Origin: an uncultured Aliarcobacter sp. | GTDB taxonomy: Bacteria; Campylobacterota; Campylobacteria; Campylobacterales; Arcobacteraceae | Direction of reading: 5' to 3' | Assembly: GCA_963664305.2 (NCBI GenBank) | Contig: CAXXLV010000001.1 | Coordinates: 288,001-352,000, forward strand | DNA: 64,000 nucleotides | Shown: positions 1-64,000 of the stretch, piece after piece | Layout of the letters: the number at the start of each line of letters is the position of its first letter | Numbering within the stretch: the first letter of the stretch is position 1 | Translations under genes and position numbers: made by a program | The notes under the pieces: model-generated | The model's database searches: none | Told to the model about the DNA's origin: nothing | The model's input: the letters and a program-made list of their open reading frames with translations, nothing else

Positions 1-458
1 TCTTCAAATTCAAAAGCTGAAAAATCAAATTTATCTTCAAATTTAAAAAGAGGTTCTAATATCTCTTCAATCTCTTTTTTTTGTTGTTCTTCATCATACA
101 AAACTTTTGATGTTTTTATTAGTTTATTCTCTTTAAAATATTCAGTATTAAATCCAATAGCAACACCATATCCATCATTTGCATAGGCTCTCCATTGACT
201 TAATAAATCTTCACCTTTTGAAAAAGAAGCGATATAAACATTTGGTTGTTTTTTTTCATATAATTTTAAAAATGTATTAAACTTTTCATAATTATTTTTT
301 GTTGTTAATTCTTGAATTCTTTTTAAAACTTTTTCTTTAATCCAATGAATTTCTTTATAGTCATTTAAATTATAAACTGAACTAAGCCATAAAGTTTTAT
401 TTTGTATTATTGCTTTAAAAGCATCAACATTACAATAATGATACATGATGTTTCCCAT
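1..458 (-). CDS. DUF2971-like protein, 5' part (runs off the left edge; not in ORF track)
   Basis: Manual translation from ATG at 458 with AGGAG RBS: MGNIMYHYCNVDAFKAIIQNKTLWLS...LNDYKE...YIASFS...DLLSQWRAYANDGYGVAIGF, matching the DUF2971 pattern (YHY...ND..E...QWRAY...G.AIGF). Confidence 0.75.
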   Translation of the reverse strand, partial: MGNIMYHYCNVDAFKAIIQNKTLWLSSVYNLNDYKEIHWIKEKVLKRIQELTTKNNYEKFNTFLKLYEKKQPNVYIASFSKGEDLLSQWRAYANDGYGVAIGFNTEYFKENKLIKTSKVLYDEEQQKKEIEEILEPLFKFEDKFDFSAFEFE

Positions 459-483
459 GATAATCTCCTGTAATTTTAATAAC

Positions 484-930
484 TTATTTCTCTTTATAAA
501 TCCCTGCACCTATTAGTTGATTTTCGCCAATACCAATAACAAAAGATGTCTTTAATGTTTGTTCATCTTTTGTAGGATGATCCCAAACATAATCAACCCA
601 ACCTGAACCATCAGATTTTACTTTATCTATGAAATTTTTAAATAATTGATTTCCAGCTTTATCTTTATATTTGTAAAGATTTTTTCCTTTTAAAGGTTTT
701 TTAGGATGAGCAGTAATAACTCCATCAAAATCATTTGCCCAAATGTATAAATCACCATTTACAAATTCACTTTCAGGTTTATTAAATTCTTCAACACAAG
801 CTGTTACACCAACTTTTTTGCAAAATTCTAAACCTTTCATAACAAGTGCTTTTGCTTCATCTTGTGTACTTGCATTTGCAAATGAAGAACATAATATAAT
901 TAAAGTGGCTAATTTAAATATTTTATTCAT
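484..930 (-). CDS. Secreted stand-alone single Cache-domain protein
   Basis: Signal peptide (…SSFANA), then sCache motifs GDLYIW, AHP, KD..GNQLF, GSGWVDYVW.HP, IGAGIY. Confidence 0.8.
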   Translation of the reverse strand: MNKIFKLATLIILCSSFANASTQDEAKALVMKGLEFCKKVGVTACVEEFNKPESEFVNGDLYIWANDFDGVITAHPKKPLKGKNLYKYKDKAGNQLFKNFIDKVKSDGSGWVDYVWDHPTKDEQTLKTSFVIGIGENQLIGAGIYKEK

Positions 931-1003
931 AACTTTTCCTTAGTTATTTTATAAATCTTTACGATTAATTAATAAATTCTATTCTACCTTAAAATCTAAA
1001 AAA

Positions 1004-1657
1004 CTATATGTTTATTTCTAATTTTTTAGATTCTAACTTATAAATTGTGGGAGTTAATTGTTGAATAAATGATTTATGATGAGAGATTATTACCATAGAT
1101 TTTTTTATTGAATTTAAAATATTTATAATTCTTTTTTCAGAATTTTCATCTAAGGCATTTGTTGGTTCATCTAAAAGTAAAATTTTTGGTTTAGTTATCA
1201 AAATACCAGCAAGTGCAACAATTTTTTGTTCACCACCACTTAATTCATAAATTATTCTATCTTTTAAGTGTGATATTTCTAACTCTTCTAGCATTTCTAA
1301 AGCTTTTAGATAAGCCTCTTCTTTTTTTGTTCCTGTAGTTCTTAAACTAAACATTACATCTTCAATAACAGTTGCAGATAAAAAGAAACTGCTAATATCT
1401 TGAGGTAAATATCCAACTTCAAAACGAAAATTTCTATAATCTTTTTTATTTTTAATCAAATTATGAAAAAGATATAACTCCCCAGAATAAGACTCGTCAA
1501 GTCCTGCGATTATTCTAAGAAGTGAACTTTTACCAACACCATTTGAGCCAATAATTGCAACTTTTTCTTCATGTCCTACACTTAGATTTATATTTTCAAA
1601 TAAAAGATTACTTCCATTTGAATATGAAACATTTTTTAATGTTATAGAACAACTCAT
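1004..1657 (-). CDS. cbiO: ECF Ni/Co transporter ATPase (CbiO/NikO-like)
   Basis: Walker A GSNGVGKS, LSGGEQ signature, LLLDEPT; in operon with cbiQ/cbiM. Confidence 0.85.
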   Translation of the reverse strand: MSCSITLKNVSYSNGSNLLFENINLSVGHEEKVAIIGSNGVGKSSLLRIIAGLDESYSGELYLFHNLIKNKKDYRNFRFEVGYLPQDISSFFLSATVIEDVMFSLRTTGTKKEEAYLKALEMLEELEISHLKDRIIYELSGGEQKIVALAGILITKPKILLLDEPTNALDENSEKRIINILNSIKKSMVIISHHKSFIQQLTPTIYKLESKKLEINI

Positions 1658-2301
1658 GCAAAAACCTTCAAAATAAATGTTATTAAAACTGTAATTATTA
1701 GATAAAAATCAAATTTATTTAGATTAAAACTATCACTTAAATAAATCTCTCCATTAAAACCTCTTAATTCAAAACTATCTTTTAAATTTTGTGCTTTTTG
1801 GATTGATTTTACAAATAATAAACCTAAAATATTACCATAGGTTTGATAGATTAAAAGATTTGTTTTACTATGAAAACTTCTTGTTACTAGTGTAGTTTTT
1901 ATATTTTTAAAATCATCTTGCAACTCAACTATCATTTTCCAAGTAAAATAAAACGTTGAAACAAATCTACTTGAGAATTTTAATAGATAAAATCCTCTTA
2001 CAATATCCAAACCTTTTGAATTAAAAAAAAGCAACAGATTAAAAAATATAATCATATTAGTTCTTACATAGATATTTAAAGCTTCAACTAAACTATTTTG
2101 AATCCAAACAAATACAAATATTGCAAATATAAAAAGGTTTAGAAATAGTAGTTTTTTTAATACTTTAAGAAGATTATCAAAATTCACAATAATCAAAAAA
2201 ATTAAAGGAATTAAAAAATAAAACTCAAAAGTAGAAAAACTCAAAATCAAACTATAAACAAATGCACAAATAAGTGAAATTGCAGGATTAAAACTTATCA
2301 A
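1654..2301 (-). CDS. cbiQ: ECF transmembrane component (CbiQ/NikQ-like)
   Basis: Hydrophobic protein with C-terminal ELRGF motif; 4-bp overlap with the ATPase gene. Confidence 0.8.
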   Translation of the reverse strand: MISFNPAISLICAFVYSLILSFSTFEFYFLIPLIFLIIVNFDNLLKVLKKLLFLNLFIFAIFVFVWIQNSLVEALNIYVRTNMIIFFNLLLFFNSKGLDIVRGFYLLKFSSRFVSTFYFTWKMIVELQDDFKNIKTTLVTRSFHSKTNLLIYQTYGNILGLLFVKSIQKAQNLKDSFELRGFNGEIYLSDSFNLNKFDFYLIITVLITFILKVFA

Positions 2302-2786
2302 TTTTTCACTCTTTTTAGAACCATAAAAATCAAAGCAATGATAATTAATCCAAATATAACTTTAAATATTTCAAAATAATCAAGCTGTTCTTCTAAAACT
2401 TTTATTTTATTCTCTAAATCTCTATTTTTTTCTTTAAGTTTTTTTAGTTCTTCACTTTCACTACTTTTATCTTCAGTAATTTCATTTTTTGCTACTATAG
2501 TTTCTTTTATCTCTTTTGTAACTATATGACCTGCGCCTGCATCAACCAATACAATTAACTCTTTTTGATTTGTTTTAAAATTATATTCACCATTTGAATC
2601 TAAACTATCACTTAATAAAATATTGTTTTTTTTATCTTTTATTTCAACTTTACAATTCATACATGGTTTTGCATTTGCAAAATATGAACTTATAAAAAGA
2701 TTTTCATTTTCAAAATCCGTAAAAAGATTTATTTTGTGTGCAAATAAAAATATTGGTAAAATTAAAAAAATCAAATATCTCAACAT
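2298..2786 (-). CDS. NikL/CbiL-like accessory membrane-anchored protein
   Basis: Signal peptide ending AHKINLF, DAGAGH motif, coiled coil, C-terminal TM helix; between cbiM and cbiQ. Confidence 0.65.
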   Translation of the reverse strand: MLRYLIFLILPIFLFAHKINLFTDFENENLFISSYFANAKPCMNCKVEIKDKKNNILLSDSLDSNGEYNFKTNQKELIVLVDAGAGHIVTKEIKETIVAKNEITEDKSSESEELKKLKEKNRDLENKIKVLEEQLDYFEIFKVIFGLIIIALIFMVLKRVKN

Positions 2787-3385
2787 AAACTAGTATCCTT
2801 TAAAAGAGTAGGCATTACTTTTTTTATATAAAGTAATAAGAAAAGAGTTATTATACCTTCTAAAATCATTGTTGGAATATTTACAGCGATTACAGAATAT
2901 CCAACTGCTAAATATTCTTCTTTTGATAAAACTAAAATTATAAATAAAAAAACTGATGAAATAAAAACACCAATAAATCCAACTAAAAAAAATCTAATTT
3001 TTTCATTTATCTTTTTCATAATATTTAATTTAAAGATTAAATATACCATATATGCTGGCATTGCCATAATTATTATATTTGCACCAAGTGAAGTTAGCCC
3101 ACCAAAACCTAAAAGTAAAGCTTGTAATATTAAAGCAATTGATATAGATAAAAAAGCTAAATTTCCTAAAAAAATTCCTATAAATCCAAGTAACATCAAA
3201 TGAATTTGTGTAGGACCAAAAGGTATATGAATAAATGAAGTTACAAAAAATAGAGCACTCAAAGCTGCTACTAAAGCTATTTTTTCATTTGATAATTTTT
3301 TTAATGCATAAGCACAAAATAAAGTAGCTACAACACCTGTTGTTATAGCTACTTCAACACTAATTATTCCATCTGAAATATGCAT
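2780..3385 (-). CDS. cbiM: ECF substrate-binding component CbiM/NikM
   Basis: Conserved N-terminus MHISDG; IHIP.GPT..H and LQALL.GFGGLT.LGAN motifs. Confidence 0.9.
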   Translation of the reverse strand: MHISDGIISVEVAITTGVVATLFCAYALKKLSNEKIALVAALSALFFVTSFIHIPFGPTQIHLMLLGFIGIFLGNLAFLSISIALILQALLLGFGGLTSLGANIIIMAMPAYMVYLIFKLNIMKKINEKIRFFLVGFIGVFISSVFLFIILVLSKEEYLAVGYSVIAVNIPTMILEGIITLFLLLYIKKVMPTLLKDTSLC

Positions 3386-3393
3386 AAATTATC

Positions 3394-4116
3394 CTAATAA
3401 GCTTTTATCCAAAGTAAAGCACCATTTTCAATAGGATATTTTTTACCTTCAAACTCTTTTTCACCCTCTTCTATTAAAGCTGCAAATCCCCACCAACCTT
3501 TGTGATTCATTACAAAAGAAAAAACTCCATTGTCATCAGTTTTTACTACTTGTGTAATATGTGCATCTGTTGGAGCTTTTAAACCAAATTCATTATAAAG
3601 TTCAACTTCAACTTCTACATTTGAAGCAGGTTTTCCATTATGTAAAACTTTCCCTTGAAAAATATTTCCAGAATATAAACCAAAAGGTTTTACCATTGGT
3701 ATAATCTCATATTTTAATCCAAGAGGCGTATCCCAACCATCTTCTATTCCAAAAGCACTTACAATTAATTTTGGTACATGAGAAATAAATTTTTCTTCAG
3801 CTGGTTCAAAATATGGTTGTGGCTCTGTAAAAAATTTATAAATACCAGGTTTTTTGATTTGATAATTTGTACTCCAAGCTTTATGCTCTAATTTTTTTGT
3901 TTCAACTAAAGGTAAAACATTTTCTTTTGATTCTAAAAATATACCAATTGGTTTTTCCATTGTCATTCCAGTTTGTTCAAATGGATGAATAAACATAACA
4001 TCAATTTTTAAATTTGAATCTTTTTTTTCATTAATATAATCACTGCTAGGAATTGATGTTAAAAAATGTGCATTTGCAAATATTCCCATAATTAAAATCA
4101 TAAAACTTTTTTTCAT
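3394..4116 (-). CDS. DUF4198 / NikK-like periplasmic metal-uptake protein
   Basis: Signal peptide ending ANAH, F.HPFE, PYFEPAEE, GWWGFAAL; first gene of the ECF operon. Confidence 0.75.
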   Translation of the reverse strand: MKKSFMILIMGIFANAHFLTSIPSSDYINEKKDSNLKIDVMFIHPFEQTGMTMEKPIGIFLESKENVLPLVETKKLEHKAWSTNYQIKKPGIYKFFTEPQPYFEPAEEKFISHVPKLIVSAFGIEDGWDTPLGLKYEIIPMVKPFGLYSGNIFQGKVLHNGKPASNVEVEVELYNEFGLKAPTDAHITQVVKTDDNGVFSFVMNHKGWWGFAALIEEGEKEFEGKKYPIENGALLWIKAY

Positions 4117-4210
4117 TAAATTTCCTTGTCTAAAATTCTAGTAGGATTATATTTATATGCTAGTTACATAAAAATAAATTACTATAATTCTTATATACTT
4201 TTAGAACAAA

Positions 4211-4327
4211 ATATATTTATATATAGAACTATATATTATTTTTATATAAGTTATATATTTTATATAAATAAATATTTTGTTATAATTTCAATCTATAAAA
4301 TATAATATTATATATTTATATATAGAA
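4211..4327 (+). repeat. 18-bp direct repeat ATATATTTATATATAGAA upstream of parA
   Basis: Exact copies at 4211-4228 and 4310-4327 in an almost pure-AT intergenic tract; low complexity weakens the signal. Confidence 0.4.
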
Positions 4328-4343
4328 ATAATTAAGGAAATGC

Positions 4344-4940
4344 ATGTCTTACGTTGTTTATAGTATTAAAGGTGGTGTTGGAAAAACAACATTATCTGTT
4401 CAAATCTCTCAAATGTTAGAATTTACATATGTAACAAATGACTCCCACTCATCAGCTCACAACCTAATGCCTGAAGAAAAAGGGTTTTTAGTTTCAAGTG
4501 AAGAGTATGAAGAAATCCCATTTGATGAAAATGTAGTTTATGATTTTGGTGGATTTAAAGATAAAAGAATAAATGAAGTAATAAAACAAGTTAATAAAGT
4601 AATCATTCCTACATTAACATCAATTGTTGATGTACAAGCAACACTTGCAACACTAAAAGATGTTATGGAAATAAATAAAAATATCATTATTGTAGTTAAT
4701 AGAACAAAAAACAATAACAAAGCCACTGAACTAAAAGAGTATTTAGAAGAAGAACTAAAAAAACTTTATGGAAAAGTTGAAATTCCTATAATATTTGTAA
4801 GGGAATCATCTATTTTAGAAGACTCTTTATTTGATTGTGAATATGTAGAAAACAAAGCTGGAAATAATAGATTTAAAAGACATATTTATAGAAATGCAAT
4901 AGAAGATATGATTAATCTAAAAAACGTTTTAAAGGCTTAA
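4344..4940 (+). CDS. parA: Small ParA-family ATPase (type Ib-like)
   Basis: Deviant Walker A KGGVGKTT at the N-terminus, VVYDFGG Walker B region, VIIPT; 198 aa with no N-terminal HTH. Confidence 0.75.
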   Translation: MSYVVYSIKGGVGKTTLSVQISQMLEFTYVTNDSHSSAHNLMPEEKGFLVSSEEYEEIPFDENVVYDFGGFKDKRINEVIKQVNKVIIPTLTSIVDVQATLATLKDVMEINKNIIIVVNRTKNNNKATELKEYLEEELKKLYGKVEIPIIFVRESSILEDSLFDCEYVENKAGNNRFKRHIYRNAIEDMINLKNVLKA

Positions 4941-4941
4941 A

Positions 4942-5214
4942 ATGGGATATGCAGATAAATTAAAACTAAATTCATCTAAAATCAAAACTGATGAAAAAGT
5001 TTTAGAAGAAAAAATCTCAAAAAAGAAAATAGCAGGACGACCTAAAAAAGCTGTTGAGGAAGTAAGAAATACAGCTATTCCTGTTGCACTTAATCAAAAA
5101 GAAAAAGATTGGATTGAAGAACAAGCTTTAAAAATGTCAAAAGAAGTAGGAGTAAAAATCACTACTTCTGCTTGGATGAGAATGACTTTGTTAAAAGATA
5201 TGCCAGATAATTAA
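4942..5214 (+). CDS. Small ParA partner, putative ribbon-helix-helix DNA-binding protein
   Basis: 1 bp after the parA stop; flexible basic N-terminus (AGRPKK) and C-terminal beta-alpha-alpha pattern AIPVAL...WIEEQA...TTSAWMRMTL. Confidence 0.55.
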   Translation: MGYADKLKLNSSKIKTDEKVLEEKISKKKIAGRPKKAVEEVRNTAIPVALNQKEKDWIEEQALKMSKEVGVKITTSAWMRMTLLKDMPDN

Positions 5215-5597
5215 ACTTCAATATAATTTGATAGTTCAATTAGGTTCATATCAGGGTCACGTAGATAAATGGATTCAATTTTTCCATTTGCACCTGTTCT
5301 ATTAACAATTCCTTTTTCTATTTTTATACCTATTGATTCTAAATATTTTTTTACTTCACTAAGTTTTGAATCAATAATAAAACATAAATCTGCACTCCCC
5401 TCTTTTACATTAAAAGCTTTAGGCTCAAATTCATTTCCTAATTTATGTAAATTTATTTTTTGATTTCCAAATTTTAAAGCAACTCTATTTTCACCAAAAA
5501 TCTCTTTTTTCATTCCAAGTTTTTCATAAAATTCAACAGTTTTATTTATATCTTTTACAGTCAAAACCAAATGGTCAATATTTGTTATTTTAAACAT
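5211..5597 (-). CDS. VOC/glyoxalase family protein (YaeR-like)
   Basis: IDHLVLTV, QKINLH, GSADLCF, SIYLRDPD.NLIE. Confidence 0.85.
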   Translation of the reverse strand: MFKITNIDHLVLTVKDINKTVEFYEKLGMKKEIFGENRVALKFGNQKINLHKLGNEFEPKAFNVKEGSADLCFIIDSKLSEVKKYLESIGIKIEKGIVNRTGANGKIESIYLRDPDMNLIELSNYIEV

Positions 5598-5607
5598 CTT
5601 ATTCCTT

Positions 5608-6744
5608 TTAAAAAATTCTTCTTCTTTTTACAATTAAAAGCATAATCATAAATAAAATAGCACAAAACATATATATAACAACATTCCATCCAAATTTTTC
5701 ATATATAATTGAAGGAATATAAGAACCCATTGCTCCACCTAAATAATAAAAAGTAAGATACATTCCTGATGTTAAAGATTTTTGTGAAGATTTCATAGAA
5801 TTAGCTAATCCTGTACTTACAGTATGAACAGTAAACATTCCTAAACAAAATAAAAATAACAACATAAACATTGTAATAATATTTGGAACAGTTAAAAATA
5901 TAGTTATAAATAAAAAGAATATCAAACCAACTAAAATAGTGTTTATTTCATTTCTAAAATATTTGATAATCTTTTTTGAATTTAAAGAGACTAAAATTCC
6001 CATTCCATATCCCAAATAAAGTAAAGATATTTGAAACTCTGAAGTCTCTGAAGAGATATCTTTTACCCTAAATGGTAATACATTTAAAACTCCTGCAAAA
6101 ACGAAAAATACACAAAACATCAATAAATATATAGTTGAAAATCTTTTATCTTTTAAAATTGATAATACATCACTTATTTTAGGTTTTACAATTGTAGCTT
6201 CACCCTCATAAGATAATTTATTTACAAAATAAATTGAGATTAAAATAGCAAGAGATAAAGAATAAAATACATATTGATAAGAAAAATTAGTTGCTATAAA
6301 TCCTGAAAAAATTCTTCCTACTAAACCACCAAAAACTGTAGCTGCAACATAAATCGACATATTAAATTTAACATTCTCTTTATCGATATTTGCCAAAATA
6401 CTCATAAGTGAAGTAAGAATTGCTGGAACAACTAAGGCTTCAATTGTTCTAAAAAATAAAAACCATTCATAATTAGTAGATAATCCTAAAAAGATATTCG
6501 TAACAAATAAAACTATTGAAGAGTTTATTAACATCTTTTTAGCATTTACTTTTTCTAATAAATATCCATAAATTATTGGTGAGATTGCTAAAAATAGCAT
6601 GATAATTGCCGTAAATTGCGAAGCTTTTGTAATAGAGACATTAAATTGACGAGCAAGAAGTGGTTGTAATGGTTGAGTTGCATACATCACAGATAAAACA
6701 ATGATAATACAATAAACAATAATAAATAAATCAAATTTTTTCAT
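5608..6744 (-). CDS. MFS transporter (YnfM-like)
   Basis: About 12 TM segments; MYATQPLQPLL and YLTFYYLGG motifs. Confidence 0.8.
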   Translation of the reverse strand: MKKFDLFIIVYCIIIVLSVMYATQPLQPLLARQFNVSITKASQFTAIIMLFLAISPIIYGYLLEKVNAKKMLINSSIVLFVTNIFLGLSTNYEWFLFFRTIEALVVPAILTSLMSILANIDKENVKFNMSIYVAATVFGGLVGRIFSGFIATNFSYQYVFYSLSLAILISIYFVNKLSYEGEATIVKPKISDVLSILKDKRFSTIYLLMFCVFFVFAGVLNVLPFRVKDISSETSEFQISLLYLGYGMGILVSLNSKKIIKYFRNEINTILVGLIFFLFITIFLTVPNIITMFMLLFLFCLGMFTVHTVSTGLANSMKSSQKSLTSGMYLTFYYLGGAMGSYIPSIIYEKFGWNVVIYMFCAILFMIMLLIVKRRRIF

Positions 6745-6754
6745 TTTTTCTCTT

Positions 6755-7582
6755 TTAAATTTTTATATTAATTAAATAATCACTAATTTCAGGGATATTA
6801 TCTTTTTTACAAATCAAACATGTAGAAAAATTTGTATTAGTTGAATCAACTTTTGTCATTTTCAATTTATTTTCATATCCATATTTTTTTATTAGATTAA
6901 GTGGAAGTATTGATTTTCCCATTCCTAATTCAACACAAGCTAAAATTGTTTCATAATTTTCAATAATCACTGTTTCAAAACTGTTATTTCCAGTACTTCT
7001 TAGAAAAGCAGCTAAATATTTATAATAAACACAAGAATTTATATATGTAAACACACAATTTTGACTATTATCATCAAGTGACTCAACAATATAAAGTTCT
7101 TCTTCATACTCTTTTAATATCAATATATCTTTATGTTCAGGCTTACCACAAACAAAAGCTATATCAATTTCATAATTAATAATTGCATCAATGATTGATA
7201 ATGAAGTATTTGTGTAGAGTTCAACTTTCATATTTGGAAAATCTTTTTTTAGATTTGAAATAAAAGGTACCAATCTAATTGGAGCATTTGCTTGGGTTGA
7301 AGATATTTTTATTATTTCTTTTTTATTTGAGTCATTCATTTTAAGAAGAGTTTTCTCAATCTTATGAATAATTTCTAGAGCATTTGGATAAAGTTTTTCA
7401 CCCTCATAAGTAAGTTTAACTCCTTTTGAGAGCCTATAAAACAGAGGATAACCTAAATTTTTTTCTAATTGTTTTATTCTTGATGTCACATTTGACTGAG
7501 CACAATCAAGTTCAATTGCAGCTTGAGAAAAACTATTATTTTTAACAACAGAAACAAAAACTTTTAATAAATTTGAATCCAT
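6755..7582 (-). CDS. LysR family transcriptional regulator
   Basis: N-terminal HTH SFSQAA.EL..AQSNVTSRIKQLE..LG..LF.R. Confidence 0.9.
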   Translation of the reverse strand: MDSNLLKVFVSVVKNNSFSQAAIELDCAQSNVTSRIKQLEKNLGYPLFYRLSKGVKLTYEGEKLYPNALEIIHKIEKTLLKMNDSNKKEIIKISSTQANAPIRLVPFISNLKKDFPNMKVELYTNTSLSIIDAIINYEIDIAFVCGKPEHKDILILKEYEEELYIVESLDDNSQNCVFTYINSCVYYKYLAAFLRSTGNNSFETVIIENYETILACVELGMGKSILPLNLIKKYGYENKLKMTKVDSTNTNFSTCLICKKDNIPEISDYLINIKI

Positions 7583-7768
7583 GATATTTCCTATTATAAT
7601 TAATAGTTATTAGTTATCAATTTTTAATAACTATAAGTGATAATTTATAACAATAAAAATAACAAAATGGTTAAATGTTTTTTAATGAAGTATTGTTTTT
7701 TTGATATATTGATTTTTAGTAACAAGATATTAAATATATCAATAATATTATGTTCTATTTTAATAAAA

Positions 7769-7801
7769 TACGATTTTTATGCGATTATTTTTTTATATTA
7801 T
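7769..7801 (+). promoter_or_regulatory. Tandem box 1 (TACGATT-TTTA-TGCGATT) plus -10-like TATTAT, upstream of the pheA paralogue
   Basis: Box at 7769-7786 (one mismatch in the first half), 9-bp spacer, hexamer at 7796-7801. Confidence 0.7.
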
Positions 7802-7834
7802 AGTTAATAACTAGAATGTAAAAAGGATTAATTT

Positions 7835-8845
7835 ATGAATAACAAAGAAATAAACAAAATTAAAGAAATTGAAGAAATCGATAAAACAATATTAAAACTT
7901 TTTACGAAAAGAAATAAAATAATAAAAAACTCTTCTGATTTAAATTTTTCATCTTATGATAAAAAACTCATAGAGAAAATTAGAGATGATAATTTTCTTA
8001 AATTATTAGAAATATCACCAAAACCTTTAGATGAAGAAAATGAAAAAATAGTTTATTTAGGGCCAGAAGGAAGTTATACTCAAGAAGCAGCTATTAATAA
8101 ATTTGGGATAGATAATAATTATTATTCTGTAAATTCTATAAAAAATATTTTTTATGAAGTAAGTGAAAATAGAGCTAAATATGGAATTGTTCCTATTGAA
8201 AATAGTTCAAATGGAATGGTTGGAGATACAATAAATTCATTTAATACTTATAATTTAAATATCATAGGTGAAACTGTTATTGATATTCATCATACACTTG
8301 TTAGCAATTGCAAAAAAATTGAAGATATTAAAATAATTTATTCAAAAGATATTGCTTTTGACCAATGTTCAATTTTTTTAGAGAACTATCATCTAAATGA
8401 AGTACAATATGAATATGTTGATTCAACAACAAAAGCAGCAAAATTAGCTTCTCAAACACCTAATAGCGCAGCAATATGTTCTAATCTTGCAGCAAAAACA
8501 AATAATATTCCTATTTTATTTAGTAATATTGAAGATAATAAAGATAACAAAACTAGATTTTTTGTCATAAGTAAACAAATTACAAAAAAAACAGAAAATG
8601 ATAAAACTTCTATAATAGTTCAATTACCAAATAAATACGGATGTTTAATTGACTTTTTAAATGATTTTAAAGAACATAAAATAAATCTAAATAAAATAAA
8701 ATCCCACATCGTAAAAGGTATTTCAACTTTTTTTATAGAATTTGATGGGCATAAAAATGATTCAAATATAAAAAAAGTTTTAAATAAACACAAAAAGAAC
8801 ATAAAAGTTTTAGGTTCTTATAAAAAAGAAATTGAAGATATTTAA
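7835..8845 (+). CDS. pheA: Prephenate dehydratase (PheA-like) with a shortened, degenerate chorismate mutase domain
   Basis: YLGPEGSYT, GIVPIENS, NKTRF catalytic motif, C-terminal ACT domain ending VLGSY. Confidence 0.8.
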   Translation: MNNKEINKIKEIEEIDKTILKLFTKRNKIIKNSSDLNFSSYDKKLIEKIRDDNFLKLLEISPKPLDEENEKIVYLGPEGSYTQEAAINKFGIDNNYYSVNSIKNIFYEVSENRAKYGIVPIENSSNGMVGDTINSFNTYNLNIIGETVIDIHHTLVSNCKKIEDIKIIYSKDIAFDQCSIFLENYHLNEVQYEYVDSTTKAAKLASQTPNSAAICSNLAAKTNNIPILFSNIEDNKDNKTRFFVISKQITKKTENDKTSIIVQLPNKYGCLIDFLNDFKEHKINLNKIKSHIVKGISTFFIEFDGHKNDSNIKKVLNKHKKNIKVLGSYKKEIEDI

Positions 8846-8848
8846 GCC

Positions 8849-8881
8849 TGCGATAAATTTGCGATTGAATTTCTATAATCT
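8849..8881 (+). promoter_or_regulatory. Tandem box 2 (TGCGATA-AATT-TGCGATT) plus -10 region, upstream of the porin
   Basis: Box at 8849-8866; TATAAT at 8874-8879 overlaps TAATCT at 8876-8881 (9-bp spacer). Confidence 0.8.
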
Positions 8882-8943
8882 TCTCCTTCATAGTTCTAAT
8901 TTTTTAGAATTATATTACTGTAAGGAATAAGGAGAGAATAAGT

Positions 8944-10137
8944 ATGAAAAGAATTACAAGATTAAGTACAGTTGCTATATTAAGTTTATCTTCTATGGTA
9001 ACTTTTGCAAATGCTAGTGAAAATTTAGCAGATGCATTTACAAATGGTAAAATTAAGGGTCAAATAAAATCTGTTTACTCTAATTCAAATTTCTTAGGAA
9101 ATGTTAAATCAGATGACATAACAACTATTGGTGGTAGTCTAGGTTTTATAACAGATGATTTTTATGGATTTAATGCTGGTGCTACATTCCAAACTTCTCA
9201 TGTGTTAAATCAAGATAATAATAACAATGTTTTTAGTTCTGATTTAGATGCTCAAGGTTCAGTTTTATCAGAAGCTTATGTTAGTTATAAATTAGCAAAT
9301 ACAAGTGCTAAAATGGGTAGACAGTTTATTTATACACCTCTTGTAAGCAGTGCTATAGATGGAAAAGCATCTGAAAGTTTAATAAAAGATTCTTTTGAAG
9401 CTTATGTACTTACAAATACAGATATTCCAGATACAACATTAATGGGAAGTTATATTGATAAATATCAAGCAAAAGCTACATCTGGAGATATTAGAAGCTT
9501 TGAACAATTTGAAGATGGGGCTTATACTTTTTATGCAAAAAACACATCAATAAAAGATTTAACATTACAAGCACAATATCTTAAAGTAAATGCAATTGCA
9601 ACTGATTCGGATATACAAAATTTATATTTCCAAGCTGATTATATGTTAGCTGGGCATACATTATCAGCTCAATATTTATCATCAACAGATGAATCAAAAG
9701 CTTCAAATTTAGAAGATGCAGAATTATTTGGACTTAAAGCAACTGGACCAGTAGGTTTAGGAAAATTAGGTTATGTAGTTGCATATAATTCAAGTACAAA
9801 AGATGGAGAAGTAAATTTAGGAAAAGGTAGTGGAACTACAGATACACCTTTTACAGCTATGCCAGTTAATGGTGGAGGTGTTCCTTCAAGAGCGGATACT
9901 GATACTATTGTAGGAGGATTAATTGTACCTGTATATGATGTTACTTTTGTAGGATATGCTGGTAAATCATTCTCAAAAACTCATGTTCTTGGTGATGTAA
10001 CAGCTACAGGAGCAATGGCAATTTATCCATTCTATAAAAACTTTTTATTAAAAGCTAATTATGAACATGTTGAAGTTGAGAAAGTAATTACTGAAAATAC
10101 TGATGTATCTAGAATTTATTTATCTTACTCATTTTAA
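8944..10137 (+). CDS. Outer-membrane porin (OprD / Campylobacterota MOMP-like)
   Basis: Signal peptide, LADAFTNGK.KG start, LSEAY, GRQ..TPL, C-terminal RIYLSYSF beta-signal. Confidence 0.8.
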   Translation: MKRITRLSTVAILSLSSMVTFANASENLADAFTNGKIKGQIKSVYSNSNFLGNVKSDDITTIGGSLGFITDDFYGFNAGATFQTSHVLNQDNNNNVFSSDLDAQGSVLSEAYVSYKLANTSAKMGRQFIYTPLVSSAIDGKASESLIKDSFEAYVLTNTDIPDTTLMGSYIDKYQAKATSGDIRSFEQFEDGAYTFYAKNTSIKDLTLQAQYLKVNAIATDSDIQNLYFQADYMLAGHTLSAQYLSSTDESKASNLEDAELFGLKATGPVGLGKLGYVVAYNSSTKDGEVNLGKGSGTTDTPFTAMPVNGGGVPSRADTDTIVGGLIVPVYDVTFVGYAGKSFSKTHVLGDVTATGAMAIYPFYKNFLLKANYEHVEVEKVITENTDVSRIYLSYSF

Positions 10138-10153
10138 TGTAAGGATTTAATAA

Positions 10154-11200
10154 ATGATATCTATAAAACAACCAATACTTGGTATTTTATCTACTATTTT
10201 AATAGTTGCTTTTTCATTAATAATTAGTACAAGCTTTGAATTATCAACATTTGGTTCATGGATTACTTTAATTATTATGGTGATGGTACCAGTACAAATA
10301 ATAATGACTTTATTTATGGGAAATTCTGTTTGTCAATTTATAGATGTTTTATCTCAACCCAAAAAAGCTTTAATAAACTCAGTTATTATGATTAATTTTG
10401 GGGTAATTGTATTTGTAATTATTCAATTATTATTTGAAGGTTTAGGTTCAAAACCAACACCATTTTCTATAATGTATTGTATTAATACAGTTATCATAAC
10501 TTTTTGGTTGGTTGTAGTATTTGCTGGTTGGCCTATTAGATTAATCTCAGATAAAGTAATAGCAGGAATTGTTCTCTTAGTTAGTGCAATGGTAATTAGT
10601 TATATAACTTTTAAATTACTGTATGATTTTTCAGATTTTGAACCTGCTCCATTTTATAATGTAATGCTAGATCCAAAAGGTTTATTTGGAGCATGGGATA
10701 TATTATCATTTATGGTAACAACATTAGCAGTAATTTTAGCTTGGGTTATATTAGATTTTTTCCCAATCGGACCAAAACCTGAGAATCCAATATTAAGAAT
10801 TTTAACTGTTACTTTTCCAGTATTAATAGTTACTTATATTTTTTGGAAATTAGGTATAAATTATATTGGCGATCCAGTTAAATTTATGGTGGATGTTACT
10901 ATTTCTTTTATTTTTGGAGAGTTTATTGTTTTACTTATGATGGAAACAGCACCCGTTCAAGCAGTAAAACAACCAATAAAAGGAATAATTTTAATTATTC
11001 TTGCAATTATTCTTGCATTTATTTGTAATTTTATTTATACACATGTAATAACAAGTATATATCCTCAAATAAGTTCGGGCGCGCCGACTTATGATATAGA
11101 AATGTGGAAAGCATCAGCAATGTTAGCAATAACATTTCCAATATTTGTTCTATTTAGTCAGATATTCAACTTCTGGCCATTAAGAGATAGTTCAAAATAA
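10154..11200 (+). CDS. Polytopic inner-membrane protein, putative aromatic-compound permease
   Basis: About 10 TM segments; internal repeats (LSQPKKALI / VKQPIKGII; FAGWP / FNFWP); 16 bp after the porin gene. Confidence 0.5.
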   Translation: MISIKQPILGILSTILIVAFSLIISTSFELSTFGSWITLIIMVMVPVQIIMTLFMGNSVCQFIDVLSQPKKALINSVIMINFGVIVFVIIQLLFEGLGSKPTPFSIMYCINTVIITFWLVVVFAGWPIRLISDKVIAGIVLLVSAMVISYITFKLLYDFSDFEPAPFYNVMLDPKGLFGAWDILSFMVTTLAVILAWVILDFFPIGPKPENPILRILTVTFPVLIVTYIFWKLGINYIGDPVKFMVDVTISFIFGEFIVLLMMETAPVQAVKQPIKGIILIILAIILAFICNFIYTHVITSIYPQISSGAPTYDIEMWKASAMLAITFPIFVLFSQIFNFWPLRDSSK

Positions 11201-11228
11201 ATTAGTGTATATCTAATTTTTTATTTGA

Positions 11229-11268
11229 TTGTACCCTTTTAGTTCTCCTTAAATAAAAAAGGTACAAA
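11229..11268. terminator. Imperfect hairpin between convergent genes
   Basis: TTGTACC...GGTACAA arms between the stops at 11200 and 11298. Confidence 0.4.
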
Positions 11269-11297
11269 CTTAATAAATATATAAAGAGTTATTTTCT

Positions 11298-12583
11298 TTA
11301 TATATTTATATATGAAAATATATATAAAACTACAATACTAATAAAATACATCTTAAAACTATAAAATATATTTAATTTAAATATCTCTCTTGCATCAAAA
11401 TTATATCTTGAAACTATAGTCAGATTAGAACCACTAAAAGGTGAAGTAGCAACTGTAGTAGCCCAAGCCATCAAAAAAACTAATGCCAATAAAGTATGAT
11501 TTACTTGATTTAATAAATCTCCAACTATTGCAATTGTAATAAGAGGATGAATTCCTATAAATCCTAAAAAAATAAAAATTGCTAATAAAATAGAAGCAAT
11601 AATCCAATCAAATTGTTCAAATGGAAGTTCTAAATTCAATCCTAAAAGAAATGAGCTCATTATAACACCAAACATTCCAGCAACTAAGAAAAGTGAAATT
11701 TCCCCTTTCATTTTGGAAGTTCATAAAAAATATGAGTTTTTATCTCAATTATTGCTTTTTTCATATTTATTTTAATTGGTAAAATTACAAATACCAATAA
11801 AAATGAGAATAGAGATATCAAAATAATAACTTTAACATTAGGGAAAAAGTAATTTGTCATTAATACTAAAAAAGCCAAAGACAAAGGTAAATATAAACTA
11901 CTTAAAGAAATAGGATAACCTTCAAATTCATTTATTAAATTTTTTTTATCATTTTTCACTTCAATATAAGTAATTAAAAATCCAATTATAGACAAGATTA
12001 ATCCATTTATTAAAATTATTGAAGTATTTAATTTTGGCATATAAACAACAGCTGCTGCAAATGCAACAAAAAAAGGTGACCAATATGCATCATTTGCAAA
12101 AGAACGGCTAAGCAATATGATTTGAGTATTTGTTAAAATGTTTTTCTTATACATCTTATCTGCAATTAAAATAAGAGCTGAAAGATTTATAACTGATGCA
12201 AATAAATGAACTCCTAAATAAGTTTTTATAAATGAATTTATACCTTTTGGTGGAATTTCATTTATATCTGTTTTATTTGGAATTGCTATTAACCTCAAAA
12301 AACCAACTCCAATTAATAATGTAATTAAATATTGATTTACCGTAAAAATATTATAAAAATTTATTGTAAAAGAATTAAATAAGCATATTAATAAAAAAAT
12401 AAAACTCAACGATAATAAAATCAACAAAAGTTTTTTCTTTTGTAAAGTTTTAAAAAATATAAAAAAAGAAATCCAAGCACATAAACCTGAAATTATCAAT
12501 AAATCTTTATAAAAAAAGTATGCACAAATACTTAATATAAAAGACAAAAATATTAAGATACCTATTAAATATGAACTATTCAT
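11298..12583 (-). pseudogene. Membrane transporter-like gene split into 291-aa and 137-aa ORFs, probably by a 1-nt frameshift
   Basis: Junction on the minus strand reads CCA AAA TGA AAG GGG; one extra A gives CCA AAA ATG AAA GGG GAA and a continuous 428-aa hydrophobic protein (…YELPK-MKGEISLF…). Confidence 0.6.
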
Positions 12584-12585
12584 AA

Positions 12586-13461
12586 TTAAATAAATAAAAA
12601 ATAAAGAACAATTGGAATTATAAATAAACTAGCTATATTTCCAATTGCAACTATAGAAGCAACTGCTCCTGAATCATGACCATATTTTTCAGCCATAAGT
12701 GAATTTACTACAGCAGGTGGCATTGCACCAAAAAGTATCAATAAACTCTTTTGCAAAGGTGTGTATTCAAAAAAATATATTGCAATTAATGCCATAATTA
12801 TTCCAGAAAGAGGACAAAGAATTGCCCCAAGTATTCCTATTTTTAAATGAGAAAAATTAATATTAGATAACCTAACTCCCAATGAAAACAAAATCAATGG
12901 AATAGAAATTTGAGATAACATAATCAATGGTTCATTAAATAATTGTGGTAAATGAAATCCAAAATAGTTAAATAACAAACCAATAATTGTTGCTAAAATC
13001 ACAGGATTTTTAAATAGATTTATTAGTTTTACTTCTCCACCATACATTACTATCGCTATTGTGAATTGCCCAATAATTTGAATTATAGATAAGGCTATAA
13101 ATAAAGCCATTGCTTCATGACCAAAAGCAAATAAAGCCAAAGGTAAACCCAAATTTATAGAATTATTAAACATCATAGAAGGTAAAAAAGTTCGTGGATT
13201 GATTTTTAAAATTTTTGTTAATGGATATAAGATTAAACCTGAACCTAAAACCACTATAACTGCACCAAATGAAAAACTTGTTAATGTTGTAATGGAAGGT
13301 AATTTTTCACTTATTGCATAAAAAACCAATATTGGTATAAAAACATCAAGATTTATTTTATTTGGTATTTCCATACTAACTTTTTCTTTTTTAGCATAAA
13401 AATATCCTATAAGTGCAATCAATATTACAGGGAATATAATTTCAAAAATTTTAAGTACCAT
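12586..13461 (-). CDS. AEC (auxin efflux carrier / malate permease) family transporter
   Basis: FNNS.NLGLPL..FAFG, FKNPVI, IPL.LFSLG, AMPPAV motifs. Confidence 0.85.
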   Translation of the reverse strand: MVLKIFEIIFPVILIALIGYFYAKKEKVSMEIPNKINLDVFIPILVFYAISEKLPSITTLTSFSFGAVIVVLGSGLILYPLTKILKINPRTFLPSMMFNNSINLGLPLALFAFGHEAMALFIALSIIQIIGQFTIAIVMYGGEVKLINLFKNPVILATIIGLLFNYFGFHLPQLFNEPLIMLSQISIPLILFSLGVRLSNINFSHLKIGILGAILCPLSGIIMALIAIYFFEYTPLQKSLLILFGAMPPAVVNSLMAEKYGHDSGAVASIVAIGNIASLFIIPIVLYFLFI

Positions 13462-13478
13462 TTTTAAAATTCTTCAAA

Positions 13479-14417
13479 TTATTTTTTATAATAAATAAAT
13501 TCTAACAATGTAGAAATTGTTCTTGTATAGGGAGCATCTAAACCTAAAGCTTCACAATTTTTTATTACTACATTACAAATTTCATCTAATTCTAATTCTC
13601 TATTATTTTCAACATCTACTAACATTGATGGTTTTATTGAATCAAATTTTGTAATTAATTCAAACATTTCATCTACTTCTTCTTTTGGAATTTTTATTCC
13701 TTTATTTAAAGCTGCTTGAGCTGTTTCATTCATCAATCCATAAACAATTTTTGATAACTTTTCATGTTGCATAATAACACCAGTTTTTTCTCTTAAAAGT
13801 GCACAAATTGCATTTACACCATTATTGATTATCAATTTTTTCCAAAGTTCAAGATTTATATTTTGAGATATTTGTGTTGGAATTTTTGCTTCGTTAAATA
13901 CCTTTTCTAATTTTTGTAAAAATATTTGATTTTCTTCAGTTTTTTCAATAGCACCTAAAATTGTTTCAGCTGTTCCAGTAGCACTAATAAATGCAGGACT
14001 TACAATATGAGCGCCTATTTTTCTCGTAAGTCCTGCAATTATATGTGTTTTAATCAAATTAGTAGAAAGGATCTCTTCGTTATCTACACCATTTTGAAGT
14101 GAGATAACGTAGGGAATGTTTTTTTCATTACCAAACCAACTCTGCAAATGTTTTGATAATGATATAGTTGAAGTCGATTTAGTGGCAATTAGAACAGCAT
14201 CAAAAGAAAAAATGTTCATCTCTTTAACTTGGGAGAGTGAATGTGAGATAACTTTTTTTTGAAAATGAAATTCTGGGTGATGCAACTTCAACTCATTTTG
14301 CTGTAAAGCTTCTAACTGCTTTCCTCTTGCAACAAAGACTACATCATGTGCTGCCTCGATTAATCTTGCGCCAAAATAAGAGCCTATACCACCAGTACCC
14401 AGAATTAAAAATTTCAT
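13479..14417 (-). CDS. panE: 2-dehydropantoate 2-reductase family (PanE/ApbA-like)
   Basis: GTGGIG Rossmann motif, SLQNG, LWKKL..N, PSML.D...RELE.D. Confidence 0.8.
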   Translation of the reverse strand: MKFLILGTGGIGSYFGARLIEAAHDVVFVARGKQLEALQQNELKLHHPEFHFQKKVISHSLSQVKEMNIFSFDAVLIATKSTSTISLSKHLQSWFGNEKNIPYVISLQNGVDNEEILSTNLIKTHIIAGLTRKIGAHIVSPAFISATGTAETILGAIEKTEENQIFLQKLEKVFNEAKIPTQISQNINLELWKKLIINNGVNAICALLREKTGVIMQHEKLSKIVYGLMNETAQAALNKGIKIPKEEVDEMFELITKFDSIKPSMLVDVENNRELELDEICNVVIKNCEALGLDAPYTRTISTLLEFIYYKK

Positions 14418-14431
14418 TTTATACCTTTTGA

Positions 14432-15253
14432 TTATTTCTCAGAAAAGAAGTTTAATAATAGATTATTAAATCTGTCTTTATGTTCAATTTGCGTCCAATG
14501 TCCACATTGTCCAAAAACATGTAATTGAGATTTTAATATAAGTTGATTTAATCTAATTGAATTTTGTAAAGGAATAACTTTATCTTCTCTTCCATGTATA
14601 ATTAAAACTTCTTTATCAATTTTTTTGATGTCATTTTCACAACTCATCATAGAATCAACACCATTTTGTCTAGGAGCTGGGAACATTGAACCAAATGATT
14701 CTTGGAATCCTGGTCTAATACTTGCTTCATATCTCATCTTTGCTAAGTCATCAGTTACAATACTTCTATCATAAGCAAAAATATCAAGTAATTCTTTCAT
14801 ATTTTCAATACTTGGAGTATATCCCCATGCTTTATCTAAACCATAAGTCAAATCAAAATAAACCCCAACGGCACCCATTAAAACAACTTTATTAAATCTA
14901 TTTGGATATTTAATAGTTAAAGCTAAAGCTAAAGCTCCACCAAAAGAGTTACCAACTAAATTTGTTTTTTCAATACCTAATGCATCCATTAAATCAATAG
15001 TTTGTTGAACCCATGTATCCATATTATATGTAATACCTTCTGGTCTATCTGAGTATCCAAACCCAACCATATCAGGAGCAATAACTCTGAATTTTTCAGC
15101 TAAAACTGGCATAGTACCTCTCCAATTAGCATAAGCTGAAACACCTGGTCCTGAACCATGAATAAACATAATTGGTTCACCACTACCTAAATCATGATAA
15201 TTTGTATTAAAACTTCCTGTTTTAATATTATTTGCAATTTCTGGATTTGACAT
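14432..15253 (-). CDS. dmpD: 2-hydroxymuconic semialdehyde hydrolase
   Basis: HGSGPG oxyanion motif, GNSFGG nucleophile elbow, HGRED, CGHWTQIE. Confidence 0.9.
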   Translation of the reverse strand: MSNPEIANNIKTGSFNTNYHDLGSGEPIMFIHGSGPGVSAYANWRGTMPVLAEKFRVIAPDMVGFGYSDRPEGITYNMDTWVQQTIDLMDALGIEKTNLVGNSFGGALALALTIKYPNRFNKVVLMGAVGVYFDLTYGLDKAWGYTPSIENMKELLDIFAYDRSIVTDDLAKMRYEASIRPGFQESFGSMFPAPRQNGVDSMMSCENDIKKIDKEVLIIHGREDKVIPLQNSIRLNQLILKSQLHVFGQCGHWTQIEHKDRFNNLLLNFFSEK

Positions 15254-15271
15254 ATTTTCTCCTTAATAATT

Positions 15272-16276
15272 TTATAAATTGAACTCTTTTGCTAAGAGTT
15301 CATAAGATTTCATTCTATCTTCAAATGAGTAAGTTACATTTACAATCATAACTTCCTCTACACCATACTCTAAAGCTAATTTTTCTATTTTTTCTTTGCA
15401 CTCTTTTGGAGTTCCTAAAATCATAGAATCTAACGTTTCTTTATAATAAGCTTTATCTTCAAAACTTAATTCTTCATACAATTTTTCAACATCACTTGGG
15501 CTATGTAATCCATCACGAGTAGGATGTCTAAATGCCTGAACTTTCCAATATGTATGCGAACATGCTATCTCTTGCGCTTTTTCTTTTGAATCAGAACAAA
15601 TACAAGCAACAGCAATCATTGCTTTTGGTTTTTTAAAATTTTTAGATGCTTTAAAATTTTTTTTGTAACTATCTATAATTTGTATTGGTCTATCATGAGT
15701 TCCAATAAATAGTGCTAAACAAAAACCAGCACCTAATTTTCCAGCTAAAATACTACTTCCATCACTAGAACCAAGTAAATAAACAGGTGTAGAATTAACA
15801 TTTTTAGGAGATAGATTTACTCCATAAAAATAATCATTTTTAGGAACTTTATCATCCAAATAATTTATAAGATCATAGGCTTTTTTAGTATAATCTCCAC
15901 TATTTGAATTATGTAAGGCACGAGCAGCTAAAAAATTAGCGCCATTTGCTCTTCCAATTCCTAAATCAATTCTATTATTATGTAAAGCACTTAGTGTATT
16001 AAAAGTTTCAGCAACTTTAAATGCACTATAATGATTTAACATAACACCACCACTTCCAACTCTAATAGTTTTAGTTGCATCTGCAATTGTACTTACCATT
16101 ATTTCTGGACATGCACTTGCATATCCAGGAGTGTCATGATGTTCTGCACACCAATATCTGTAATAACCTAATTCTTCACATCTAGTTGCTAGTTTTATAG
16201 TGTCAAATAAGGCTTCTTTATCTTCTTTTCCATCATGTATTGGTGATTGATCAAGTACACTTAATTTTAAATTCAT
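15272..16276 (-). CDS. Luciferase-like (LLM class) flavin-dependent oxidoreductase, YhbW-type
   Basis: LSVLDQSP, RYW.AEHH, IRVGSGGVML.HY, RIDLGIGRA, LLGSS. Confidence 0.85.
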   Translation of the reverse strand: MNLKLSVLDQSPIHDGKEDKEALFDTIKLATRCEELGYYRYWCAEHHDTPGYASACPEIMVSTIADATKTIRVGSGGVMLNHYSAFKVAETFNTLSALHNNRIDLGIGRANGANFLAARALHNSNSGDYTKKAYDLINYLDDKVPKNDYFYGVNLSPKNVNSTPVYLLGSSDGSSILAGKLGAGFCLALFIGTHDRPIQIIDSYKKNFKASKNFKKPKAMIAVACICSDSKEKAQEIACSHTYWKVQAFRHPTRDGLHSPSDVEKLYEELSFEDKAYYKETLDSMILGTPKECKEKIEKLALEYGVEEVMIVNVTYSFEDRMKSYELLAKEFNL

Positions 16277-16284
16277 AATAAATT

Positions 16285-16476
16285 TTATTTACCTAACTTT
16301 TTGGCACTTTTCCCACCAATACCAAAGTGTTGTTTAGGCATTTCATTTATAATTACCCTAACACTTTCAATTGGTGTATCAAGAGATTCAGCAATCGCAA
16401 TACTTACTTTCTCAATCAATGCCTCTTTTTTTTCGTCACTTCTACCTTCAATAATATTTATTGTTGCAATTGGCAC
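16285..16476 (-). CDS. dmpI: 4-oxalocrotonate tautomerase
   Basis: 63 aa, catalytic Pro1 after Met removal, EGRS.EKK, VRVII.E...HFGIGG; GTG start. Confidence 0.92.
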
Positions 16477-16485
16477 GAGTTTTCC

Positions 16486-17274
16486 TTATACAAATTTCAT
16501 TGATAAAGTTCCTAAATCTTGGAACTTAACAGTTACATTATCGCCTTTTTTTACACTCATTGCAGCTGTAATTGCACCTGAAAGGATATACGTTCCAGCT
16601 TTTAGGATTTCACCTCGTTCACTTAACATATTTGCTAACATTGCAATTGCAGTTGCAGGATGTCCTAAAACAGCAGCACCAGCTCCAAGTTGAACAACTT
16701 CTCCATTGATTTCCATTACAACACCTAGAGTTTTTAGGTCTAAGTCTTTAATATCTCTCATTCTTCCACCAGTTACATATCTTGAAGATGAAGAGTTATC
16801 AGCAATTACAGATTTTAAATCAAATTTAAAATCTTTATATCTTGAATCTATAATTTCAACAGCTGGCATAACAAAATCAGTGGCAGCTAATACATCACCA
16901 ATATGACAACCTGGACCTTGTAAATCATCTTTTAAAATGAAAGCTATTTCAGCTTCTACTTTTGGATGAATTAACTCATCAATTTTAATTTCAGCTCCAT
17001 CACCATATGCAAAATAATCAGCTAAATAACCATAACAAGGATTTGGAACACCCATTTGTTTCATTTTAGCTTGAGAAGTAAGACCCATTTTCATACCAAC
17101 AATTTTATGCCCTCTTGCTTCTTTTGCTTTTCGTGCTGTCCATTGAATATCATATGCATCTTCATATGTCATTTCTGGATAATCATCTGTAATTTTAGTA
17201 ATTTCATGTGCATTTAGCTCAGCATCTTCACAATGCTTTGCTAATTTTTCTATTGTTGCTTTATCTAATGCCAT
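16486..17274 (-). CDS. dmpH: 4-oxalocrotonate decarboxylase
   Basis: FAH fold; KMGLTS.AKM.QMGV, HPKVEAEIAF, FDLKSVIADNSSS. Confidence 0.9.
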   Translation of the reverse strand: MALDKATIEKLAKHCEDAELNAHEITKITDDYPEMTYEDAYDIQWTARKAKEARGHKIVGMKMGLTSQAKMKQMGVPNPCYGYLADYFAYGDGAEIKIDELIHPKVEAEIAFILKDDLQGPGCHIGDVLAATDFVMPAVEIIDSRYKDFKFDLKSVIADNSSSSRYVTGGRMRDIKDLDLKTLGVVMEINGEVVQLGAGAAVLGHPATAIAMLANMLSERGEILKAGTYILSGAITAAMSVKKGDNVTVKFQDLGTLSMKFV

Positions 17275-18302
17275 TATATTAATCCTCTCTCTCTTGCCAT
17301 ATCTAATGCTAAGTCTTCAATCATATCTTCTTGACCACCTACCATTCCTCTTCTTCCTAGTTCTAGTAAAAGTGTTCTTGCATCAATTCCATATTTTTCT
17401 TCTGCACGTCTTGCAAATAATAAAAATGATGAATAAACTCCAGCATATCCTAAAGTGATAGAATCCCTTGAAATTCTTGTAGGTTTTCCCATAATTGGTA
17501 ATGCAATATCTTCAGCAGCATCTTCAATTTTATGTAAATCAATTCCAGTTTCAACACCCATTCTATTTAATACTGCAACTAAAACTTCAGTTGCTGTATT
17601 TCCAGAACCTGCTCCAAATCCAGCAAGTGATGCATCAATTCTTGTTGCTCCTGCTTCGATAGCTGCAAGTGAGTTTGCTACACCCATTGACATATTATTA
17701 TGCCCATGGAAACCTAACTCAATATCATCACCAAACTCTTTTTTAAGAATTGCTATTCTTGCACTTACATCATCAGGAAGTAAATATCCAGCTGAATCCG
17801 TTGCATAAATAGTTTTTGCTCCATAAGAAACCATTTTTGCTGCTTCTTGAAGTAATTTTTCAGGAGTTACCATATGAGCCATCATTAAAAAACCAACAGT
17901 ATCTAATCCCATAGAAACCGCTGCTTTTATATGTTGAGCAGAACAATCTGCTTCTGTACAATGAGTTGCAACTCTAACAGTTGAAATTCCTTTTTTAACA
18001 GCTCTTTCTAAATCTTTTACAATTCCAATTCCAGGAAGTAAAAGAGCAGAAATTTTTGCATTTTTTACATTTGATACTGCACACTCAATCCACTCTTCAT
18101 CAGTATGTAAACCATATCCATAATTAAGTGAACTTCCACCTAAACCATCACCATGAGTTACTTCAATCATAGGAACACCAGCTTCATCCATAGCTTTTGA
18201 CATTGCAGCCATTTGGTCTAATGTAAATTGATGTCTAATAGAGTGCATTCCATCTCTTAAAGACATATCATGAATTGTTACTTTTTTACCTTTTAAATTC
18301 AT
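17274..18302 (-). CDS. dmpG: 4-hydroxy-2-oxovalerate aldolase
   Basis: [37 protein letters not shown]. Start moved to ATG 18302 (AAGGAG RBS, just after the dmpF stop). Confidence 0.93.
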
Positions 18303-18303
18303 G

Positions 18304-19188
18304 TTATTCTCCTTTGATTTTTTCAGCCATTTTTTCTGCAATGTTTGTTGCAGCAGCTGTGATAATGTCTAAGTTACCTGCATATTTTGGTAAATAATCT
18401 CCTAATCCTTCAACTTCTAAATAAATAGAAACTTTTTTACCATCAAAAACTGGTCCATTTTTTAATTTATATCCAGGTACAAATTGTTGTACTTTTTTTA
18501 CCATTTCATGAACTGATTTAGTAATTGCTTCTTTGTTTGGTTCAGCAACTGTTTGACAATGAACAGTATCTCTCATCATAAGTGGTGGCTCTGCTGGATT
18601 TAAAATAATAATAGCTTTACCTTTTTTTACATTTCCAACTCTTTCTATTCCAAGTTTTGTTGTTTCTGTAAACTCATCAATGTTTGCACGAGTACCTGGA
18701 CCTGCTGATTTAGAAGCAACTGTTGCAATAATCTCTGCATAATCAACTGCTTGCACAGAAGAAACAGCTGCAACCATAGGAATAGTTGCCTGTCCACCAC
18801 AAGTTACCATGTTTACATTTTGTGTATTTTGTGCTAATAATTCATCAATATTTACTGAAGGTACACAAAATGGACCAATAGCTGCAGGCGTTAAATCAAT
18901 TACCATAACTCCAAGTTCAGCTAATTTCCTATTATTTTCACCATGAACATATGCAGATGTTGCATCAAAAGCAATTTTCACCCCATCTTCTTTGATAAAA
19001 GGAAGTAATCCGTCAACACCTTCATGTGTTGTTTTCATTCCAGCATCTTTTGCTTTTTTTAATCCATCTGAATCTGGGTCAATTCCAACCATCCATAGTG
19101 GATTTAAGATTTCACTTCTTTGAAGTTTATACATTAAATCTGTACCAATATTTCCAGATCCAATTAATGCGCAATTTATTTTCATCAT
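18304..19188 (-). CDS. dmpF: Acetaldehyde dehydrogenase (acylating)
   Basis: [49 protein letters not shown]. Confidence 0.93.
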
Positions 19189-19203
19189 TATTCCTTAAAA
19201 ATT

Positions 19204-19305
19204 GTCCCAATTTTGAAGGGACCTTTTCACTTAACGACTTCTTTTAACACAATGGCAAAGCCATTGTTAAAGAAGCAAACTCTAAAGAGAACAACGAGTT
19301 GTTCT
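19204..19305 (-). other. Three consecutive stem-loops in the dmpE-dmpF intergenic region
   Basis: Plus-strand arms: GTCCC/GGGAC (19204-19222); bulged CTTCTTTTAACACAATGGC/GCCATTGTTAAAGAAG (19238-19275); AGAACAA/TTGTTCT (19288-19305). Confidence 0.6.
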
Positions 19306-19310
19306 TATCT

Positions 19311-20105
19311 TTATACAAATCTACAAGAGGCAGAACCAATTCCACCAATGTTTATAGTCATATTATCACCTGGTTTAATTGTTACCATTGCACATAATGC
19401 ACCAGATAAAATAACCTCTCCAGCTTTTAAACCAACACCAAAAGAACCTAGTGTATTTGCAAGCCATGCTACAGCATTAACAGGACTTCCTAGTGCTGCT
19501 GCACCAGCTCCTGTGTGTAATAATTCTCCATTTCTTTCAAGTGTAATACCACAAGTTGTTAAATCAACATCTCTTGGGTCAACACCTTTTCCACCAAATA
19601 CGATATATCCACAAGAAGCATTATCTGCAACTGTATCTTGAATTTTTATTTTCCAATCTTTAATTCTTGAATCAACGATTTCAAAACATGGCATTACAAA
19701 TTTTGTAGCTCTTAACACATCAGCTGTTGTAACACCTGGTCCCATTAAATCTTCTTTTAAAACGAAAGCTATTTCACCTTCAGCTTTTGGTTGAATCATT
19801 CCTTTTGTTACATTGATTTCATCACCATCAGAATAAATCATATCAGATAATAGGTATCCAAAATCTGGCTGATGAACACCTAACATGTCCATAACAACCT
19901 TTGAAGTTACACCAATTTTTTTACCAATAATTCTTGATTTATCATCTTCCATTCTTCTTTTTAAAAAGTAATGTTGAATAGCATAAGCATCTTCAATTGT
20001 TGCATCAGCTTCTCTTGAAGAAATTGGTTCAATTGTATAATTACCTTTTAAAGCATCATATAGCTCATTTCCATATTTTTCTATTTTTTCATTTGTCATT
20101 GCCAT
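19311..20105 (-). CDS. dmpE: 2-oxopent-4-enoate hydratase
   Basis: GKKIGVTS..V..MLGV.QPDFG, PKAEGEIAF, WKIKIQDTVADNAS. Confidence 0.92.
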   Translation of the reverse strand: MAMTNEKIEKYGNELYDALKGNYTIEPISSREADATIEDAYAIQHYFLKRRMEDDKSRIIGKKIGVTSKVVMDMLGVHQPDFGYLLSDMIYSDGDEINVTKGMIQPKAEGEIAFVLKEDLMGPGVTTADVLRATKFVMPCFEIVDSRIKDWKIKIQDTVADNASCGYIVFGGKGVDPRDVDLTTCGITLERNGELLHTGAGAAALGSPVNAVAWLANTLGSFGVGLKAGEVILSGALCAMVTIKPGDNMTINIGGIGSASCRFV

Positions 20106-20115
20106 AATCAGCCCC

Positions 20116-21573
20116 TTACATTTTGATACAAATATTTTTTAATTCTGTATAGAATTCTAAAGAGTGATGACCACCTTCTCTTCCAATTCCAGAACCTTTC
20201 ATTCCACCAAATGGTGTTCTTAAATCTCTTAAGAACCATGAATTTACCCATACAATTCCTGAATCAATTTTTGAAGCAACTCTATGAGCTTTATCCAAGT
20301 CTTTTGTAAAAATTGTAGAAGCTAATCCATATTTCGTATCATTTGCCATTCTAATTGCTTCTTCTTCCGTATCAAATGGTTGAACATGACAACAAGGTCC
20401 AAATACTTCCTCTTTTACTACAGTTGCAGTTTCTGCTAAACCTGTCCAAATAGTTGGTTCTACCCAGAAACCATCTTTTAAATCACCTTCCATTTTAGGA
20501 GCACCACCACCTAAAACAACATTTGCACCCTCTTTTCTTGCAATTTCATAATATTCTAATACTTTATCTCTATGTGCAGCACTTACAACTGGTCCCATAT
20601 CAACTGACTCATCATGTTGAACACCTACTTTTAATTTTGAAGCAGATTCTTTTAATTTTGCTAAAAATTCATCAAAAATTGGTCTTTGAACATAAACTCT
20701 TTCTGTTCCTAAACAAACTTGACCTGAGTTAGCAAAACAAGATCTTGTAGTTTCATGAACAGCTTTTTCCATGTCACAATCAGCAAAAATAATAGCTGGG
20801 TTTTTTCCACCAAGTTCTAAAGATACATCTCTTACACCTTTTGAACATGCTTGCATAATCATTTCACCAGTTTTTGTTTCACCAGTAAATGTTATTGCAT
20901 CAATATCTGGATGAGAAGTAATTAAATTACCAGTAATTGAACCTTTTCCTTGAACAACATTATAAGCACCAGCTGGAACTCCAACTTTACTCATAACTTC
21001 ACCTAAAAGTGATGTTGTTGTAGGAGTAACTTGAGAAGGTTTAACAACAACTGTATTACCACAAGCCATTGCTGGACCTACTTTCCAAGTCATTAATAAT
21101 AAAGGTAAATTCCATGGAGAGATTACACCAATAACACCTTTTGGTTTTCTCATAGAATAATTAAATGCAGTTTTTCCATCTGGAGTGTCCATTCTATAAG
21201 CTTCATCTGCAACAGCCTTCATTGTGTCAGCAAATACTTTGAAGTTTGCAGCTCCTCTTGGAATATCAATATGTCTTGCGATTGAGTAAGGTTTTCCTGT
21301 ATCTAAACATTCTGCCTCTAAAAAATCATTAAATCGTCTATCAATCTCATTTGCAATTTCATACATCATAGCAATTCTGTCATTTAATTTCATTTGCCCC
21401 CATTCTCCTGTAAGTGCTGCTTTAGCAGCAGCAATTGCAGCGTTTACTTCAGGCTCTCTTCCAAGTGCTACTTTTGAAATTATTTCAGCAGTTGCAGGGT
21501 TATAATTATCAAAAAATTCTCCACATTGAGAATCCATAAATTGTCCATTAATATAGTGTTGTACTTTTTTCAT
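20116..21573 (-). CDS. dmpC: 2-hydroxymuconic semialdehyde dehydrogenase
   Basis: HIDIPRGAANF, PWNLP, LELGGKN, GQVCL, EEVFGP, WFLRDLRTPFGG. Confidence 0.93.
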   Translation of the reverse strand: MKKVQHYINGQFMDSQCGEFFDNYNPATAEIISKVALGREPEVNAAIAAAKAALTGEWGQMKLNDRIAMMYEIANEIDRRFNDFLEAECLDTGKPYSIARHIDIPRGAANFKVFADTMKAVADEAYRMDTPDGKTAFNYSMRKPKGVIGVISPWNLPLLLMTWKVGPAMACGNTVVVKPSQVTPTTTSLLGEVMSKVGVPAGAYNVVQGKGSITGNLITSHPDIDAITFTGETKTGEMIMQACSKGVRDVSLELGGKNPAIIFADCDMEKAVHETTRSCFANSGQVCLGTERVYVQRPIFDEFLAKLKESASKLKVGVQHDESVDMGPVVSAAHRDKVLEYYEIARKEGANVVLGGGAPKMEGDLKDGFWVEPTIWTGLAETATVVKEEVFGPCCHVQPFDTEEEAIRMANDTKYGLASTIFTKDLDKAHRVASKIDSGIVWVNSWFLRDLRTPFGGMKGSGIGREGGHHSLEFYTELKNICIKM

Positions 21574-21998
21574 TATTTTAATCCTATCTTTTCAATTGCA
21601 TATTTTGCACATATAATATCTTCTTCTTCAGTTCCACCAGAAACACCAATTGCCCCAACTTTTACGTTTTCATCATCAAAAATTGGTAAACCACCACCAA
21701 AAGGAATTAATCTTTCTCTGTTTGAAAAACCTTGTTCCAAATGAGGCATTTGTTTAAAAATCTCTGTCCATTGTGCAGTTGGAAAACCAAAACTTGCACT
21801 CGTAAAAGCTTTGTTTTTTGCTATATCTATCGAATGGATAAATGAATTTTCCATTCTTAAAAAAGCCATTTCTAAACCTTTATTATCAACTACGCTCACA
21901 TTTATTGATATGTTTAATTCTTCAGCCTTTTTAACTGCAAAAAGACAAGCTTCCATAGAAGCCTGTCTTGATATAGATTTTTCTGTAATTATCTTCAT
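21573..21998 (-). CDS. GlcG/HbpS (DUF336) heme-binding family protein
   Basis: VSVVD..G, IA..KA.T, GGGLPI, VGAIGVSGG...ED. Confidence 0.85.
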   Translation of the reverse strand: MKIITEKSISRQASMEACLFAVKKAEELNISINVSVVDNKGLEMAFLRMENSFIHSIDIAKNKAFTSASFGFPTAQWTEIFKQMPHLEQGFSNRERLIPFGGGLPIFDDENVKVGAIGVSGGTEEEDIICAKYAIEKIGLK

Positions 21999-22000
21999 TC

Positions 22001-22948
22001 TTATTTATATGCCGATAATGTATACGCCGTTGTGAACGCACCATTTTCTTGACCTGTATGATAGAAAATCCCTCTCCATAATTCATCTTCAGTCCAAGTA
22101 ACAGTTGGCATATCTGGTTGCATTAAATATCCAAGTCCAGCAAATGTTTCAAGTCTATGTCCAGATGGGTCAAAGAAATAAATTGTTTCACCTCTTGTAA
22201 TTCCATGTCTTTGTGGAGTAACATCAATTTTTACATTATGCATTGCCATAACATCTGCTGCTCTTAAAATATCATTCCATCCATCTAAGAAAAATGCAAA
22301 GTGATGCATTCCAGTTTCAGGACCAGCAACAAATGCTAAATCATGAGGAGTTGAAGTTCTTGCCAACCAAGTTGCAGCTTGAAGTGAACCTTCTGGTCCT
22401 ACACAAACTTGTTCCGCTAAATTAAATTCTAAAACTTCTTGGAAGAATTTTGTTCCAGCCATAACTTTTTCTGGTCCTTCACACATTAATAAAATATGGT
22501 CTATCCAGTGTGCTTTGATACCTTTTCCATTAAATGGCCAAGGTCTTGGATTTGTATCTCCAACTTCTTTACCTACAAAAGTTTTTTGGGCATATAAATT
22601 AAATTCATGTCCACTTGGAGCAATAAATTTTAAAATTCTTCCACATTCAGCAACACTTCCAGCTGGTAAAATTTCAGTTGAAACACCATATGCTTCAATT
22701 TTTACTTTTAAATCATCTATATCAGAATCTTTTTCAACTTTATAAGCAACTCTGTTAAATGTAGCCTCTTCGCTTGGTCTTAAAACTAAGCTATATTTAT
22801 CCCATTCATCCCAACATTTTAAATATAATGTACCATCCGCATCTTCTCTAGTAACATCCATACCCATAATTTCTACATAATATTTTCTTGATTCGTTGAT
22901 ATCTAATACATTTAAATCAACATGTCCAATTCTCATAACTCCACTCAT
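22001..22948 (-). CDS. dmpB: Catechol 2,3-dioxygenase
   Basis: GVMRIGHV, YLKCWDEWDKYS, DH, HHFAF, RHGITRG.TIYFFDPSG.RLE (extradiol Fe ligands); xylE/dmpB family. Confidence 0.95.
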   Translation of the reverse strand: MSGVMRIGHVDLNVLDINESRKYYVEIMGMDVTREDADGTLYLKCWDEWDKYSLVLRPSEEATFNRVAYKVEKDSDIDDLKVKIEAYGVSTEILPAGSVAECGRILKFIAPSGHEFNLYAQKTFVGKEVGDTNPRPWPFNGKGIKAHWIDHILLMCEGPEKVMAGTKFFQEVLEFNLAEQVCVGPEGSLQAATWLARTSTPHDLAFVAGPETGMHHFAFFLDGWNDILRAADVMAMHNVKIDVTPQRHGITRGETIYFFDPSGHRLETFAGLGYLMQPDMPTVTWTEDELWRGIFYHTGQENGAFTTAYTLSAYK

Positions 22949-22964
22949 TTTCTCTCCTTAGTTT

Positions 22965-23282
22965 TTAAGATCCAAATCTATACATTTGTTTACTTTTGTT
23001 TTTTGCTCTTGATATGAATTCTATTTCCATATCATCTCTTGGAAAAACTTTACAAGCTAACACAATATTGTCATTTTCTTCTTCTTCTGATATATGTTTT
23101 CGGTTCATTTTTTCTTTACTATATTCACCATGATAAACTTTTATTTTACATACACCACAAGCTCCATTATGACAACCACTTGGCACTAAATCTGAATGTA
23201 CATATAAGCCATCCATTAAGTTTTTATTCTCAAGGCATTGTTGACTTCTGTCTTTGTCTTTAACAAATACATTATGTTTCAA
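22965..23282 (-). CDS. dmpQ: XylT/DmpQ-type [2Fe-2S] ferredoxin (C23O reactivation)
   Basis: GCHNGACGVCK...VLAC; directly upstream of the C23O gene; TTG start. Confidence 0.85.
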   Translation of the reverse strand: MKHNVFVKDKDRSQQCLENKNLMDGLYVHSDLVPSGCHNGACGVCKIKVYHGEYSKEKMNRKHISEEEENDNIVLACKVFPRDDMEIEFISRAKNKSKQMYRFGS

Positions 23283-23334
23283 ATCTTATCCTTAGTAATA
23301 AATTTAAAAAGCTTTTGACTTTTTAACTATGGGA

Positions 23335-23367
23335 ACTTTACTTTAAATAATTCGCATAAAAATCGCA
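23335..23367 (-). promoter_or_regulatory. Tandem box 3 (TGCGATT-TTTA-TGCGAAT) plus -10-like TAAAGT, upstream of the meta-cleavage operon
   Basis: Box at 23350-23367 on the minus strand, 9-bp spacer, hexamer at 23335-23340. Confidence 0.8.
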
Positions 23368-23380
23368 ATTATCTCTTTTT

Positions 23381-24328
23381 TCAAATTTTTTTGTTTTTTT
23401 CTTCAAGAACTTCAATAAGTTCCTTAACAGCGTTAATTGATTCACTAAATTGTGACTGTTGTTCTTTAGTTAAATCCAGTTCAATTATCTTCTCAACACC
23501 ATCTTTGCCTAAAATTACAGGAATTCCTGCAACAACATTTTCATATCCATACTCACCATTTAACATCACAGAACATGGATAAATTTCTTTTTTATCATTT
23601 AATATTGCATCTATCATTACGGCTGTTGAATTAGCAGGTGCAAAGTAAGCAGAACCTGTTTTTAGTAAATTTACTATTTGTGCTCCACCATTTTTTGTTT
23701 GATTGATAATTTCATCTATATCCTCTTTAGATAAAACCTCATCCAAAAATTTATTTGATACTTTTGAGTAAGAAACTAAAGGAACCATTTCATTCCCATG
23801 TCCACCCATCACAGAAGCAGCTATCTCATTTTTTTTAGAATTTAATTTTTCATATATAAAATGGCTCATTCTTGCACTATCTAAAATTCCAGCCATTCCA
23901 AAAATTTTATTTCTTGGCCATTTTGAAACTTCAAGTGCTTTATAAACCATTGCATCTAAAGGATTTGATACAATGATAATTATTGCATTTGGGTTATATT
24001 TAATAACATCACTTATCAATGATTCAATAATCCCTGCATTTATATGTAATAAATCATCTCTACTCATTCCAGGTTTTCTAGCAATTCCAGCAGTAATAAC
24101 AACAACATCACAATCATAAAAATCTTCACTTTTAGATATTGCAAATATTTTTGCTTTATCATTTGTTGCAAAAGTAGCTTGTGAGATATCTAACATCATT
24201 GCAGTAGTTAAATCTTCACGAATATCTTTTAGTAATATTTCTGAACAAATATTTTTTAAAGCTAATGTATAAGCTAAAGTTGCACCAACATTCCCAACAC
24301 CAATTATTCCAACTCTTTTACTCTCCAC
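23381..24328 (-). CDS. mdh: Malate dehydrogenase (LDH-like type)
   Basis: GVGNVG, TAGIARKPGMSRDDL, VSNPLD, GILDSAR, GGHG, GSAYFAP; GTG start. Confidence 0.88.
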   Translation of the reverse strand: MESKRVGIIGVGNVGATLAYTLALKNICSEILLKDIREDLTTAMMLDISQATFATNDKAKIFAISKSEDFYDCDVVVITAGIARKPGMSRDDLLHINAGIIESLISDVIKYNPNAIIIIVSNPLDAMVYKALEVSKWPRNKIFGMAGILDSARMSHFIYEKLNSKKNEIAASVMGGHGNEMVPLVSYSKVSNKFLDEVLSKEDIDEIINQTKNGGAQIVNLLKTGSAYFAPANSTAVMIDAILNDKKEIYPCSVMLNGEYGYENVVAGIPVILGKDGVEKIIELDLTKEQQSQFSESINAVKELIEVLEEKNKKI

Positions 24329-24352
24329 ATTTCTCCTTTTTATTTTTTAGAA

Positions 24353-24385
24353 ATGTTATATAAATCCAATCGCTTTCTAATCGCT
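24353..24385 (-). promoter_or_regulatory. Tandem box 4 (AGCGATT-AGAA-AGCGATT) plus -10-like TAACAT, upstream of mdh
   Basis: Box at 24368-24385 on the minus strand, 9-bp spacer, hexamer at 24353-24358. Confidence 0.8.
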
Positions 24386-24397
24386 TAATTTTTGTTA

Positions 24398-24435
24398 AAT
24401 TTCGATTTATGTTATACTTCAAATAAATCGAAATT
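24398..24435 (+). promoter_or_regulatory. 13-bp inverted repeat bracketing an extended -10 (TGtTATACT) of the kinase-1 promoter
   Basis: AATTTCGATTTAT (24398-24410) and ATAAATCGAAATT (24423-24435) are perfect reverse complements; TATACT at 24413-24418. Confidence 0.6.
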
Positions 24436-24444
24436 AGAGTATAT

Positions 24445-25698
24445 ATGGCAAAAAAATTTTCACTTACTTTTATAATAATAGGAATAATTGGAGTAATTTC
24501 TCTGGATAAATTAATAGAGATATTTTCTAAAAACAATGAATTGTCTCAAGAAGGTCCATTTTCAATTGCAATCTTTTTTATGATTACAACAGGAATTATT
24601 TTATACTTCATAATACATCATATGGAAAAAGTAATTGAAAAAATAGATAAATCATATAATGAATTAAAAAGAAAAGATAAAAGTAGAATTGCACCTTATG
24701 AATTTTCCCTTGATAATTCTGTTGATTCTATTCACTGGTTAAATTTAGATGGAAAATTTTTATATGTAAATGAATCAACATGTAGAATGGAAGGTTATAC
24801 TAAAGAAGAATTTAAAGATATGTATTTGGAAGATATTGACCCATCATTTGATAGAGAAGGTGCTAAAAAATGTATGCAAGATATAAAAAATACTGAAAAT
24901 TGGAGATTAGAATCTACTCATAAAAGAAAAGATGGAAGTATATATCCTGTAGAAGTATCTGGACATGCATTTATTTTTGAAGGACAAGAATATATTTGTG
25001 CTTTTGCAAGAGATATCACTCAAAGATTAGAAGATAAAAACAATATAACAAAAATAAATCAAGAACTACAAAAATCTTTAGCAGAAAAAGAGATGTTATT
25101 AAAAGAGATTCATCATAGAGTAAAAAATAATATGGAAATCATTTCTTCTTTATTAAATATGCAAGCAAGAAGAAGTGATGATATAAATTTCAAAAATGCA
25201 ATGAAACAAAGTAGAAGTAGAATTCTTACAATGGCTCTTGTTCATGAATTTTTATATTTAGGTGAAAATTTAGCCTACATAAATATTCAAGAATATATAA
25301 AAAAATTAGTTCAAGATATAAAAGAATTGTACATTTCTCAAAATACAAATTTAGAAGTTGATTTACATATTGATAATTTAATATTTTCAGCAAATAGATG
25401 TATTCAAGTAGGAATGATTTTACACGAATTATGCGTAAATTCTTTAAAATATGCTTTTGAAGAAAATAGAAAAAATCTTTTATGTATTCATATAAATAAA
25501 ATCAATGATGATATTAATATAAAAATTAGAGACAATGGAGATAAAGAAATTGATATAACTAATTTACAAAAAAGGGACTCTATTGGATTACAATTAATTT
25601 ATTCAATAGTTGATTTTCAATTGCATGGAAAATTAGAATTTAAAATAAATAGAGGATTGGAATGTAATATCACATTCCCAGAAAAGGAAGAGATATGA
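24445..25698 (+). CDS. Sensor histidine kinase 1 (2 TM, PAS, HisKA_2, HATPase)
   Basis: PAS (G.FLYVN...GY..EE...HKRKDGS.YPVEV), H-box EIHHRVKNN, N-box HELCVNSLKYAF, atypical DNGDK. Confidence 0.88.
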   Translation: MAKKFSLTFIIIGIIGVISLDKLIEIFSKNNELSQEGPFSIAIFFMITTGIILYFIIHHMEKVIEKIDKSYNELKRKDKSRIAPYEFSLDNSVDSIHWLNLDGKFLYVNESTCRMEGYTKEEFKDMYLEDIDPSFDREGAKKCMQDIKNTENWRLESTHKRKDGSIYPVEVSGHAFIFEGQEYICAFARDITQRLEDKNNITKINQELQKSLAEKEMLLKEIHHRVKNNMEIISSLLNMQARRSDDINFKNAMKQSRSRILTMALVHEFLYLGENLAYINIQEYIKKLVQDIKELYISQNTNLEVDLHIDNLIFSANRCIQVGMILHELCVNSLKYAFEENRKNLLCIHINKINDDINIKIRDNGDKEIDITNLQKRDSIGLQLIYSIVDFQLHGKLEFKINRGLECNITFPEKEEI

Positions 25699-26453
25699 TA
25701 AAAACAAAAATACTTATTGTAGAAGATGAACCAATAATTGCTTTAAATTTACAAGAAACTCTAGAAGAATTAGGTTATGAAACTTTTGGTATTACTAATA
25801 ATAGATGTAGAACTTTAGAATTACTAAAAAGTGAAGAAATACCTGATTTAATATTAATGGATATTTATTTACAAGGCCCTACAACTGGAATACAATTAGC
25901 TAAAGAATTAAAAAATTCATTACCAAATGTTCCTATAATCTTTTTAACAGCAAATTCTGAATATGCAACAATCAAAGAAGCTTCAGAAACTTTTGCTTAT
26001 GGATATTTAGTAAAACCTTATAAAAAAAATACTCTGTTTGCGACTATTGAATTAGCATTAAAAAAAGCAAAAGAAGAACTTACTCAGAAATTAGATTTTG
26101 AGTCATTAAAAAATATAAACAAAACTTTAGAGCATAAATTAACACTGAATCAAGAATCAAAGTCAAGAACAATTAAACTCAAATATGGTTATTTATTTGA
26201 TAAAGAAAAAGAAATTTTGTATTATGGAGATGAAGTAGTAAAACTAACAAATAAAGAAACAGATATCATCAAAGCTTTATGTAAAACTCCTGGTCAAAAG
26301 ATTTCTCAAGAACAATTAGAATATGCAATTTGGCAAAATGAACCAGCTGGTTATGCTGCTTTTAGGTCTGTATTATTCAGACTTAGAAATAAAATACATA
26401 AAGATTTAATAACTAATCAAAATAACACAGGATATAGAATAGAACTTTTATAA
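25695..26453 (+). CDS. Response regulator 1 (REC plus OmpR/PhoB-type winged helix)
   Basis: ILIVEDE, LMD, FLTA, KP; C-terminal LT.KE...IW...FRSVLFRLR.K...GY. Confidence 0.88.
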   Translation: MIKTKILIVEDEPIIALNLQETLEELGYETFGITNNRCRTLELLKSEEIPDLILMDIYLQGPTTGIQLAKELKNSLPNVPIIFLTANSEYATIKEASETFAYGYLVKPYKKNTLFATIELALKKAKEELTQKLDFESLKNINKTLEHKLTLNQESKSRTIKLKYGYLFDKEKEILYYGDEVVKLTNKETDIIKALCKTPGQKISQEQLEYAIWQNEPAGYAAFRSVLFRLRNKIHKDLITNQNNTGYRIELL

Positions 26454-26460
26454 TTCTATT

Positions 26461-27267
26461 TTATATCAATGAATAAATCATTTTTATACTAAGAGCTAAA
26501 GGTATTAAAGAGAATAATTTTTTCATCAAATCTACATTTATTTTATGAACTAACATAACTCCAACTGGAGCAGTTAAATAACTTGCAAAGGCAACACAAA
26601 TAAGTGCAGGGATTGAAACAAAACCTAAAGTATAAGTCTCCATTGAAGTATGACTCCAACCGTTTATTATATATCCTATAGTTCCAGAAATTGCAATTGG
26701 TAAACCAATAGCTGAAGATGTAGCAATTGCTTTTTTGATATCAATATTTTGAATTAATAAATATGGAACACTCATTATTCCTCCACCAATAGAAACAAGT
26801 GAAGATAAAGCTCCAATTGCACTACCTGATAAAATATGTGTTTTTGCTGTGAAAATTTTATTTTCTGGTTTTGGTTTTTTACCAATAAACATCATAACGG
26901 CTGAATAAAACATAAAACAAGCAAAGATTATAGATAAATAAAATGAGTCTAATTTTGAAGCTATAAATGTGGCTAAAAAAGTTCCTATAATAATACCTGG
27001 AACCATCATTTTAACAACATCCCAAACTATTGCTTTTTTCTTTTGTTGAGCTTTGATACTTGAAATTGAAGTAATAATTATAATAGCCATTGAAGTTCCT
27101 AAAGCTAAGTGAACAACGCTATTTTCAGCTATTGTATTATTTGCTAAAAACATAGCTGTTAAAACAGGAACAATAATTCCTCCACCACCTATTCCAAAAA
27201 GTCCAGAAACTACTCCAACAAATGAACCTAAGGCTAAAAAATAAATAATTGTTTGAATATCTAACAT
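26461..27267 (-). CDS. TauE/SafE (TSUP) family exporter
   Basis: GLFGIGGG.I.VP, ALGTSMA, SIGGG...VP, AIATS; duplicated halves. Confidence 0.85.
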   Translation of the reverse strand: MLDIQTIIYFLALGSFVGVVSGLFGIGGGGIIVPVLTAMFLANNTIAENSVVHLALGTSMAIIIITSISSIKAQQKKKAIVWDVVKMMVPGIIIGTFLATFIASKLDSFYLSIIFACFMFYSAVMMFIGKKPKPENKIFTAKTHILSGSAIGALSSLVSIGGGIMSVPYLLIQNIDIKKAIATSSAIGLPIAISGTIGYIINGWSHTSMETYTLGFVSIPALICVAFASYLTAPVGVMLVHKINVDLMKKLFSLIPLALSIKMIYSLI

Positions 27268-27283
27268 GATAATCCTTTAAAAT

Positions 27284-27316
27284 AAAAAAAGATACAACTT
27301 TATAGTTGTATCTTTT
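27284..27316 (-). terminator. Intrinsic terminator at the end of dmpP
   Basis: Stem AAAAGATACAACT / AGTTGTATCTTTT (27287-27316) with a 4-nt loop; U-run on the minus strand. Confidence 0.7.
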
Positions 27317-28373
27317 AGATAGATTTAAAAAGTGGACTTTTTATTTTATCGCTGTGCAGGTCAGCTTTTGAGAAGAATTTTTCAGTATGTATATCTTTTT
27401 CAAATAATCTTCCTTGCATAAGTGCAGTAATACAAGCTTCACTCATCATTGGAGGTCCGCATAAATATGCTTTATTTCCTGCAAATTGATTATTATAAAG
27501 TTTTTTAGCTACATCATTTGTAAATCCAATTTCACCAGCCCATGATGGATTTTCATTATTTGATAAAACTGGAACATACCTAAAATTATCATATTTCTTT
27601 TCTAAATCTCTGAACATATCAGCATAATAAAGTTCTTCTTCATTTCTTGCACCATGAAACAAAGTAATTGGTTGAGTACAACCATTTTCTAACTCATCTA
27701 AAATCATAGATTTTGGACTTGAAAGTCCCGAACCACCTGCAAAAAATATCATTGGTTTTTGTGCTGATTTTTTTACAAAAAATCTTCCAAAAGGACCAGT
27801 GATTTTTCTTCTATCTCCAACTTTTACATTTTGATGAATCCAAGGTGTTGCTTCACCATCAGGAATAAGTCCAATATTTAATTCAATTACTTTTCCAGTA
27901 CTTGGTTGATTCGCTAGTGAAAATGCTCTTGGTTCATCAAATCCTGGAACATGATAATTTATATATTGACCAGCTTGAAAATCTAACTCTTCATCAAGTT
28001 CAATCCAAAGTCCTAAGATTCTTGGAGTTAACATCTCTCTTTTGATAACTGTTCCCCAAACATCTTTAACTTTTATACTTCTAGCATCAACATCCACATC
28101 AATATCAGCTTCAATAACAACATCATTAATTGCTGTTGCTGTACAAGCCAAACAAAAACCATCTTCTCTTTCACTCTCCATCAAAGCAAAATATGAAGCA
28201 TCACCTAAATCAACCTCTCCTTCTAAAACCTCAACTTTACAAGTTCCGCAAAGTCCGTGATTACAAGCATGAGGAAGATAAACCCCTTGTCGTAGAGCTG
28301 CATCAAGAAGGGTTTGCCCTTCTTGAACTTCTACTATATCACCTGTTGGTTCTATTTCTAATTTACAAGCCAA
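27315..28373 (-). CDS. dmpP: Phenol hydroxylase reductase (2Fe-2S / FAD / NADH)
   Basis: ACNHGLCGTCK, FQAGQY, RAFSLAN, GPFG, AGGSGL, YLCGPP, SPLFK end; TTG start. Confidence 0.93.
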   Translation of the reverse strand: MACKLEIEPTGDIVEVQEGQTLLDAALRQGVYLPHACNHGLCGTCKVEVLEGEVDLGDASYFALMESEREDGFCLACTATAINDVVIEADIDVDVDARSIKVKDVWGTVIKREMLTPRILGLWIELDEELDFQAGQYINYHVPGFDEPRAFSLANQPSTGKVIELNIGLIPDGEATPWIHQNVKVGDRRKITGPFGRFFVKKSAQKPMIFFAGGSGLSSPKSMILDELENGCTQPITLFHGARNEEELYYADMFRDLEKKYDNFRYVPVLSNNENPSWAGEIGFTNDVAKKLYNNQFAGNKAYLCGPPMMSEACITALMQGRLFEKDIHTEKFFSKADLHSDKIKSPLFKSI

Positions 28374-28374
28374 T

Positions 28375-28734
28375 TTATGCTCCTACTTTACCTATCAAAT
28401 CTGGTGTTTTAAAAGTGATAAATGATTTATGTCCAACACCATTTTCTTTTAAACTTTTTGAAAAATCAGGTGTTATAACTTTTCCATCAACTTCCCAAAT
28501 AACTTCTGTTTTATCAAAATCTAAATCTTTAAAATCTAGTTCAATTTTATATGTTACTGGAATTAAATCAGAAATTATCGCACCAAAAGGCATTTCAGGA
28601 GGTAATGGAAATGCTCTTGGAGAGCTAACTACTCTATGTCCATACCAATATAGATACACTAATTGATTTCCATGAAATTTATCTACACTATCTTTCATTA
28701 TGATTGGATATTCTCCAATTGATTGAATTGCCAT
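28375..28734 (-). CDS. dmpO: Phenol hydroxylase gamma subunit (P4)
   Basis: D..DKFHG.QLVY..W, PP.MPFGA, SL.ENGVGHK...F.TP.L.G; operon position. Confidence 0.9.
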   Translation of the reverse strand: MAIQSIGEYPIIMKDSVDKFHGNQLVYLYWYGHRVVSSPRAFPLPPEMPFGAIISDLIPVTYKIELDFKDLDFDKTEVIWEVDGKVITPDFSKSLKENGVGHKSFITFKTPDLIGKVGA

Positions 28735-28745
28735 TTTTTCTCCTT

Positions 28746-30260
28746 TTATTTATTTCTTAATTTGTTCCACATAGCTTCATCAGGAGAACCTATATAATCC
28801 ATATTATCTACACCATGTTCTATTTTGTACCATTTTAAAACTTCTGGAATAGTAGCTCCACCACAGTTTCCTTGGAATATTTGATGTGGAGGTAACCAAG
28901 CTTGAACATATTTTTCAGGCTGTGCATCAAATATATCTTTACATCCATCAGAACAAGTATGGAAAATTTCTCCATTATATTCAGATGTTTTATGTGTATA
29001 AACATGTGGATTTCCACCTTCGATATCTGTAAATCCTAATGGAATTTGACAAGTTTGACAAATCAAAGGTAAAGTTTCAGAATAATATCTTTCCCCTTTT
29101 TCTTGTAAAGCTATATATCTTTCAAACATTGGTCTATAATATTTATCAAAAGTATCTGGATATTTTTGACTTAACCAATTCATTTTTTCTTCGTCTGGCA
29201 TCCAAATATGAATATTTGCAGCATTTGTATGATTATAGAAAATATTCCATACTTGATGAGATAAATGCCCTTTTTCAGCAATAATTGTATTTACTAATTT
29301 TTCAGGAATTTTAATTCCATATTTTTCTAAATCTTTATATAAGGCCATACAGTTTTGTTCGATATATAATTCAACTGCTTCTGCCCAAGATGTTGGAGAG
29401 TTAGGTAGCATATAATCCATCATCATAGCTACAAGACCTAACATTCTGTAACCTCTCCATAACCATTTATCCATCCATTTTTGAACAATTGGAACATTAT
29501 CTGCATCTTGTTCTAACATGAATTTAATAGCTGATAATCCTAAAGTCATATGTCTTGATTCATCACTTTGTGCAGAAAAACCAAATGTAACTGTTGCCAT
29601 ATCTCCATTATAAGCAGCTCCACTCATAAATGGAACAAATAATAAACTTGTTAATACAAATTCAAAAGAGAATGAAATAGCTGTTAAATATTCAAAAGGT
29701 CCTGCTGTACTTGCATCATCTCCAAATGATTTTGGAACTGATAAATACCAAACTCTATCATGCATTGTTCTAAAATTATGAAAACCATTAAAATATTTAT
29801 TATAATGACTCATTGTATGTACTTGAGTTTGGAAATGTCTTAACTCATCAATAGCTTGCATTTGGCATGCAATTGAAGCACCCTCACCTTTAAAAGCACG
29901 TGCTGCGTGAGAAAAACCTTGAACAACTTTATATTCAAGTGGTGTTACACCTGTTAAAAATAGTTTTAGTGCATTTACATATCTTGCATCTGAAATATTT
30001 TTTTGTGCATTGTTTTGAGCAAAAGCATCAATAATTGAATAAAGTTTTTTATCTTTTTCAGCTTGTAATTTCCAATAAGAATCCATTGTCATTCTAAATG
30101 GATCTTCCCATGCTTCCCAATCATGAATTTTCAATCCTTCCATTTTTAAAAAAGGAAAAACATCTTCTTCTTTTTGGTAAGTTGGATCCCAACCAAGTCT
30201 AGTCATATATTTATATGCATCTTTTTTATTTAATCTTTTTTTTCTAGGTTCTACACTCAT
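28746..30260 (-). CDS. dmpN: Phenol hydroxylase large (alpha) subunit, diiron centre
   Basis: WEDPFR, IDELRH and SDESRH diiron motifs, DRVWYLSVPKS, YHS-like C-terminus, IFQGNC. Confidence 0.96.
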   Translation of the reverse strand: MSVEPRKKRLNKKDAYKYMTRLGWDPTYQKEEDVFPFLKMEGLKIHDWEAWEDPFRMTMDSYWKLQAEKDKKLYSIIDAFAQNNAQKNISDARYVNALKLFLTGVTPLEYKVVQGFSHAARAFKGEGASIACQMQAIDELRHFQTQVHTMSHYNKYFNGFHNFRTMHDRVWYLSVPKSFGDDASTAGPFEYLTAISFSFEFVLTSLLFVPFMSGAAYNGDMATVTFGFSAQSDESRHMTLGLSAIKFMLEQDADNVPIVQKWMDKWLWRGYRMLGLVAMMMDYMLPNSPTSWAEAVELYIEQNCMALYKDLEKYGIKIPEKLVNTIIAEKGHLSHQVWNIFYNHTNAANIHIWMPDEEKMNWLSQKYPDTFDKYYRPMFERYIALQEKGERYYSETLPLICQTCQIPLGFTDIEGGNPHVYTHKTSEYNGEIFHTCSDGCKDIFDAQPEKYVQAWLPPHQIFQGNCGGATIPEVLKWYKIEHGVDNMDYIGSPDEAMWNKLRNK

Positions 30261-30281
30261 AATATCTCCCTTATTTTTGTA

Positions 30282-30557
30282 TTAGTTATTCCAATAAACG
30301 ATGAATTCATCATCTGTTTCTTCTACTTGTCCACCTAAAGAAATAAGTACTAATTGTAATTCTTCAGGATCCCAATCTCTTCCTAAAGCTTCTGATACTG
30401 TAGAAGCTTTTACAGTAATTTTTTCTGGTCTCTCAATTTGAATCATTGCTGGTTTATTAGTAATTATTACACCTTCATTATCTTCTTTGATTGCTTCTGC
30501 TATTGTTCTTCCATCTTCTGTAGATTGAAGACATAATAATGCTATACTTGATGACAT
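30282..30557 (-). CDS. dmpM: Phenol hydroxylase activator (MmoB/DmpM family)
   Basis: LQ..E..R.I.EAI..DN, PAMI, LGRDWD...L...LISL.G.V.E.DD. Confidence 0.92.
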   Translation of the reverse strand: MSSSIALLCLQSTEDGRTIAEAIKEDNEGVIITNKPAMIQIERPEKITVKASTVSEALGRDWDPEELQLVLISLGGQVEETDDEFIVYWNN

Positions 30558-30581
30558 ACGTTTCCCTTTTATTATTAATTT

Positions 30582-31574
30582 TTATAAATTTATTTCACAG
30601 TTTTTTAATCTAACTATTAACTCTGTTTTAACATTAGATATAAGTTCTTTAGGATTGTTTGAAAATGAAGCTAAAGGTTCCATCGCATTTTCCATAATCT
30701 CTATGTCTTCTTTTACCCAACTAGTTAATAAATCTCTATTTTCAGTTGATTCTTTTGCCATAACTTTTATAACACTATCTAACCATTTAACTGTTTCTTC
30801 ATACCATGAAACGATAAATTCATTTAACATAGAAATAGTCATTTCATCATTTTGCGCTAACTCTTTTGAGAATTCATTAATCATTAAAGGAATTACAAAA
30901 CCATCAAAAACAACATTTTGTTTAACAAATAATCTAATTGGATCTTTTTCAACAAAAGAATCTTCAACTGCTTTTCTTAAACCTTGCCAATTAGGACAAT
31001 TTAACCAAGCATCTTTTCCAGCTTCTAATTTTGAAACATCATTATCAGAAAGAAGTAGAATTATTTTTGTTATGTGTTGAGCCATTCCAAGTCTATCTTC
31101 AGCTTGAAATAAACAAGCACTCATCATAGCCGTCCCATAAACTCTATCTACAATACAAAGATTATTCATATTTGCACCATACTCATAATGTCTTAATGGA
31201 GTTAAAAAATCATATACCTTTTGTAAATTATCTTTTTTTATAAAATTAACTAAACCTCTTTTTTCAACAAATTCAAAACTTTGTTCATTTGCAGCATTTT
31301 GAGAAGCTCTTGTTGATACATAAGACATATAATGAAATTTTCTTGGATCCAATAAGTCATACCAATCATTCATTTTGATTTTTGTTCTATTTTTATCATA
31401 TATTTCAAATTCAGGTTCCCATTGTGGCCTATAATGAAAATTCTCAGTTGGTTGTGCATCATACATAGCTTCTTCATATCTTGAAGCTGGTCTATCTTCA
31501 CCTAATCTTTGTGCAACATGACCAAAAGTATGTCTTATTGGTTCTATTTCAACACTAGCTATATTTAATTCCAT
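30582..31574 (-). CDS. dmpL: Phenol hydroxylase beta subunit (P1)
   Basis: P.RHTF.HVA.R.G, ASRYEEA, NFHYRP.W, DW..L.DPR, PLRH.E.GANMN, W...P.WQGLR. Confidence 0.93.
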   Translation of the reverse strand: MELNIASVEIEPIRHTFGHVAQRLGEDRPASRYEEAMYDAQPTENFHYRPQWEPEFEIYDKNRTKIKMNDWYDLLDPRKFHYMSYVSTRASQNAANEQSFEFVEKRGLVNFIKKDNLQKVYDFLTPLRHYEYGANMNNLCIVDRVYGTAMMSACLFQAEDRLGMAQHITKIILLLSDNDVSKLEAGKDAWLNCPNWQGLRKAVEDSFVEKDPIRLFVKQNVVFDGFVIPLMINEFSKELAQNDEMTISMLNEFIVSWYEETVKWLDSVIKVMAKESTENRDLLTSWVKEDIEIMENAMEPLASFSNNPKELISNVKTELIVRLKNCEINL

Positions 31575-31588
31575 ATTTTCTCCTTAGT

Positions 31589-31822
31589 TTAATTTAACCC
31601 ATATTTCCAATTTTCATTGTCAATTAATAATTCATCTTCTTGTTCTTTTGTAAAAAACGATACTCTATTATTTTGACAAAATTCAATGAAAGCTTTGTAT
31701 GGTAAAAGTAATTCAACATTCATTACAGCTTCACCTACTGCAAAATTAAATTCAACAAATCCATTATCTTTTATATTTATGATTTGTACAAATTTTTTTT
31801 CATTTGGCATAAGTTCATACAT
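31589..31822 (-). CDS. dmpK: Phenol hydroxylase assembly subunit (P0)
   Basis: GFVEF.FAVG....VEL.LP..AF.EFC..N.V motif; first gene of the operon. Confidence 0.88.
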   Translation of the reverse strand: MYELMPNEKKFVQIINIKDNGFVEFNFAVGEAVMNVELLLPYKAFIEFCQNNRVSFFTKEQEDELLIDNENWKYGLN

Positions 31823-31868
31823 AAAAAACTCCTAATTAAATTACTCTTTTAGTTTCAAGAACAAGTGA

Positions 31869-31901
31869 ATACTATGTAAATTAAATCGCAAATTATTCGC
31901 A
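31869..31901 (-). promoter_or_regulatory. Tandem box 5 (TGCGAAT-AATT-TGCGATT) plus -10-like TAGTAT, upstream of the phenol hydroxylase operon
   Basis: Box at 31884-31901 on the minus strand, 9-bp spacer, hexamer at 31869-31874. Confidence 0.8.
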
Positions 31902-31957
31902 AAAAAAAACAAAAAAAATAAAATTGGATAAAATACATACAAATAAAAGGATAGAAT

Positions 31958-33259
31958 ATGAGTTCAATGAAAAGGCGCATTTTTGATAATAAAAATATTC
32001 CTACAAAATTTTCAATTTTCTACTTGATTGTTGGAATTATTGGAATAATTTGTATTGATAGATTTTTAAATATTTATTTCACTTATAATAAACCAACTGA
32101 AGGAACATCTTCTACATTCAATTTTTTATTTCTTTTTTTACTATTTAGTGTAATTGTTCTTTTTTTGATTTTAAATCATATGCAAAAAGTTATTTTAAGA
32201 ATTGATAAATCATATAAAGACTTAAAAGAGAAAGATAAAGAAAGATTAATGCCCTATGAATTTGCATTAAATAATTCTGTTGATGGTATTTACTGGTTTA
32301 CTATCGATGCAAAAATTGTTTACTTAAATGATGCAGCTTGCAAAATGTTAGGTTATGAAAAAGAAGAGTTATTAGGAAAATATCTTGAAGTGATGGATAC
32401 AAATTTCAATCGACAAACTGCTGTTGATATTATGCATAAAATAAAAAATACAGATAATTGGATATTAGAAACAACTCAAAGAAAAAAGAATGGTGAAACT
32501 TTTCCTGTTGAAGTTTCAGGTCATGGTTTTACTTATGGTGGGCAAGAATATATTTGTGCATTTGGAAGAGATATTAGTCAAAGACAAGAGATAAACAAAA
32601 AAATCACAAATATAAATTTAGAACTTCAAAAATCTTTAGATGAAAAAGAGATTTTATTAAAAGAGATTCACCATAGAGTTAAGAATAATATGGAAATTAT
32701 CTCATCTTTATTAGCAATGCAATTAAGACGAGCAAAAGATGATGAAGTAAAATATATATTAAAACAAAGCAAAAGTAGAATCAACACTATGGCATTGGTT
32801 CATGAATTCTTGTATTTAGGAGAAAACTTAGCTTATATAAATCTTCAAGATTATATAAAAAGATTAGTTCAAGATATAAAAGAGTTATACATTTCTCAAA
32901 ATACAAACTTAGAAGTTGATTTACATATTGACAAACTAATTTTTTCAACAAATAGATGTATTCAAATTGGAATGGTGATACATGAACTTTGTGTAAATGC
33001 TTTAAAATATGCTTTTAAAGAAGATAGAGAAAATTTACTTTGCATACACATAAAAAAATCTGAAGATAAAATCCATGTAAAAATCAGAGATAATGGAGAA
33101 GGATTAAAAGACATAAATTCTCTGTATAAAAGTGAATCTATTGGTATGCAATTAATTCACTCTATTGTAGAAGATCAATTAGATGCAAACATTGAATTTA
33201 GAAATAACAATGGATTAGAGTGTAATATTATATTTTCAAAAGATGAGGATGAAGAATGA
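31958..33259 (+). CDS. Sensor histidine kinase 2 (2 TM, PAS, HisKA_2, HATPase), paralogue of kinase 1
   Basis: Same architecture as kinase 1; EIHHRVKNN, HELCVNALKYAF, canonical DNGEG. Confidence 0.9.
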   Translation: MSSMKRRIFDNKNIPTKFSIFYLIVGIIGIICIDRFLNIYFTYNKPTEGTSSTFNFLFLFLLFSVIVLFLILNHMQKVILRIDKSYKDLKEKDKERLMPYEFALNNSVDGIYWFTIDAKIVYLNDAACKMLGYEKEELLGKYLEVMDTNFNRQTAVDIMHKIKNTDNWILETTQRKKNGETFPVEVSGHGFTYGGQEYICAFGRDISQRQEINKKITNINLELQKSLDEKEILLKEIHHRVKNNMEIISSLLAMQLRRAKDDEVKYILKQSKSRINTMALVHEFLYLGENLAYINLQDYIKRLVQDIKELYISQNTNLEVDLHIDKLIFSTNRCIQIGMVIHELCVNALKYAFKEDRENLLCIHIKKSEDKIHVKIRDNGEGLKDINSLYKSESIGMQLIHSIVEDQLDANIEFRNNNGLECNIIFSKDEDEE

Positions 33260-34014
33260 ATAAAATTAAAATATTAATAGTTGAAGATGAATCTATTATT
33301 GCATTAAACCTTAAAGAGACTATTCTTGATTTAGGATACGAACCTTGTGGAGTAGCACCTAATAAATGTAAAACTATGAAAATTCTTGAAAAAGGAATTA
33401 TTCCTGATTTGATTTTAATGGATATTTATCTAAAAGGACCTACAACAGGAATTGAACTTGCGAAAGAATTAAAAACTTTATTTCCATATATTCCTGTTGT
33501 TTTTTTAACGGCAAATTCAGAAGTTAGTACAATAAAAAAAGCATCTGAAACTTTTGCATATGGTTATATTCTAAAACCATACAAAAAATCCAATTTACAT
33601 GCTGCTATTGAAATAGCTTTGAAAAAATCTGCAGAAGATAATATTAAAATGAAAAAACTTGAAGCTACTGAAAATGTTAATAAAACTTTAATTCATCAAC
33701 TTGAATTAAATAATGAGCAAAGATCTCGTACTATACAATTAAAATATGGATATTTATTTGATAAAGAAAAAGAAATTTTATATTATGGTGATGAACCAGT
33801 AAAATTGACTACAAAAGAGACTAAAATCATAAAATATCTTTGTGAAAGCCCTGGTCACAATGTATCTCAAGAACAACTTGAATATGCAATTTGGCAAGAT
33901 GAACCAGCAGGTTATGCAGCTTTTAGATCTGTATTATTCAGACTTAGAAGTAAAATCCATAAAGATCTAATTTCTAACCAAAATAATACTGGTTATAAAA
34001 TAGAACTTTTATAA
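33256..34014 (+). CDS. Response regulator 2 (REC plus winged helix), paralogue of regulator 1
   Basis: 252 aa like RR1; shares the EPAGYAAFRSVLFRLR recognition-helix region. Confidence 0.9.
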   Translation: MNKIKILIVEDESIIALNLKETILDLGYEPCGVAPNKCKTMKILEKGIIPDLILMDIYLKGPTTGIELAKELKTLFPYIPVVFLTANSEVSTIKKASETFAYGYILKPYKKSNLHAAIEIALKKSAEDNIKMKKLEATENVNKTLIHQLELNNEQRSRTIQLKYGYLFDKEKEILYYGDEPVKLTTKETKIIKYLCESPGHNVSQEQLEYAIWQDEPAGYAAFRSVLFRLRSKIHKDLISNQNNTGYKIELL

Positions 34015-34026
34015 GATAGGTATTTT

Positions 34027-35910
34027 TTACCTATCCATATTTATAATCTCATTTTTCCCTAAAAAACTTTTATTATTAGCTTCACTAAATATATTTTTTG
34101 CAATTTTATCAGTTTGAACTGCAATATCATGTGTTTGGTCCATAATTTGACTATTCTGTTTTGTTTTTGAATCTAATTCATCAATTATATTATTTACCTC
34201 CAAAATACCCTTTTCTTGTTTCATACTTAAATTTGTAATTGTCTCTATCATCGTAGATGATTTATTAATATTTTCTAAAAGCTCGGAATAGCCTTTAATC
34301 ATATTACTTGATATATTTTTCCCTTCATTTGCTTTTATAGTTGCATTTTCAACTAATTGTTTTATCTCTTTAGCTGCATCTGCACTTCGACTTGCAAGAT
34401 TTCTAACTTCTCCTGCTACAACAGCAAATCCTTTTCCACTTTCACCAGCTGTTGCAGCTTCAACTGCAGCGTTAAGTGATAATATATTAGTTTGAAATGA
34501 AATTTGGTCAATAATCATTATTGCTTCATTTATTAAATTTACTTGACTTGTTATTTCATCCATTGAATTTGATGTATTTAATGCTAGACTTTGTCCTTCT
34601 TTTGCTGAAACATTTAACTCATTTGCATATTTACTTAATTCTGAAATATTTTCATTACTTTCCACAATCACAGATGTGATATCTTTTAAAGAAACATTTG
34701 TTTCATCCAATAACAAAGTTGTATCTTTTGCCGATTCATTTAATTTATTTATACAGTCTATTAATTTATTTGAAGCACTATCTAATGTAATTCCTCTAAG
34801 TAAAGATTGTTTCAATAATTCTGAAATCTCTTCTGTTAAAAAATTAATATTTTCTATAAACTCAGCTATTTCGCCTTTTTGGTTATTAATTTCAACTTTA
34901 TTTATAAACTTATAACTACTAAACTCTTTTAGAACAAAAGATATTGATTCAATATTTAATCTCAATTCATTTATCATCGAATTAAAAGCATTACATAAAC
35001 TCTTTAATTGACTATTATTTGGGATTTTTTCAACCTTAACATTTAAATAACCTCTATTTATTTTTGAAACAACATCTAAAACATTTTCAACTGTTTCATT
35101 ATCTTTTTGTATACCATTTCTTATTTTGATTATATTTTCATTTATAATTTTTGACATTTTGCCAAATTCATTTCTATTACTCTCTTTCAATAATTCTATA
35201 TTGTCCGATTCCTTTGATAAATATTTAAAAAAAGACAATAATCCATTTTGAAAAGTTTTTATAGAGTGTTTAATATCTTTATACACTAGATATGATATTG
35301 ATACTGCAAAAATCAAACTAATTATAAAAATTATAAATATAATTTTTAGTATATAATTTTTTACATTTTGAGAATTTTCATAAAAAATTTTTCCATTTTT
35401 CTCTGATAATTTTGTTAATTCATCCATTTGTTTATATAAAATTGAATCATGTGGAAGAGCTTTTTCTTTTATTATTTTTCCAGCAAGAGCCATATTTCCA
35501 GATAACATAGCATCTACAACTTCTGTTCTTATTGGAATCCAAGTTATAAATTGTTTTTTTGCTTCAATAATTTTACTTTTATCTTCTAATAAAGAATTTT
35601 CTAATACATTAAAAAGTTCTAACAATTCCTTATCCATTTTACTTATTTTATCAATTGCTAATTGTTTTTCTTCATTTGAAGGAGTTAAAGCTATATCTTT
35701 TACTGCACTAATTTCTAATGCAATTTTAAAACTTATAGCTTTAGTTATATTACTAACTTGATAGGGATAATTATAAAACTTTGAAATTATCATCGATAAA
35801 TCTTGAATTTTAAATATCGAATAACAACTAATAAAAATCAACATACTTATAAGGATTATAAATCCTGAAATAATTTTAGAATTAATACTTAAATCATTTA
35901 TTTTGTTCAT
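34027..35910 (-). CDS. Methyl-accepting chemotaxis protein
   Basis: Two TM helices around a helical periplasmic domain (4HB-like), HAMP-like region, [30 protein letters not shown] hairpin. Confidence 0.92.
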
Positions 35911-35936
35911 TCACTAACCTTTAATTTAATTGTGAA

Positions 35937-35969
35937 ATATTATTTAATTCTAATCGCTTTATATTCGCA
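35937..35969 (-). promoter_or_regulatory. Tandem box 6 (TGCGAAT-ATAA-AGCGATT) plus -10-like TAATAT, upstream of the MCP
   Basis: Box at 35952-35969 on the minus strand, 9-bp spacer, hexamer at 35937-35942. Confidence 0.8.
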
Positions 35970-35986
35970 ATATACAAAAATTTAAA

Positions 35987-36019
35987 AGCGATTAGAATGC
36001 GATTTTTTTTATATATATT
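35987..36019 (+). promoter_or_regulatory. Tandem box 7 (AGCGATT-AGAA-TGCGATT) plus -10-like TATATT, upstream of SDR-leuB
   Basis: Box at 35987-36004, 9-bp spacer, hexamer at 36014-36019. Confidence 0.8.
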
Positions 36020-36044
36020 AAATAAAATTTATAAAGGATTTTTA

Positions 36045-36839
36045 ATGGACTTAAAAATATCAGGCAAGATAGCTTTAATTACAGGTTCTACTCAAGGAAT
36101 TGGTTTTGAAACAGCAAGAAAATTAGCACAAGAAGGTGTTAATGTTATTATAAACGGAAGAAATGAAAAAAAAGTTAATAATGCTGTACAAAAAATAAAA
36201 GCTGAATTTCCTAAAATTAAAGTTGTTGGAATTACTGCTGATTTAAAAGATAATGAAGGTTGTAATAAATTAATTTCTAAAATCCCACACATTGATATTT
36301 TGATAAATAATTTGGGAATATTTGAACCAAAAGAGTTTAAAGATATAACTGAACAAGAATGGTTACATATGTTTAATGTAAATGTTATGAGTGGTGTAAG
36401 ACTTGCTCAACACTATTTATCATCTATGATAGACCAAAATTGGGGAAGAATTATATTTATTTCTAGTGAATCAGCTATTCAAATTCCAAAAGAAATGATT
36501 CATTATGGGATGACAAAAACAGCTCAAATATCTGTTTCAAGAGGAATCGCTGAATTAACTCAAGGAACAAATGTAACTTCAAATGCAATATTATTAGGAC
36601 CTTCAAAATCTGAAGGTGTTGTAGAATTTATTGAAAATTTTGCAAAACAAAACAATATAAAATTTGAAGAAGTCGAAAAAGATTTTTTCAAAAGTGTAAG
36701 ACCAACTTCTCTTATTCAAAGATTTGCAGAGGTTGAAGAAGATGCAAATATGATTGTATATATTTCTAGTGCACTTTCTAGTGCAACAAATGGAGCAATT
36801 CTAAGAGCTGATGGTGGAGTAATTCAATCAGCATTTTAA
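36045..36839 (+). CDS. Short-chain dehydrogenase/reductase
   Basis: TGSTQGIG, NNLG, YGMTK (YxxxK). Start moved to ATG 36045 (AAGGA RBS); the ORF-track start lies inside box 7. Confidence 0.88.
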   Translation: MDLKISGKIALITGSTQGIGFETARKLAQEGVNVIINGRNEKKVNNAVQKIKAEFPKIKVVGITADLKDNEGCNKLISKIPHIDILINNLGIFEPKEFKDITEQEWLHMFNVNVMSGVRLAQHYLSSMIDQNWGRIIFISSESAIQIPKEMIHYGMTKTAQISVSRGIAELTQGTNVTSNAILLGPSKSEGVVEFIENFAKQNNIKFEEVEKDFFKSVRPTSLIQRFAEVEEDANMIVYISSALSSATNGAILRADGGVIQSAF

Positions 36840-36853
36840 TAAAAAGGGAATAA

Positions 36854-37921
36854 ATGAAAAGTTATAAAATATCAATAATCAAAGGTGATGGTATAGGACC
36901 AGAAATCGTTGATGAGGCAATAAAAGTATTAAATGCAGTTGCAAAAAAATGTGATTTTGAATTAAGTTATAAAGAGTATTTAATGGGTGGTATCGCTATT
37001 GATACTACTGGTGTTCCATTACCTCAAGAGACAGTTGATGGAGTTTTAAATTCTGATGCATGTTTATTTGGTGCAATTGGTGGAGAAAAATGGGATACAC
37101 TTCCAAGAGAATTAAGACCAGAAACTGGATTATTAAAATTCAGAGAAGAGATGGGTGTTTACGCAAACTTAAGACCTGCAATTATTTATGATGAATTAGT
37201 AAATGCATCAACTTTAAAACCTGAAGTAATTCAAGGCGTTGATATTATGATTGTAAGAGAATTAATTGGTGGAATCTATTTTGGAAAACCAAGAGAAAAT
37301 GATGGATTTAAAGCATTTAATACAATGGTTTATACAAAACCAGAAATTGTAAGAATTGGTAAAACAGCATTTGAACTTGCAATGAAAAGAGATAAAAGAG
37401 TTTGTTCTGTAGATAAAGCAAATGTTTTAGAAGTTTCTCAACTTTGGAGAGATACTATGAATGAATTATCTAAAGATTATCCTGAAGTAGAATTAACTCA
37501 TATGTATGTAGATAATGCAGCAATGCAACTTGTAAGAAATCCAAAACAATTTGATGTTATCGTAACTGGAAATATTTTTGGAGATATTCTTTCTGATACA
37601 GCTTCAATGGTAGTAGGTTCAATTGGATTACTTCCGTCAGCTTCAACAGGAGATAAAACAGCGATTTATGAACCAATTCATGGTTCAGCTCCTGATATAG
37701 CAGGAATGGGAATAGCAAATCCAATAGCAACAATAGTAAGTGCAGCAATGATGTTAAAATACTCTTTAAATGAGATAAAAGCAGCAGATATGATAGAAGA
37801 AGCAATAAAAGCAGCATTAAAAGATGGATATAGAACAAAAGATTTAGCAGCATTTGATGCAAAAGAAGTATTAAATACTAGTGCCATGGGTGATATACTT
37901 GTTAGATATATAGAAAAATAA
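36854..37921 (+). CDS. leuB: 3-isopropylmalate dehydrogenase
   Basis: [46 protein letters not shown]. Confidence 0.93.
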
Positions 37922-37954
37922 TTTTCTCTATATATCTATATATAATTTATATAA

Positions 37955-38242
37955 TTAATTTTTTGGTAGTAGTTTAATTGGAACGATTTGAAATTCATCC
38001 ATATTCCAAACATTGTTTTTAACATATGGTTCATTCTCTAACCACTCATCAATTTCTTCATCTGTATCAAAATCAACAAGTAAAGTTGAACCAACCATTA
38101 CTTCATCTTCAATTAATGCACCAGCACTAATAATTTTACCTTCAGCCATTAATTTTCTTGTACCTTCAACGTGAGCATCTCTTACAGCTAGTCTTCTTTC
38201 AAGAGCATTATCGTTATCATAGGCAATTACTAAATATTGCAT
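37955..38242 (-). CDS. YciI family protein
   Basis: RRLAVR.AH, AG, GS, EPY motifs. Confidence 0.8.
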   Translation of the reverse strand: MQYLVIAYDNDNALERRLAVRDAHVEGTRKLMAEGKIISAGALIEDEVMVGSTLLVDFDTDEEIDEWLENEPYVKNNVWNMDEFQIVPIKLLPKN

Positions 38243-38308
38243 GGTATATATCCTTTTTTATTTAATTTTAGCATTCTATCATAAAAATAAAATGACAAAA
38301 TTAAATTA

Positions 38309-38692
38309 TTACAAAGTAGTTGCAAATAAAAATGTTAATGGATAAATAATTACGTTTAAATATCTAAAAAGGGACGTAATATTTACATTTATTGAAATTA
38401 ATTCATTGATACTTTTGCCATTTAAAAGATTTTTCATCAATGATAATTTAAAGCAAATATCAAAAAACTTTAAAATTAAAATTGAACTCATTAAAAATCC
38501 AAAATTATTAAAATAAAAAGATAAAAAAATAGTATAAAAAAATGATGGATGAAAAAGGAAATATAAAAAAATATTCTTTCTAAAGATAAAAAAATTGTTT
38601 TCAATTAATTCATATAATGTATATGATTTCTGCCATGTAGTCTCAAATAATTCAAGAAGAACAAAGATAAAAAGTAAAGGGATTATTTCCAT
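38309..38692 (-). CDS. Hypothetical membrane protein
   Basis: 127-aa hydrophobic ORF with ELFE..WQK and F.FHP.F motifs; function unknown. Confidence 0.55.
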   Translation of the reverse strand: MEIIPLLFIFVLLELFETTWQKSYTLYELIENNFFIFRKNIFLYFLFHPSFFYTIFLSFYFNNFGFLMSSILILKFFDICFKLSLMKNLLNGKSINELISINVNITSLFRYLNVIIYPLTFLFATTL

Positions 38693-38704
38693 AGTTAGTT
38701 ATTT

Positions 38705-38729
38705 CAATAAGGCTTAAAAAGCCTTATTG
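38705..38729 (-). terminator. Hairpin after rpoC
   Basis: CAATAAGGCTT / AAGCCTTATTG inverted repeat just past the rpoC stop. Confidence 0.6.
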
Positions 38730-38735
38730 TTTGTA

Positions 38736-47424
<8,689 letters not shown>

Positions 47425-47458
47425 TTAAGTTTGCTTTTTATTTATATAAAGCACAAAA

Positions 47459-47548
47459 GCATCCATAAAGGATAAGGTTAAAATTTCCTAAAATTTTAAC
47501 CTTAACCCTCAAAGATGCTGAACTTATATACAGGGAAAACCCTGTATA
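47459..47548 (-). terminator. rplL-rpoB intergenic stem-loops (terminator/attenuator)
   Basis: TATACAGGG/CCCTGTATA hairpin and a longer AAGGTTAAAATTT/AAATTTTAACCTT hairpin. Confidence 0.6.
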
Positions 47549-47569
47549 ACAGTCAATAATTATAAATAA

Positions 47570-47941
47570 TTATTTAATTTCTACTTTTGCACCAGCTGCT
47601 TCTAAAGCTGCTTTAGCTGCTTCAGCGTCAGCTTTAGAGATTCCTTCTTTAATTGTTGAAGGAGTTTGCTCAGCTGCATCTTTAGCTTCTTTTAATCCTA
47701 AACCAGTTAATGCTCTGATTTCTTTAATAACATTGATTTTTTTGTCACCTGAATCTAAGATAACAACATCAAATTCAGTTTTTTCTTCAGCAGCTTCAAC
47801 AGCAGCTACAGCACCACCAGCAACTGCTACAGGTTGAGCAGATACACCAAATTTTTCTTCAAATTCTTTTACTAATTCTGATAATTCTAATACAGATAAA
47901 CCAGAGATAAATTCTAAAACGTCTTCTTTAGAAATTGCCAT
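47570..47941 (-). CDS. rplL: 50S ribosomal protein L7/L12
   Basis: [25 protein letters not shown]. Confidence 0.98.
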
Positions 47942-47991
47942 TTCATTTTCCTTATTATATTTTTTTATTTTTATATTAATAGCTTAAATAA

Positions 47992-48480
47992 TTAAGCTGC
48001 CTCTTCTTCTTTTTTTCTTCTAAGTGCATCAAGACCGATAGTAAAGTTTCTAACAGGCCCCATCCATACAGATGCAAGCATACCAAGAAGTTCTTCTCTT
48101 GATGGTAATTTAGCAAACGCATTAACAGTAGCAAAGTCAGCAATTTTACCTTCGATAATCCCTGATTTAATAGCAAATTTTTCTTTGTTAGATGATGCAA
48201 ATTTATCAGCTACTTTACAAGCTGAGATTTGATCTTCTGACCATAAGAAAATGTTTGTACCACTTAATTCAACATCACCAAGTTCTGCATTTTTAACAGC
48301 AACAGTAACTAAAGTATTTTTAGCAACTTGAACTTTAGTATTATTAGCTCTAGCTTCTTTTCTTAAAGATTCTAATTCTTTATGAGTTAATCCTTTGTAA
48401 TCACAAACAACAACCGCTAAAGAAGATTTGAACTCATCTGTTAAAAAATTAATAATTTCTGATTTTTCTTGTCTAGTCAT
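47992..48480 (-). CDS. rplJ: 50S ribosomal protein L10
   Basis: DYKGL, KNTL, AKLPSREEL; operon position. Confidence 0.97.
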   Translation of the reverse strand: MTRQEKSEIINFLTDEFKSSLAVVVCDYKGLTHKELESLRKEARANNTKVQVAKNTLVTVAVKNAELGDVELSGTNIFLWSEDQISACKVADKFASSNKEKFAIKSGIIEGKIADFATVNAFAKLPSREELLGMLASVWMGPVRNFTIGLDALRRKKEEEAA

Positions 48481-48494
48481 TTTTTTCTCCTCCC

Positions 48495-48560
48495 TTCAAA
48501 ACATCGACTTAGGCGGGACTTACAAGAAACGGAGGTGTCTCTTACCAGCTGTCTTCAGTT
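48495..48560 (-). promoter_or_regulatory. Probable L10(L12)4-binding mRNA leader
   Basis: Minus strand AAGACAGCTGG...CCCGCCTAAGTC upstream of rplJ resembles the L10 leader kink-turn core; bounds approximate. Confidence 0.55.
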
Positions 48561-48645
48561 TTATTTCAGTGCTTTGAATAACACTCAATAATAAAGATTA
48601 AATCTTCATTATTGAATGCTAAAAAAAAATTAGATAAGGTAAACC

Positions 48646-49344
48646 TTATCTAATTTCCATAATTTCCATGTTATCTAAAATAATAGATGGACTCATTGTT
48701 AACGATATAGCTGCATTAGTGATATATCTACCTTTTGCAGTTGAAGGTTTAGCTTTATTGATAGCTGCGATAAATGCTGCTGCATTTTCTCTAATAGCTT
48801 CTGCTGAAAATGAAACTTTTCCAATTCCTGCTTGCATATTACCTTTTTTATCAACTCTATATGTAACTTGACCACCTTTAGCATCATTAACTGCTTTAGT
48901 AACATCCATAGTTACAGTTCCTGTTTTAGGATTTGGCATTAAACCTTTTGGCCCAAGTATTCTTCCTACTTTACCAACAATTCCCATACAATCAGGAGTT
49001 GCGATTAAAACATCAAAATTGATGTTTCCAGCTTGAATAGCTTCTGCTAAATCATCATTACCAACAACATCTGCACCAGCAGCTTTTGCTTCATCCAATT
49101 TTAAACCTTTTGCAAATACTGCAACTCTTACAGTTTTACCTGTACCATTTGGAAGAACAACTGCACCTCTAATCATTTGGTCAGCATGTCTTGGATCTAC
49201 ATTTAAGTTAAGTGCAATTTCAACACTTTCGTCAAATTTAGCTGATTTTAATTCTTTTACTCTTTCACAAGCTTCAGCTAAAGAATATTTTTTATTTTCA
49301 ATTTTCTCTGCTAATGCTTTATATCTTTTTGAAACTTTTGCCAT
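48646..49344 (-). CDS. rplA: 50S ribosomal protein L1
   Basis: [22 protein letters not shown]. Confidence 0.98.
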
Positions 49345-49421
49345 TTTTATCTCCGCAATTTTATTATTTTGCTACCGCCATTATAGAGTCCGGTGGTAAG
49401 ACTTTCTCAAAACAGAATTTA

Positions 49422-49847
49422 TTATAATTCTGTTTCAATACCAATTGATCTAGCTGAACCAGCAACAATTTTAGCTGCAACTTCTCTATCATCTGTATTT
49501 AAATCTTTGATTTTTAAATCAACGATTTCCATAATTTGATCTTTAGAAAGTTTTCCAACTTTGTTTTTAAGTGGATTACTTGAACCAGTTTTAACACCAG
49601 AGATTTTTTTAATTAAATCTGTCATTGGTGGTTGTTTTAATTCAAATGTAAAACTTTTATCTGTATAAACAGTGATAACTACAGGAATTCTATATCCTGC
49701 TTTCTCTTTTGTTTTTTCATTAAAAGCTTTACAAAATTCCATAATATTAACACCTCTTTGACCTAAAGCTGGTCCAACTGGTGGTGATGGATTTGCAGCA
49801 CCCGCAGGTATCTGTAATTTAATTAGCCCTTGAATTTTTTTAGCCAT
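49422..49847 (-). CDS. rplK: 50S ribosomal protein L11
   Basis: [24 protein letters not shown]. Confidence 0.98.
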
Positions 49848-49941
49848 GCTATTCCTTTAAAAATATTTTAATGATTAGACATTAGGTAAAAAAACTATGT
49901 TAAGAAGCTAGTTTTTTTGCCTAATGCCTATATTTGAAATA

Positions 49942-50469
49942 TCAAATAACTCTTTCTACTTGAGTATATGATATTTCCACAGGAGTGTTTCTTCCAAAAA
50001 TAGAAACATTTAATTTTAATAATCCAGAAACCATATCGAAATCTTCAACTATTCCATTGAAGTTTGCGAAAGGTCCTTCATTAATTCTCACCATTTCACC
50101 TTCATCAAATGAAACTTTTGGTTTAGCCGCTGCTCTATTTTTTACTTTTTCTAAAATAAGATTAATATCTTTATCTGATAAAGCTGTTGGTTTTTTAGAT
50201 TCACCGATGAATCTTCCTACTTTTGGCATTGATTGAATTCTATGCCATAATCCTGTATCTAAATCAATTTTTGCAAAAGCATATGCAGGATATAAAGGTC
50301 TTTCAACTATTGTTTTTTTACCTTTTTTAATTTCAATTAAATCTTCAGTTGGAACTAAAACTTCTGCTATTCTATCATCTGCCATTTCTTCAGCTAATTT
50401 TACTAAAGCTTTTTTAACAGATAATTCACTACCAGAATAAGTTTGTATTGCATACCATTTATGTGCCAT
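49942..50469 (-). CDS. nusG: Transcription termination/antitermination factor NusG
   Basis: WY...YSG.E, GPFANFNG KOW motif, IFGR.TPVE. Confidence 0.97.
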   Translation of the reverse strand: MAHKWYAIQTYSGSELSVKKALVKLAEEMADDRIAEVLVPTEDLIEIKKGKKTIVERPLYPAYAFAKIDLDTGLWHRIQSMPKVGRFIGESKKPTALSDKDINLILEKVKNRAAAKPKVSFDEGEMVRINEGPFANFNGIVEDFDMVSGLLKLNVSIFGRNTPVEISYTQVERVI

Positions 50470-50478
50470 TTGGTTCCC

Positions 50479-50661
50479 TTAATTTATTATTGAAGATAAG
50501 CTTAATGACATTATTCCATCAATTAGAGCTAAGAATAAAGTAATTACAGTAACCACAATAAAAACTGATAAATATGCTGATCTTATTTGTTCTTTTATAG
50601 GGAAAATAACTTTTAGTAATTCTGCTTTTGCATTAGCATAATAATTTTTAATTTTATTCAC
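50479..50661 (-). CDS. secE: Preprotein translocase SecE
   Basis: EL.KVIFP motif plus one TM helix; likely GTG start at 50661 with GGAG RBS. Confidence 0.9.
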   Translation of the reverse strand: MNKIKNYYANAKAELLKVIFPIKEQIRSAYLSVFIVVTVITLFLALIDGIMSLSLSSIIN

Positions 50662-50743
50662 AGTTGGCTCCAATTTTGATTACTACTATTTAAGCTTTTA
50701 AATTCTTTCAAAAAAAGAGAGTACTTCTTTTAAAAAAATTTAG

Positions 50744-50819
50744 TGGCAGGCCAGGGGGGATTCGAACCCACAACCATCGGATTTGGAATCCGGCGCTCTA
50801 CCATTGGAGCTACTGACCT
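50744..50819 (-). tRNA. tRNA-Trp (CCA)
   Basis: AGGTCAG...CCGGATTCCAAATCCG...TTCGAAT...CTGGCCTGCCA; 76 nt between rpmG and secE. Confidence 0.95.
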
Positions 50820-50827
50820 ACGAGATT

Positions 50828-50857
50828 AAAAGACTTGTAGTTTCCTACAAGTCTTTT
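50828..50857 (-). terminator. Terminator-like hairpin after rpmG
   Basis: AAAAGACTTGTAG / CTACAAGTCTTTT. Confidence 0.7.
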
Positions 50858-50860
50858 ATA

Positions 50861-51031
50861 TTAAGATTTTAATTTTACTTCTTTGTGTAAAGTATGTTTT
50901 TTTAATCTTGGACAATATTTTTTAACTTCAAACTTTTCAGTGTGAGTTTTTGGGTTTTTCCAAGTAGTGTAGTTAATATCTCCACTCTCTTGGCATTTTA
51001 ATCCAATTTTAATTCTTACTGCATTTGCCAT
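50861..51031 (-). CDS. rpmG: 50S ribosomal protein L33 (56 aa; not in ORF track)
   Basis: Manual translation [56 protein letters not shown]; canonical position after tuf. Confidence 0.95.
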
Positions 51032-51042
51032 TTACTAAATCC

Positions 51043-52251
51043 TTATTCAATGATTTCAGCAACAACTCCAGCACCTACAGTTCTACCACCTTCTCTAATA
51101 GCAAACTTTGTACCTTTGTCTAGAGCAATTGGAGCAACTAATTCAACTGTCATTTCTACGTTATCACCAGGCATAACCATTTCTACACCCTCTGGTAAAG
51201 TACAAGAACCTGTAACGTCTGTTGTTCTTACATAGAATTGTGGTCTATATCCTGAGAAGAATGGAGTATGTCTTCCACCTTCCTCTTTAGAAAGGATATA
51301 CACTTCGCATCTGAATTTAGTATGTGGAGTAATTGTTTTAGGTTTACATAAAACTTGTCCTCTTTCTACTTCTTCTTTTTTGATACCTCTTAAAAGAATA
51401 CCGCAGTTATCACCAGCTTGACCTTGTTCCATTTCTTTTCTGAACATCTCAACACCTGTTACAGTAGTTGTTTTAGTATCAGAGAATCCAACGATCTCAA
51501 TAGTTTCACCTACTTTGATTGTTCCTTTTTCAATTCTTCCAGTAACAACAGTTCCTCTTCCTGAGATAGAGAATACGTCTTCAACTGGCATTAAGAAATC
51601 TTGATCAACATCTCTTTCTGGAGTTGGAATATAAGTATCTACTGCTTCCATTAAAGCAACAACTTTTTCTCCCCAAACACCAACTGTACCAGCTTTAGCT
51701 TCTTCTAATGCTTGGAATGCAGAACCTGCAATAATTGGAGTGTCATCACCTGGGAAATCATAAGTAGATAATAATTCTCTAATTTCCATTTCAACTAATT
51801 CTAACATTTCATCTCTATCTTGAGGGTCAAGTTGATCTTCTTTGTTCATAAATACAACGATGTATGGAACTCCAACTTGTTTAGATAATAAGATGTGCTC
51901 TCTTGTTTGTGCCATTGGTCCATCTGTTGCAGCAATAACTAAGATTGCTCCGTCCATTTGAGCAGCACCAGTAATCATGTTTTTAACGTAGTCCGCGTGT
52001 CCTGGACAATCAACGTGTGCATAGTGTCTATTTGCTGTTTCATACTCAATGTGAGAAGTAGCAATAGTAATTCCTCTTTCTCTTTCTTCTGGAGCATTGT
52101 CGATTTGATCATAATCTTTCATCTCTCCACCATATTTAACTGCAAGAACAGCAGAAATAGCAGCTGTTAAAGTAGTTTTACCGTGGTCAACGTGTCCAAT
52201 TGTACCGATGTTAACGTGTGGCTTATTTCTTGAAAATTTTTCTTTTGCCAT
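51043..52251 (-). CDS. tuf: Elongation factor Tu
   Basis: [27 protein letters not shown]. Confidence 0.99.
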
Positions 52252-52471
52252 AGAATTCCCCTTCTAAATTTTTGGTTATTGCCCTCTGAGTAGATAAGCC
52301 ACTAGGCTTCTCTATTCAGAGGGGATTTATTATCAATTTTATTAAAAACAAAATCGTGTTGCGTATTATATTTAAAAAATACTAAAAAAAACTTTAATGG
52401 GAGATAAATTATTATAGAGTTATAAAAAATCTGTGCTTATAACTCAGCTCCCAGTAATCAATAAAAATAAA

Positions 52472-52548
52472 TGGAGCGGGAGACGAGACTCGAACTCGCG
52501 ACAGTCTGCTTGGAAGGCAGAAGCTCTAGCCAACTGAGCTACTCCCGC
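52472..52548 (-). tRNA. tRNA-Gly (TCC)
   Basis: GCGGGAG...TCTGCCTTCCAAGCAGA...CTCCCGCTCCA. Confidence 0.96.
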
Positions 52549-52558
52549 AACATTTGCG

Positions 52559-52643
52559 TGGTGGTGAGAGAAGGATTCGAACCTTCGAAGCCGTAGGCGG
52601 CGGATTTACAGTCCGCAGGATTTGACCACTCTCCAACCTCACC
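52559..52643 (-). tRNA. tRNA-Tyr (GTA)
   Basis: GCGGACTGTAAATCCGC anticodon arm, long variable arm, CCA end. Confidence 0.96.
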
Positions 52644-52703
52644 GATTAAAATATTATTGTTCTGGTCAAGCGCTGTTCTTAAAAGATTACGCACGACATA
52701 AAA

Positions 52704-52780
52704 TGGAGCTGGTGAAGGGAGTCGAACCCCCGACCTGCTGATTACAAATCAGCTGCTCTAGCCAACTGAGCTACACCAGC
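52704..52780 (-). tRNA. tRNA-Thr (TGT)
   Basis: GCTGATTTGTAATCAGC anticodon arm, CCA end. Confidence 0.96.
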
Positions 52781-52794
52781 GCCAAAAAATAAAA

Positions 52795-52870
52795 TGGTGG
52801 TTCGAGACAGAATCGAACTGTCGACACAAGGATTTTCAATCCTTTGCTCTACCGACTGAGCTATCGAACC
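52795..52870 (-). tRNA. tRNA-Phe (GAA)
   Basis: AAGGATTGAAAATCCTT anticodon arm, CCA end. Confidence 0.96.
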
Positions 52871-52905
52871 ACTGAAATTGGAGTGTGATTATACTAGCTA
52901 TATTA

Positions 52906-54084
52906 TTAATTTAAACTTAAACTACCAACTAAATTTTTAAATTCATCTCCACGATGAGCATAAGACTTAAATTGATCCAATGAAGCTGCAGCTGGAGACA
53001 ATATTCCTATGCTTTTTTCATTCATACTATCATTCATTTTTTCAACGGCAATACTTAAAAAATCACATTTTTCAACATTTATTGAATATTCTTTACAATA
53101 ATCAACTATTTTATCTGTATTACTTCCAATTGCATAAACAGTTAAATCTAGTTCTTTTATATTTTCAAATAAAGGTCTTAAATTTGCACCTTTATCATCG
53201 CCACCTAATATAAGATGTAAATTATCTTTTCTATATGGTGTTAAGCCATTTATAGTTGCATCAACATTTGTTGCTTTACTATCATCAATCCATAATCTAT
53301 TTTTTTTATCAAAAAATTCTTCTACTTTATGTTTATCTATTTTAAATTGGTTTATTAACTCATAATTAATTTCATCAAATATAATCTTTCTTGTAGCCAT
53401 TGCTAAAATTGCATCTAAAAGAAATGGTTCTTTAAAATTTATTTTAGATTTATCAAAACCAAAATGATTAGATAATTCATCACTATTATTATATGTAATT
53501 ACATGTGCATCAGTTTTAAAATTTTTAAATTCAGCTGGAATAATTGCTACATCATTCTCATTCATTAACTCAAGTGGTTTTAATTTTGCATTTTTATACT
53601 CTTCAAAAGAACCATGCCAAGTTATATGATCTTCAGTTATTGGTAATAATAAATAAATATTAGGTTTTGATTTATAAGTATAATGTAATGTAAAAGATGA
53701 AGTTTCTAAAATCCATATCTTTTTATTTTCATCTAAATGACTTAATGGTATTCCAATATTCCCACCACAAACAGAATCATACTCATTTAATAAATGTTGA
53801 CACATTTGTGTTGTAGTTGTTTTTCCATTAGTCCCAGATATCCAAATTGAAAAAGGCATAACTTCTTCAAATAAGTCATAATCACTAATCACATTATTTG
53901 AATTTAAAACCATTTGATTGTAAGGTGGAATTCCAGGACTTACAACTGTTAATTCATCAGAATCTTTATCATAAGTATCAAAATCTTTATCATCATAAAG
54001 TGTAGCATTAGGAAATTTATCTTTTAAAGCTAAAGCTGTAATTCCTTTCCCTAAAATTCTTATTTTTTTGTTATTTATTTTCAT
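52906..54084 (-). CDS. murD: UDP-MurNAc-L-Ala:D-Glu ligase
   Basis: SPGIP, GTNGKTTT, GGNIG, ETSSF, DDSKATN, LSPAAASLDQF. Confidence 0.95.
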   Translation of the reverse strand: MKINNKKIRILGKGITALALKDKFPNATLYDDKDFDTYDKDSDELTVVSPGIPPYNQMVLNSNNVISDYDLFEEVMPFSIWISGTNGKTTTTQMCQHLLNEYDSVCGGNIGIPLSHLDENKKIWILETSSFTLHYTYKSKPNIYLLLPITEDHITWHGSFEEYKNAKLKPLELMNENDVAIIPAEFKNFKTDAHVITYNNSDELSNHFGFDKSKINFKEPFLLDAILAMATRKIIFDEINYELINQFKIDKHKVEEFFDKKNRLWIDDSKATNVDATINGLTPYRKDNLHLILGGDDKGANLRPLFENIKELDLTVYAIGSNTDKIVDYCKEYSINVEKCDFLSIAVEKMNDSMNEKSIGILSPAAASLDQFKSYAHRGDEFKNLVGSLSLN

Positions 54085-54094
54085 TACTTTTTCT

Positions 54095-55156
54095 TTATCT
54101 GATTTTTAAACTTAATAAAGCTACTAAGTTTGTCATAAATGCAATAATCCAAAATCTTACAATGATTTTATTTTCTTTCCAACCTTTTTTCTCGAAATGG
54201 TGATGAATAGGTGCCATTAAAAATATTCTTTTTTGTCTTAATTTATAAGAGCCAACTTGTAATATTACAGATACTGTTTCTAATACAAATATAAATCCAA
54301 TTGCTAATAATAATATTTCTGATTTCGCAACTATTGCCATGTATCCCATAAATGCACCTAAAGGTAAAGAACCTGAATCACCCATAAATATCTCTGCTGG
54401 ATGAGAATTAAACCATAAGAATCCAATCAATGCTCCACATATTGCGCTTCCCATGATTGCTAATTCACCTACAGTTTGAATATTTGGTAATAATAAATAA
54501 GTTGAAAATATCGCATGACCTGTTACATAAGCTAAAACTGATAATGTAAAAAATGCAAGTATTGAGGGAACTGTTGCCAAACCATCTAGTCCATCAGTTA
54601 AATTAACAGCATTTGATGTACCAACAATAATAAACATCCAAAATACAACTGCTAAAATTCCCATATCAAAAACTGGATATTTGTAAAATGGTGTATATAA
54701 CTCACTTGAATGTCCATAATGATAAGCAATAAATGAGATAATTGCAGCACAAAGGAATTGTAGCATCAATTTTGCTCTAGCACTTAAACCAGCAGAGTTT
54801 TTCTCTTTTGATATTTTTGAATAATCATCTTGTATACCAATTAATGAAAAAAGCGCTAAACAAAGTAATCCACCAACAACATAATAGTTACTTAATTTTG
54901 CTGTTAATATCGTTGCAATAATTGTTGCAAATATAAATACAACTCCACCCATAGTTGGTGTACCTACTTTTGTTTGATGAGATTCTGGTGCATACTCATA
55001 TATAGGTTGAGAAGCTTTTTTTGCCCTTGCCCAACGAATAAATTTTGGCATTAAATACATTGTTAAAACAAAAGCTATAAAAAAACTCATTCCAGCTCGA
55101 ACTGAAATATATTGAAAGATATTGATATCTAGATGTCTGTAAAACCAATAAAACAA
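54095..55156 (-). CDS. mraY: Phospho-MurNAc-pentapeptide translocase
   Basis: [34 protein letters not shown]. Confidence 0.97.
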
Positions 55157-55223
55157 ACTTGAACCTTGATTTTGATATAATTGCGCGATTATAATATATA
55201 ATACTTTTTAAAAGGTTTAAATA

Positions 55224-56699
55224 ATGACAAATAAAACACTACTTATAATAACTGATGGAATTGGTTATAACTCATCAAATGAGTATAATGCTTTTTTCAG
55301 TGCAAATACTCCAACTTATGATTATTTATTTAAAAATGTTCCTTACTCATTAATTCACACTTATGGAAATTTTGTTGGTCTTCCAGATGGACAAATGGGA
55401 AATAGTGAAGTTGGACACATGACTATTGGAAGTGGAAGAATTTTATATCAAGATTTAGTAAAAATAAATATTGCTATTGAAAAAAATACTTTAAAAGATA
55501 ATGAAATTTTAAAAAATAATATTAATTCATCAAATAATATTCATCTTCTTGGATTATTAAGTGACGGTGGTGTTCACTCTCATATTGACCACATTATTGC
55601 AATGGCAAAAATTGCAAAAGAATTTAATAAAAAAGTATTTATACATATTATTACAGATGGTAGAGATGTAGCTCCTGATTGTGCACAAAAATATATAAAT
55701 CAAATTTTAGAGATTTGTGATGAAGATATAAAAATTGCAACTATTGCTGGAAGATATTATACAATGGATAGAGATAATAGATGGGATAGAGTTAAAAAAG
55801 GTTATGATGCAATGACATTTGCAACTCCTTCAACTACAAGTGACATTTCATCTTATTTAAAAGATTCATATGAAAACCAAATCTTTGATGAATTTATTGT
55901 TCCAACTGCATTTGAAGGATATGAAGGTATAAAAGAGAATGATGGAATAATTTTTTGTAATTTTAGAAGTGATAGAATGAGAGAAATTTCTTCTGTTTTT
56001 GCAAATAAAAATTTTAATGAATTTGATACATTTAAAGGTTCACTAAATCTTGCAACTATGACACAATATGATAAAAATACACCTATTCCAGTTTTATTTC
56101 CTAAAGAATCTCCAAAAAATACTTTAGCTGAAGTAATTTCAAATGCTGGTTTATCTCAACTTCATACTGCTGAAACAGAAAAATACGCTCACGTTACATT
56201 TTTCTTTAATGGAGGAGTTGAAGAACCTATGTTAAATGAAACAAGAGTTTTAATTCCTTCACCTCAAGTTGCAACATATGATTTACAACCTGAAATGTCT
56301 GCACCTCAAGTTGGAGATGCTGTTAGAACTGCTATGAATAATAATACAGATTTTATAGTTGTTAATTTTGCAAATGGTGATATGGTTGGGCATACTGGTG
56401 TATTTGATGCAGCTGTAAAAGCTGTTGAAGCTGTTGATTATGAATTAGGTTTAATTTTTGAACTTGCAAAAAAACAAAATTACAATATTGTACTAACATC
56501 TGACCATGGAAACTGTGAAATGATGAAAGATGAAGATGGAAATATTCTGACAAATCATACAGTTGGAGATGTTTATTGTTTCGTTTATGCAAATGATGTA
56601 AAAGAGGTTAAAACTGGAAGTTTAAATAATATTGCTCCTACAGTTTTAAAATTGATGAATTTAGAAATCCCTCAAGAGATGGATGAACCATTAATATAA
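55224..56699 (+). CDS. gpmI: 2,3-BPG-independent phosphoglycerate mutase
   Basis: GQMGNSEVGH, DGRD, AETEKYAHVT, DMVGH, DHGN. Confidence 0.96.
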   Translation: MTNKTLLIITDGIGYNSSNEYNAFFSANTPTYDYLFKNVPYSLIHTYGNFVGLPDGQMGNSEVGHMTIGSGRILYQDLVKINIAIEKNTLKDNEILKNNINSSNNIHLLGLLSDGGVHSHIDHIIAMAKIAKEFNKKVFIHIITDGRDVAPDCAQKYINQILEICDEDIKIATIAGRYYTMDRDNRWDRVKKGYDAMTFATPSTTSDISSYLKDSYENQIFDEFIVPTAFEGYEGIKENDGIIFCNFRSDRMREISSVFANKNFNEFDTFKGSLNLATMTQYDKNTPIPVLFPKESPKNTLAEVISNAGLSQLHTAETEKYAHVTFFFNGGVEEPMLNETRVLIPSPQVATYDLQPEMSAPQVGDAVRTAMNNNTDFIVVNFANGDMVGHTGVFDAAVKAVEAVDYELGLIFELAKKQNYNIVLTSDHGNCEMMKDEDGNILTNHTVGDVYCFVYANDVKEVKTGSLNNIAPTVLKLMNLEIPQEMDEPLI

Positions 56700-56709
56700 A
56701 AGATTTGTT

Positions 56710-57405
56710 GTGTCATATATAAATATAAAAAATTTAAAAATTTATACAGATGAAAAAACATTAGTAAATTTATCATTTAATATTACTAATTCAACTGCAT
56801 TAATTGGTGAAAGTGGAAGTGGAAAATCTTTAACGCTAAAAGCTTTATTGAATCTTCTTCCAAGTTCAATGAAAATTGATAAAGATATAGATTCTGATTT
56901 TGAATTAAATTATGACTCAATTGCTTTTATTCCTCAAAATCCTTTCACCTCTTTATCATCAATGACAAAAATAAAAAATCAATTCTTTTGTAGTGAAGAA
57001 AAAAAAGAAGAAGTATTAAAACTTTTAGATTTAGATAAATCAATATTAAATAAATTTCCTCCTCAACTAAGTGGTGGACAAATTCAAAGAGTTGTAATAG
57101 CAATTGCTTTAAGTAGAAATGCAAAAATACTTCTACTTGATGAACCAACAACTGCATTAGATTTTGAAAATAAAAACAATATTATTAATATTATTAATAA
57201 TTTAAAAAAACAATTAAATGTTTTAATACTTTTTGTTACACATGATATTGATTCAATAAAAGATATTTGTGATGAGATAATTATTATTAAAAATGGAGAA
57301 ATTATTGAAAATGGTTTAACAAATATTGTTTTATCTTCACCAAAAGAAGATTACACAAAAAGATTGATTAACTCAACTTTTAAAAATAAAAATTTTAGGA
57401 ATTAA
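56710..57405 (+). CDS. ABC transporter ATP-binding protein (Dpp/Opp/Nik-like)
   Basis: GESGSGKS, PQNP, LSGGQ.QR, DEPTTALD, THD. Confidence 0.85.
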   Translation: MSYINIKNLKIYTDEKTLVNLSFNITNSTALIGESGSGKSLTLKALLNLLPSSMKIDKDIDSDFELNYDSIAFIPQNPFTSLSSMTKIKNQFFCSEEKKEEVLKLLDLDKSILNKFPPQLSGGQIQRVVIAIALSRNAKILLLDEPTTALDFENKNNIINIINNLKKQLNVLILFVTHDIDSIKDICDEIIIIKNGEIIENGLTNIVLSSPKEDYTKRLINSTFKNKNFRN

Positions 57406-57407
57406 TT

Positions 57408-59387
57408 ATGATGAAATATATTTTTGGTCTTTTAGTTATTGCTGGATTGGCCATTTTTGCTTGGCTTTATAATTTATATGATGAAATTAAACATGATGTT
57501 GATTCAGTTGTAAATTATTCACCAAAACAAAGTACACAATTTTTTGATAAAGATGGAAACTTAATAGCAAATACTTTTAAAGATGAAAATAGAGAATATG
57601 TAAAATATGATGATATTCCAGCAAGAATTATTGAAGGTTTAGTTGCAATTGAAGATACACAATTTTTTGAACATGATGGAATAAATCCTGATGCAATTAG
57701 CCGAGCAATGATAAAAAACATTAAAGCCGGTGGATATGTTGAAGGGGCAAGTACATTAACTCAACAATTAATCAAAATGCTTGTTTTAACAAGAGAAAAA
57801 AAATTGATGAGAAAAGTAAAAGAAGCACTACTTGCTATTAGACTAGAAACTGTTCTTACAAAAGAAGAAATTTTAGAGAGATATTTAAATCATGTTTATT
57901 TTGGACATGGATATTATGGAATTAAAACTGCAGCAAAAGGATATTTCAATAAAGATTTATATGAATTATCTTTAAAAGAGATGGCAATTCTTGTGGGACT
58001 TCCAAGAGCCCCAAGTTTTTATGACCCTACAAAAAATTTAAAAATTTCACTAGCACGTGCAAATCAAGTAATAACAAGATTAAATACACTTGGATGGATT
58101 AATAAAGAACAATATGAAGAATCTATGAAAGAAACTCCTGTTATTTTTAATCAGACTTTAACAAAAAATAAAGCACCTTATGCAGTTGATTATGCAATTA
58201 GTTTATTAATAAATGATATTCCTGATATATTATCTGGTGGATATAAAGTTTATTTAACTATAGATTTAAATGCACAAGAAATTGCAAGAGATGCGTTAAA
58301 AGAATCTTATGATGATGCAATTAAAAGAGATTTAGATTTTAGAAAAAATTCAAAAAATCCAAATGATGATTCATATGTTAAAGAATTAAATGGTGCAATG
58401 ATTTCTATAGAAAGCAGTACAGGAAAAATTCTTGCTTTTGTTGGTGGTGTAGATTATAATCAATCAGTATTTAATAGAGCTTATCAATCAAAAAGACAAG
58501 CAGGAAGTGCTATAAAACCATTTTTATATCAAACAGCATTAAATGAAGGTTATAACCCTGCTTCTCAATTATTTGATATTTCAAGAACATATAATTACAC
58601 AGTTGGTGGTGTTCAGAAAAAATGGCAACCAAAAAATTATGGTGGAAATTTTGAAGGGATAGTTAGTCTTAGAGACTCTTTAGTTGCATCAAGAAATTTA
58701 TCTACTCTAAATTTAGTAACAGATGTTGGTGTTCCAGTTGTAACTGAAGCACTAAAAAAATATGGATTTAATGATATTGTTGACAATTTATCTATAACTT
58801 TAGGTTCAATGAGTGTTTCTTTAGTTGAATTTAGTGAAGCTTATAGTTCTTTTGCAAATAATGGAACTCAAGTTAAACCATATATAATTGAACAAATTGT
58901 AAATAAAGATGGAAAAACTGTAACTTTTGAACCACAAACAAAAGAGATTAATACTCCTGAACAAAATTATCTAATGACATCAATTTTAACAGATGTTGTA
59001 ACTAGAGGAACAGGGAAATCTGCTCAAGTTCCAGGTATTGAATTAGCTGGAAAAACAGGTACAACAAATAACAACGTTGATGCTTGGTTCTGCGGTTATT
59101 CTCCATCAATTCAAACTATTGTATGGTTTGGAAATGACAATAACACTCCAATGAGAAAAACAGAAACTGGAGGTAAAATCGCTGGTCCGGTATTCTCATA
59201 TTTCTTTAAAAAATATTTAGAAATTCATCCTGAAATTCCAAGAAATTTTGTTAAACCTAATAATGTTTATAGCACTGTAATTAATGGAAAAGAAGAGTTC
59301 TATACAGATGTTTCACCTGTACCTGAAATTGATTCTTTAATACAACAACAACCTCTTAATCCAAATGAAGAAGTTTTAGAATTCTAA
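57408..59387 (+). CDS. Class A penicillin-binding protein (PBP1A family)
   Basis: ED..FFEH.G, GASTLTQQL, SAIK (SxxK), SRN, KTG. Confidence 0.93.
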   Translation: MMKYIFGLLVIAGLAIFAWLYNLYDEIKHDVDSVVNYSPKQSTQFFDKDGNLIANTFKDENREYVKYDDIPARIIEGLVAIEDTQFFEHDGINPDAISRAMIKNIKAGGYVEGASTLTQQLIKMLVLTREKKLMRKVKEALLAIRLETVLTKEEILERYLNHVYFGHGYYGIKTAAKGYFNKDLYELSLKEMAILVGLPRAPSFYDPTKNLKISLARANQVITRLNTLGWINKEQYEESMKETPVIFNQTLTKNKAPYAVDYAISLLINDIPDILSGGYKVYLTIDLNAQEIARDALKESYDDAIKRDLDFRKNSKNPNDDSYVKELNGAMISIESSTGKILAFVGGVDYNQSVFNRAYQSKRQAGSAIKPFLYQTALNEGYNPASQLFDISRTYNYTVGGVQKKWQPKNYGGNFEGIVSLRDSLVASRNLSTLNLVTDVGVPVVTEALKKYGFNDIVDNLSITLGSMSVSLVEFSEAYSSFANNGTQVKPYIIEQIVNKDGKTVTFEPQTKEINTPEQNYLMTSILTDVVTRGTGKSAQVPGIELAGKTGTTNNNVDAWFCGYSPSIQTIVWFGNDNNTPMRKTETGGKIAGPVFSYFFKKYLEIHPEIPRNFVKPNNVYSTVINGKEEFYTDVSPVPEIDSLIQQQPLNPNEEVLEF

Positions 59388-59453
59388 AACTTCTTTCTAT
59401 TTAAAAATATGTTTAATCTTATATAGTAAAATATTTTATAAAATCAAGGCAAT

Positions 59454-59489
59454 AAAAAAGGGCAAGTTCAAATGAACTTGCCCTTTTTT
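59454..59489. terminator. Bidirectional intrinsic terminator between PBP1A and glnA
   Basis: AAAAAAGGGCAAGTTCA / TGAACTTGCCCTTTTTT. Confidence 0.85.
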
Positions 59490-59503
59490 TATTACTTATA
59501 TTC

Positions 59504-60931
59504 TTAGCAAGAATATGTAGTTTTAAATTCGAATGCAGTTGGTCTTGCTTCGTAAGGCCAAACTTGAGTTTCAAATTTATAGTGTTGGTAAGTATCAATC
59601 ATTTCTTGACTAAATACTGGTTTTAAGAAATCATTATCTCTAATTAAAGCTTCTAATGCTCCTCTTAATGTGTGAGGCATTTGAGGAATTTGTCTTTCTC
59701 TAATTTCATCTAATGATAATTCAAATAAATCGTCATCCATTGGACCAACTGGCTCATATTTATTTTTGATACCATCTAATCCAGCCATTAACATAGCAGC
59801 AAACGCTAAGTATGGACAAGAAGTTGAATCTGGGAATCTCATTTCAATTCTAGTTGCTTTTTCACCAGCACCGTAAGGAATTCTACAAGATGCAGATCTA
59901 TTTTGTGATGAATAAGTTAAGATTGAAGGAGCTTCGAATCCTGGAATTAATCTTTTATAAGAGTTAGTTGATGCATTAGTAAATGCTGCAACAGCTCTAG
60001 CGTGTTTAAATACACCACCAACATAATGTCTAGCAGTTTCACTTAAATTACCATATTCACCTTGTTTGTAGAATAGGTTTTTACCATCTTTCCAGATTGA
60101 TTGGTGTACGTGCATTCCATTTCCGTTATCACCATATAATGGTTTTGGCATAAATGTAGCTGATTTACCATTTAAGTGAGCTACCATTTTGATAACATAT
60201 TTTAATTTTTGTACATTATCAGAAGCTTCAATTAAATCTCCGAATACTATACCGATTTCATGTTGACCTTGAGCAACTTCGTGGTGTCCTAAAACAACTT
60301 CAAGACCAACTTGCTCTAATACTGTCATCATTTCAGCTCTTAAATCTACACCTGTATCAATTGGAGCTACTGGGAAATATCCACCTTTAGTTCTAGGTCT
60401 ATGACCCATATTTCCACCTTCAATATCTACAGAATCATTCCATTCACCATCTTCTGAATCAACTCTGTAGTATGACTCATTAATTGTATCTTTGATTTTT
60501 ACATCTTCAAATACAAAGAATTCATTTTCAGGTCCGAAATATGCAACATCTCCTAATCCTGAATCAGCTAAATGTTTTAATGCTTTTTTAGCAATAGATC
60601 TTGGACATTTTTCATAAATTTCATTTTTATAAATATCATAAACATCACAAATTACAATGATTGTAGAATCAGCTGTAAATGGATCTAAAAATGCTGTTTG
60701 TACATCTGGTTTTAAAAGCATATCTGATTTGTGAATTGGTTGCCAAGCTTCAATTGATGAACCATCAAATGGCATACCATTTTCTAAAGTAGAAGCACTT
60801 ACTGCACTAAATTTGTATGTAACATGGTGCCACATACCTTTCATGTCTGTAAATCTGAAATCTACAAATCTAACATCATTTGCTTTACTATACTCGAAAA
60901 ATTCTTCAACACTATTAACGAACTTACCCAT
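59504..60931 (-). CDS. glnA: Glutamine synthetase type I
   Basis: FDGSS, HHEVA.GQ.E, ATFMPKP..GDNG.GMH.HQS, NRSA..RIP, RIE.RFPD. Confidence 0.98.
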
Positions 60932-61039
60932 AGGTTTAACTCCTTCAAATTATTTGAGTAATTGTACCAAAAAATATAAAAAATAAAATAAAACAGCTGT
61001 ATATTTTATATACAATTATATTTAAAATAATATGCCTTA

Positions 61040-61831
61040 TTAAAAATTTATATGTTCTCTATCTCTACTATCAAAAGTTACACATTTTGAAAAACCAATA
61101 TCTTTTGATAATTTTGTAACTTCATCATATTTAAAACCTATTTGTTCTAAATTATGAGCATCAGAACCAAATGTAATATCTATACCCATTTCATATGCCA
61201 TTTCTAATAATTGCTTTGAAGGATAAGACTCATTTATTGGTTTTCTAAGTCCTGCTGGATTTATTTCTAAAACCATATTTGATTTTTTGATTTCAACTAA
61301 TGCGTCTTTTGCAATTAATCTAATATCTTTTTTTGGTAAAAATTTAAATACTTTAATCAAATCAAAATGACCAACAATATCAAAAAGTCCAGTTTTCGCC
61401 ATTGATTTTATTGCATCAAAATATTCAACCCAAATTGAATCTATATCTTTTGATTTATAAACACCTATAAATTCAGGATTATCAAATCCCCACATATCAT
61501 CTTTATTTCTTAAAAAGTGAACAGAACCAATTAGATAATCCACTTTAGCTTTTAAAATTTCATCTAATAAATATCCCTCTAAATAATCAACTTCATATGC
61601 AAGTAAAATTTTTATTTTATCTTTGTATTTTTCTTTTGCTTCATTTATCCATTTTTCATACAAACTTTTTTGGCTTATATCCATTCTATATTTTGGATCA
61701 TAATTCATTGGAGCATGGTCAGAAAAACCATATTCATCAATTCCAAGCTCTATTGCTTTTTCAATATATTCATCAACAGTTCCGGTTGCATGATTACATA
61801 AAATTGTATGATTATGTAAATCTACTCTCAT
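61040..61831 (-). CDS. Histidinol-phosphatase, PHP (HisJ/HisK) family
   Basis: DLHNHT..C.HA, SDH, IGSVH, GH.D, FGSDAH. Confidence 0.85.
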   Translation of the reverse strand: MRVDLHNHTILCNHATGTVDEYIEKAIELGIDEYGFSDHAPMNYDPKYRMDISQKSLYEKWINEAKEKYKDKIKILLAYEVDYLEGYLLDEILKAKVDYLIGSVHFLRNKDDMWGFDNPEFIGVYKSKDIDSIWVEYFDAIKSMAKTGLFDIVGHFDLIKVFKFLPKKDIRLIAKDALVEIKKSNMVLEINPAGLRKPINESYPSKQLLEMAYEMGIDITFGSDAHNLEQIGFKYDEVTKLSKDIGFSKCVTFDSRDREHINF

Positions 61832-63077
61832 CTACTTTTACCCTATTCCTTCCATCTTTTTTTGCTATATATAAATATTTATCTGCATCTTGTATCATAT
61901 AATCAATATTTTTACCAAAATCCAAACTACATCCAATTGATATTGTATAGTTTAGTTCTATATTATCAATTTTAATTACATTGTTTTCAAAATCTTTTCT
62001 TATATATTCTAATAATTCTAATATCTCTTTTTCACTTCTATTATAAAAACAAATACAAAATTCTTCTCCACCTAAACGGCTAATTAATGCATTTGTTGTG
62101 ATATTTTTATTTAAAACACGCGATACTTCTTTTAAAGCTATATCTCCTATATCATGTCCATATGTATCATTAATCATTTTGAAATGGTCAATATCAATAA
62201 TTGAAATTGCAAAAGTTTTATTATTTGTTTTACAATTTTCATAAATTTTATTTCCAACATCAAATAGATATCTTCTATTATAAAGTCCAGTTAAATAATC
62301 TTTATTTGCTTTATTTTTTATTTCATCAAATAACTCAAGAACTTCTATATTTGAATTAATTCTTGCAAAAAATTCTTCATTTGAAAAGCCCTTATATAAA
62401 AAATCATTCGCACCATATTTTAAAAATTTTGCAGGTATTCTTTTACTTGAATCATTTGAAGTAACTATGATAGACAGCTCATCTTTTGAATAATCTCGTC
62501 TAATTTTTTTTGTTAATTCTAAACCATTCATTCTTGGCATTAAATAATCAGTTAAAACAATTTTTATATCGCTATTTTCTTTTAATACTTCTAAAGCTTC
62601 ATCCCCATCAAAAGCACTTAAAGCAACAATTTTATATCTTTTTAATAAATCAATAGTTTTTTTTACAAATGATTTTGAATCATCAACAACTAAAACTTTT
62701 ACATTTTTATTATGTATAATTCTTTTTACAATTGATGTTGCATAAGTAAGTGCAGAAAGCCCATCTTTGATAATATAATCAACTATATTTTTATCTCTAA
62801 ATTTCTCTTCAATATCAATACTATCACTACCTGTTAAAACAACAATAGGTATAAAAAATTTAGATAAGAAATCTATTACTTCACCATTTGGTGCATCTGG
62901 AAGTCCTAAATCAGCCAAGATAATATCAATTTTACCTTTTTCTTGTAAAAGTAAATTTGCACTCTCTTTCATACTTTTTGCAATGAAAATATCTATATCA
63001 AAATCACTTTCAATTAAATTTTTCAAAGTATTACAAATAGAAGAGCTATCATCGACTATTAAAACTTTATATTTCAT
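61812..63077 (-). CDS. REC-REC-GGDEF response regulator / diguanylate cyclase
   Basis: Two receiver domains, D.LTGLYNRR, DID.FK.IND.YGH..GD, RLGGEEF. Confidence 0.9.
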   Translation of the reverse strand: MKYKVLIVDDSSSICNTLKNLIESDFDIDIFIAKSMKESANLLLQEKGKIDIILADLGLPDAPNGEVIDFLSKFFIPIVVLTGSDSIDIEEKFRDKNIVDYIIKDGLSALTYATSIVKRIIHNKNVKVLVVDDSKSFVKKTIDLLKRYKIVALSAFDGDEALEVLKENSDIKIVLTDYLMPRMNGLELTKKIRRDYSKDELSIIVTSNDSSKRIPAKFLKYGANDFLYKGFSNEEFFARINSNIEVLELFDEIKNKANKDYLTGLYNRRYLFDVGNKIYENCKTNNKTFAISIIDIDHFKMINDTYGHDIGDIALKEVSRVLNKNITTNALISRLGGEEFCICFYNRSEKEILELLEYIRKDFENNVIKIDNIELNYTISIGCSLDFGKNIDYMIQDADKYLYIAKKDGRNRVKVDESRFT

Positions 63078-63529
63078 AATAAAATACCAGAACCTTTTAT
63101 TGCAGTACTTCTATCTTTTGCATATACTCTTTGACCATTGATGATGTCATATTTCCAAATTGGAGCTTGTGCTTTAAAATCTTCAACAAATTCATCTATT
63201 AATTCTAAGGCAACTCTTCTTTTTGGACTACAAACAGCTGCAATATATGAACTTTCATGATTTAAAACATCACCTCTACTATGAGCCATTAAAACTATTG
63301 CATCTTTATTATTTGCTTTTTTTTGCCATTCATCAAACCAATGATTTAAGATTGGTTCATATATGTCAAAACTCAATCCCTCAATTTGATTTTCATCTCT
63401 TACAACTCCAACAAAAGTTATAATTGCTCCATAGTTAGAATTTTTATATTTTGAATACCATTTATTTGTAATCTCTTCAACGGGTAAACTTCCATTAAAA
63501 AGTTCTAAAAACTCTTTTCTATTTTCCAT
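63074..63529 (-). CDS. moaE: Molybdopterin synthase catalytic subunit
   Basis: GA..TFVGVVR, K..APIWK; start moved to ATG 63529, just after the moaD stop. Confidence 0.88.
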   Translation of the reverse strand: MENRKEFLELFNGSLPVEEITNKWYSKYKNSNYGAIITFVGVVRDENQIEGLSFDIYEPILNHWFDEWQKKANNKDAIVLMAHSRGDVLNHESSYIAAVCSPKRRVALELIDEFVEDFKAQAPIWKYDIINGQRVYAKDRSTAIKGSGILL

Positions 63530-63530
63530 A

Positions 63531-63752
63531 TCATCCACCACAAACAGGAGGTAACAATGAAATTCTATCTCCATCATTTAAATTTATATCTTTTGAAATA
63601 ACTAATGTATCATTTACAGCAACAGCACAAGTTTCTAACCAATTTGAAACAGAACTATCACTTTTTAAAATTTCACTTAATTGAGATAAATTATTTATAT
63701 CTAAATTCATATCTTCTTTATTTATTGGTCCTAAAAATTCAACTTTTACCAT
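63531..63752 (-). CDS. moaD: Molybdopterin synthase sulfur carrier
   Basis: 73 aa, AVAVN, C-terminal PPVCGG. Confidence 0.92.
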   Translation of the reverse strand: MVKVEFLGPINKEDMNLDINNLSQLSEILKSDSSVSNWLETCAVAVNDTLVISKDINLNDGDRISLLPPVCGG

Positions 63753-63823
63753 TTTAATCCCTTCTTATAATATTTATACTATTATATCGACTTTCATTTT
63801 AACATAATAAGGACAAAATTTTT

Positions 63824-64000
63824 ATGATATTTTCAAAAATTGATTTTATAAATTTATTGCCTTTTCATATATTTATAAAAAAAAATATAAAATCATCTCA
63901 ATTAAAATCTATAATAGAATATAAAAAATCATATCCAGCATATATCAGTAATAAATTTAAAAAAAGAAAAGTTGATAGTGCTTTTATCTCTTCAATTGCT
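63824..64000 (+). CDS. mqnA: MqnA-like chorismate dehydratase (futalosine pathway), 5' part (not in ORF track)
   Basis: Manual translation MIFSKIDFINLLPFHIFIKK...SYPAYIS..FKKRKVDSAFISSIA, matching the N-terminal pattern of Campylobacterota MqnA. Confidence 0.65.
   Translation, partial: MIFSKIDFINLLPFHIFIKKNIKSSQLKSIIEYKKSYPAYISNKFKKRKVDSAFISSIA

Follow-up and report, generated by a model that had tools for sequence, protein, structure and literature searches.

Seven transcription units of an aromatic-catabolism island each stand behind a variant of one 18-bp direct repeat, which raises the question of whether this element joins them into a single regulon and, if so, which protein would read it.

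The boxes and their promoters

Within the window (the whole stretch of DNA analysed, 64,000 nucleotides), the seven boxes lie at the coordinates and on the strands first proposed for them (7769+, 8849+, 23350−, 24368−, 31884−, 35952− and 35987+; Table 1), with the consensus (T/A)GCGA(T/A)T-N4-(T/A)GCGA(T/A)T and with one weak half-site in the box at 7769. All seven lie between genes and share the orientation of the gene that follows, as the first-pass annotation had it, after one correction: the ORF listing put the SDR start at the ATG at 35997, within the box, while the start common to the 264-aa orthologs is 36045, and because of this the SDR box is intergenic too. The SDR and MCP boxes are arranged back to back with 17 bp between them, and the sequences flanking the seven boxes are mutually unrelated.

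Table 1. Boxes with their −10 hexamers, target units and regulatory genes, in window positions
Feature	Position	Strand	Remarks
pheA box TACGATT-TTTA-TGCGATT	7769..7801	+	9-nt gap, −10 TATTAT at 7796-7801
porin box TGCGATA-AATT-TGCGATT	8849..8881	+	9-nt gap, −10 TAATCT at 8876-8881
meta-operon box TGCGATT-TTTA-TGCGAAT	23335..23367	−	9-nt gap, −10 TAAAGT at 23340-23335
mdh box AGCGATT-AGAA-AGCGATT	24353..24385	−	9-nt gap, −10 TAACAT at 24358-24353
dmpK box TGCGAAT-AATT-TGCGATT	31869..31901	−	9-nt gap, −10 TAGTAT at 31874-31869
MCP box TGCGAAT-ATAA-AGCGATT	35937..35969	−	9-nt gap, −10 TAATAT at 35942-35937
SDR box AGCGATT-AGAA-TGCGATT	35987..36019	+	9-nt gap, −10 TATATT at 36014-36019
Unit 1: second-copy prephenate dehydratase (pheA)	7835..8845	+	51% identical to copy C1:488002-489027
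Unit 2: Opr-like porin (397 aa) and 348-aa protein, family unassigned	8944..11200	+	
Unit 3: 14 co-strand genes, meta-cleavage	11298..23282	−	
Unit 4: second-copy malate dehydrogenase (mdh)	23381..24328	−	64% identical to copy C2:761980-762912
Unit 5: dmpK, L, M, N, O, P and TauE-family permease	26461..31822	−	dmpK at 31592-31822
Unit 6: methyl-accepting chemotaxis protein (MCP)	34027..35910	−	four-helix-bundle sensor
Unit 7: SDR and second-copy leuB (3-isopropylmalate dehydrogenase)	36045..37921	+	
HK1 sensor kinase	24445..25698	+	two N-terminal hydrophobic helices, PAS, HisKA_2 and ATPase
RR1 OmpR-type response regulator, 252 aa	25695..26453	+	Pfam
HK2 paralogous PAS/HisKA_2 sensor kinase	31958..33259	+	Pfam
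RR2 OmpR-type response regulator, 252 aa	33256..34014	+	REC, helix 111-156, winged helix

Box 8849 is the promoter serving the porin-like gene and the 348-aa gene after it, box 23350 that of the ferredoxin/catechol 2,3-dioxygenase meta-cleavage operon, and box 35987 that of SDR and leuB; the mdh promoter (box 24368) is divergent from HK1 and the dmpKLMNOP-tauE promoter (box 31884) from HK2. To judge from strand and spacing only, unit 3 would be a single operon, encoding ferredoxin, catechol 2,3-dioxygenase, an HbpS-like protein, aldehyde dehydrogenase, hydratase, acetaldehyde dehydrogenase, aldolase, a decarboxylase-like protein, LLM oxidoreductase, hydrolase, an ApbA-like reductase, a membrane transporter and two unknowns. 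The gene labels given earlier were correct, except that each of pheA, mdh and leuB is a second copy and not the core gene, the genome copies having been found; the leuB of unit 7 is 97.7% identical to its counterpart (C2:378603-379667).

The pho-box geometry claimed for the element, with half-sites repeated head to tail every 11 bp and ending 9 bp upstream of a −10 hexamer, holds throughout: TAnnnT follows at exactly 9 nt in 7/7 cases, for which the chance is about 5e-11, since 3.4% of all positions in the genome start a TAnnnT. In a set of 69 unique sites, drawn from this locus and related ones and found with these positions left free in the search, the T, A and T of the −10 occur in 58/69, 67/69 and 68/69, and TT at +4/+5 after the box in 64/69 and 66/69. 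A sigma-70 consensus scan of 22800-24600 found no −35/−10 pair at the box promoter of xylT or of mdh; as the −35 elements of Campylobacterota are generally weak, a missing −35 is no proof that an activator is needed.

The box is rare. WRCGAWWNNNNWGCGAWW had 7 matches in the window against 0.01 expected from 100 dinucleotide shuffles (at most 1 per shuffle), and in the genome (2,780,884 bases scanned, 8,000 of them N) the pattern that the seven boxes fit, WRCGAWW-N4-WGCGAWW, matched 7 times, always at an island box, which bears out its absence elsewhere. Bare GCGA-N7-GCGA gave 6 genome matches, all in the island, versus 0.68 expected from the GCGA frequency. With W flanks, 6 pairs in the genome have the N4 spacing and the 21 other spacings tested have 0 or 1 each; bare GCGA pairs at certain other spacings number 5-8. 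A relaxed scan (at most one core mismatch, TAnnnT at the 9-bp gap) returned 9 genome matches, namely the seven boxes and two on contig C2, one within a coding frame and one intergenic. That the boxes are non-regulatory, having arisen through duplication of a promoter cassette or by chance in AT-rich DNA, has a vanishingly small probability: nothing but the general abundance of TAnnnT in such DNA favors it, and it is contradicted by the expected counts, by the genome-wide confinement, by the unrelated flanks, and by footprint alignments (below) in which the cores keep their sequence from genus to genus and the spacer and flanks do not.

The regulators and systems of known type

Two paralogous kinase–regulator pairs are encoded among the boxes, HK1 and HK2 being 61% identical (HK1 with PF07568 at 90.4 bits and PAS_9 at 49.1 bits) and RR1 and RR2 71% identical, with one residue different in helix 3. 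Their assignment to the winged-helix OmpR/PhoB type was right, as both carry REC and Trans_reg_C above the Pfam cut-offs (Response_reg 80.9 bits and Trans_reg_C 37.5 bits in RR1). The AlphaFold model (pLDDT 86.5) has a four-stranded sheet, three helices and a wing, and the best Foldseek matches to the fold are KdpE-DNA, MtrA, PrrA, CosR-DNA, PhoP-DNA and PmrA-DNA, several of them on direct-repeat DNA. Residues D11, D56, T85 and K107 are invariant in 30/30 regulator orthologs, as is the helix 3 stretch EPAG..AFRS.LFRLR.K in RR1 and RR2 types alike; the invariant recognition helix matches the invariant GCGA cores.

Two traits are unusual: the model links REC to the winged helix by a single 46-residue helix, and these OmpR-type regulators are paired with PAS/HisKA_2 kinases. 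A parallel coiled coil of the long helix would favor a two-fold symmetric dimer, hence a poor fit to a direct repeat unless the junction is flexible. The receiver and long C-terminal helix of EutV (PDB 6ww6/6wsh), among the best PDB sequence matches of the regulator, superpose on model residues 1-152 (TM 0.68, target-normalised; rmsd 2.3-2.4 Å); unlike EutV, which has an RNA-binding ANTAR end, the island regulator ends in a DNA-binding winged helix.

The closest parallel in layout is E. coli PhoB, a regulator composed of REC and winged helix, with its pho box: two 7-bp half-sites repeat head to tail every 11 bp around an AT-rich spacer of 4 bp, and the element stops about 10 bp short of the −10 and replaces the −35, one regulator serving several scattered promoters. 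Unlike the pho box, the island element has the half-site TGCGATT and aromatic catabolism, not phosphate, as its target; unlike PhoB, the regulator has a PAS/HisKA_2 and not a HisKA partner kinase, the 46-residue interdomain helix, and a receiver resembling the PhyR and ANTAR (EutV, Rv1626) types.

In Pseudomonas and relatives, dmpKLMNOP and the meta-cleavage operon are likewise found together and are substrate-induced, there through DmpR-type regulators, single-protein NtrC-family sensors with upstream sites and sigma-54 promoters. That is a wholly different regulator class, and Pfam profiles found no sigma-54-type regulator encoded in the island. TodS/TodT (toluene) and StyS/StyR (styrene) use PAS-containing kinases that sense aromatics and switch on catabolic operons. 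The island kinases share the PAS domain with TodS and StyS, which are large double-sensor kinases; the OmpR-type regulator and direct repeat differ from TodT and StyR, which are of NarL/FixJ type and have inverted or pseudo-palindromic sites well upstream.

From the same phylum, a report on Sulfurospirillum (PMC7755780) describes PceS/PceP of the organohalide-respiration region, where PceP binds CTATW-N17-CTATW by EMSA, the direct repeat overlaps the −35 box in most of eight transcription units, and the xenobiotic induces the whole region. As in the island, an OmpR-family regulator is encoded within the accessory region and a direct repeat lies at −35; by that account the Pce kinase has seven membrane helices and the substrate is tetrachloroethene (PMC7755780).

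Box and regulator across Arcobacteraceae

A scan of 151 Arcobacteraceae genomes found a regulator ortholog in 30, belonging to 9 of 22 genera (tallies summed by hand from the scan tables). The 30 regulator-bearing genomes, which like all those compared are related and so not independent of one another, hold 111 boxes, mostly within 30 kb of the regulator gene; each has at least one and 26/30 have at least three, and a reversed control pattern matched 17 times in the same genomes. The 121 genomes without the regulator hold 69 boxes (none in 77, at least three in 5). Within the genus, the 10 genomes with the ortholog have 42 boxes, of which 36 lie no more than 30 kb from the regulator gene, and three further boxes are on other small contigs upstream of porin or xylT orthologs; 27 genomes without it have 10 boxes, and 19 of these 27 have zero. 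In genus g29 (G064 and G085), 1 of 6 boxes is on a regulator contig, in G064 about 12 kb from the gene, and the pattern scan found no box on the regulator contig of G085.

These whole-genome pattern scans are the independent test of linkage; the related loci were fetched via the regulator gene, and because of this their boxes do not test it independently. The 32 related loci (574 kb) contain 64 boxes, which stand before dmpK (19), xylT-like genes (16), mdh (6), SDR (6), Iso_dh (2), tauE (1) and two kinds of periplasmic binding protein (11), with no ORF found after the remaining 3; the fetched DNA of three loci (L064, L073 and L082) has no box, even at one mismatch. The two Iso_dh boxes lie directly upstream of that ortholog, separate from the SDR boxes. 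An upstream box of the same geometry, with 1-2 core mismatches, precedes the pheA ortholog in 5/5 relatives examined, and boxes also precede orthologs of the porin (G019, G021, G002, G010 and G009) and of the MCP (G019 and G027). Aligned promoters of dmpK (16) and xylT (14) are invariant in columns that include the cores of the box, the TT and the −10, and vary in the spacer. In the comparison with orthologous islands proposed earlier, the box precedes the orthologous genes in other genera too, with diverged spacer and flanks.

Genes of one island share their inheritance, so co-occurrence is not enough to pick out the regulator; the two-component link could reflect co-inheritance while another factor reads the box, such as an alternative sigma factor or the LysR-type regulator (6755-7582), encoded divergently from the pheA box. 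We regard this as very improbable. LysR sites are dyads, not direct repeats, and a tblastn search with the LysR protein against every fetched locus, those with pheA and porin boxes among them, found no ortholog at E <= 1e-20; the downstream hexamer is sigma-70-like and the island has no sigma factor gene; and the two-component regulator is the sole DNA-binding protein adjoining the boxes in all sampled genera.

A candidate regulon and its two inputs

The best reading is a new motif and a regulon of a known kind: RR1 and RR2, the paralogous OmpR-type regulators encoded in the island, probably use the 18-bp element as their operator, with pho-box-like activation at −35. Membrane-anchored HK1 or HK2 would sense an aromatic substrate or intermediate through its PAS domain, presumably cytoplasmic given its position after two hydrophobic helices, and would phosphorylate Asp56 of its regulator, as the conserved residues suggest. 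Two winged-helix domains would then bind the two GCGA half-sites head to tail, one helical turn apart, at about −39 to −22, a position that follows from the constant distance of 9 bp to the −10 hexamer and is the usual place of the −35 element. By analogy with PhoB and the pho box, the bound dimer may recruit RNA polymerase to promoters with merely moderate TAnnnT −10 hexamers. The seven promoters, switched together, would control about 28 genes: dmpKLMNOP and the permease, the catechol meta-cleavage operon, the porin, the chemoreceptor, and the second-copy mdh, pheA and SDR-leuB specific to the island.

The same placement overlaps the polymerase contact region, and Campylobacterota promoters can function without a −35, so RR1 and RR2 might instead block the promoters as repressors until a signal lifts repression. 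The meta-pathway genes of Arcobacter sp. CAB, expressed on catechol and little or not at all on acetate according to a study of that strain (PMC3656443), fit de-repression as well as activation. We nonetheless judge repression distinctly unlikely: the −10 hexamers are imperfect (TAATCT, TAAAGT, TAACAT, TAGTAT), none has an extended TG, and the layout is the one by which PhoB-type regulators activate. In solved or characterised members of the OmpR/PhoB family, direct repeats that stop about 10 bp upstream of the −10 are known as activator sites. PceP, too, counts as an activator (PMC7755780).

Within the activator reading, the regulators might still divide the boxes, RR2 taking TGCGA...TGCGA (dmpK, xylT, porin) and RR1 the AGCGATT half-site (mdh, SDR, MCP, binding-protein genes). 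In every case the HK2-RR2 pair diverges from dmpK and the HK1-RR1 pair from mdh; genomes with the RR2 type only (G028, G032, G010 and G002) keep dmpK and xylT boxes and lack the mdh box, with porin boxes in G010 and G002, and mdh and binding-protein boxes occur where the RR1 type is present. Such a division is nevertheless rather unlikely, given the single differing residue and the invariance of helix 3, half-site cores that are the same in both box types, and a first base (T, A or C) that varies inside one target class. With recognition helices almost identical, RR1 and RR2 should read one and the same box, and if they do, the two kinases would feed two inputs into one regulon.

Position, chance and gene content of the tandem box

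The first-pass annotation had placed seven tandem boxes of 18 bp at particular coordinates and strands, and the pattern WRCGAWWNNNNWGCGAWW matches the window seven times, each time as claimed, compared with 0.01 matches in dinucleotide shuffles. The TAnnnT hexamer that it had seen exactly 9 nt past the box (in gene orientation) is there in 7/7 cases; because TAnnnT begins at just 3.4% of genome positions, 7/7 at one spacing has a chance of ~5e-11. All seven boxes are likewise intergenic and directed at the next gene, with the start codon 39 to 77 nt past the box, once the start of the short-chain dehydrogenase (SDR) is re-assigned: the ORF call begins at ATG 35997, inside the box, and we take the matching start with a ribosome-binding site, at 36045, because the orthologs are 264 aa long.

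The absence of the box from core-gene promoters, judged by eye at first, holds for the whole genome (2.78 Mb, 27% G+C, 8,000 bases as N; the window is C1:288001-352000), where the original pattern matches 7 times, every one in the island of phenol and catechol degradation genes. The bare GCGA-N7-GCGA pair has 6 matches genome-wide, all in the island, versus 0.68 expected from 1,947 occurrences of GCGA. When the pairs are flanked by W, the N4 spacing gives 6 and each of 21 other spacings 0 or 1, while bare GCGA pairs reach 5 to 8 at a few other spacings. A relaxed scan, allowing at most one core mismatch and requiring TAnnnT at the 9-bp gap, returned nine matches: the seven boxes and two on contig C2, both rejected as regulon candidates. 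One of these sits within a 484-aa frame; the other (TGCTATG-CTAT-TGCGACT, followed 9 nt later by TAAGAT) lies upstream of a gene in an intergenic stretch, has a poor first half-site and is probably background. A third tandem half-site 11 bp up- or downstream was also considered as a general feature and dropped, since only 2 of 71 sites show an exact or near-exact one.

Behind the boxes lie seven units of ~28 genes in total, whose original labels are borne out by Pfam and NCBIfam; judging by strand and spacing, each unit would be a single transcript. All six components of a phenol hydroxylase of the dmpKLMNOP type stand in one same-strand row, the substrate being predicted from sequence. The catechol 2,3-dioxygenase scores 408.8 bits with TIGR03211 (cut-off 320.2), and the meta-cleavage set is complete for the parts tested by Pfam (Aldedh, Abhydrolase_1, two FAA_hydrolase, HMGL-like + DmpG_comm, AcetDehyd-dimer). 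Three units carry second copies of genes found elsewhere in the genome, with identities of 51% (pheA), 64% (mdh) and 97.7% (leuB), and in the genome-wide scan only the island copies have a box. The G+C content of the catabolic genes (14001-24000 and 28001-30000) is 30-34% compared with 23-25% in the adjoining regulatory and transport genes, consistent with an origin of the enzyme genes in a less AT-rich donor.

Coordinates of the boxes, their downstream units and related features (window positions unless a contig is named)
Feature	Position	Strand	Genes or details
Box, unit 1	7769	+	prephenate dehydratase (pheA, second copy), 7835-8845
Box, unit 2	8849	+	Opr-like porin; 348-aa protein of no known family
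Box, unit 3	23350	-	12-kb row of 14 same-strand genes: ferredoxin (xylT-like) and catechol 2,3-dioxygenase first, then meta-cleavage enzymes
Box, unit 4	24368	-	malate dehydrogenase (mdh, second copy), 23381-24328
Box, unit 5	31884	-	dmpK (K assembly protein, 77 aa, PF06099); dmpL and dmpN (diiron subunits, PF02332); dmpM (effector, PF02406); dmpO (small subunit, PF04663); dmpP (reductase, Fer2 + FAD_binding_6 + NAD_binding_1); TauE permease
Box, unit 6	35952	-	chemoreceptor
Box, unit 7	35987	+	SDR; 3-isopropylmalate dehydrogenase (leuB, second copy), 36854-37921
HK1-RR1	24445..26453	+	kinase/regulator pair
HK2-RR2	31958..34014	+	kinase/regulator pair
RR2 long helix (model)	33586-33723		residues 111-156
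TAGTTAAAAGGT block	~23304-23327	-	xylT promoter alignment (A5), columns 99-125
ATTnTAnC block	31927-31934		dmpK promoter alignment (A4), columns 18-25
-10-type element of HK2	31929-31934		other strand of the ATTnTAnC block
Other pheA copy	C1:488002-489027
Other mdh copy	C2:761980-762912
Other leuB copy	C2:378603-379667
Intergenic relaxed match	C2:1399988-1400005	+	probably background
Distant regulators and kinase	C2:708813-711725		source genome
Truncated RR2 locus	G027:C1:2372250-2372942		related genome (loci L010, L037)

At the xylT promoter, the block TAGTTAAAAGGT, just downstream of the predicted transcription start, is kept in 13 related promoters and includes an imperfect inverted repeat, TTAAAAG ... 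CTTTTAA; it could be the operator of a second regulator. The consensus fold of this promoter and leader (RNAalifold, -1.0 kcal/mol) has no compensatory pairs and no supported hairpin, and Rfam found five tRNAs only in the window, none of them within the island. A run search found no raw-read RNA run of the source organism. The assembled contigs of four wastewater RNA-type runs on 21000-37500 are mostly <90% alike, show no starts, ends or strand, and so carry no information on the predicted transcription starts or on co-induction.

Conservation of the box and its linkage to the regulator

A genome-wide scan and a comparison with orthologous islands, both proposed in the first-pass annotation, found the box confined to the island and kept before orthologous genes elsewhere. 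The comparison covers 32 related loci (574 kb; regulators 62-94% identical) whose records are labelled Aliarcobacter, Arcobacter, Halarcobacter, Poseidonibacter and Campylobacterales, plus one MAG labelled Sulfurospirillum. Because they were fetched via the regulator gene, these loci test the conservation of targets and not linkage. They hold 64 boxes, which stand most often before dmpK (19) and the xylT-like ferredoxin that heads the meta-cleavage operon (16), followed by mdh, SDR and an SBP_bac_3 protein of about 240 aa (6 each), a Peripla_BP_6 protein of 429-444 aa (5), Iso_dh (2) and tauE (1); for 3 boxes no ORF was found downstream. Genome G002 has a further box in front of a second diiron hydroxylase, which resembles toluene monooxygenases and is 26% identical to DmpN. 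Even when one mismatch is tolerated, no box occurs within the DNA fetched for L064, L073 and L082, three of the 32 loci.

Conservation was read at the positions that the search had left free, over 69 unique sites. Conservation there extends to a T on either side of the cores, to TT at +4/+5 past the box (64/69 and 66/69) and to the T, A and T of the -10 (58/69, 67/69 and 68/69). When 16 dmpK promoters and 14 xylT promoters are aligned, the invariant columns include the box cores, the +4/+5 TT and the -10, while the 4-bp spacer and the flanks vary. The weak pheA box recurs in 5/5 relatives that share the pheA-porin arrangement; there it departs from the core at one or two positions and keeps the 9-bp distance from TAnnnT, and on this sequence comparison we regard it as real.

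Linkage was tested independently, by whole-genome pattern scans. Within the genus, a regulator ortholog (E at most 1e-100) is present in 10 of 37 genomes, and those 10 carry 42 boxes: 36 within 30 kb of the regulator gene on the same contig, 3 on other small contigs before porin or xylT orthologs, and 3 far away. The 27 regulator-less genomes have 10 boxes in all, and 19 of them are without a box. An even draw of 151 Arcobacteraceae genomes gave the same picture across the family, with the regulator in 30 genomes from 9 of 22 genera. These 30 hold 111 boxes, at least one in 30/30 and three or more in 26/30, compared with 17 matches to a reversed control pattern in the same genomes; the 121 regulator-less genomes hold 69, none in 77 and three or more in 5. 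We give these co-occurrence counts without a p-value because related genomes are not independent. Counter to the pattern is one genus (g29), in which 1/6 boxes lies on the regulator's contig (~12 kb away in genome G064; none in genome G085).

In one related genome, G027, a porin-type box and -10 lie directly before an RR2 gene truncated by 56 codons at its start. The MCP and SDR boxes persist there at a distance of 5 kb, no dmp or meta genes were seen, and the locus looks like a deletion that removed the island's catabolic core. Near-identical pieces of the locus occur in metagenomes: fourteen DNA-type runs from 10 studies (two full holders, as the possible source, left out) contain between a quarter and seven tenths of the words sampled from 31200-33200, and their material is of tar-pit, oil-facility, oil, hydrocarbon, sludge, wastewater and aquatic origin.

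Two paralogous regulators of atypical architecture

HK1-RR1 is divergent from the mdh box and HK2-RR2 from the dmpK box. The kinases are 61% identical, each with a pair of hydrophobic helices at the N terminus (joined by a very short loop), one PAS domain, and HisKA_2 + ATPase; with the PAS upstream of HisKA_2 (PF07568; HK1 90.4 bits, HK2 91.2 bits, cut-off 22.3), they classify as HisKA_2/HWE-type, and they have the H-box HHRVKNN in common. RR1 and RR2 are 71% identical. Both combine a receiver (PF00072; 80.9 and 72.6 bits, cut-off 30.2), in which E10, D11, E12, D56, T85 and K107 are invariant over 30 orthologs, with the Trans_reg_C effector domain of the OmpR/PhoB family (PF00486; 37.5 and 41.2 bits, cut-off 26.2). 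The candidate site has the layout that OmpR/PhoB regulators bind, with two half-sites in the same direction and roughly one turn of the helix between them.

In the AlphaFold model (30 orthologs, pLDDT 86.5), RR2 consists of a receiver, a long helix and an OmpR-type winged helix, the last made up of a four-stranded sheet (159-177), helices 186-197, 205-213 and 220-233, and a hairpin wing (239-249). Its top Foldseek matches are KdpE-DNA, MtrA, PrrA, CosR-DNA, DrrB, VanR, RpaA, PhoP-DNA and PmrA-DNA. A short flexible linker after receiver helix 5 is usual in the OmpR/PhoB family, though not strictly defining, and the model has instead one uninterrupted helix of 46 residues (block-mean pLDDT 73-93 over 111-160), with a connection of 2 residues to the winged helix. 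The receiver and long helix superpose on the ANTAR regulator EutV, EutV and Rv1626 are among the best PDB sequence matches of the regulator, and NCBIfam puts its receiver near the PhyR type. On the domain hits, the long helix, the EutV/PhyR-like receiver and the HisKA_2 partner, the regulator is an OmpR/PhoB family member by domains, with an atypical receiver, linker and kinase partner. A 46-residue helix that meets the winged helix through two residues suggests that RR2 may form a coiled-coil dimer; two-fold symmetry would be expected of such a dimer, whereas the site repeats head to tail.

The subfamily comprises 161 clusters at 90% identity, nearly all of 252-254 aa, and its names in public sources are generic or, for some orthologs in JGI, "PdtaR". 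Elsewhere in the source genome, on C2, two regulators 35% identical to RR2 lie with a HisKA_2-type kinase 33% identical to HK2.

A single residue of helix 3 differs between RR1 and RR2, and the stretch EPAG..AFRS.LFRLR.K is invariant in 30/30 orthologs of both types. With the same recognition helix, RR1 and RR2 would each be expected to read every box. That RR1 and RR2 divide the boxes between them would agree with a correlation between box subtype and the type of the neighboring regulator; against the sameness of the recognition helices we consider such a division unlikely. A site for phosphorylated RR1 and RR2 is, in our judgment, the likely function of the box.

A candidate regulatory code for aromatic degradation

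In a pho box, a PhoB dimer bound head to tail substitutes for the -35 contact. Given a transcription start 7 nt past the hexamer, the box here spans about -39 to -22 and, by analogy, would work in the same way, with a regulator dimer head to tail in place of the -35 contact. The likeness to PhoB and its box lies in this mode of action and in geometry; membership of the Pho regulon does not fit, the half-site being TGCGATT and the targets aromatic-catabolism genes. The -10 hexamers are imperfect and without extended TG. A sigma-70 consensus scan of 22800-24600 gave 13 promoter-like sites versus 11.8 in shuffles and is informative only in that it left the xylT and mdh box promoters uncalled; no terminator-like sites were found in a scan of the same stretch. 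On the pho-box geometry, the imperfect -10 and the uncalled promoters, we read the box as an activator site, with less confidence in the sign than in the site assignment. The opposite sign, with RR1 and RR2 acting as repressors at the same box, seems to us very improbable.

For the activator site, the signal may be a phenolic compound sensed by the PAS domain, which is probably cytoplasmic. The box may also autoregulate the kinase gene: an ATTnTAnC block conserved 26-33 nt upstream of the dmpK box reads on the other strand as a TAAAAT/TATAAT-type -10 for the divergent HK2 gene, ~27 nt from the box, and autoregulation of HK2 is possible because the dmpK box falls at about -40 to -57 of that promoter. 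The HK1 start codon is 59 nt from the mdh box, a layout like that of HK2 and dmpK.

Phenol hydroxylase operons are classically under sigma-54 activators of the DmpR type, and in two-component systems that sense aromatics, such as TodST, the regulators are of the NarL type. Within the literature searched, we found no description of the box or of this kind of control, and the half-site string returned primers and unrelated matches only. In PMC6249378, the dmp genes are those of Marinobacter, not Arcobacter. In Arcobacter sp. CAB, catechol induces meta-pathway genes, according to PMC3656443. The closest described case in the phylum is PceS/PceP of Sulfurospirillum, where, according to PMC7755780, the OmpR-type PceP is encoded in an accessory region and binds CTATW-N17-CTATW, which lies over the -35 of most of eight units.

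On comparative genomics the finding is real and well supported: a new motif and a regulon with an atypical regulator, within a well-known kind of system. It offers a concrete and cheaply testable candidate code by which Arcobacteraceae may regulate the degradation of phenol and catechol, and box and regulator could be used together as a small switch that responds to phenol or catechol in low-GC hosts. How a dimer of this unusual architecture would read a direct repeat is a structural question, and the role of an extra prephenate dehydratase and isopropylmalate dehydrogenase in a phenol regulon is puzzling.

A possible joint reading, which we put forward tentatively, is an undescribed OmpR-type subfamily in which two sensor pairs converge on one box and integrate two chemical signals. 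If true, the subfamily, seen so far only in Arcobacteraceae and one MAG labelled Sulfurospirillum, would fuse an ANTAR/PhyR-like receiver, a long rigid coiled-coil-like helix and a winged helix, driven by PAS/HisKA_2 kinases, and a symmetric coiled-coil dimer would have to read an asymmetric direct repeat. The sensor pairs would have diverged PAS domains and the same DNA-recognition helix, and would bring catabolism, uptake and chemotaxis into one regulon under signals such as a hydrocarbon or phenol substrate and catechol. Aerobic aromatic degradation in Campylobacterota would thereby have its first described transcriptional circuit. On the reading of the box as a site for RR1 and RR2, an OmpR-type two-component system could run phenol hydroxylase operons, classically sigma-54 territory. 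One 18-bp pattern ties together 28 kb of genes that annotation leaves apart (porin, chemoreceptor, transporters, second-copy mdh, pheA and leuB), and the set of boxes predicts what the cell adjusts during growth on aromatics.

Follow-up and report, generated by a model that had tools for sequence, protein, structure and literature searches.

A candidate two-component phenolic regulon with a pho-box-like direct repeat in an uncultured Aliarcobacter

Gene content of the island

The window analyzed here is a stretch of 64,000 nt from an uncultured Aliarcobacter sp. (C1:288001-352000, CAXXLV010000001.1; source genome G000). Gene calls were based on ORFs and Pfam domain matches, with NCBIfam used for some ORFs, and are listed in Table 1 together with the promoter elements discussed below. 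The six phenol hydroxylase subunits K, L, M, N, O and P are found in operon order (PF06099, PF02332 twice, PF02406, PF04663 and Fer2/FAD/NAD domains), with the phenol hydroxylase PHN of Pseudomonas sp. OX1 as a PDB match of DmpN (2INN, E 1e-225). Judged by these matches, dmpKLMNOP is a multicomponent phenol hydroxylase. Two paralogous gene pairs, HK1/RR1 and HK2/RR2, lie on both sides of it, each encoding a kinase with transmembrane (TM), PAS and HisKA_2 regions and a regulator with REC and winged-helix (wHTH) domains. The preliminary description of this DNA had placed a membrane PAS-HisKA_2 kinase and a REC-wHTH regulator divergent from dmpK, and this is borne out by Pfam, by an AlphaFold2 model and by synteny in 34/36 genomes. 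The porin-like ORF and the ORF that directly follows it are predicted regulon members, and the methyl-accepting chemotaxis protein (MCP) is a candidate phenolic chemoreceptor. For the short-chain dehydrogenase (SDR), whose orthologues align over 264/280 residues, the likely true start is 36045. The MCP is also present in one further genome (G010, L024).

Table 1 Genes and predicted promoter elements of the island, in window coordinates. Box sequences are read along transcription.
Feature	Position	Strand	Basis and remarks
LysR gene	6755-7582		1.3 kb from first box
Box of porin-like ORF	8850..8864	+	GCGATAAATTTGCGA-N11-TAATCT; 79 nt before ORF 8944
Porin-like ORF	8944-10137	+	NCBIfam Opr-family porin, E 6.5e-13, full length, under curated cut-off; no Pfam match
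ORF	10154-11200	+	No Pfam match
Meta-cleavage operon	11298..23282	-	Pfam: ferredoxin (fer), C23O, HbpS-like, dmpC, hydratase/decarboxylase, dmpF, dmpG, second hydratase/decarboxylase, LLM oxidoreductase, hydrolase, ApbA-like, permease, two unknown ORFs
Box of fer/C23O operon	23352..23366	-	GCGATTTTTATGCGA-N11-TAAAGT
mdh-like gene (malate/lactate-dehydrogenase family)	23381..24328	-	Pfam; NCBIfam malate dehydrogenase subfamily; own box
Box of mdh-like gene	24370..24384	-	GCGATTAGAAAGCGA-N11-TAACAT
HK1	24445-25698	+	Pfam PAS, HisKA_2
RR1	25695-26453	+	Pfam Response_reg, Trans_reg_C
TauE-family membrane protein	26461-27267	-	Pfam; dmp operon including TauE, 26461..31822
dmpP, O, N, M, L	27315-31574	-	Pfam
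dmpK	31589-31822	-	PF06099
Box of dmpK	31886..31900	-	GCGAATAATTTGCGA-N11-TAGTAT; 63 nt before dmpK ATG
HK2	31958-33259	+	Pfam PAS, HisKA_2, HATPase; divergent from dmpK
RR2	33256-34014	+	Pfam Response_reg, Trans_reg_C
MCP	34027..35910	-	Pfam 4HB_MCP_1 sensor; own box
Box of MCP	35954-35968		Divergent from SDR box; 43 nt before MCP ATG
Box of SDR	35988-36002		Divergent from MCP box; gene start 36045
SDR	36045..36839	+	Pfam

A direct repeat at six island promoters

The direct repeat GCGA-N7-GCGA has six copies in the 2.78-Mb genome, all of them in the island (C1:296850-324002); genome scans covered the full sequence except 8 kb (C1:80001-88000). Within the window, TCGC-N7-TCGC was observed 6 times against 0.04 expected, a count attained by 0/100 shuffles. 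It should be considered that a control spacing of N11 instead of N7 gave 7 genome matches and that TCGC pairs are thus not vanishingly rare at every spacing. All six boxes share one orientation toward the downstream gene, lie 41-79 nt before the gene start, at about -38..-24 of the promoter, and are followed exactly 11 nt downstream by a TAnnnT -10 box. When this full architecture (box, N11 and TAnnnT) was searched genome-wide with at most one mismatch, nine sites were found, six of them exact and all of these in the island. The predicted targets of the six promoters are dmpK, the fer/C23O meta operon, the mdh-like gene, the porin-like ORF, the chemoreceptor and the SDR.

The boxes recur in related loci. 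The fer box is kept in 15/15 loci (window included) whose fetched stretch covered fer and its upstream region, the mdh box in 6/6 loci having mdh beside HK1, and the SDR box in 4/4, where only loci with an exact box before the SDR were counted. The box is conserved in 19/19 examined dmpK-HK2 intergenic regions with divergent flanks and, over 23 sequences (the window and 22 loci), TAnnnT stands exactly 11 nt downstream in 55/58 boxes, other spacings scoring 0-11, although such counts overstate independence, as the loci are related by descent and represent roughly 6-8 promoter types from 9 genera and 2 other families. One genome (G065) has the box upstream of dmpK without an adjacent kinase/regulator pair, and another (G005) has it before a second diiron monooxygenase. 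GCGA-N7-GCGA is an operator-like candidate site for a regulator of the OmpR/PhoB class.

As the box overlaps the core promoter, the regulator might instead be a repressor that sits on the -35 region without substrate and is released by phosphorylation or dephosphorylation. Sigma-70 promoters of Campylobacterota require little -35 information, and the island promoters might therefore fire unaided. We nonetheless regard repression as improbable: the single orientation of the boxes and the fixed 11-nt distance to the -10 box suggest a fixed RNA polymerase contact more than mere occlusion, the -10 boxes have weak hexamers (TAGTAT, TAAGAT, TAAAGT), and OmpR/PhoB regulators at such a position are classically activators.

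Distribution of the kinase, the regulator and the box

Co-occurrence was surveyed across 184 Arcobacteraceae genomes, 36 of which contain dmpN. Kinase orthologues (at least 57% identity) were found in 36/36 dmpN-positive versus 0/148 dmpN-negative genomes, the best kinase match in any of the latter having 37% identity. By arithmetic on match coordinates, the kinase and dmpN are on opposite strands and 1661-1750 bp apart in 34 of the 36. The dmp operon of G064 and that of G065 lie apart from the pair. The orthologue in G127 consists of contig-end fragments.

Remote homologues with 37-47% identity to the pair adjoin operons of the p-cresol methylhydroxylase type that carry a similar repeat. In G254, a 47%-identical pair has a pchA-like aldehyde dehydrogenase on one side and pchC-X-F on the other; PchF matches 1DII (E 1e-216), and GCGA-N7-GCGA-N11-TAnnnT stands ahead of both operons. 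In G426, the pair faces homologues of pchC/pchF that carry the same box. In G151 and G084, where the homologues are 37-39% identical, the pair faces an operon that encodes a PchF-like flavocytochrome and has an 11-bp-spaced repeat, which reads GAGA-N7-GAGA in G151 and GAGC-N7-GAGA in G084; the regulators of these two genomes have an altered recognition helix.

Sigma-54 components

Two absences stated in the preliminary description hold. None of the nine genome matches to the AAA+ activator profile PF00158 falls inside the window, and neither strand has the -24/-12 element GG-N10-GC in the region upstream of dmpK (31823-31957) or in four other island promoter regions. Contrary to what had been implied, the genome as a whole is not free of sigma-54: it encodes rpoN and one true enhancer-binding protein (bEBP), a GAF-AAA-HTH_8 protein about 410 kb away that is not DmpR-like and is the only strong PF00158 match. 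A sigma-54 input is thus formally possible in this strain. The V4R profile gave 0 matches in this genome, its control query matching in 3 genomes, while the 0 matches of the XylR_N profile should be read as a weak result, as its control query matched nowhere either.

Across the family, rpoN is absent from 23/36 dmpN-positive genomes, in which sigma-54 control is therefore impossible. Five dmpN carriers of the same genus have rpoN in 0/5 and no PF00158 match above about 30 bits. Orthologues of the GAF-type bEBP occur in 15/44 genus genomes, exactly the rpoN-positive ones, and are missing from 5/9 dmpN-positive genus genomes, such that presence of this protein does not track dmp.

These data bear on whether the pairs are merely unrelated neighbours, with the repeat bound by the distal GAF-type activator, by the LysR protein encoded 1.3 kb from the first box, or by some unknown protein. 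The presence of rpoN and a bEBP in the source genome and the separation of the dmp operon from the pair in G065 would fit such a scheme, which we consider very improbable given the absences of rpoN and bEBP in other carriers and the lack of GG-N10-GC in all five promoter regions. Moreover, no LysR ORF adjoins dmp or pch genes in the other mapped loci, and in two other families, where the box is found in pch loci, homologues of the regulator are the only DNA-binding proteins that go with it. As for the earlier statement that the pathway was rewired to a sigma70 two-component system, control of the two-component, sigma-70 type is supported by the co-occurrence with dmpN, by the divergent gene order kept in 34/36 genomes, by the island-only repeat, by the lack of a V4R/XylR_N protein and by the carriers without rpoN, while 'rewired' adds a presumed direction of evolution.

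Sensor kinases and response regulators

The kinase (433 aa) has one PAS domain and one kinase core. Its HisKA_2 match (PF07568, 91.2 bits), with an H-box, HHRVKNN, that is invariant in 40/40 aligned sequences, and a HATPase domain assign it to the HisKA_2 / HWE-type histidine kinases, and Foldseek matches the fold to EL346 (4R3A) and Brucella LOV-HK. In the AlphaFold2 model (pLDDT 83.6), N-terminal helices 14-43 and 51-105 are joined by a loop of ~7 residues, and the second helix continues straight into the PAS domain. For the PAS domain, the model and Foldseek gave generic PAS/LOV-kinase matches only, with no ligand hint; residues F102, L104, D109, Y122, N124, G132, E171 and F202 are invariant in both alignments. 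We consider this domain a candidate phenol sensor.

The two-component system might also control the island through the GCGA boxes while the kinase reports oxygen, redox or membrane/solvent stress through its PAS or TM region, gating oxygenase expression in a microaerophile, with substrate specificity coming from elsewhere. Haem, FAD and FMN are frequent ligands of PAS domains, LOV and FixL-type PAS kinases give the closest structural matches, every target enzyme requires O2, and the tiny periplasmic loop would allow sensing within the membrane. We find this unlikely, if less so than repression, as the kinase family is linked to both phenol hydroxylase and p-cresol methylhydroxylase, which are chemically different and have only a phenolic substrate in common, and as the island has no other conserved regulator with substrate specificity. 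In addition, the kinase alignments show no conspicuous invariant His or Cys pattern of the kind expected of haem or LOV PAS domains, and conservation within the kinase is lowest in the TM region (40-52% identity, versus 63-64% for PAS).

RR2 matches PF00072 (72.6 bits) and PF00486 (Trans_reg_C; 41.2 bits versus a cut-off of 26.2), while no NCBIfam equivalog attains its cut-off for the regulator. In the model, REC is followed by helix 111-158 and a wHTH with recognition helix 220-233, and the top Foldseek matches are PrrA, MtrA, KdpE-DNA, RpaA, PhoP, CosR and PmrA. The N-terminal REC and C-terminal winged helix place the regulator in the OmpR/PhoB family, a class that would suit the predicted direct-repeat site of 11-bp period. 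The HK1 clade (7 rows, support 100/98) is nested inside the island kinases in the tree. We take HK1/RR1, the second pair, to be an in-island duplicate. RR1 and RR2 have the same recognition-helix region, and HK1/RR1 probably relays a second signal to the operators served by HK2/RR2.

Proposed regulation and its significance

Taken together, the gene and promoter data support a phenolic-responsive, pho-box-like sigma-70 regulon. We give a probability of roughly three in four to the island being a self-contained phenolic regulon that is run by a two-component system and not by a DmpR-type sigma-54 activator; anatomy, motif statistics, conservation, co-occurrence and the missing sigma-54 components are observed, and we infer that the regulator binds, that it activates and does not repress, and what the signal is. 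According to this proposal, the membrane-anchored kinase, with two TM helices, a cytoplasmic PAS domain and a HisKA_2 core, would sense a phenolic compound, most likely at PAS, and phosphorylate the OmpR/PhoB-class regulator with its REC, long helical linker and winged helix. The regulator would then bind head-to-tail on the 11-bp-spaced repeat, in place of a -35 box and exactly 11 nt upstream of the weak -10 element, and bring in the housekeeping RNA polymerase in the way known for PhoB at pho boxes. Its targets in the window would be dmpKLMNOP-tauE, the meta operon and the four other boxed genes.

A wider proposal, which we hold tentatively and at somewhat under even odds, is that the kinases form an undescribed family of dedicated phenolic sensors. 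These would be small membrane HisKA_2 kinases with a single cytoplasmic PAS domain that binds phenol or cresols directly, by means unrelated to the V4R pocket of DmpR, MopR, PoxR and PcrS. The partner would be a hybrid regulator that joins a winged helix to a REC and coiled coil of the PdtaR/EutV kind, activating sigma-70 promoters from a pho-box-like GCGA repeat. Such a system would have been recruited at least twice in Campylobacterota, for phenol hydroxylase and for p-cresol methylhydroxylase, and the Aliarcobacter regulon would link catabolism to uptake through the porin and to chemotaxis through the MCP, with two paralogous sensors converging on one operator.

Regulation of multicomponent phenol hydroxylase is a textbook case of sigma-54 and enhancer-binding proteins; to our knowledge, all well-studied phenol degraders have their phenol genes under a specialised sigma-54 activator. 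Wastewater and oil-impacted sites harbour abundant Arcobacteraceae, and a sigma-54-independent system would explain how the phenol pathway operates in this family, often without rpoN. If the sensor family is real, it would let such lineages run pathways that are sigma-54-dependent elsewhere. Phenol biosensors derive almost entirely from DmpR/MopR-type V4R sensors, and the island would offer a chassis for a phenolic sensor and promoter that is orthogonal and compatible with sigma-70, as well as a clean in silico regulon of operator, six promoters, chemoreceptor and porin. As far as we know, HisKA_2 kinases acting on a DNA-binding OmpR-class regulator are uncommon among characterised HisKA_2 systems, and the island pair appears to be an example.

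Comparison with known systems

DmpR, MopR and MphR (XylR/DmpR subclass of the NtrC-family sigma-54 activators) likewise have the regulator gene divergent from dmpK, serve the same six-subunit hydroxylase and meta pathway, and probably share the logic by which a phenolic inducer switches on catabolism. The island differs in having no AAA+ or V4R protein and no -24/-12 promoter, in two components rather than one, in the many carriers without rpoN, and in an operator that is a direct repeat at -35 instead of a distant UAS of inverted repeats.

The pho-box promoters of PhoR/PhoB are a case of OmpR/PhoB class II activation. The island regulator resembles PhoB in its REC and winged helix and in its predicted operator, in which two direct repeats of 11-bp period take the place of the -35 close to the -10 and at a constant distance from it. 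The kinase core, however, is HisKA_2 and not HisKA, the half-site is GCGA, the signal and regulon differ, and, in the model of the island regulator, REC alpha5 runs on into a linker helix of ~35 residues.

TodS/TodT, TmoS/TmoT and StyS/StyR are two-component systems in charge of operons for aromatic mono- and dioxygenases. They share with the island a cytoplasmic PAS sensor over an aromatic oxygenase pathway, TmoST controlling a diiron monooxygenase related to the island enzyme. The earlier judgement that the island architecture is unlike TodS/TodT and StyS/StyR proved right: TodS, TmoS and StyS are soluble double-sensor hybrid kinases of ~980 aa, with two PAS domains, two kinase cores and an internal REC, and work with NarL/FixJ-type regulators, whereas the island kinase is a membrane protein less than half that length with a single PAS and a single HisKA_2 core, and its partner is an OmpR-type (Trans_reg_C) regulator without a LuxR-type HTH.

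PcrSR of Aromatoleum aromaticum EbN1 is a p-cresol two-component system among p-cresol methylhydroxylase-type genes (PMC10715001). Sensing by PcrS relies on a V4R domain with His/Trp anchors, and PcrR depends on sigma-54. PcrSR resembles the island in that a two-component system is dedicated to a phenolic compound, and differs in V4R sensing and sigma-54 dependence, neither of which is seen in the island.

PdtaS/PdtaR, EutW/EutV and the HWE/HisKA_2 kinases LovK and EL346 have the same HisKA_2 core. Database sources label the kinase orthologues 'PdtaS'. The REC and long helix of the island regulator resemble EutV and PdtaR, but its output is a winged-helix DNA binder and not an ANTAR RNA binder, and the island kinase is membrane-anchored and tied in its function to catabolic promoters.

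Organization of the phenol island

We built the gene map of the window by ORF calling and Pfam searches. The G000 genome, from which the window comes, comprises 2.78 Mb at 26.9% GC, and the orthologues of the window proteins carry the source names Aliarcobacter, Halarcobacter and Poseidonibacter. DmpN matches the phenol hydroxylase of Pseudomonas sp. OX1 (E 1e-225). The preliminary description had placed a PAS-HisKA_2 kinase and a REC-winged-helix regulator divergent from the hydroxylase genes, and our map confirms this, with two paralogous pairs (HK1/RR1 and HK2/RR2) flanking dmpKLMNOP. The catabolic genes of the island are higher in GC, and a recent transfer was thus considered; this argument was dropped, as GC3 stays at 0.07-0.16 whether genes belong to the island, the two-component systems or the housekeeping set, so that composition is uninformative on the origin of the island.

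Features of the phenol island and of the other loci discussed (window positions unless a contig or locus is named)
Feature	Location	Strand	Content
One-mismatch box	7770-7801	+	ACGA-N7-GCGA-N11-TAnnnT
PDT/ACT-domain gene	7835-8845		
Meta-cleavage operon	11298-23282	-	ferredoxin, catechol 2,3-dioxygenase, HbpS-like, dmpC, hydratase/decarboxylase, dmpF, dmpG, second hydratase/decarboxylase, LLM oxidoreductase, hydrolase, ApbA-like, permease, two unknown ORFs
mdh-like gene	23381-24328	-	
HK1	24445-25698	+	PAS, HisKA_2 (Pfam)
RR1	25695-26453	+	REC, Trans_reg_C (Pfam)
tauE and dmpPONMLK	26461-31822	-	
dmpN-dmpK span matched by RNA-library contigs	28700-31940		
HK2	31958-33259	+	PAS, HisKA_2 (Pfam)
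RR2	33256-34014	+	REC, Trans_reg_C (Pfam)
Chemoreceptor gene	34027-35910	-	
Chemoreceptor gene with its box	34027-35968		
SDR and leuB	after chemoreceptor gene	+	
rpoN and bEBP	G000:C1:732232-733758 and C1:749514-749972		outside the window
G005 diiron monooxygenase cluster	L023, 2609-6145		preceded by a box
G064 diiron monooxygenase cluster	L041 (G064:C113), 6204-9660		preceded by a TCGT/TCGC variant
G048 dmpN, HK2, rpoN	L027, G048:C9; G048:C7:111704-112165		one in-frame stop each (TAA, TAA, TAG)
G011 deletion scar	L133 (G011:C1:2364000-2383999), ~8251-8949		porin-gene box joined to RR2 remnant
Repeat at flavocytochrome operon	L050, 10580-10625		TGAGAGTTTTT twice
Repeat at flavocytochrome operon	L051, 10935-10975		TGAGCGTTTTT, then TGAGATTTTTC

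Contigs that are 90-99% identical to the dmpN-dmpK span were found in four RNA-library assemblies (X3, X8, X15 and X16) from wastewater and compost, which indicates that relatives of the island are present in these habitats. From contigs, neither the start of a transcript nor transcription itself can be established; the relatives are perhaps expressed there.

A direct repeat with fixed promoter geometry

The spacer between dmpK and HK2 holds aaTCGCAAAttatTCGCAAAa, and that between mdh and HK1 a similar repeat. The shared element, GCGA-N7-GCGA (TCGC-N7-TCGC on the other strand; hereafter the box), occurs six times in the window, where 0.04 are expected and no shuffle reaches six, and exactly six times in the whole genome, all within a 27-kb stretch of the island. 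Control spacings of the TCGC pair gave 0-2 matches in the genome, but N11 gave seven. All six boxes are intergenic and, read towards the downstream gene, are followed by 11 nt, a TAnnnT element and 41-79 nt to the start codon; the genes concerned are a porin-like ORF, fer/C23O, mdh, dmpK, the chemoreceptor gene and SDR. The box is kept in 19/19 dmpK-HK2 spacers, in which the surrounding sequence diverges, and across 23 sequences (the window and 22 loci) TAnnnT lies exactly 11 nt past the box in 55 of 58 cases, with 0-11 for any other spacing. A genome scan for the whole architecture with at most one mismatch returned nine sites, the six exact ones being those of the island. Of the three near-matches, the one 34 nt before the PDT/ACT-domain gene could represent a seventh member of the regulon or a chance match, and two are located elsewhere in the genome.

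Box counts for each of the 184 Arcobacteraceae genomes are noisy; a repeated 15-mer, TCGCTACGGCTTCGC, is present in several copies per genome in many relatives. The usable part of these counts is that sites in carriers cluster close to the island, with 6/7 falling within 25 kb in G010 and 6/7 within 28 kb in G048.

By this geometry, the box lies at about -38 to -24, a position and periodicity like those of the pho boxes of PhoB. The -10 elements (TAGTAT, TAAGAT, TAAAGT) are weak, as expected of activator-dependent promoters. As both the orientation and the spacing of the box are invariant, we favour activation via polymerase contact over simple repression. A conserved TGnTAnAAT element for HK2 lies on the other strand, about 27 nt past the box, so that HK2 could possibly be autoregulated.

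The chemoreceptor gene sits between RR2 and SDR with its own box, likewise in G010, which hints that chemotaxis towards phenolics is co-regulated with catabolism. In G005, a box precedes a second cluster encoding a diiron monooxygenase (26% identical to DmpN), and in G064 a box variant is found before such a cluster (also 26%), beside an HK1-like pair. Control by this regulator family may extend to more than one monooxygenase. Boxes in the dmpN-negative G011 were considered as a counter-example and rejected, as they flank a deletion scar with the C-terminal 195 residues of RR2 (remnant ORF, 93% identity). The scar is followed by the chemoreceptor gene, two divergent boxes, SDR and leuB, and the loss of about 23 kb extends from the porin gene to mid-RR2.

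Co-occurrence of the kinase with the hydroxylase

dmpN was found in 36/184 Arcobacteraceae genomes, belonging to 9/22 genera, and, in a sample of the phylum, in 0/377 Campylobacterota genomes outside this family. Kinase orthologues (at least 57% identity) occur in the same 36 genomes, those of G127 being fragments at contig ends, and the best match in dmpN-negative genomes has 37% identity. The co-occurrence survey that had been proposed thus bears out the association. By the search coordinates, the kinase and dmpN are on opposite strands, 1661-1750 bp apart, in 34/36 genomes, and the gene maps place RR2-HK2 divergent from dmpKLMNOP in 18/20 fetched loci. The two exceptions belong to one genus: in G065, dmpKLMNOP stands alone with its pair on a different contig, and in G064 the fetched contig holds the pair next to meta-cleavage genes and a diiron monooxygenase of 26% identity, with dmpN on a separate short contig. 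The in-frame stops of G048 could be island decay in that genome or sequence errors. A contig search with the kinase alignment kept 80 loci from many phyla, all generic PAS-HisKA_2 kinases (25-42% identity) and no orthologues; this search used generic HisKA_2 patterns and is uninformative on distribution outside Campylobacterota.

Sigma-54 components

The preliminary description saw no AAA+/GAFTGA activator in the island and no TGGCAC-N5-TTGC element upstream of dmpK. GG-N10-GC is absent from both strands of all five island promoter regions scanned. In the genome as a whole, rpoN is present, and the single genuine sigma-54 enhancer-binding protein (bEBP) is a GAF-AAA-HTH_8 protein of 509 aa, about 410 kb from the island, rather than a DmpR-like one. 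No V4R domain was detected in G000 by a search that matched in three genomes as control, and no XylR_N domain, the latter a weak negative since its control matched in no genome. rpoN and the bEBP gene are about 17 kb apart, and the bEBP orthologue is found in the same 15/44 genomes of the genus as rpoN; the two together resemble an accessory sigma-54 module with no relation to the phenol island. The orthologue is missing from 5/9 dmpN-positive genomes of the genus, and these five (98-100% complete) gave no Sigma54_DBD match and no PF00158 match above about 30 bits. Family-wide, rpoN occurs in 67/184 genomes and in only 13/36 dmpN carriers, so that sigma-54 control of the island is impossible in the other 23.

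Regulator and kinase models

The RR2 model (pLDDT 84.6) shows a REC domain, a single helix 111-158 (extended alpha5) and a canonical winged helix, the recognition helix of which spans 220-233. Its top Foldseek matches are of the OmpR/PhoB class (PrrA, MtrA, KdpE-DNA, RpaA, PhoP, CosR, PmrA), and EutV matches the REC-plus-helix part. The best PDB sequence matches cover REC alone, several being non-OmpR (diguanylate-cyclase receiver 3cg0, EutV 6wsh, antiterminator 1s8n). As the recognition-helix region EPAGYAAFRSVLFRLR is common to RR1 and RR2, both regulators should read the same boxes, to which we infer that they bind.

In the HK2 model (pLDDT 83.6), a short loop joins two TM helices, of which the second runs into PAS, followed by DHp and CA. 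Sequence identity among dmp-linked kinase orthologues is 63-64% for PAS and 42-52% for the TM region. We consider the PAS domain a candidate phenol-binding site; the kinase signal might instead be oxygen, redox state or membrane stress. YF1 and EL346, a HisKA_2 kinase, have the closest folds, and the Foldseek matches, generic PAS/LOV kinases, gave no hint of a ligand. In the maximum-likelihood tree, the mdh-adjacent HK1 clade (7 rows, 100/98) is nested in the island kinases (27 rows, 100/99), and homologues linked to pch (p-cresol methylhydroxylase-type) genes branch outside.

Distant homologues at p-cresol-type loci

Distant homologues outside the island support the association independently; the pch gene order used for comparison is pchACXF. 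In G254, of another family, a pair (kinase 47% identity) has a pchA-like aldehyde dehydrogenase on one side and, on the other, a trio of cytochrome c, an unknown protein and a flavoprotein (E 1e-216 to p-cresol methylhydroxylase 1DII); protocatechuate 4,5-cleavage-type genes adjoin, and GCGA-N7-GCGA-N11-TAnnnT precedes both operons at the pair. G426 belongs to a third family; opposite its pair lie homologues of pchC (54% identical) and pchF (68%), with the same box upstream. The operon opposite the pairs of G151 and G084 (37-39% identity) encodes a PchF-like flavocytochrome (33-34%) and is preceded by 11-bp-spaced direct repeats (GAGA-N7-GAGA and GAGC-N7-GAGA, respectively; such repeats are listed for L050 and L051), and the recognition helix differs from that of the island regulators. 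With both half-sites and helix changed, regulator and operator possibly co-vary. These three sets thus indicate that pair and repeat travel together, always beside enzymes with phenolic substrates.

Interpretation and comparison with known systems

We put at about three in four the probability that the island is a phenolic-responsive two-component regulon with sigma-70 promoters and a pho-box-like predicted operator. Gene anatomy, motif statistics, co-occurrence and the lack of sigma-54 components are direct observations; binding, activation and the nature of the signal are inferred. The original interpretation is supported and sharpened to a specific predicted operator, promoter architecture and six-promoter regulon. 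Its claim that the pathway was rewired to a sigma-70 two-component system is supported in its two-component part by the predicted operator, the co-occurrence and the absence of rpoN from 23 carriers. That a DmpR-controlled ancestor was rewired is plausible, because a single family of the phylum carries the hydroxylase among the genomes sampled, because rpoN is patchy in Arcobacteraceae and because the pch-linked kinases lie outside the island ones on the tree; GC3 gives no signal in either direction.

Our literature search, with subscription journals mostly outside its scope, found no description of phenol hydroxylase regulation in Arcobacter and none of a two-component/GCGA-box system. Breakdown of catechol through the meta pathway has been shown for an Arcobacter strain, in a paper that does not address regulation (PMC3656443), and the p-cresol system PcrSR of Aromatoleum is described as V4R-based and sigma-54-dependent (PMC10715001). 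The phenol-island system offers good experimental tractability and possible biosensor use. Set beside the architectures of TodST, TmoST, StySR, PhoB and PdtaSR, it extends two known kinds, namely two-component control of aromatic catabolism and class II activation by OmpR/PhoB regulators.
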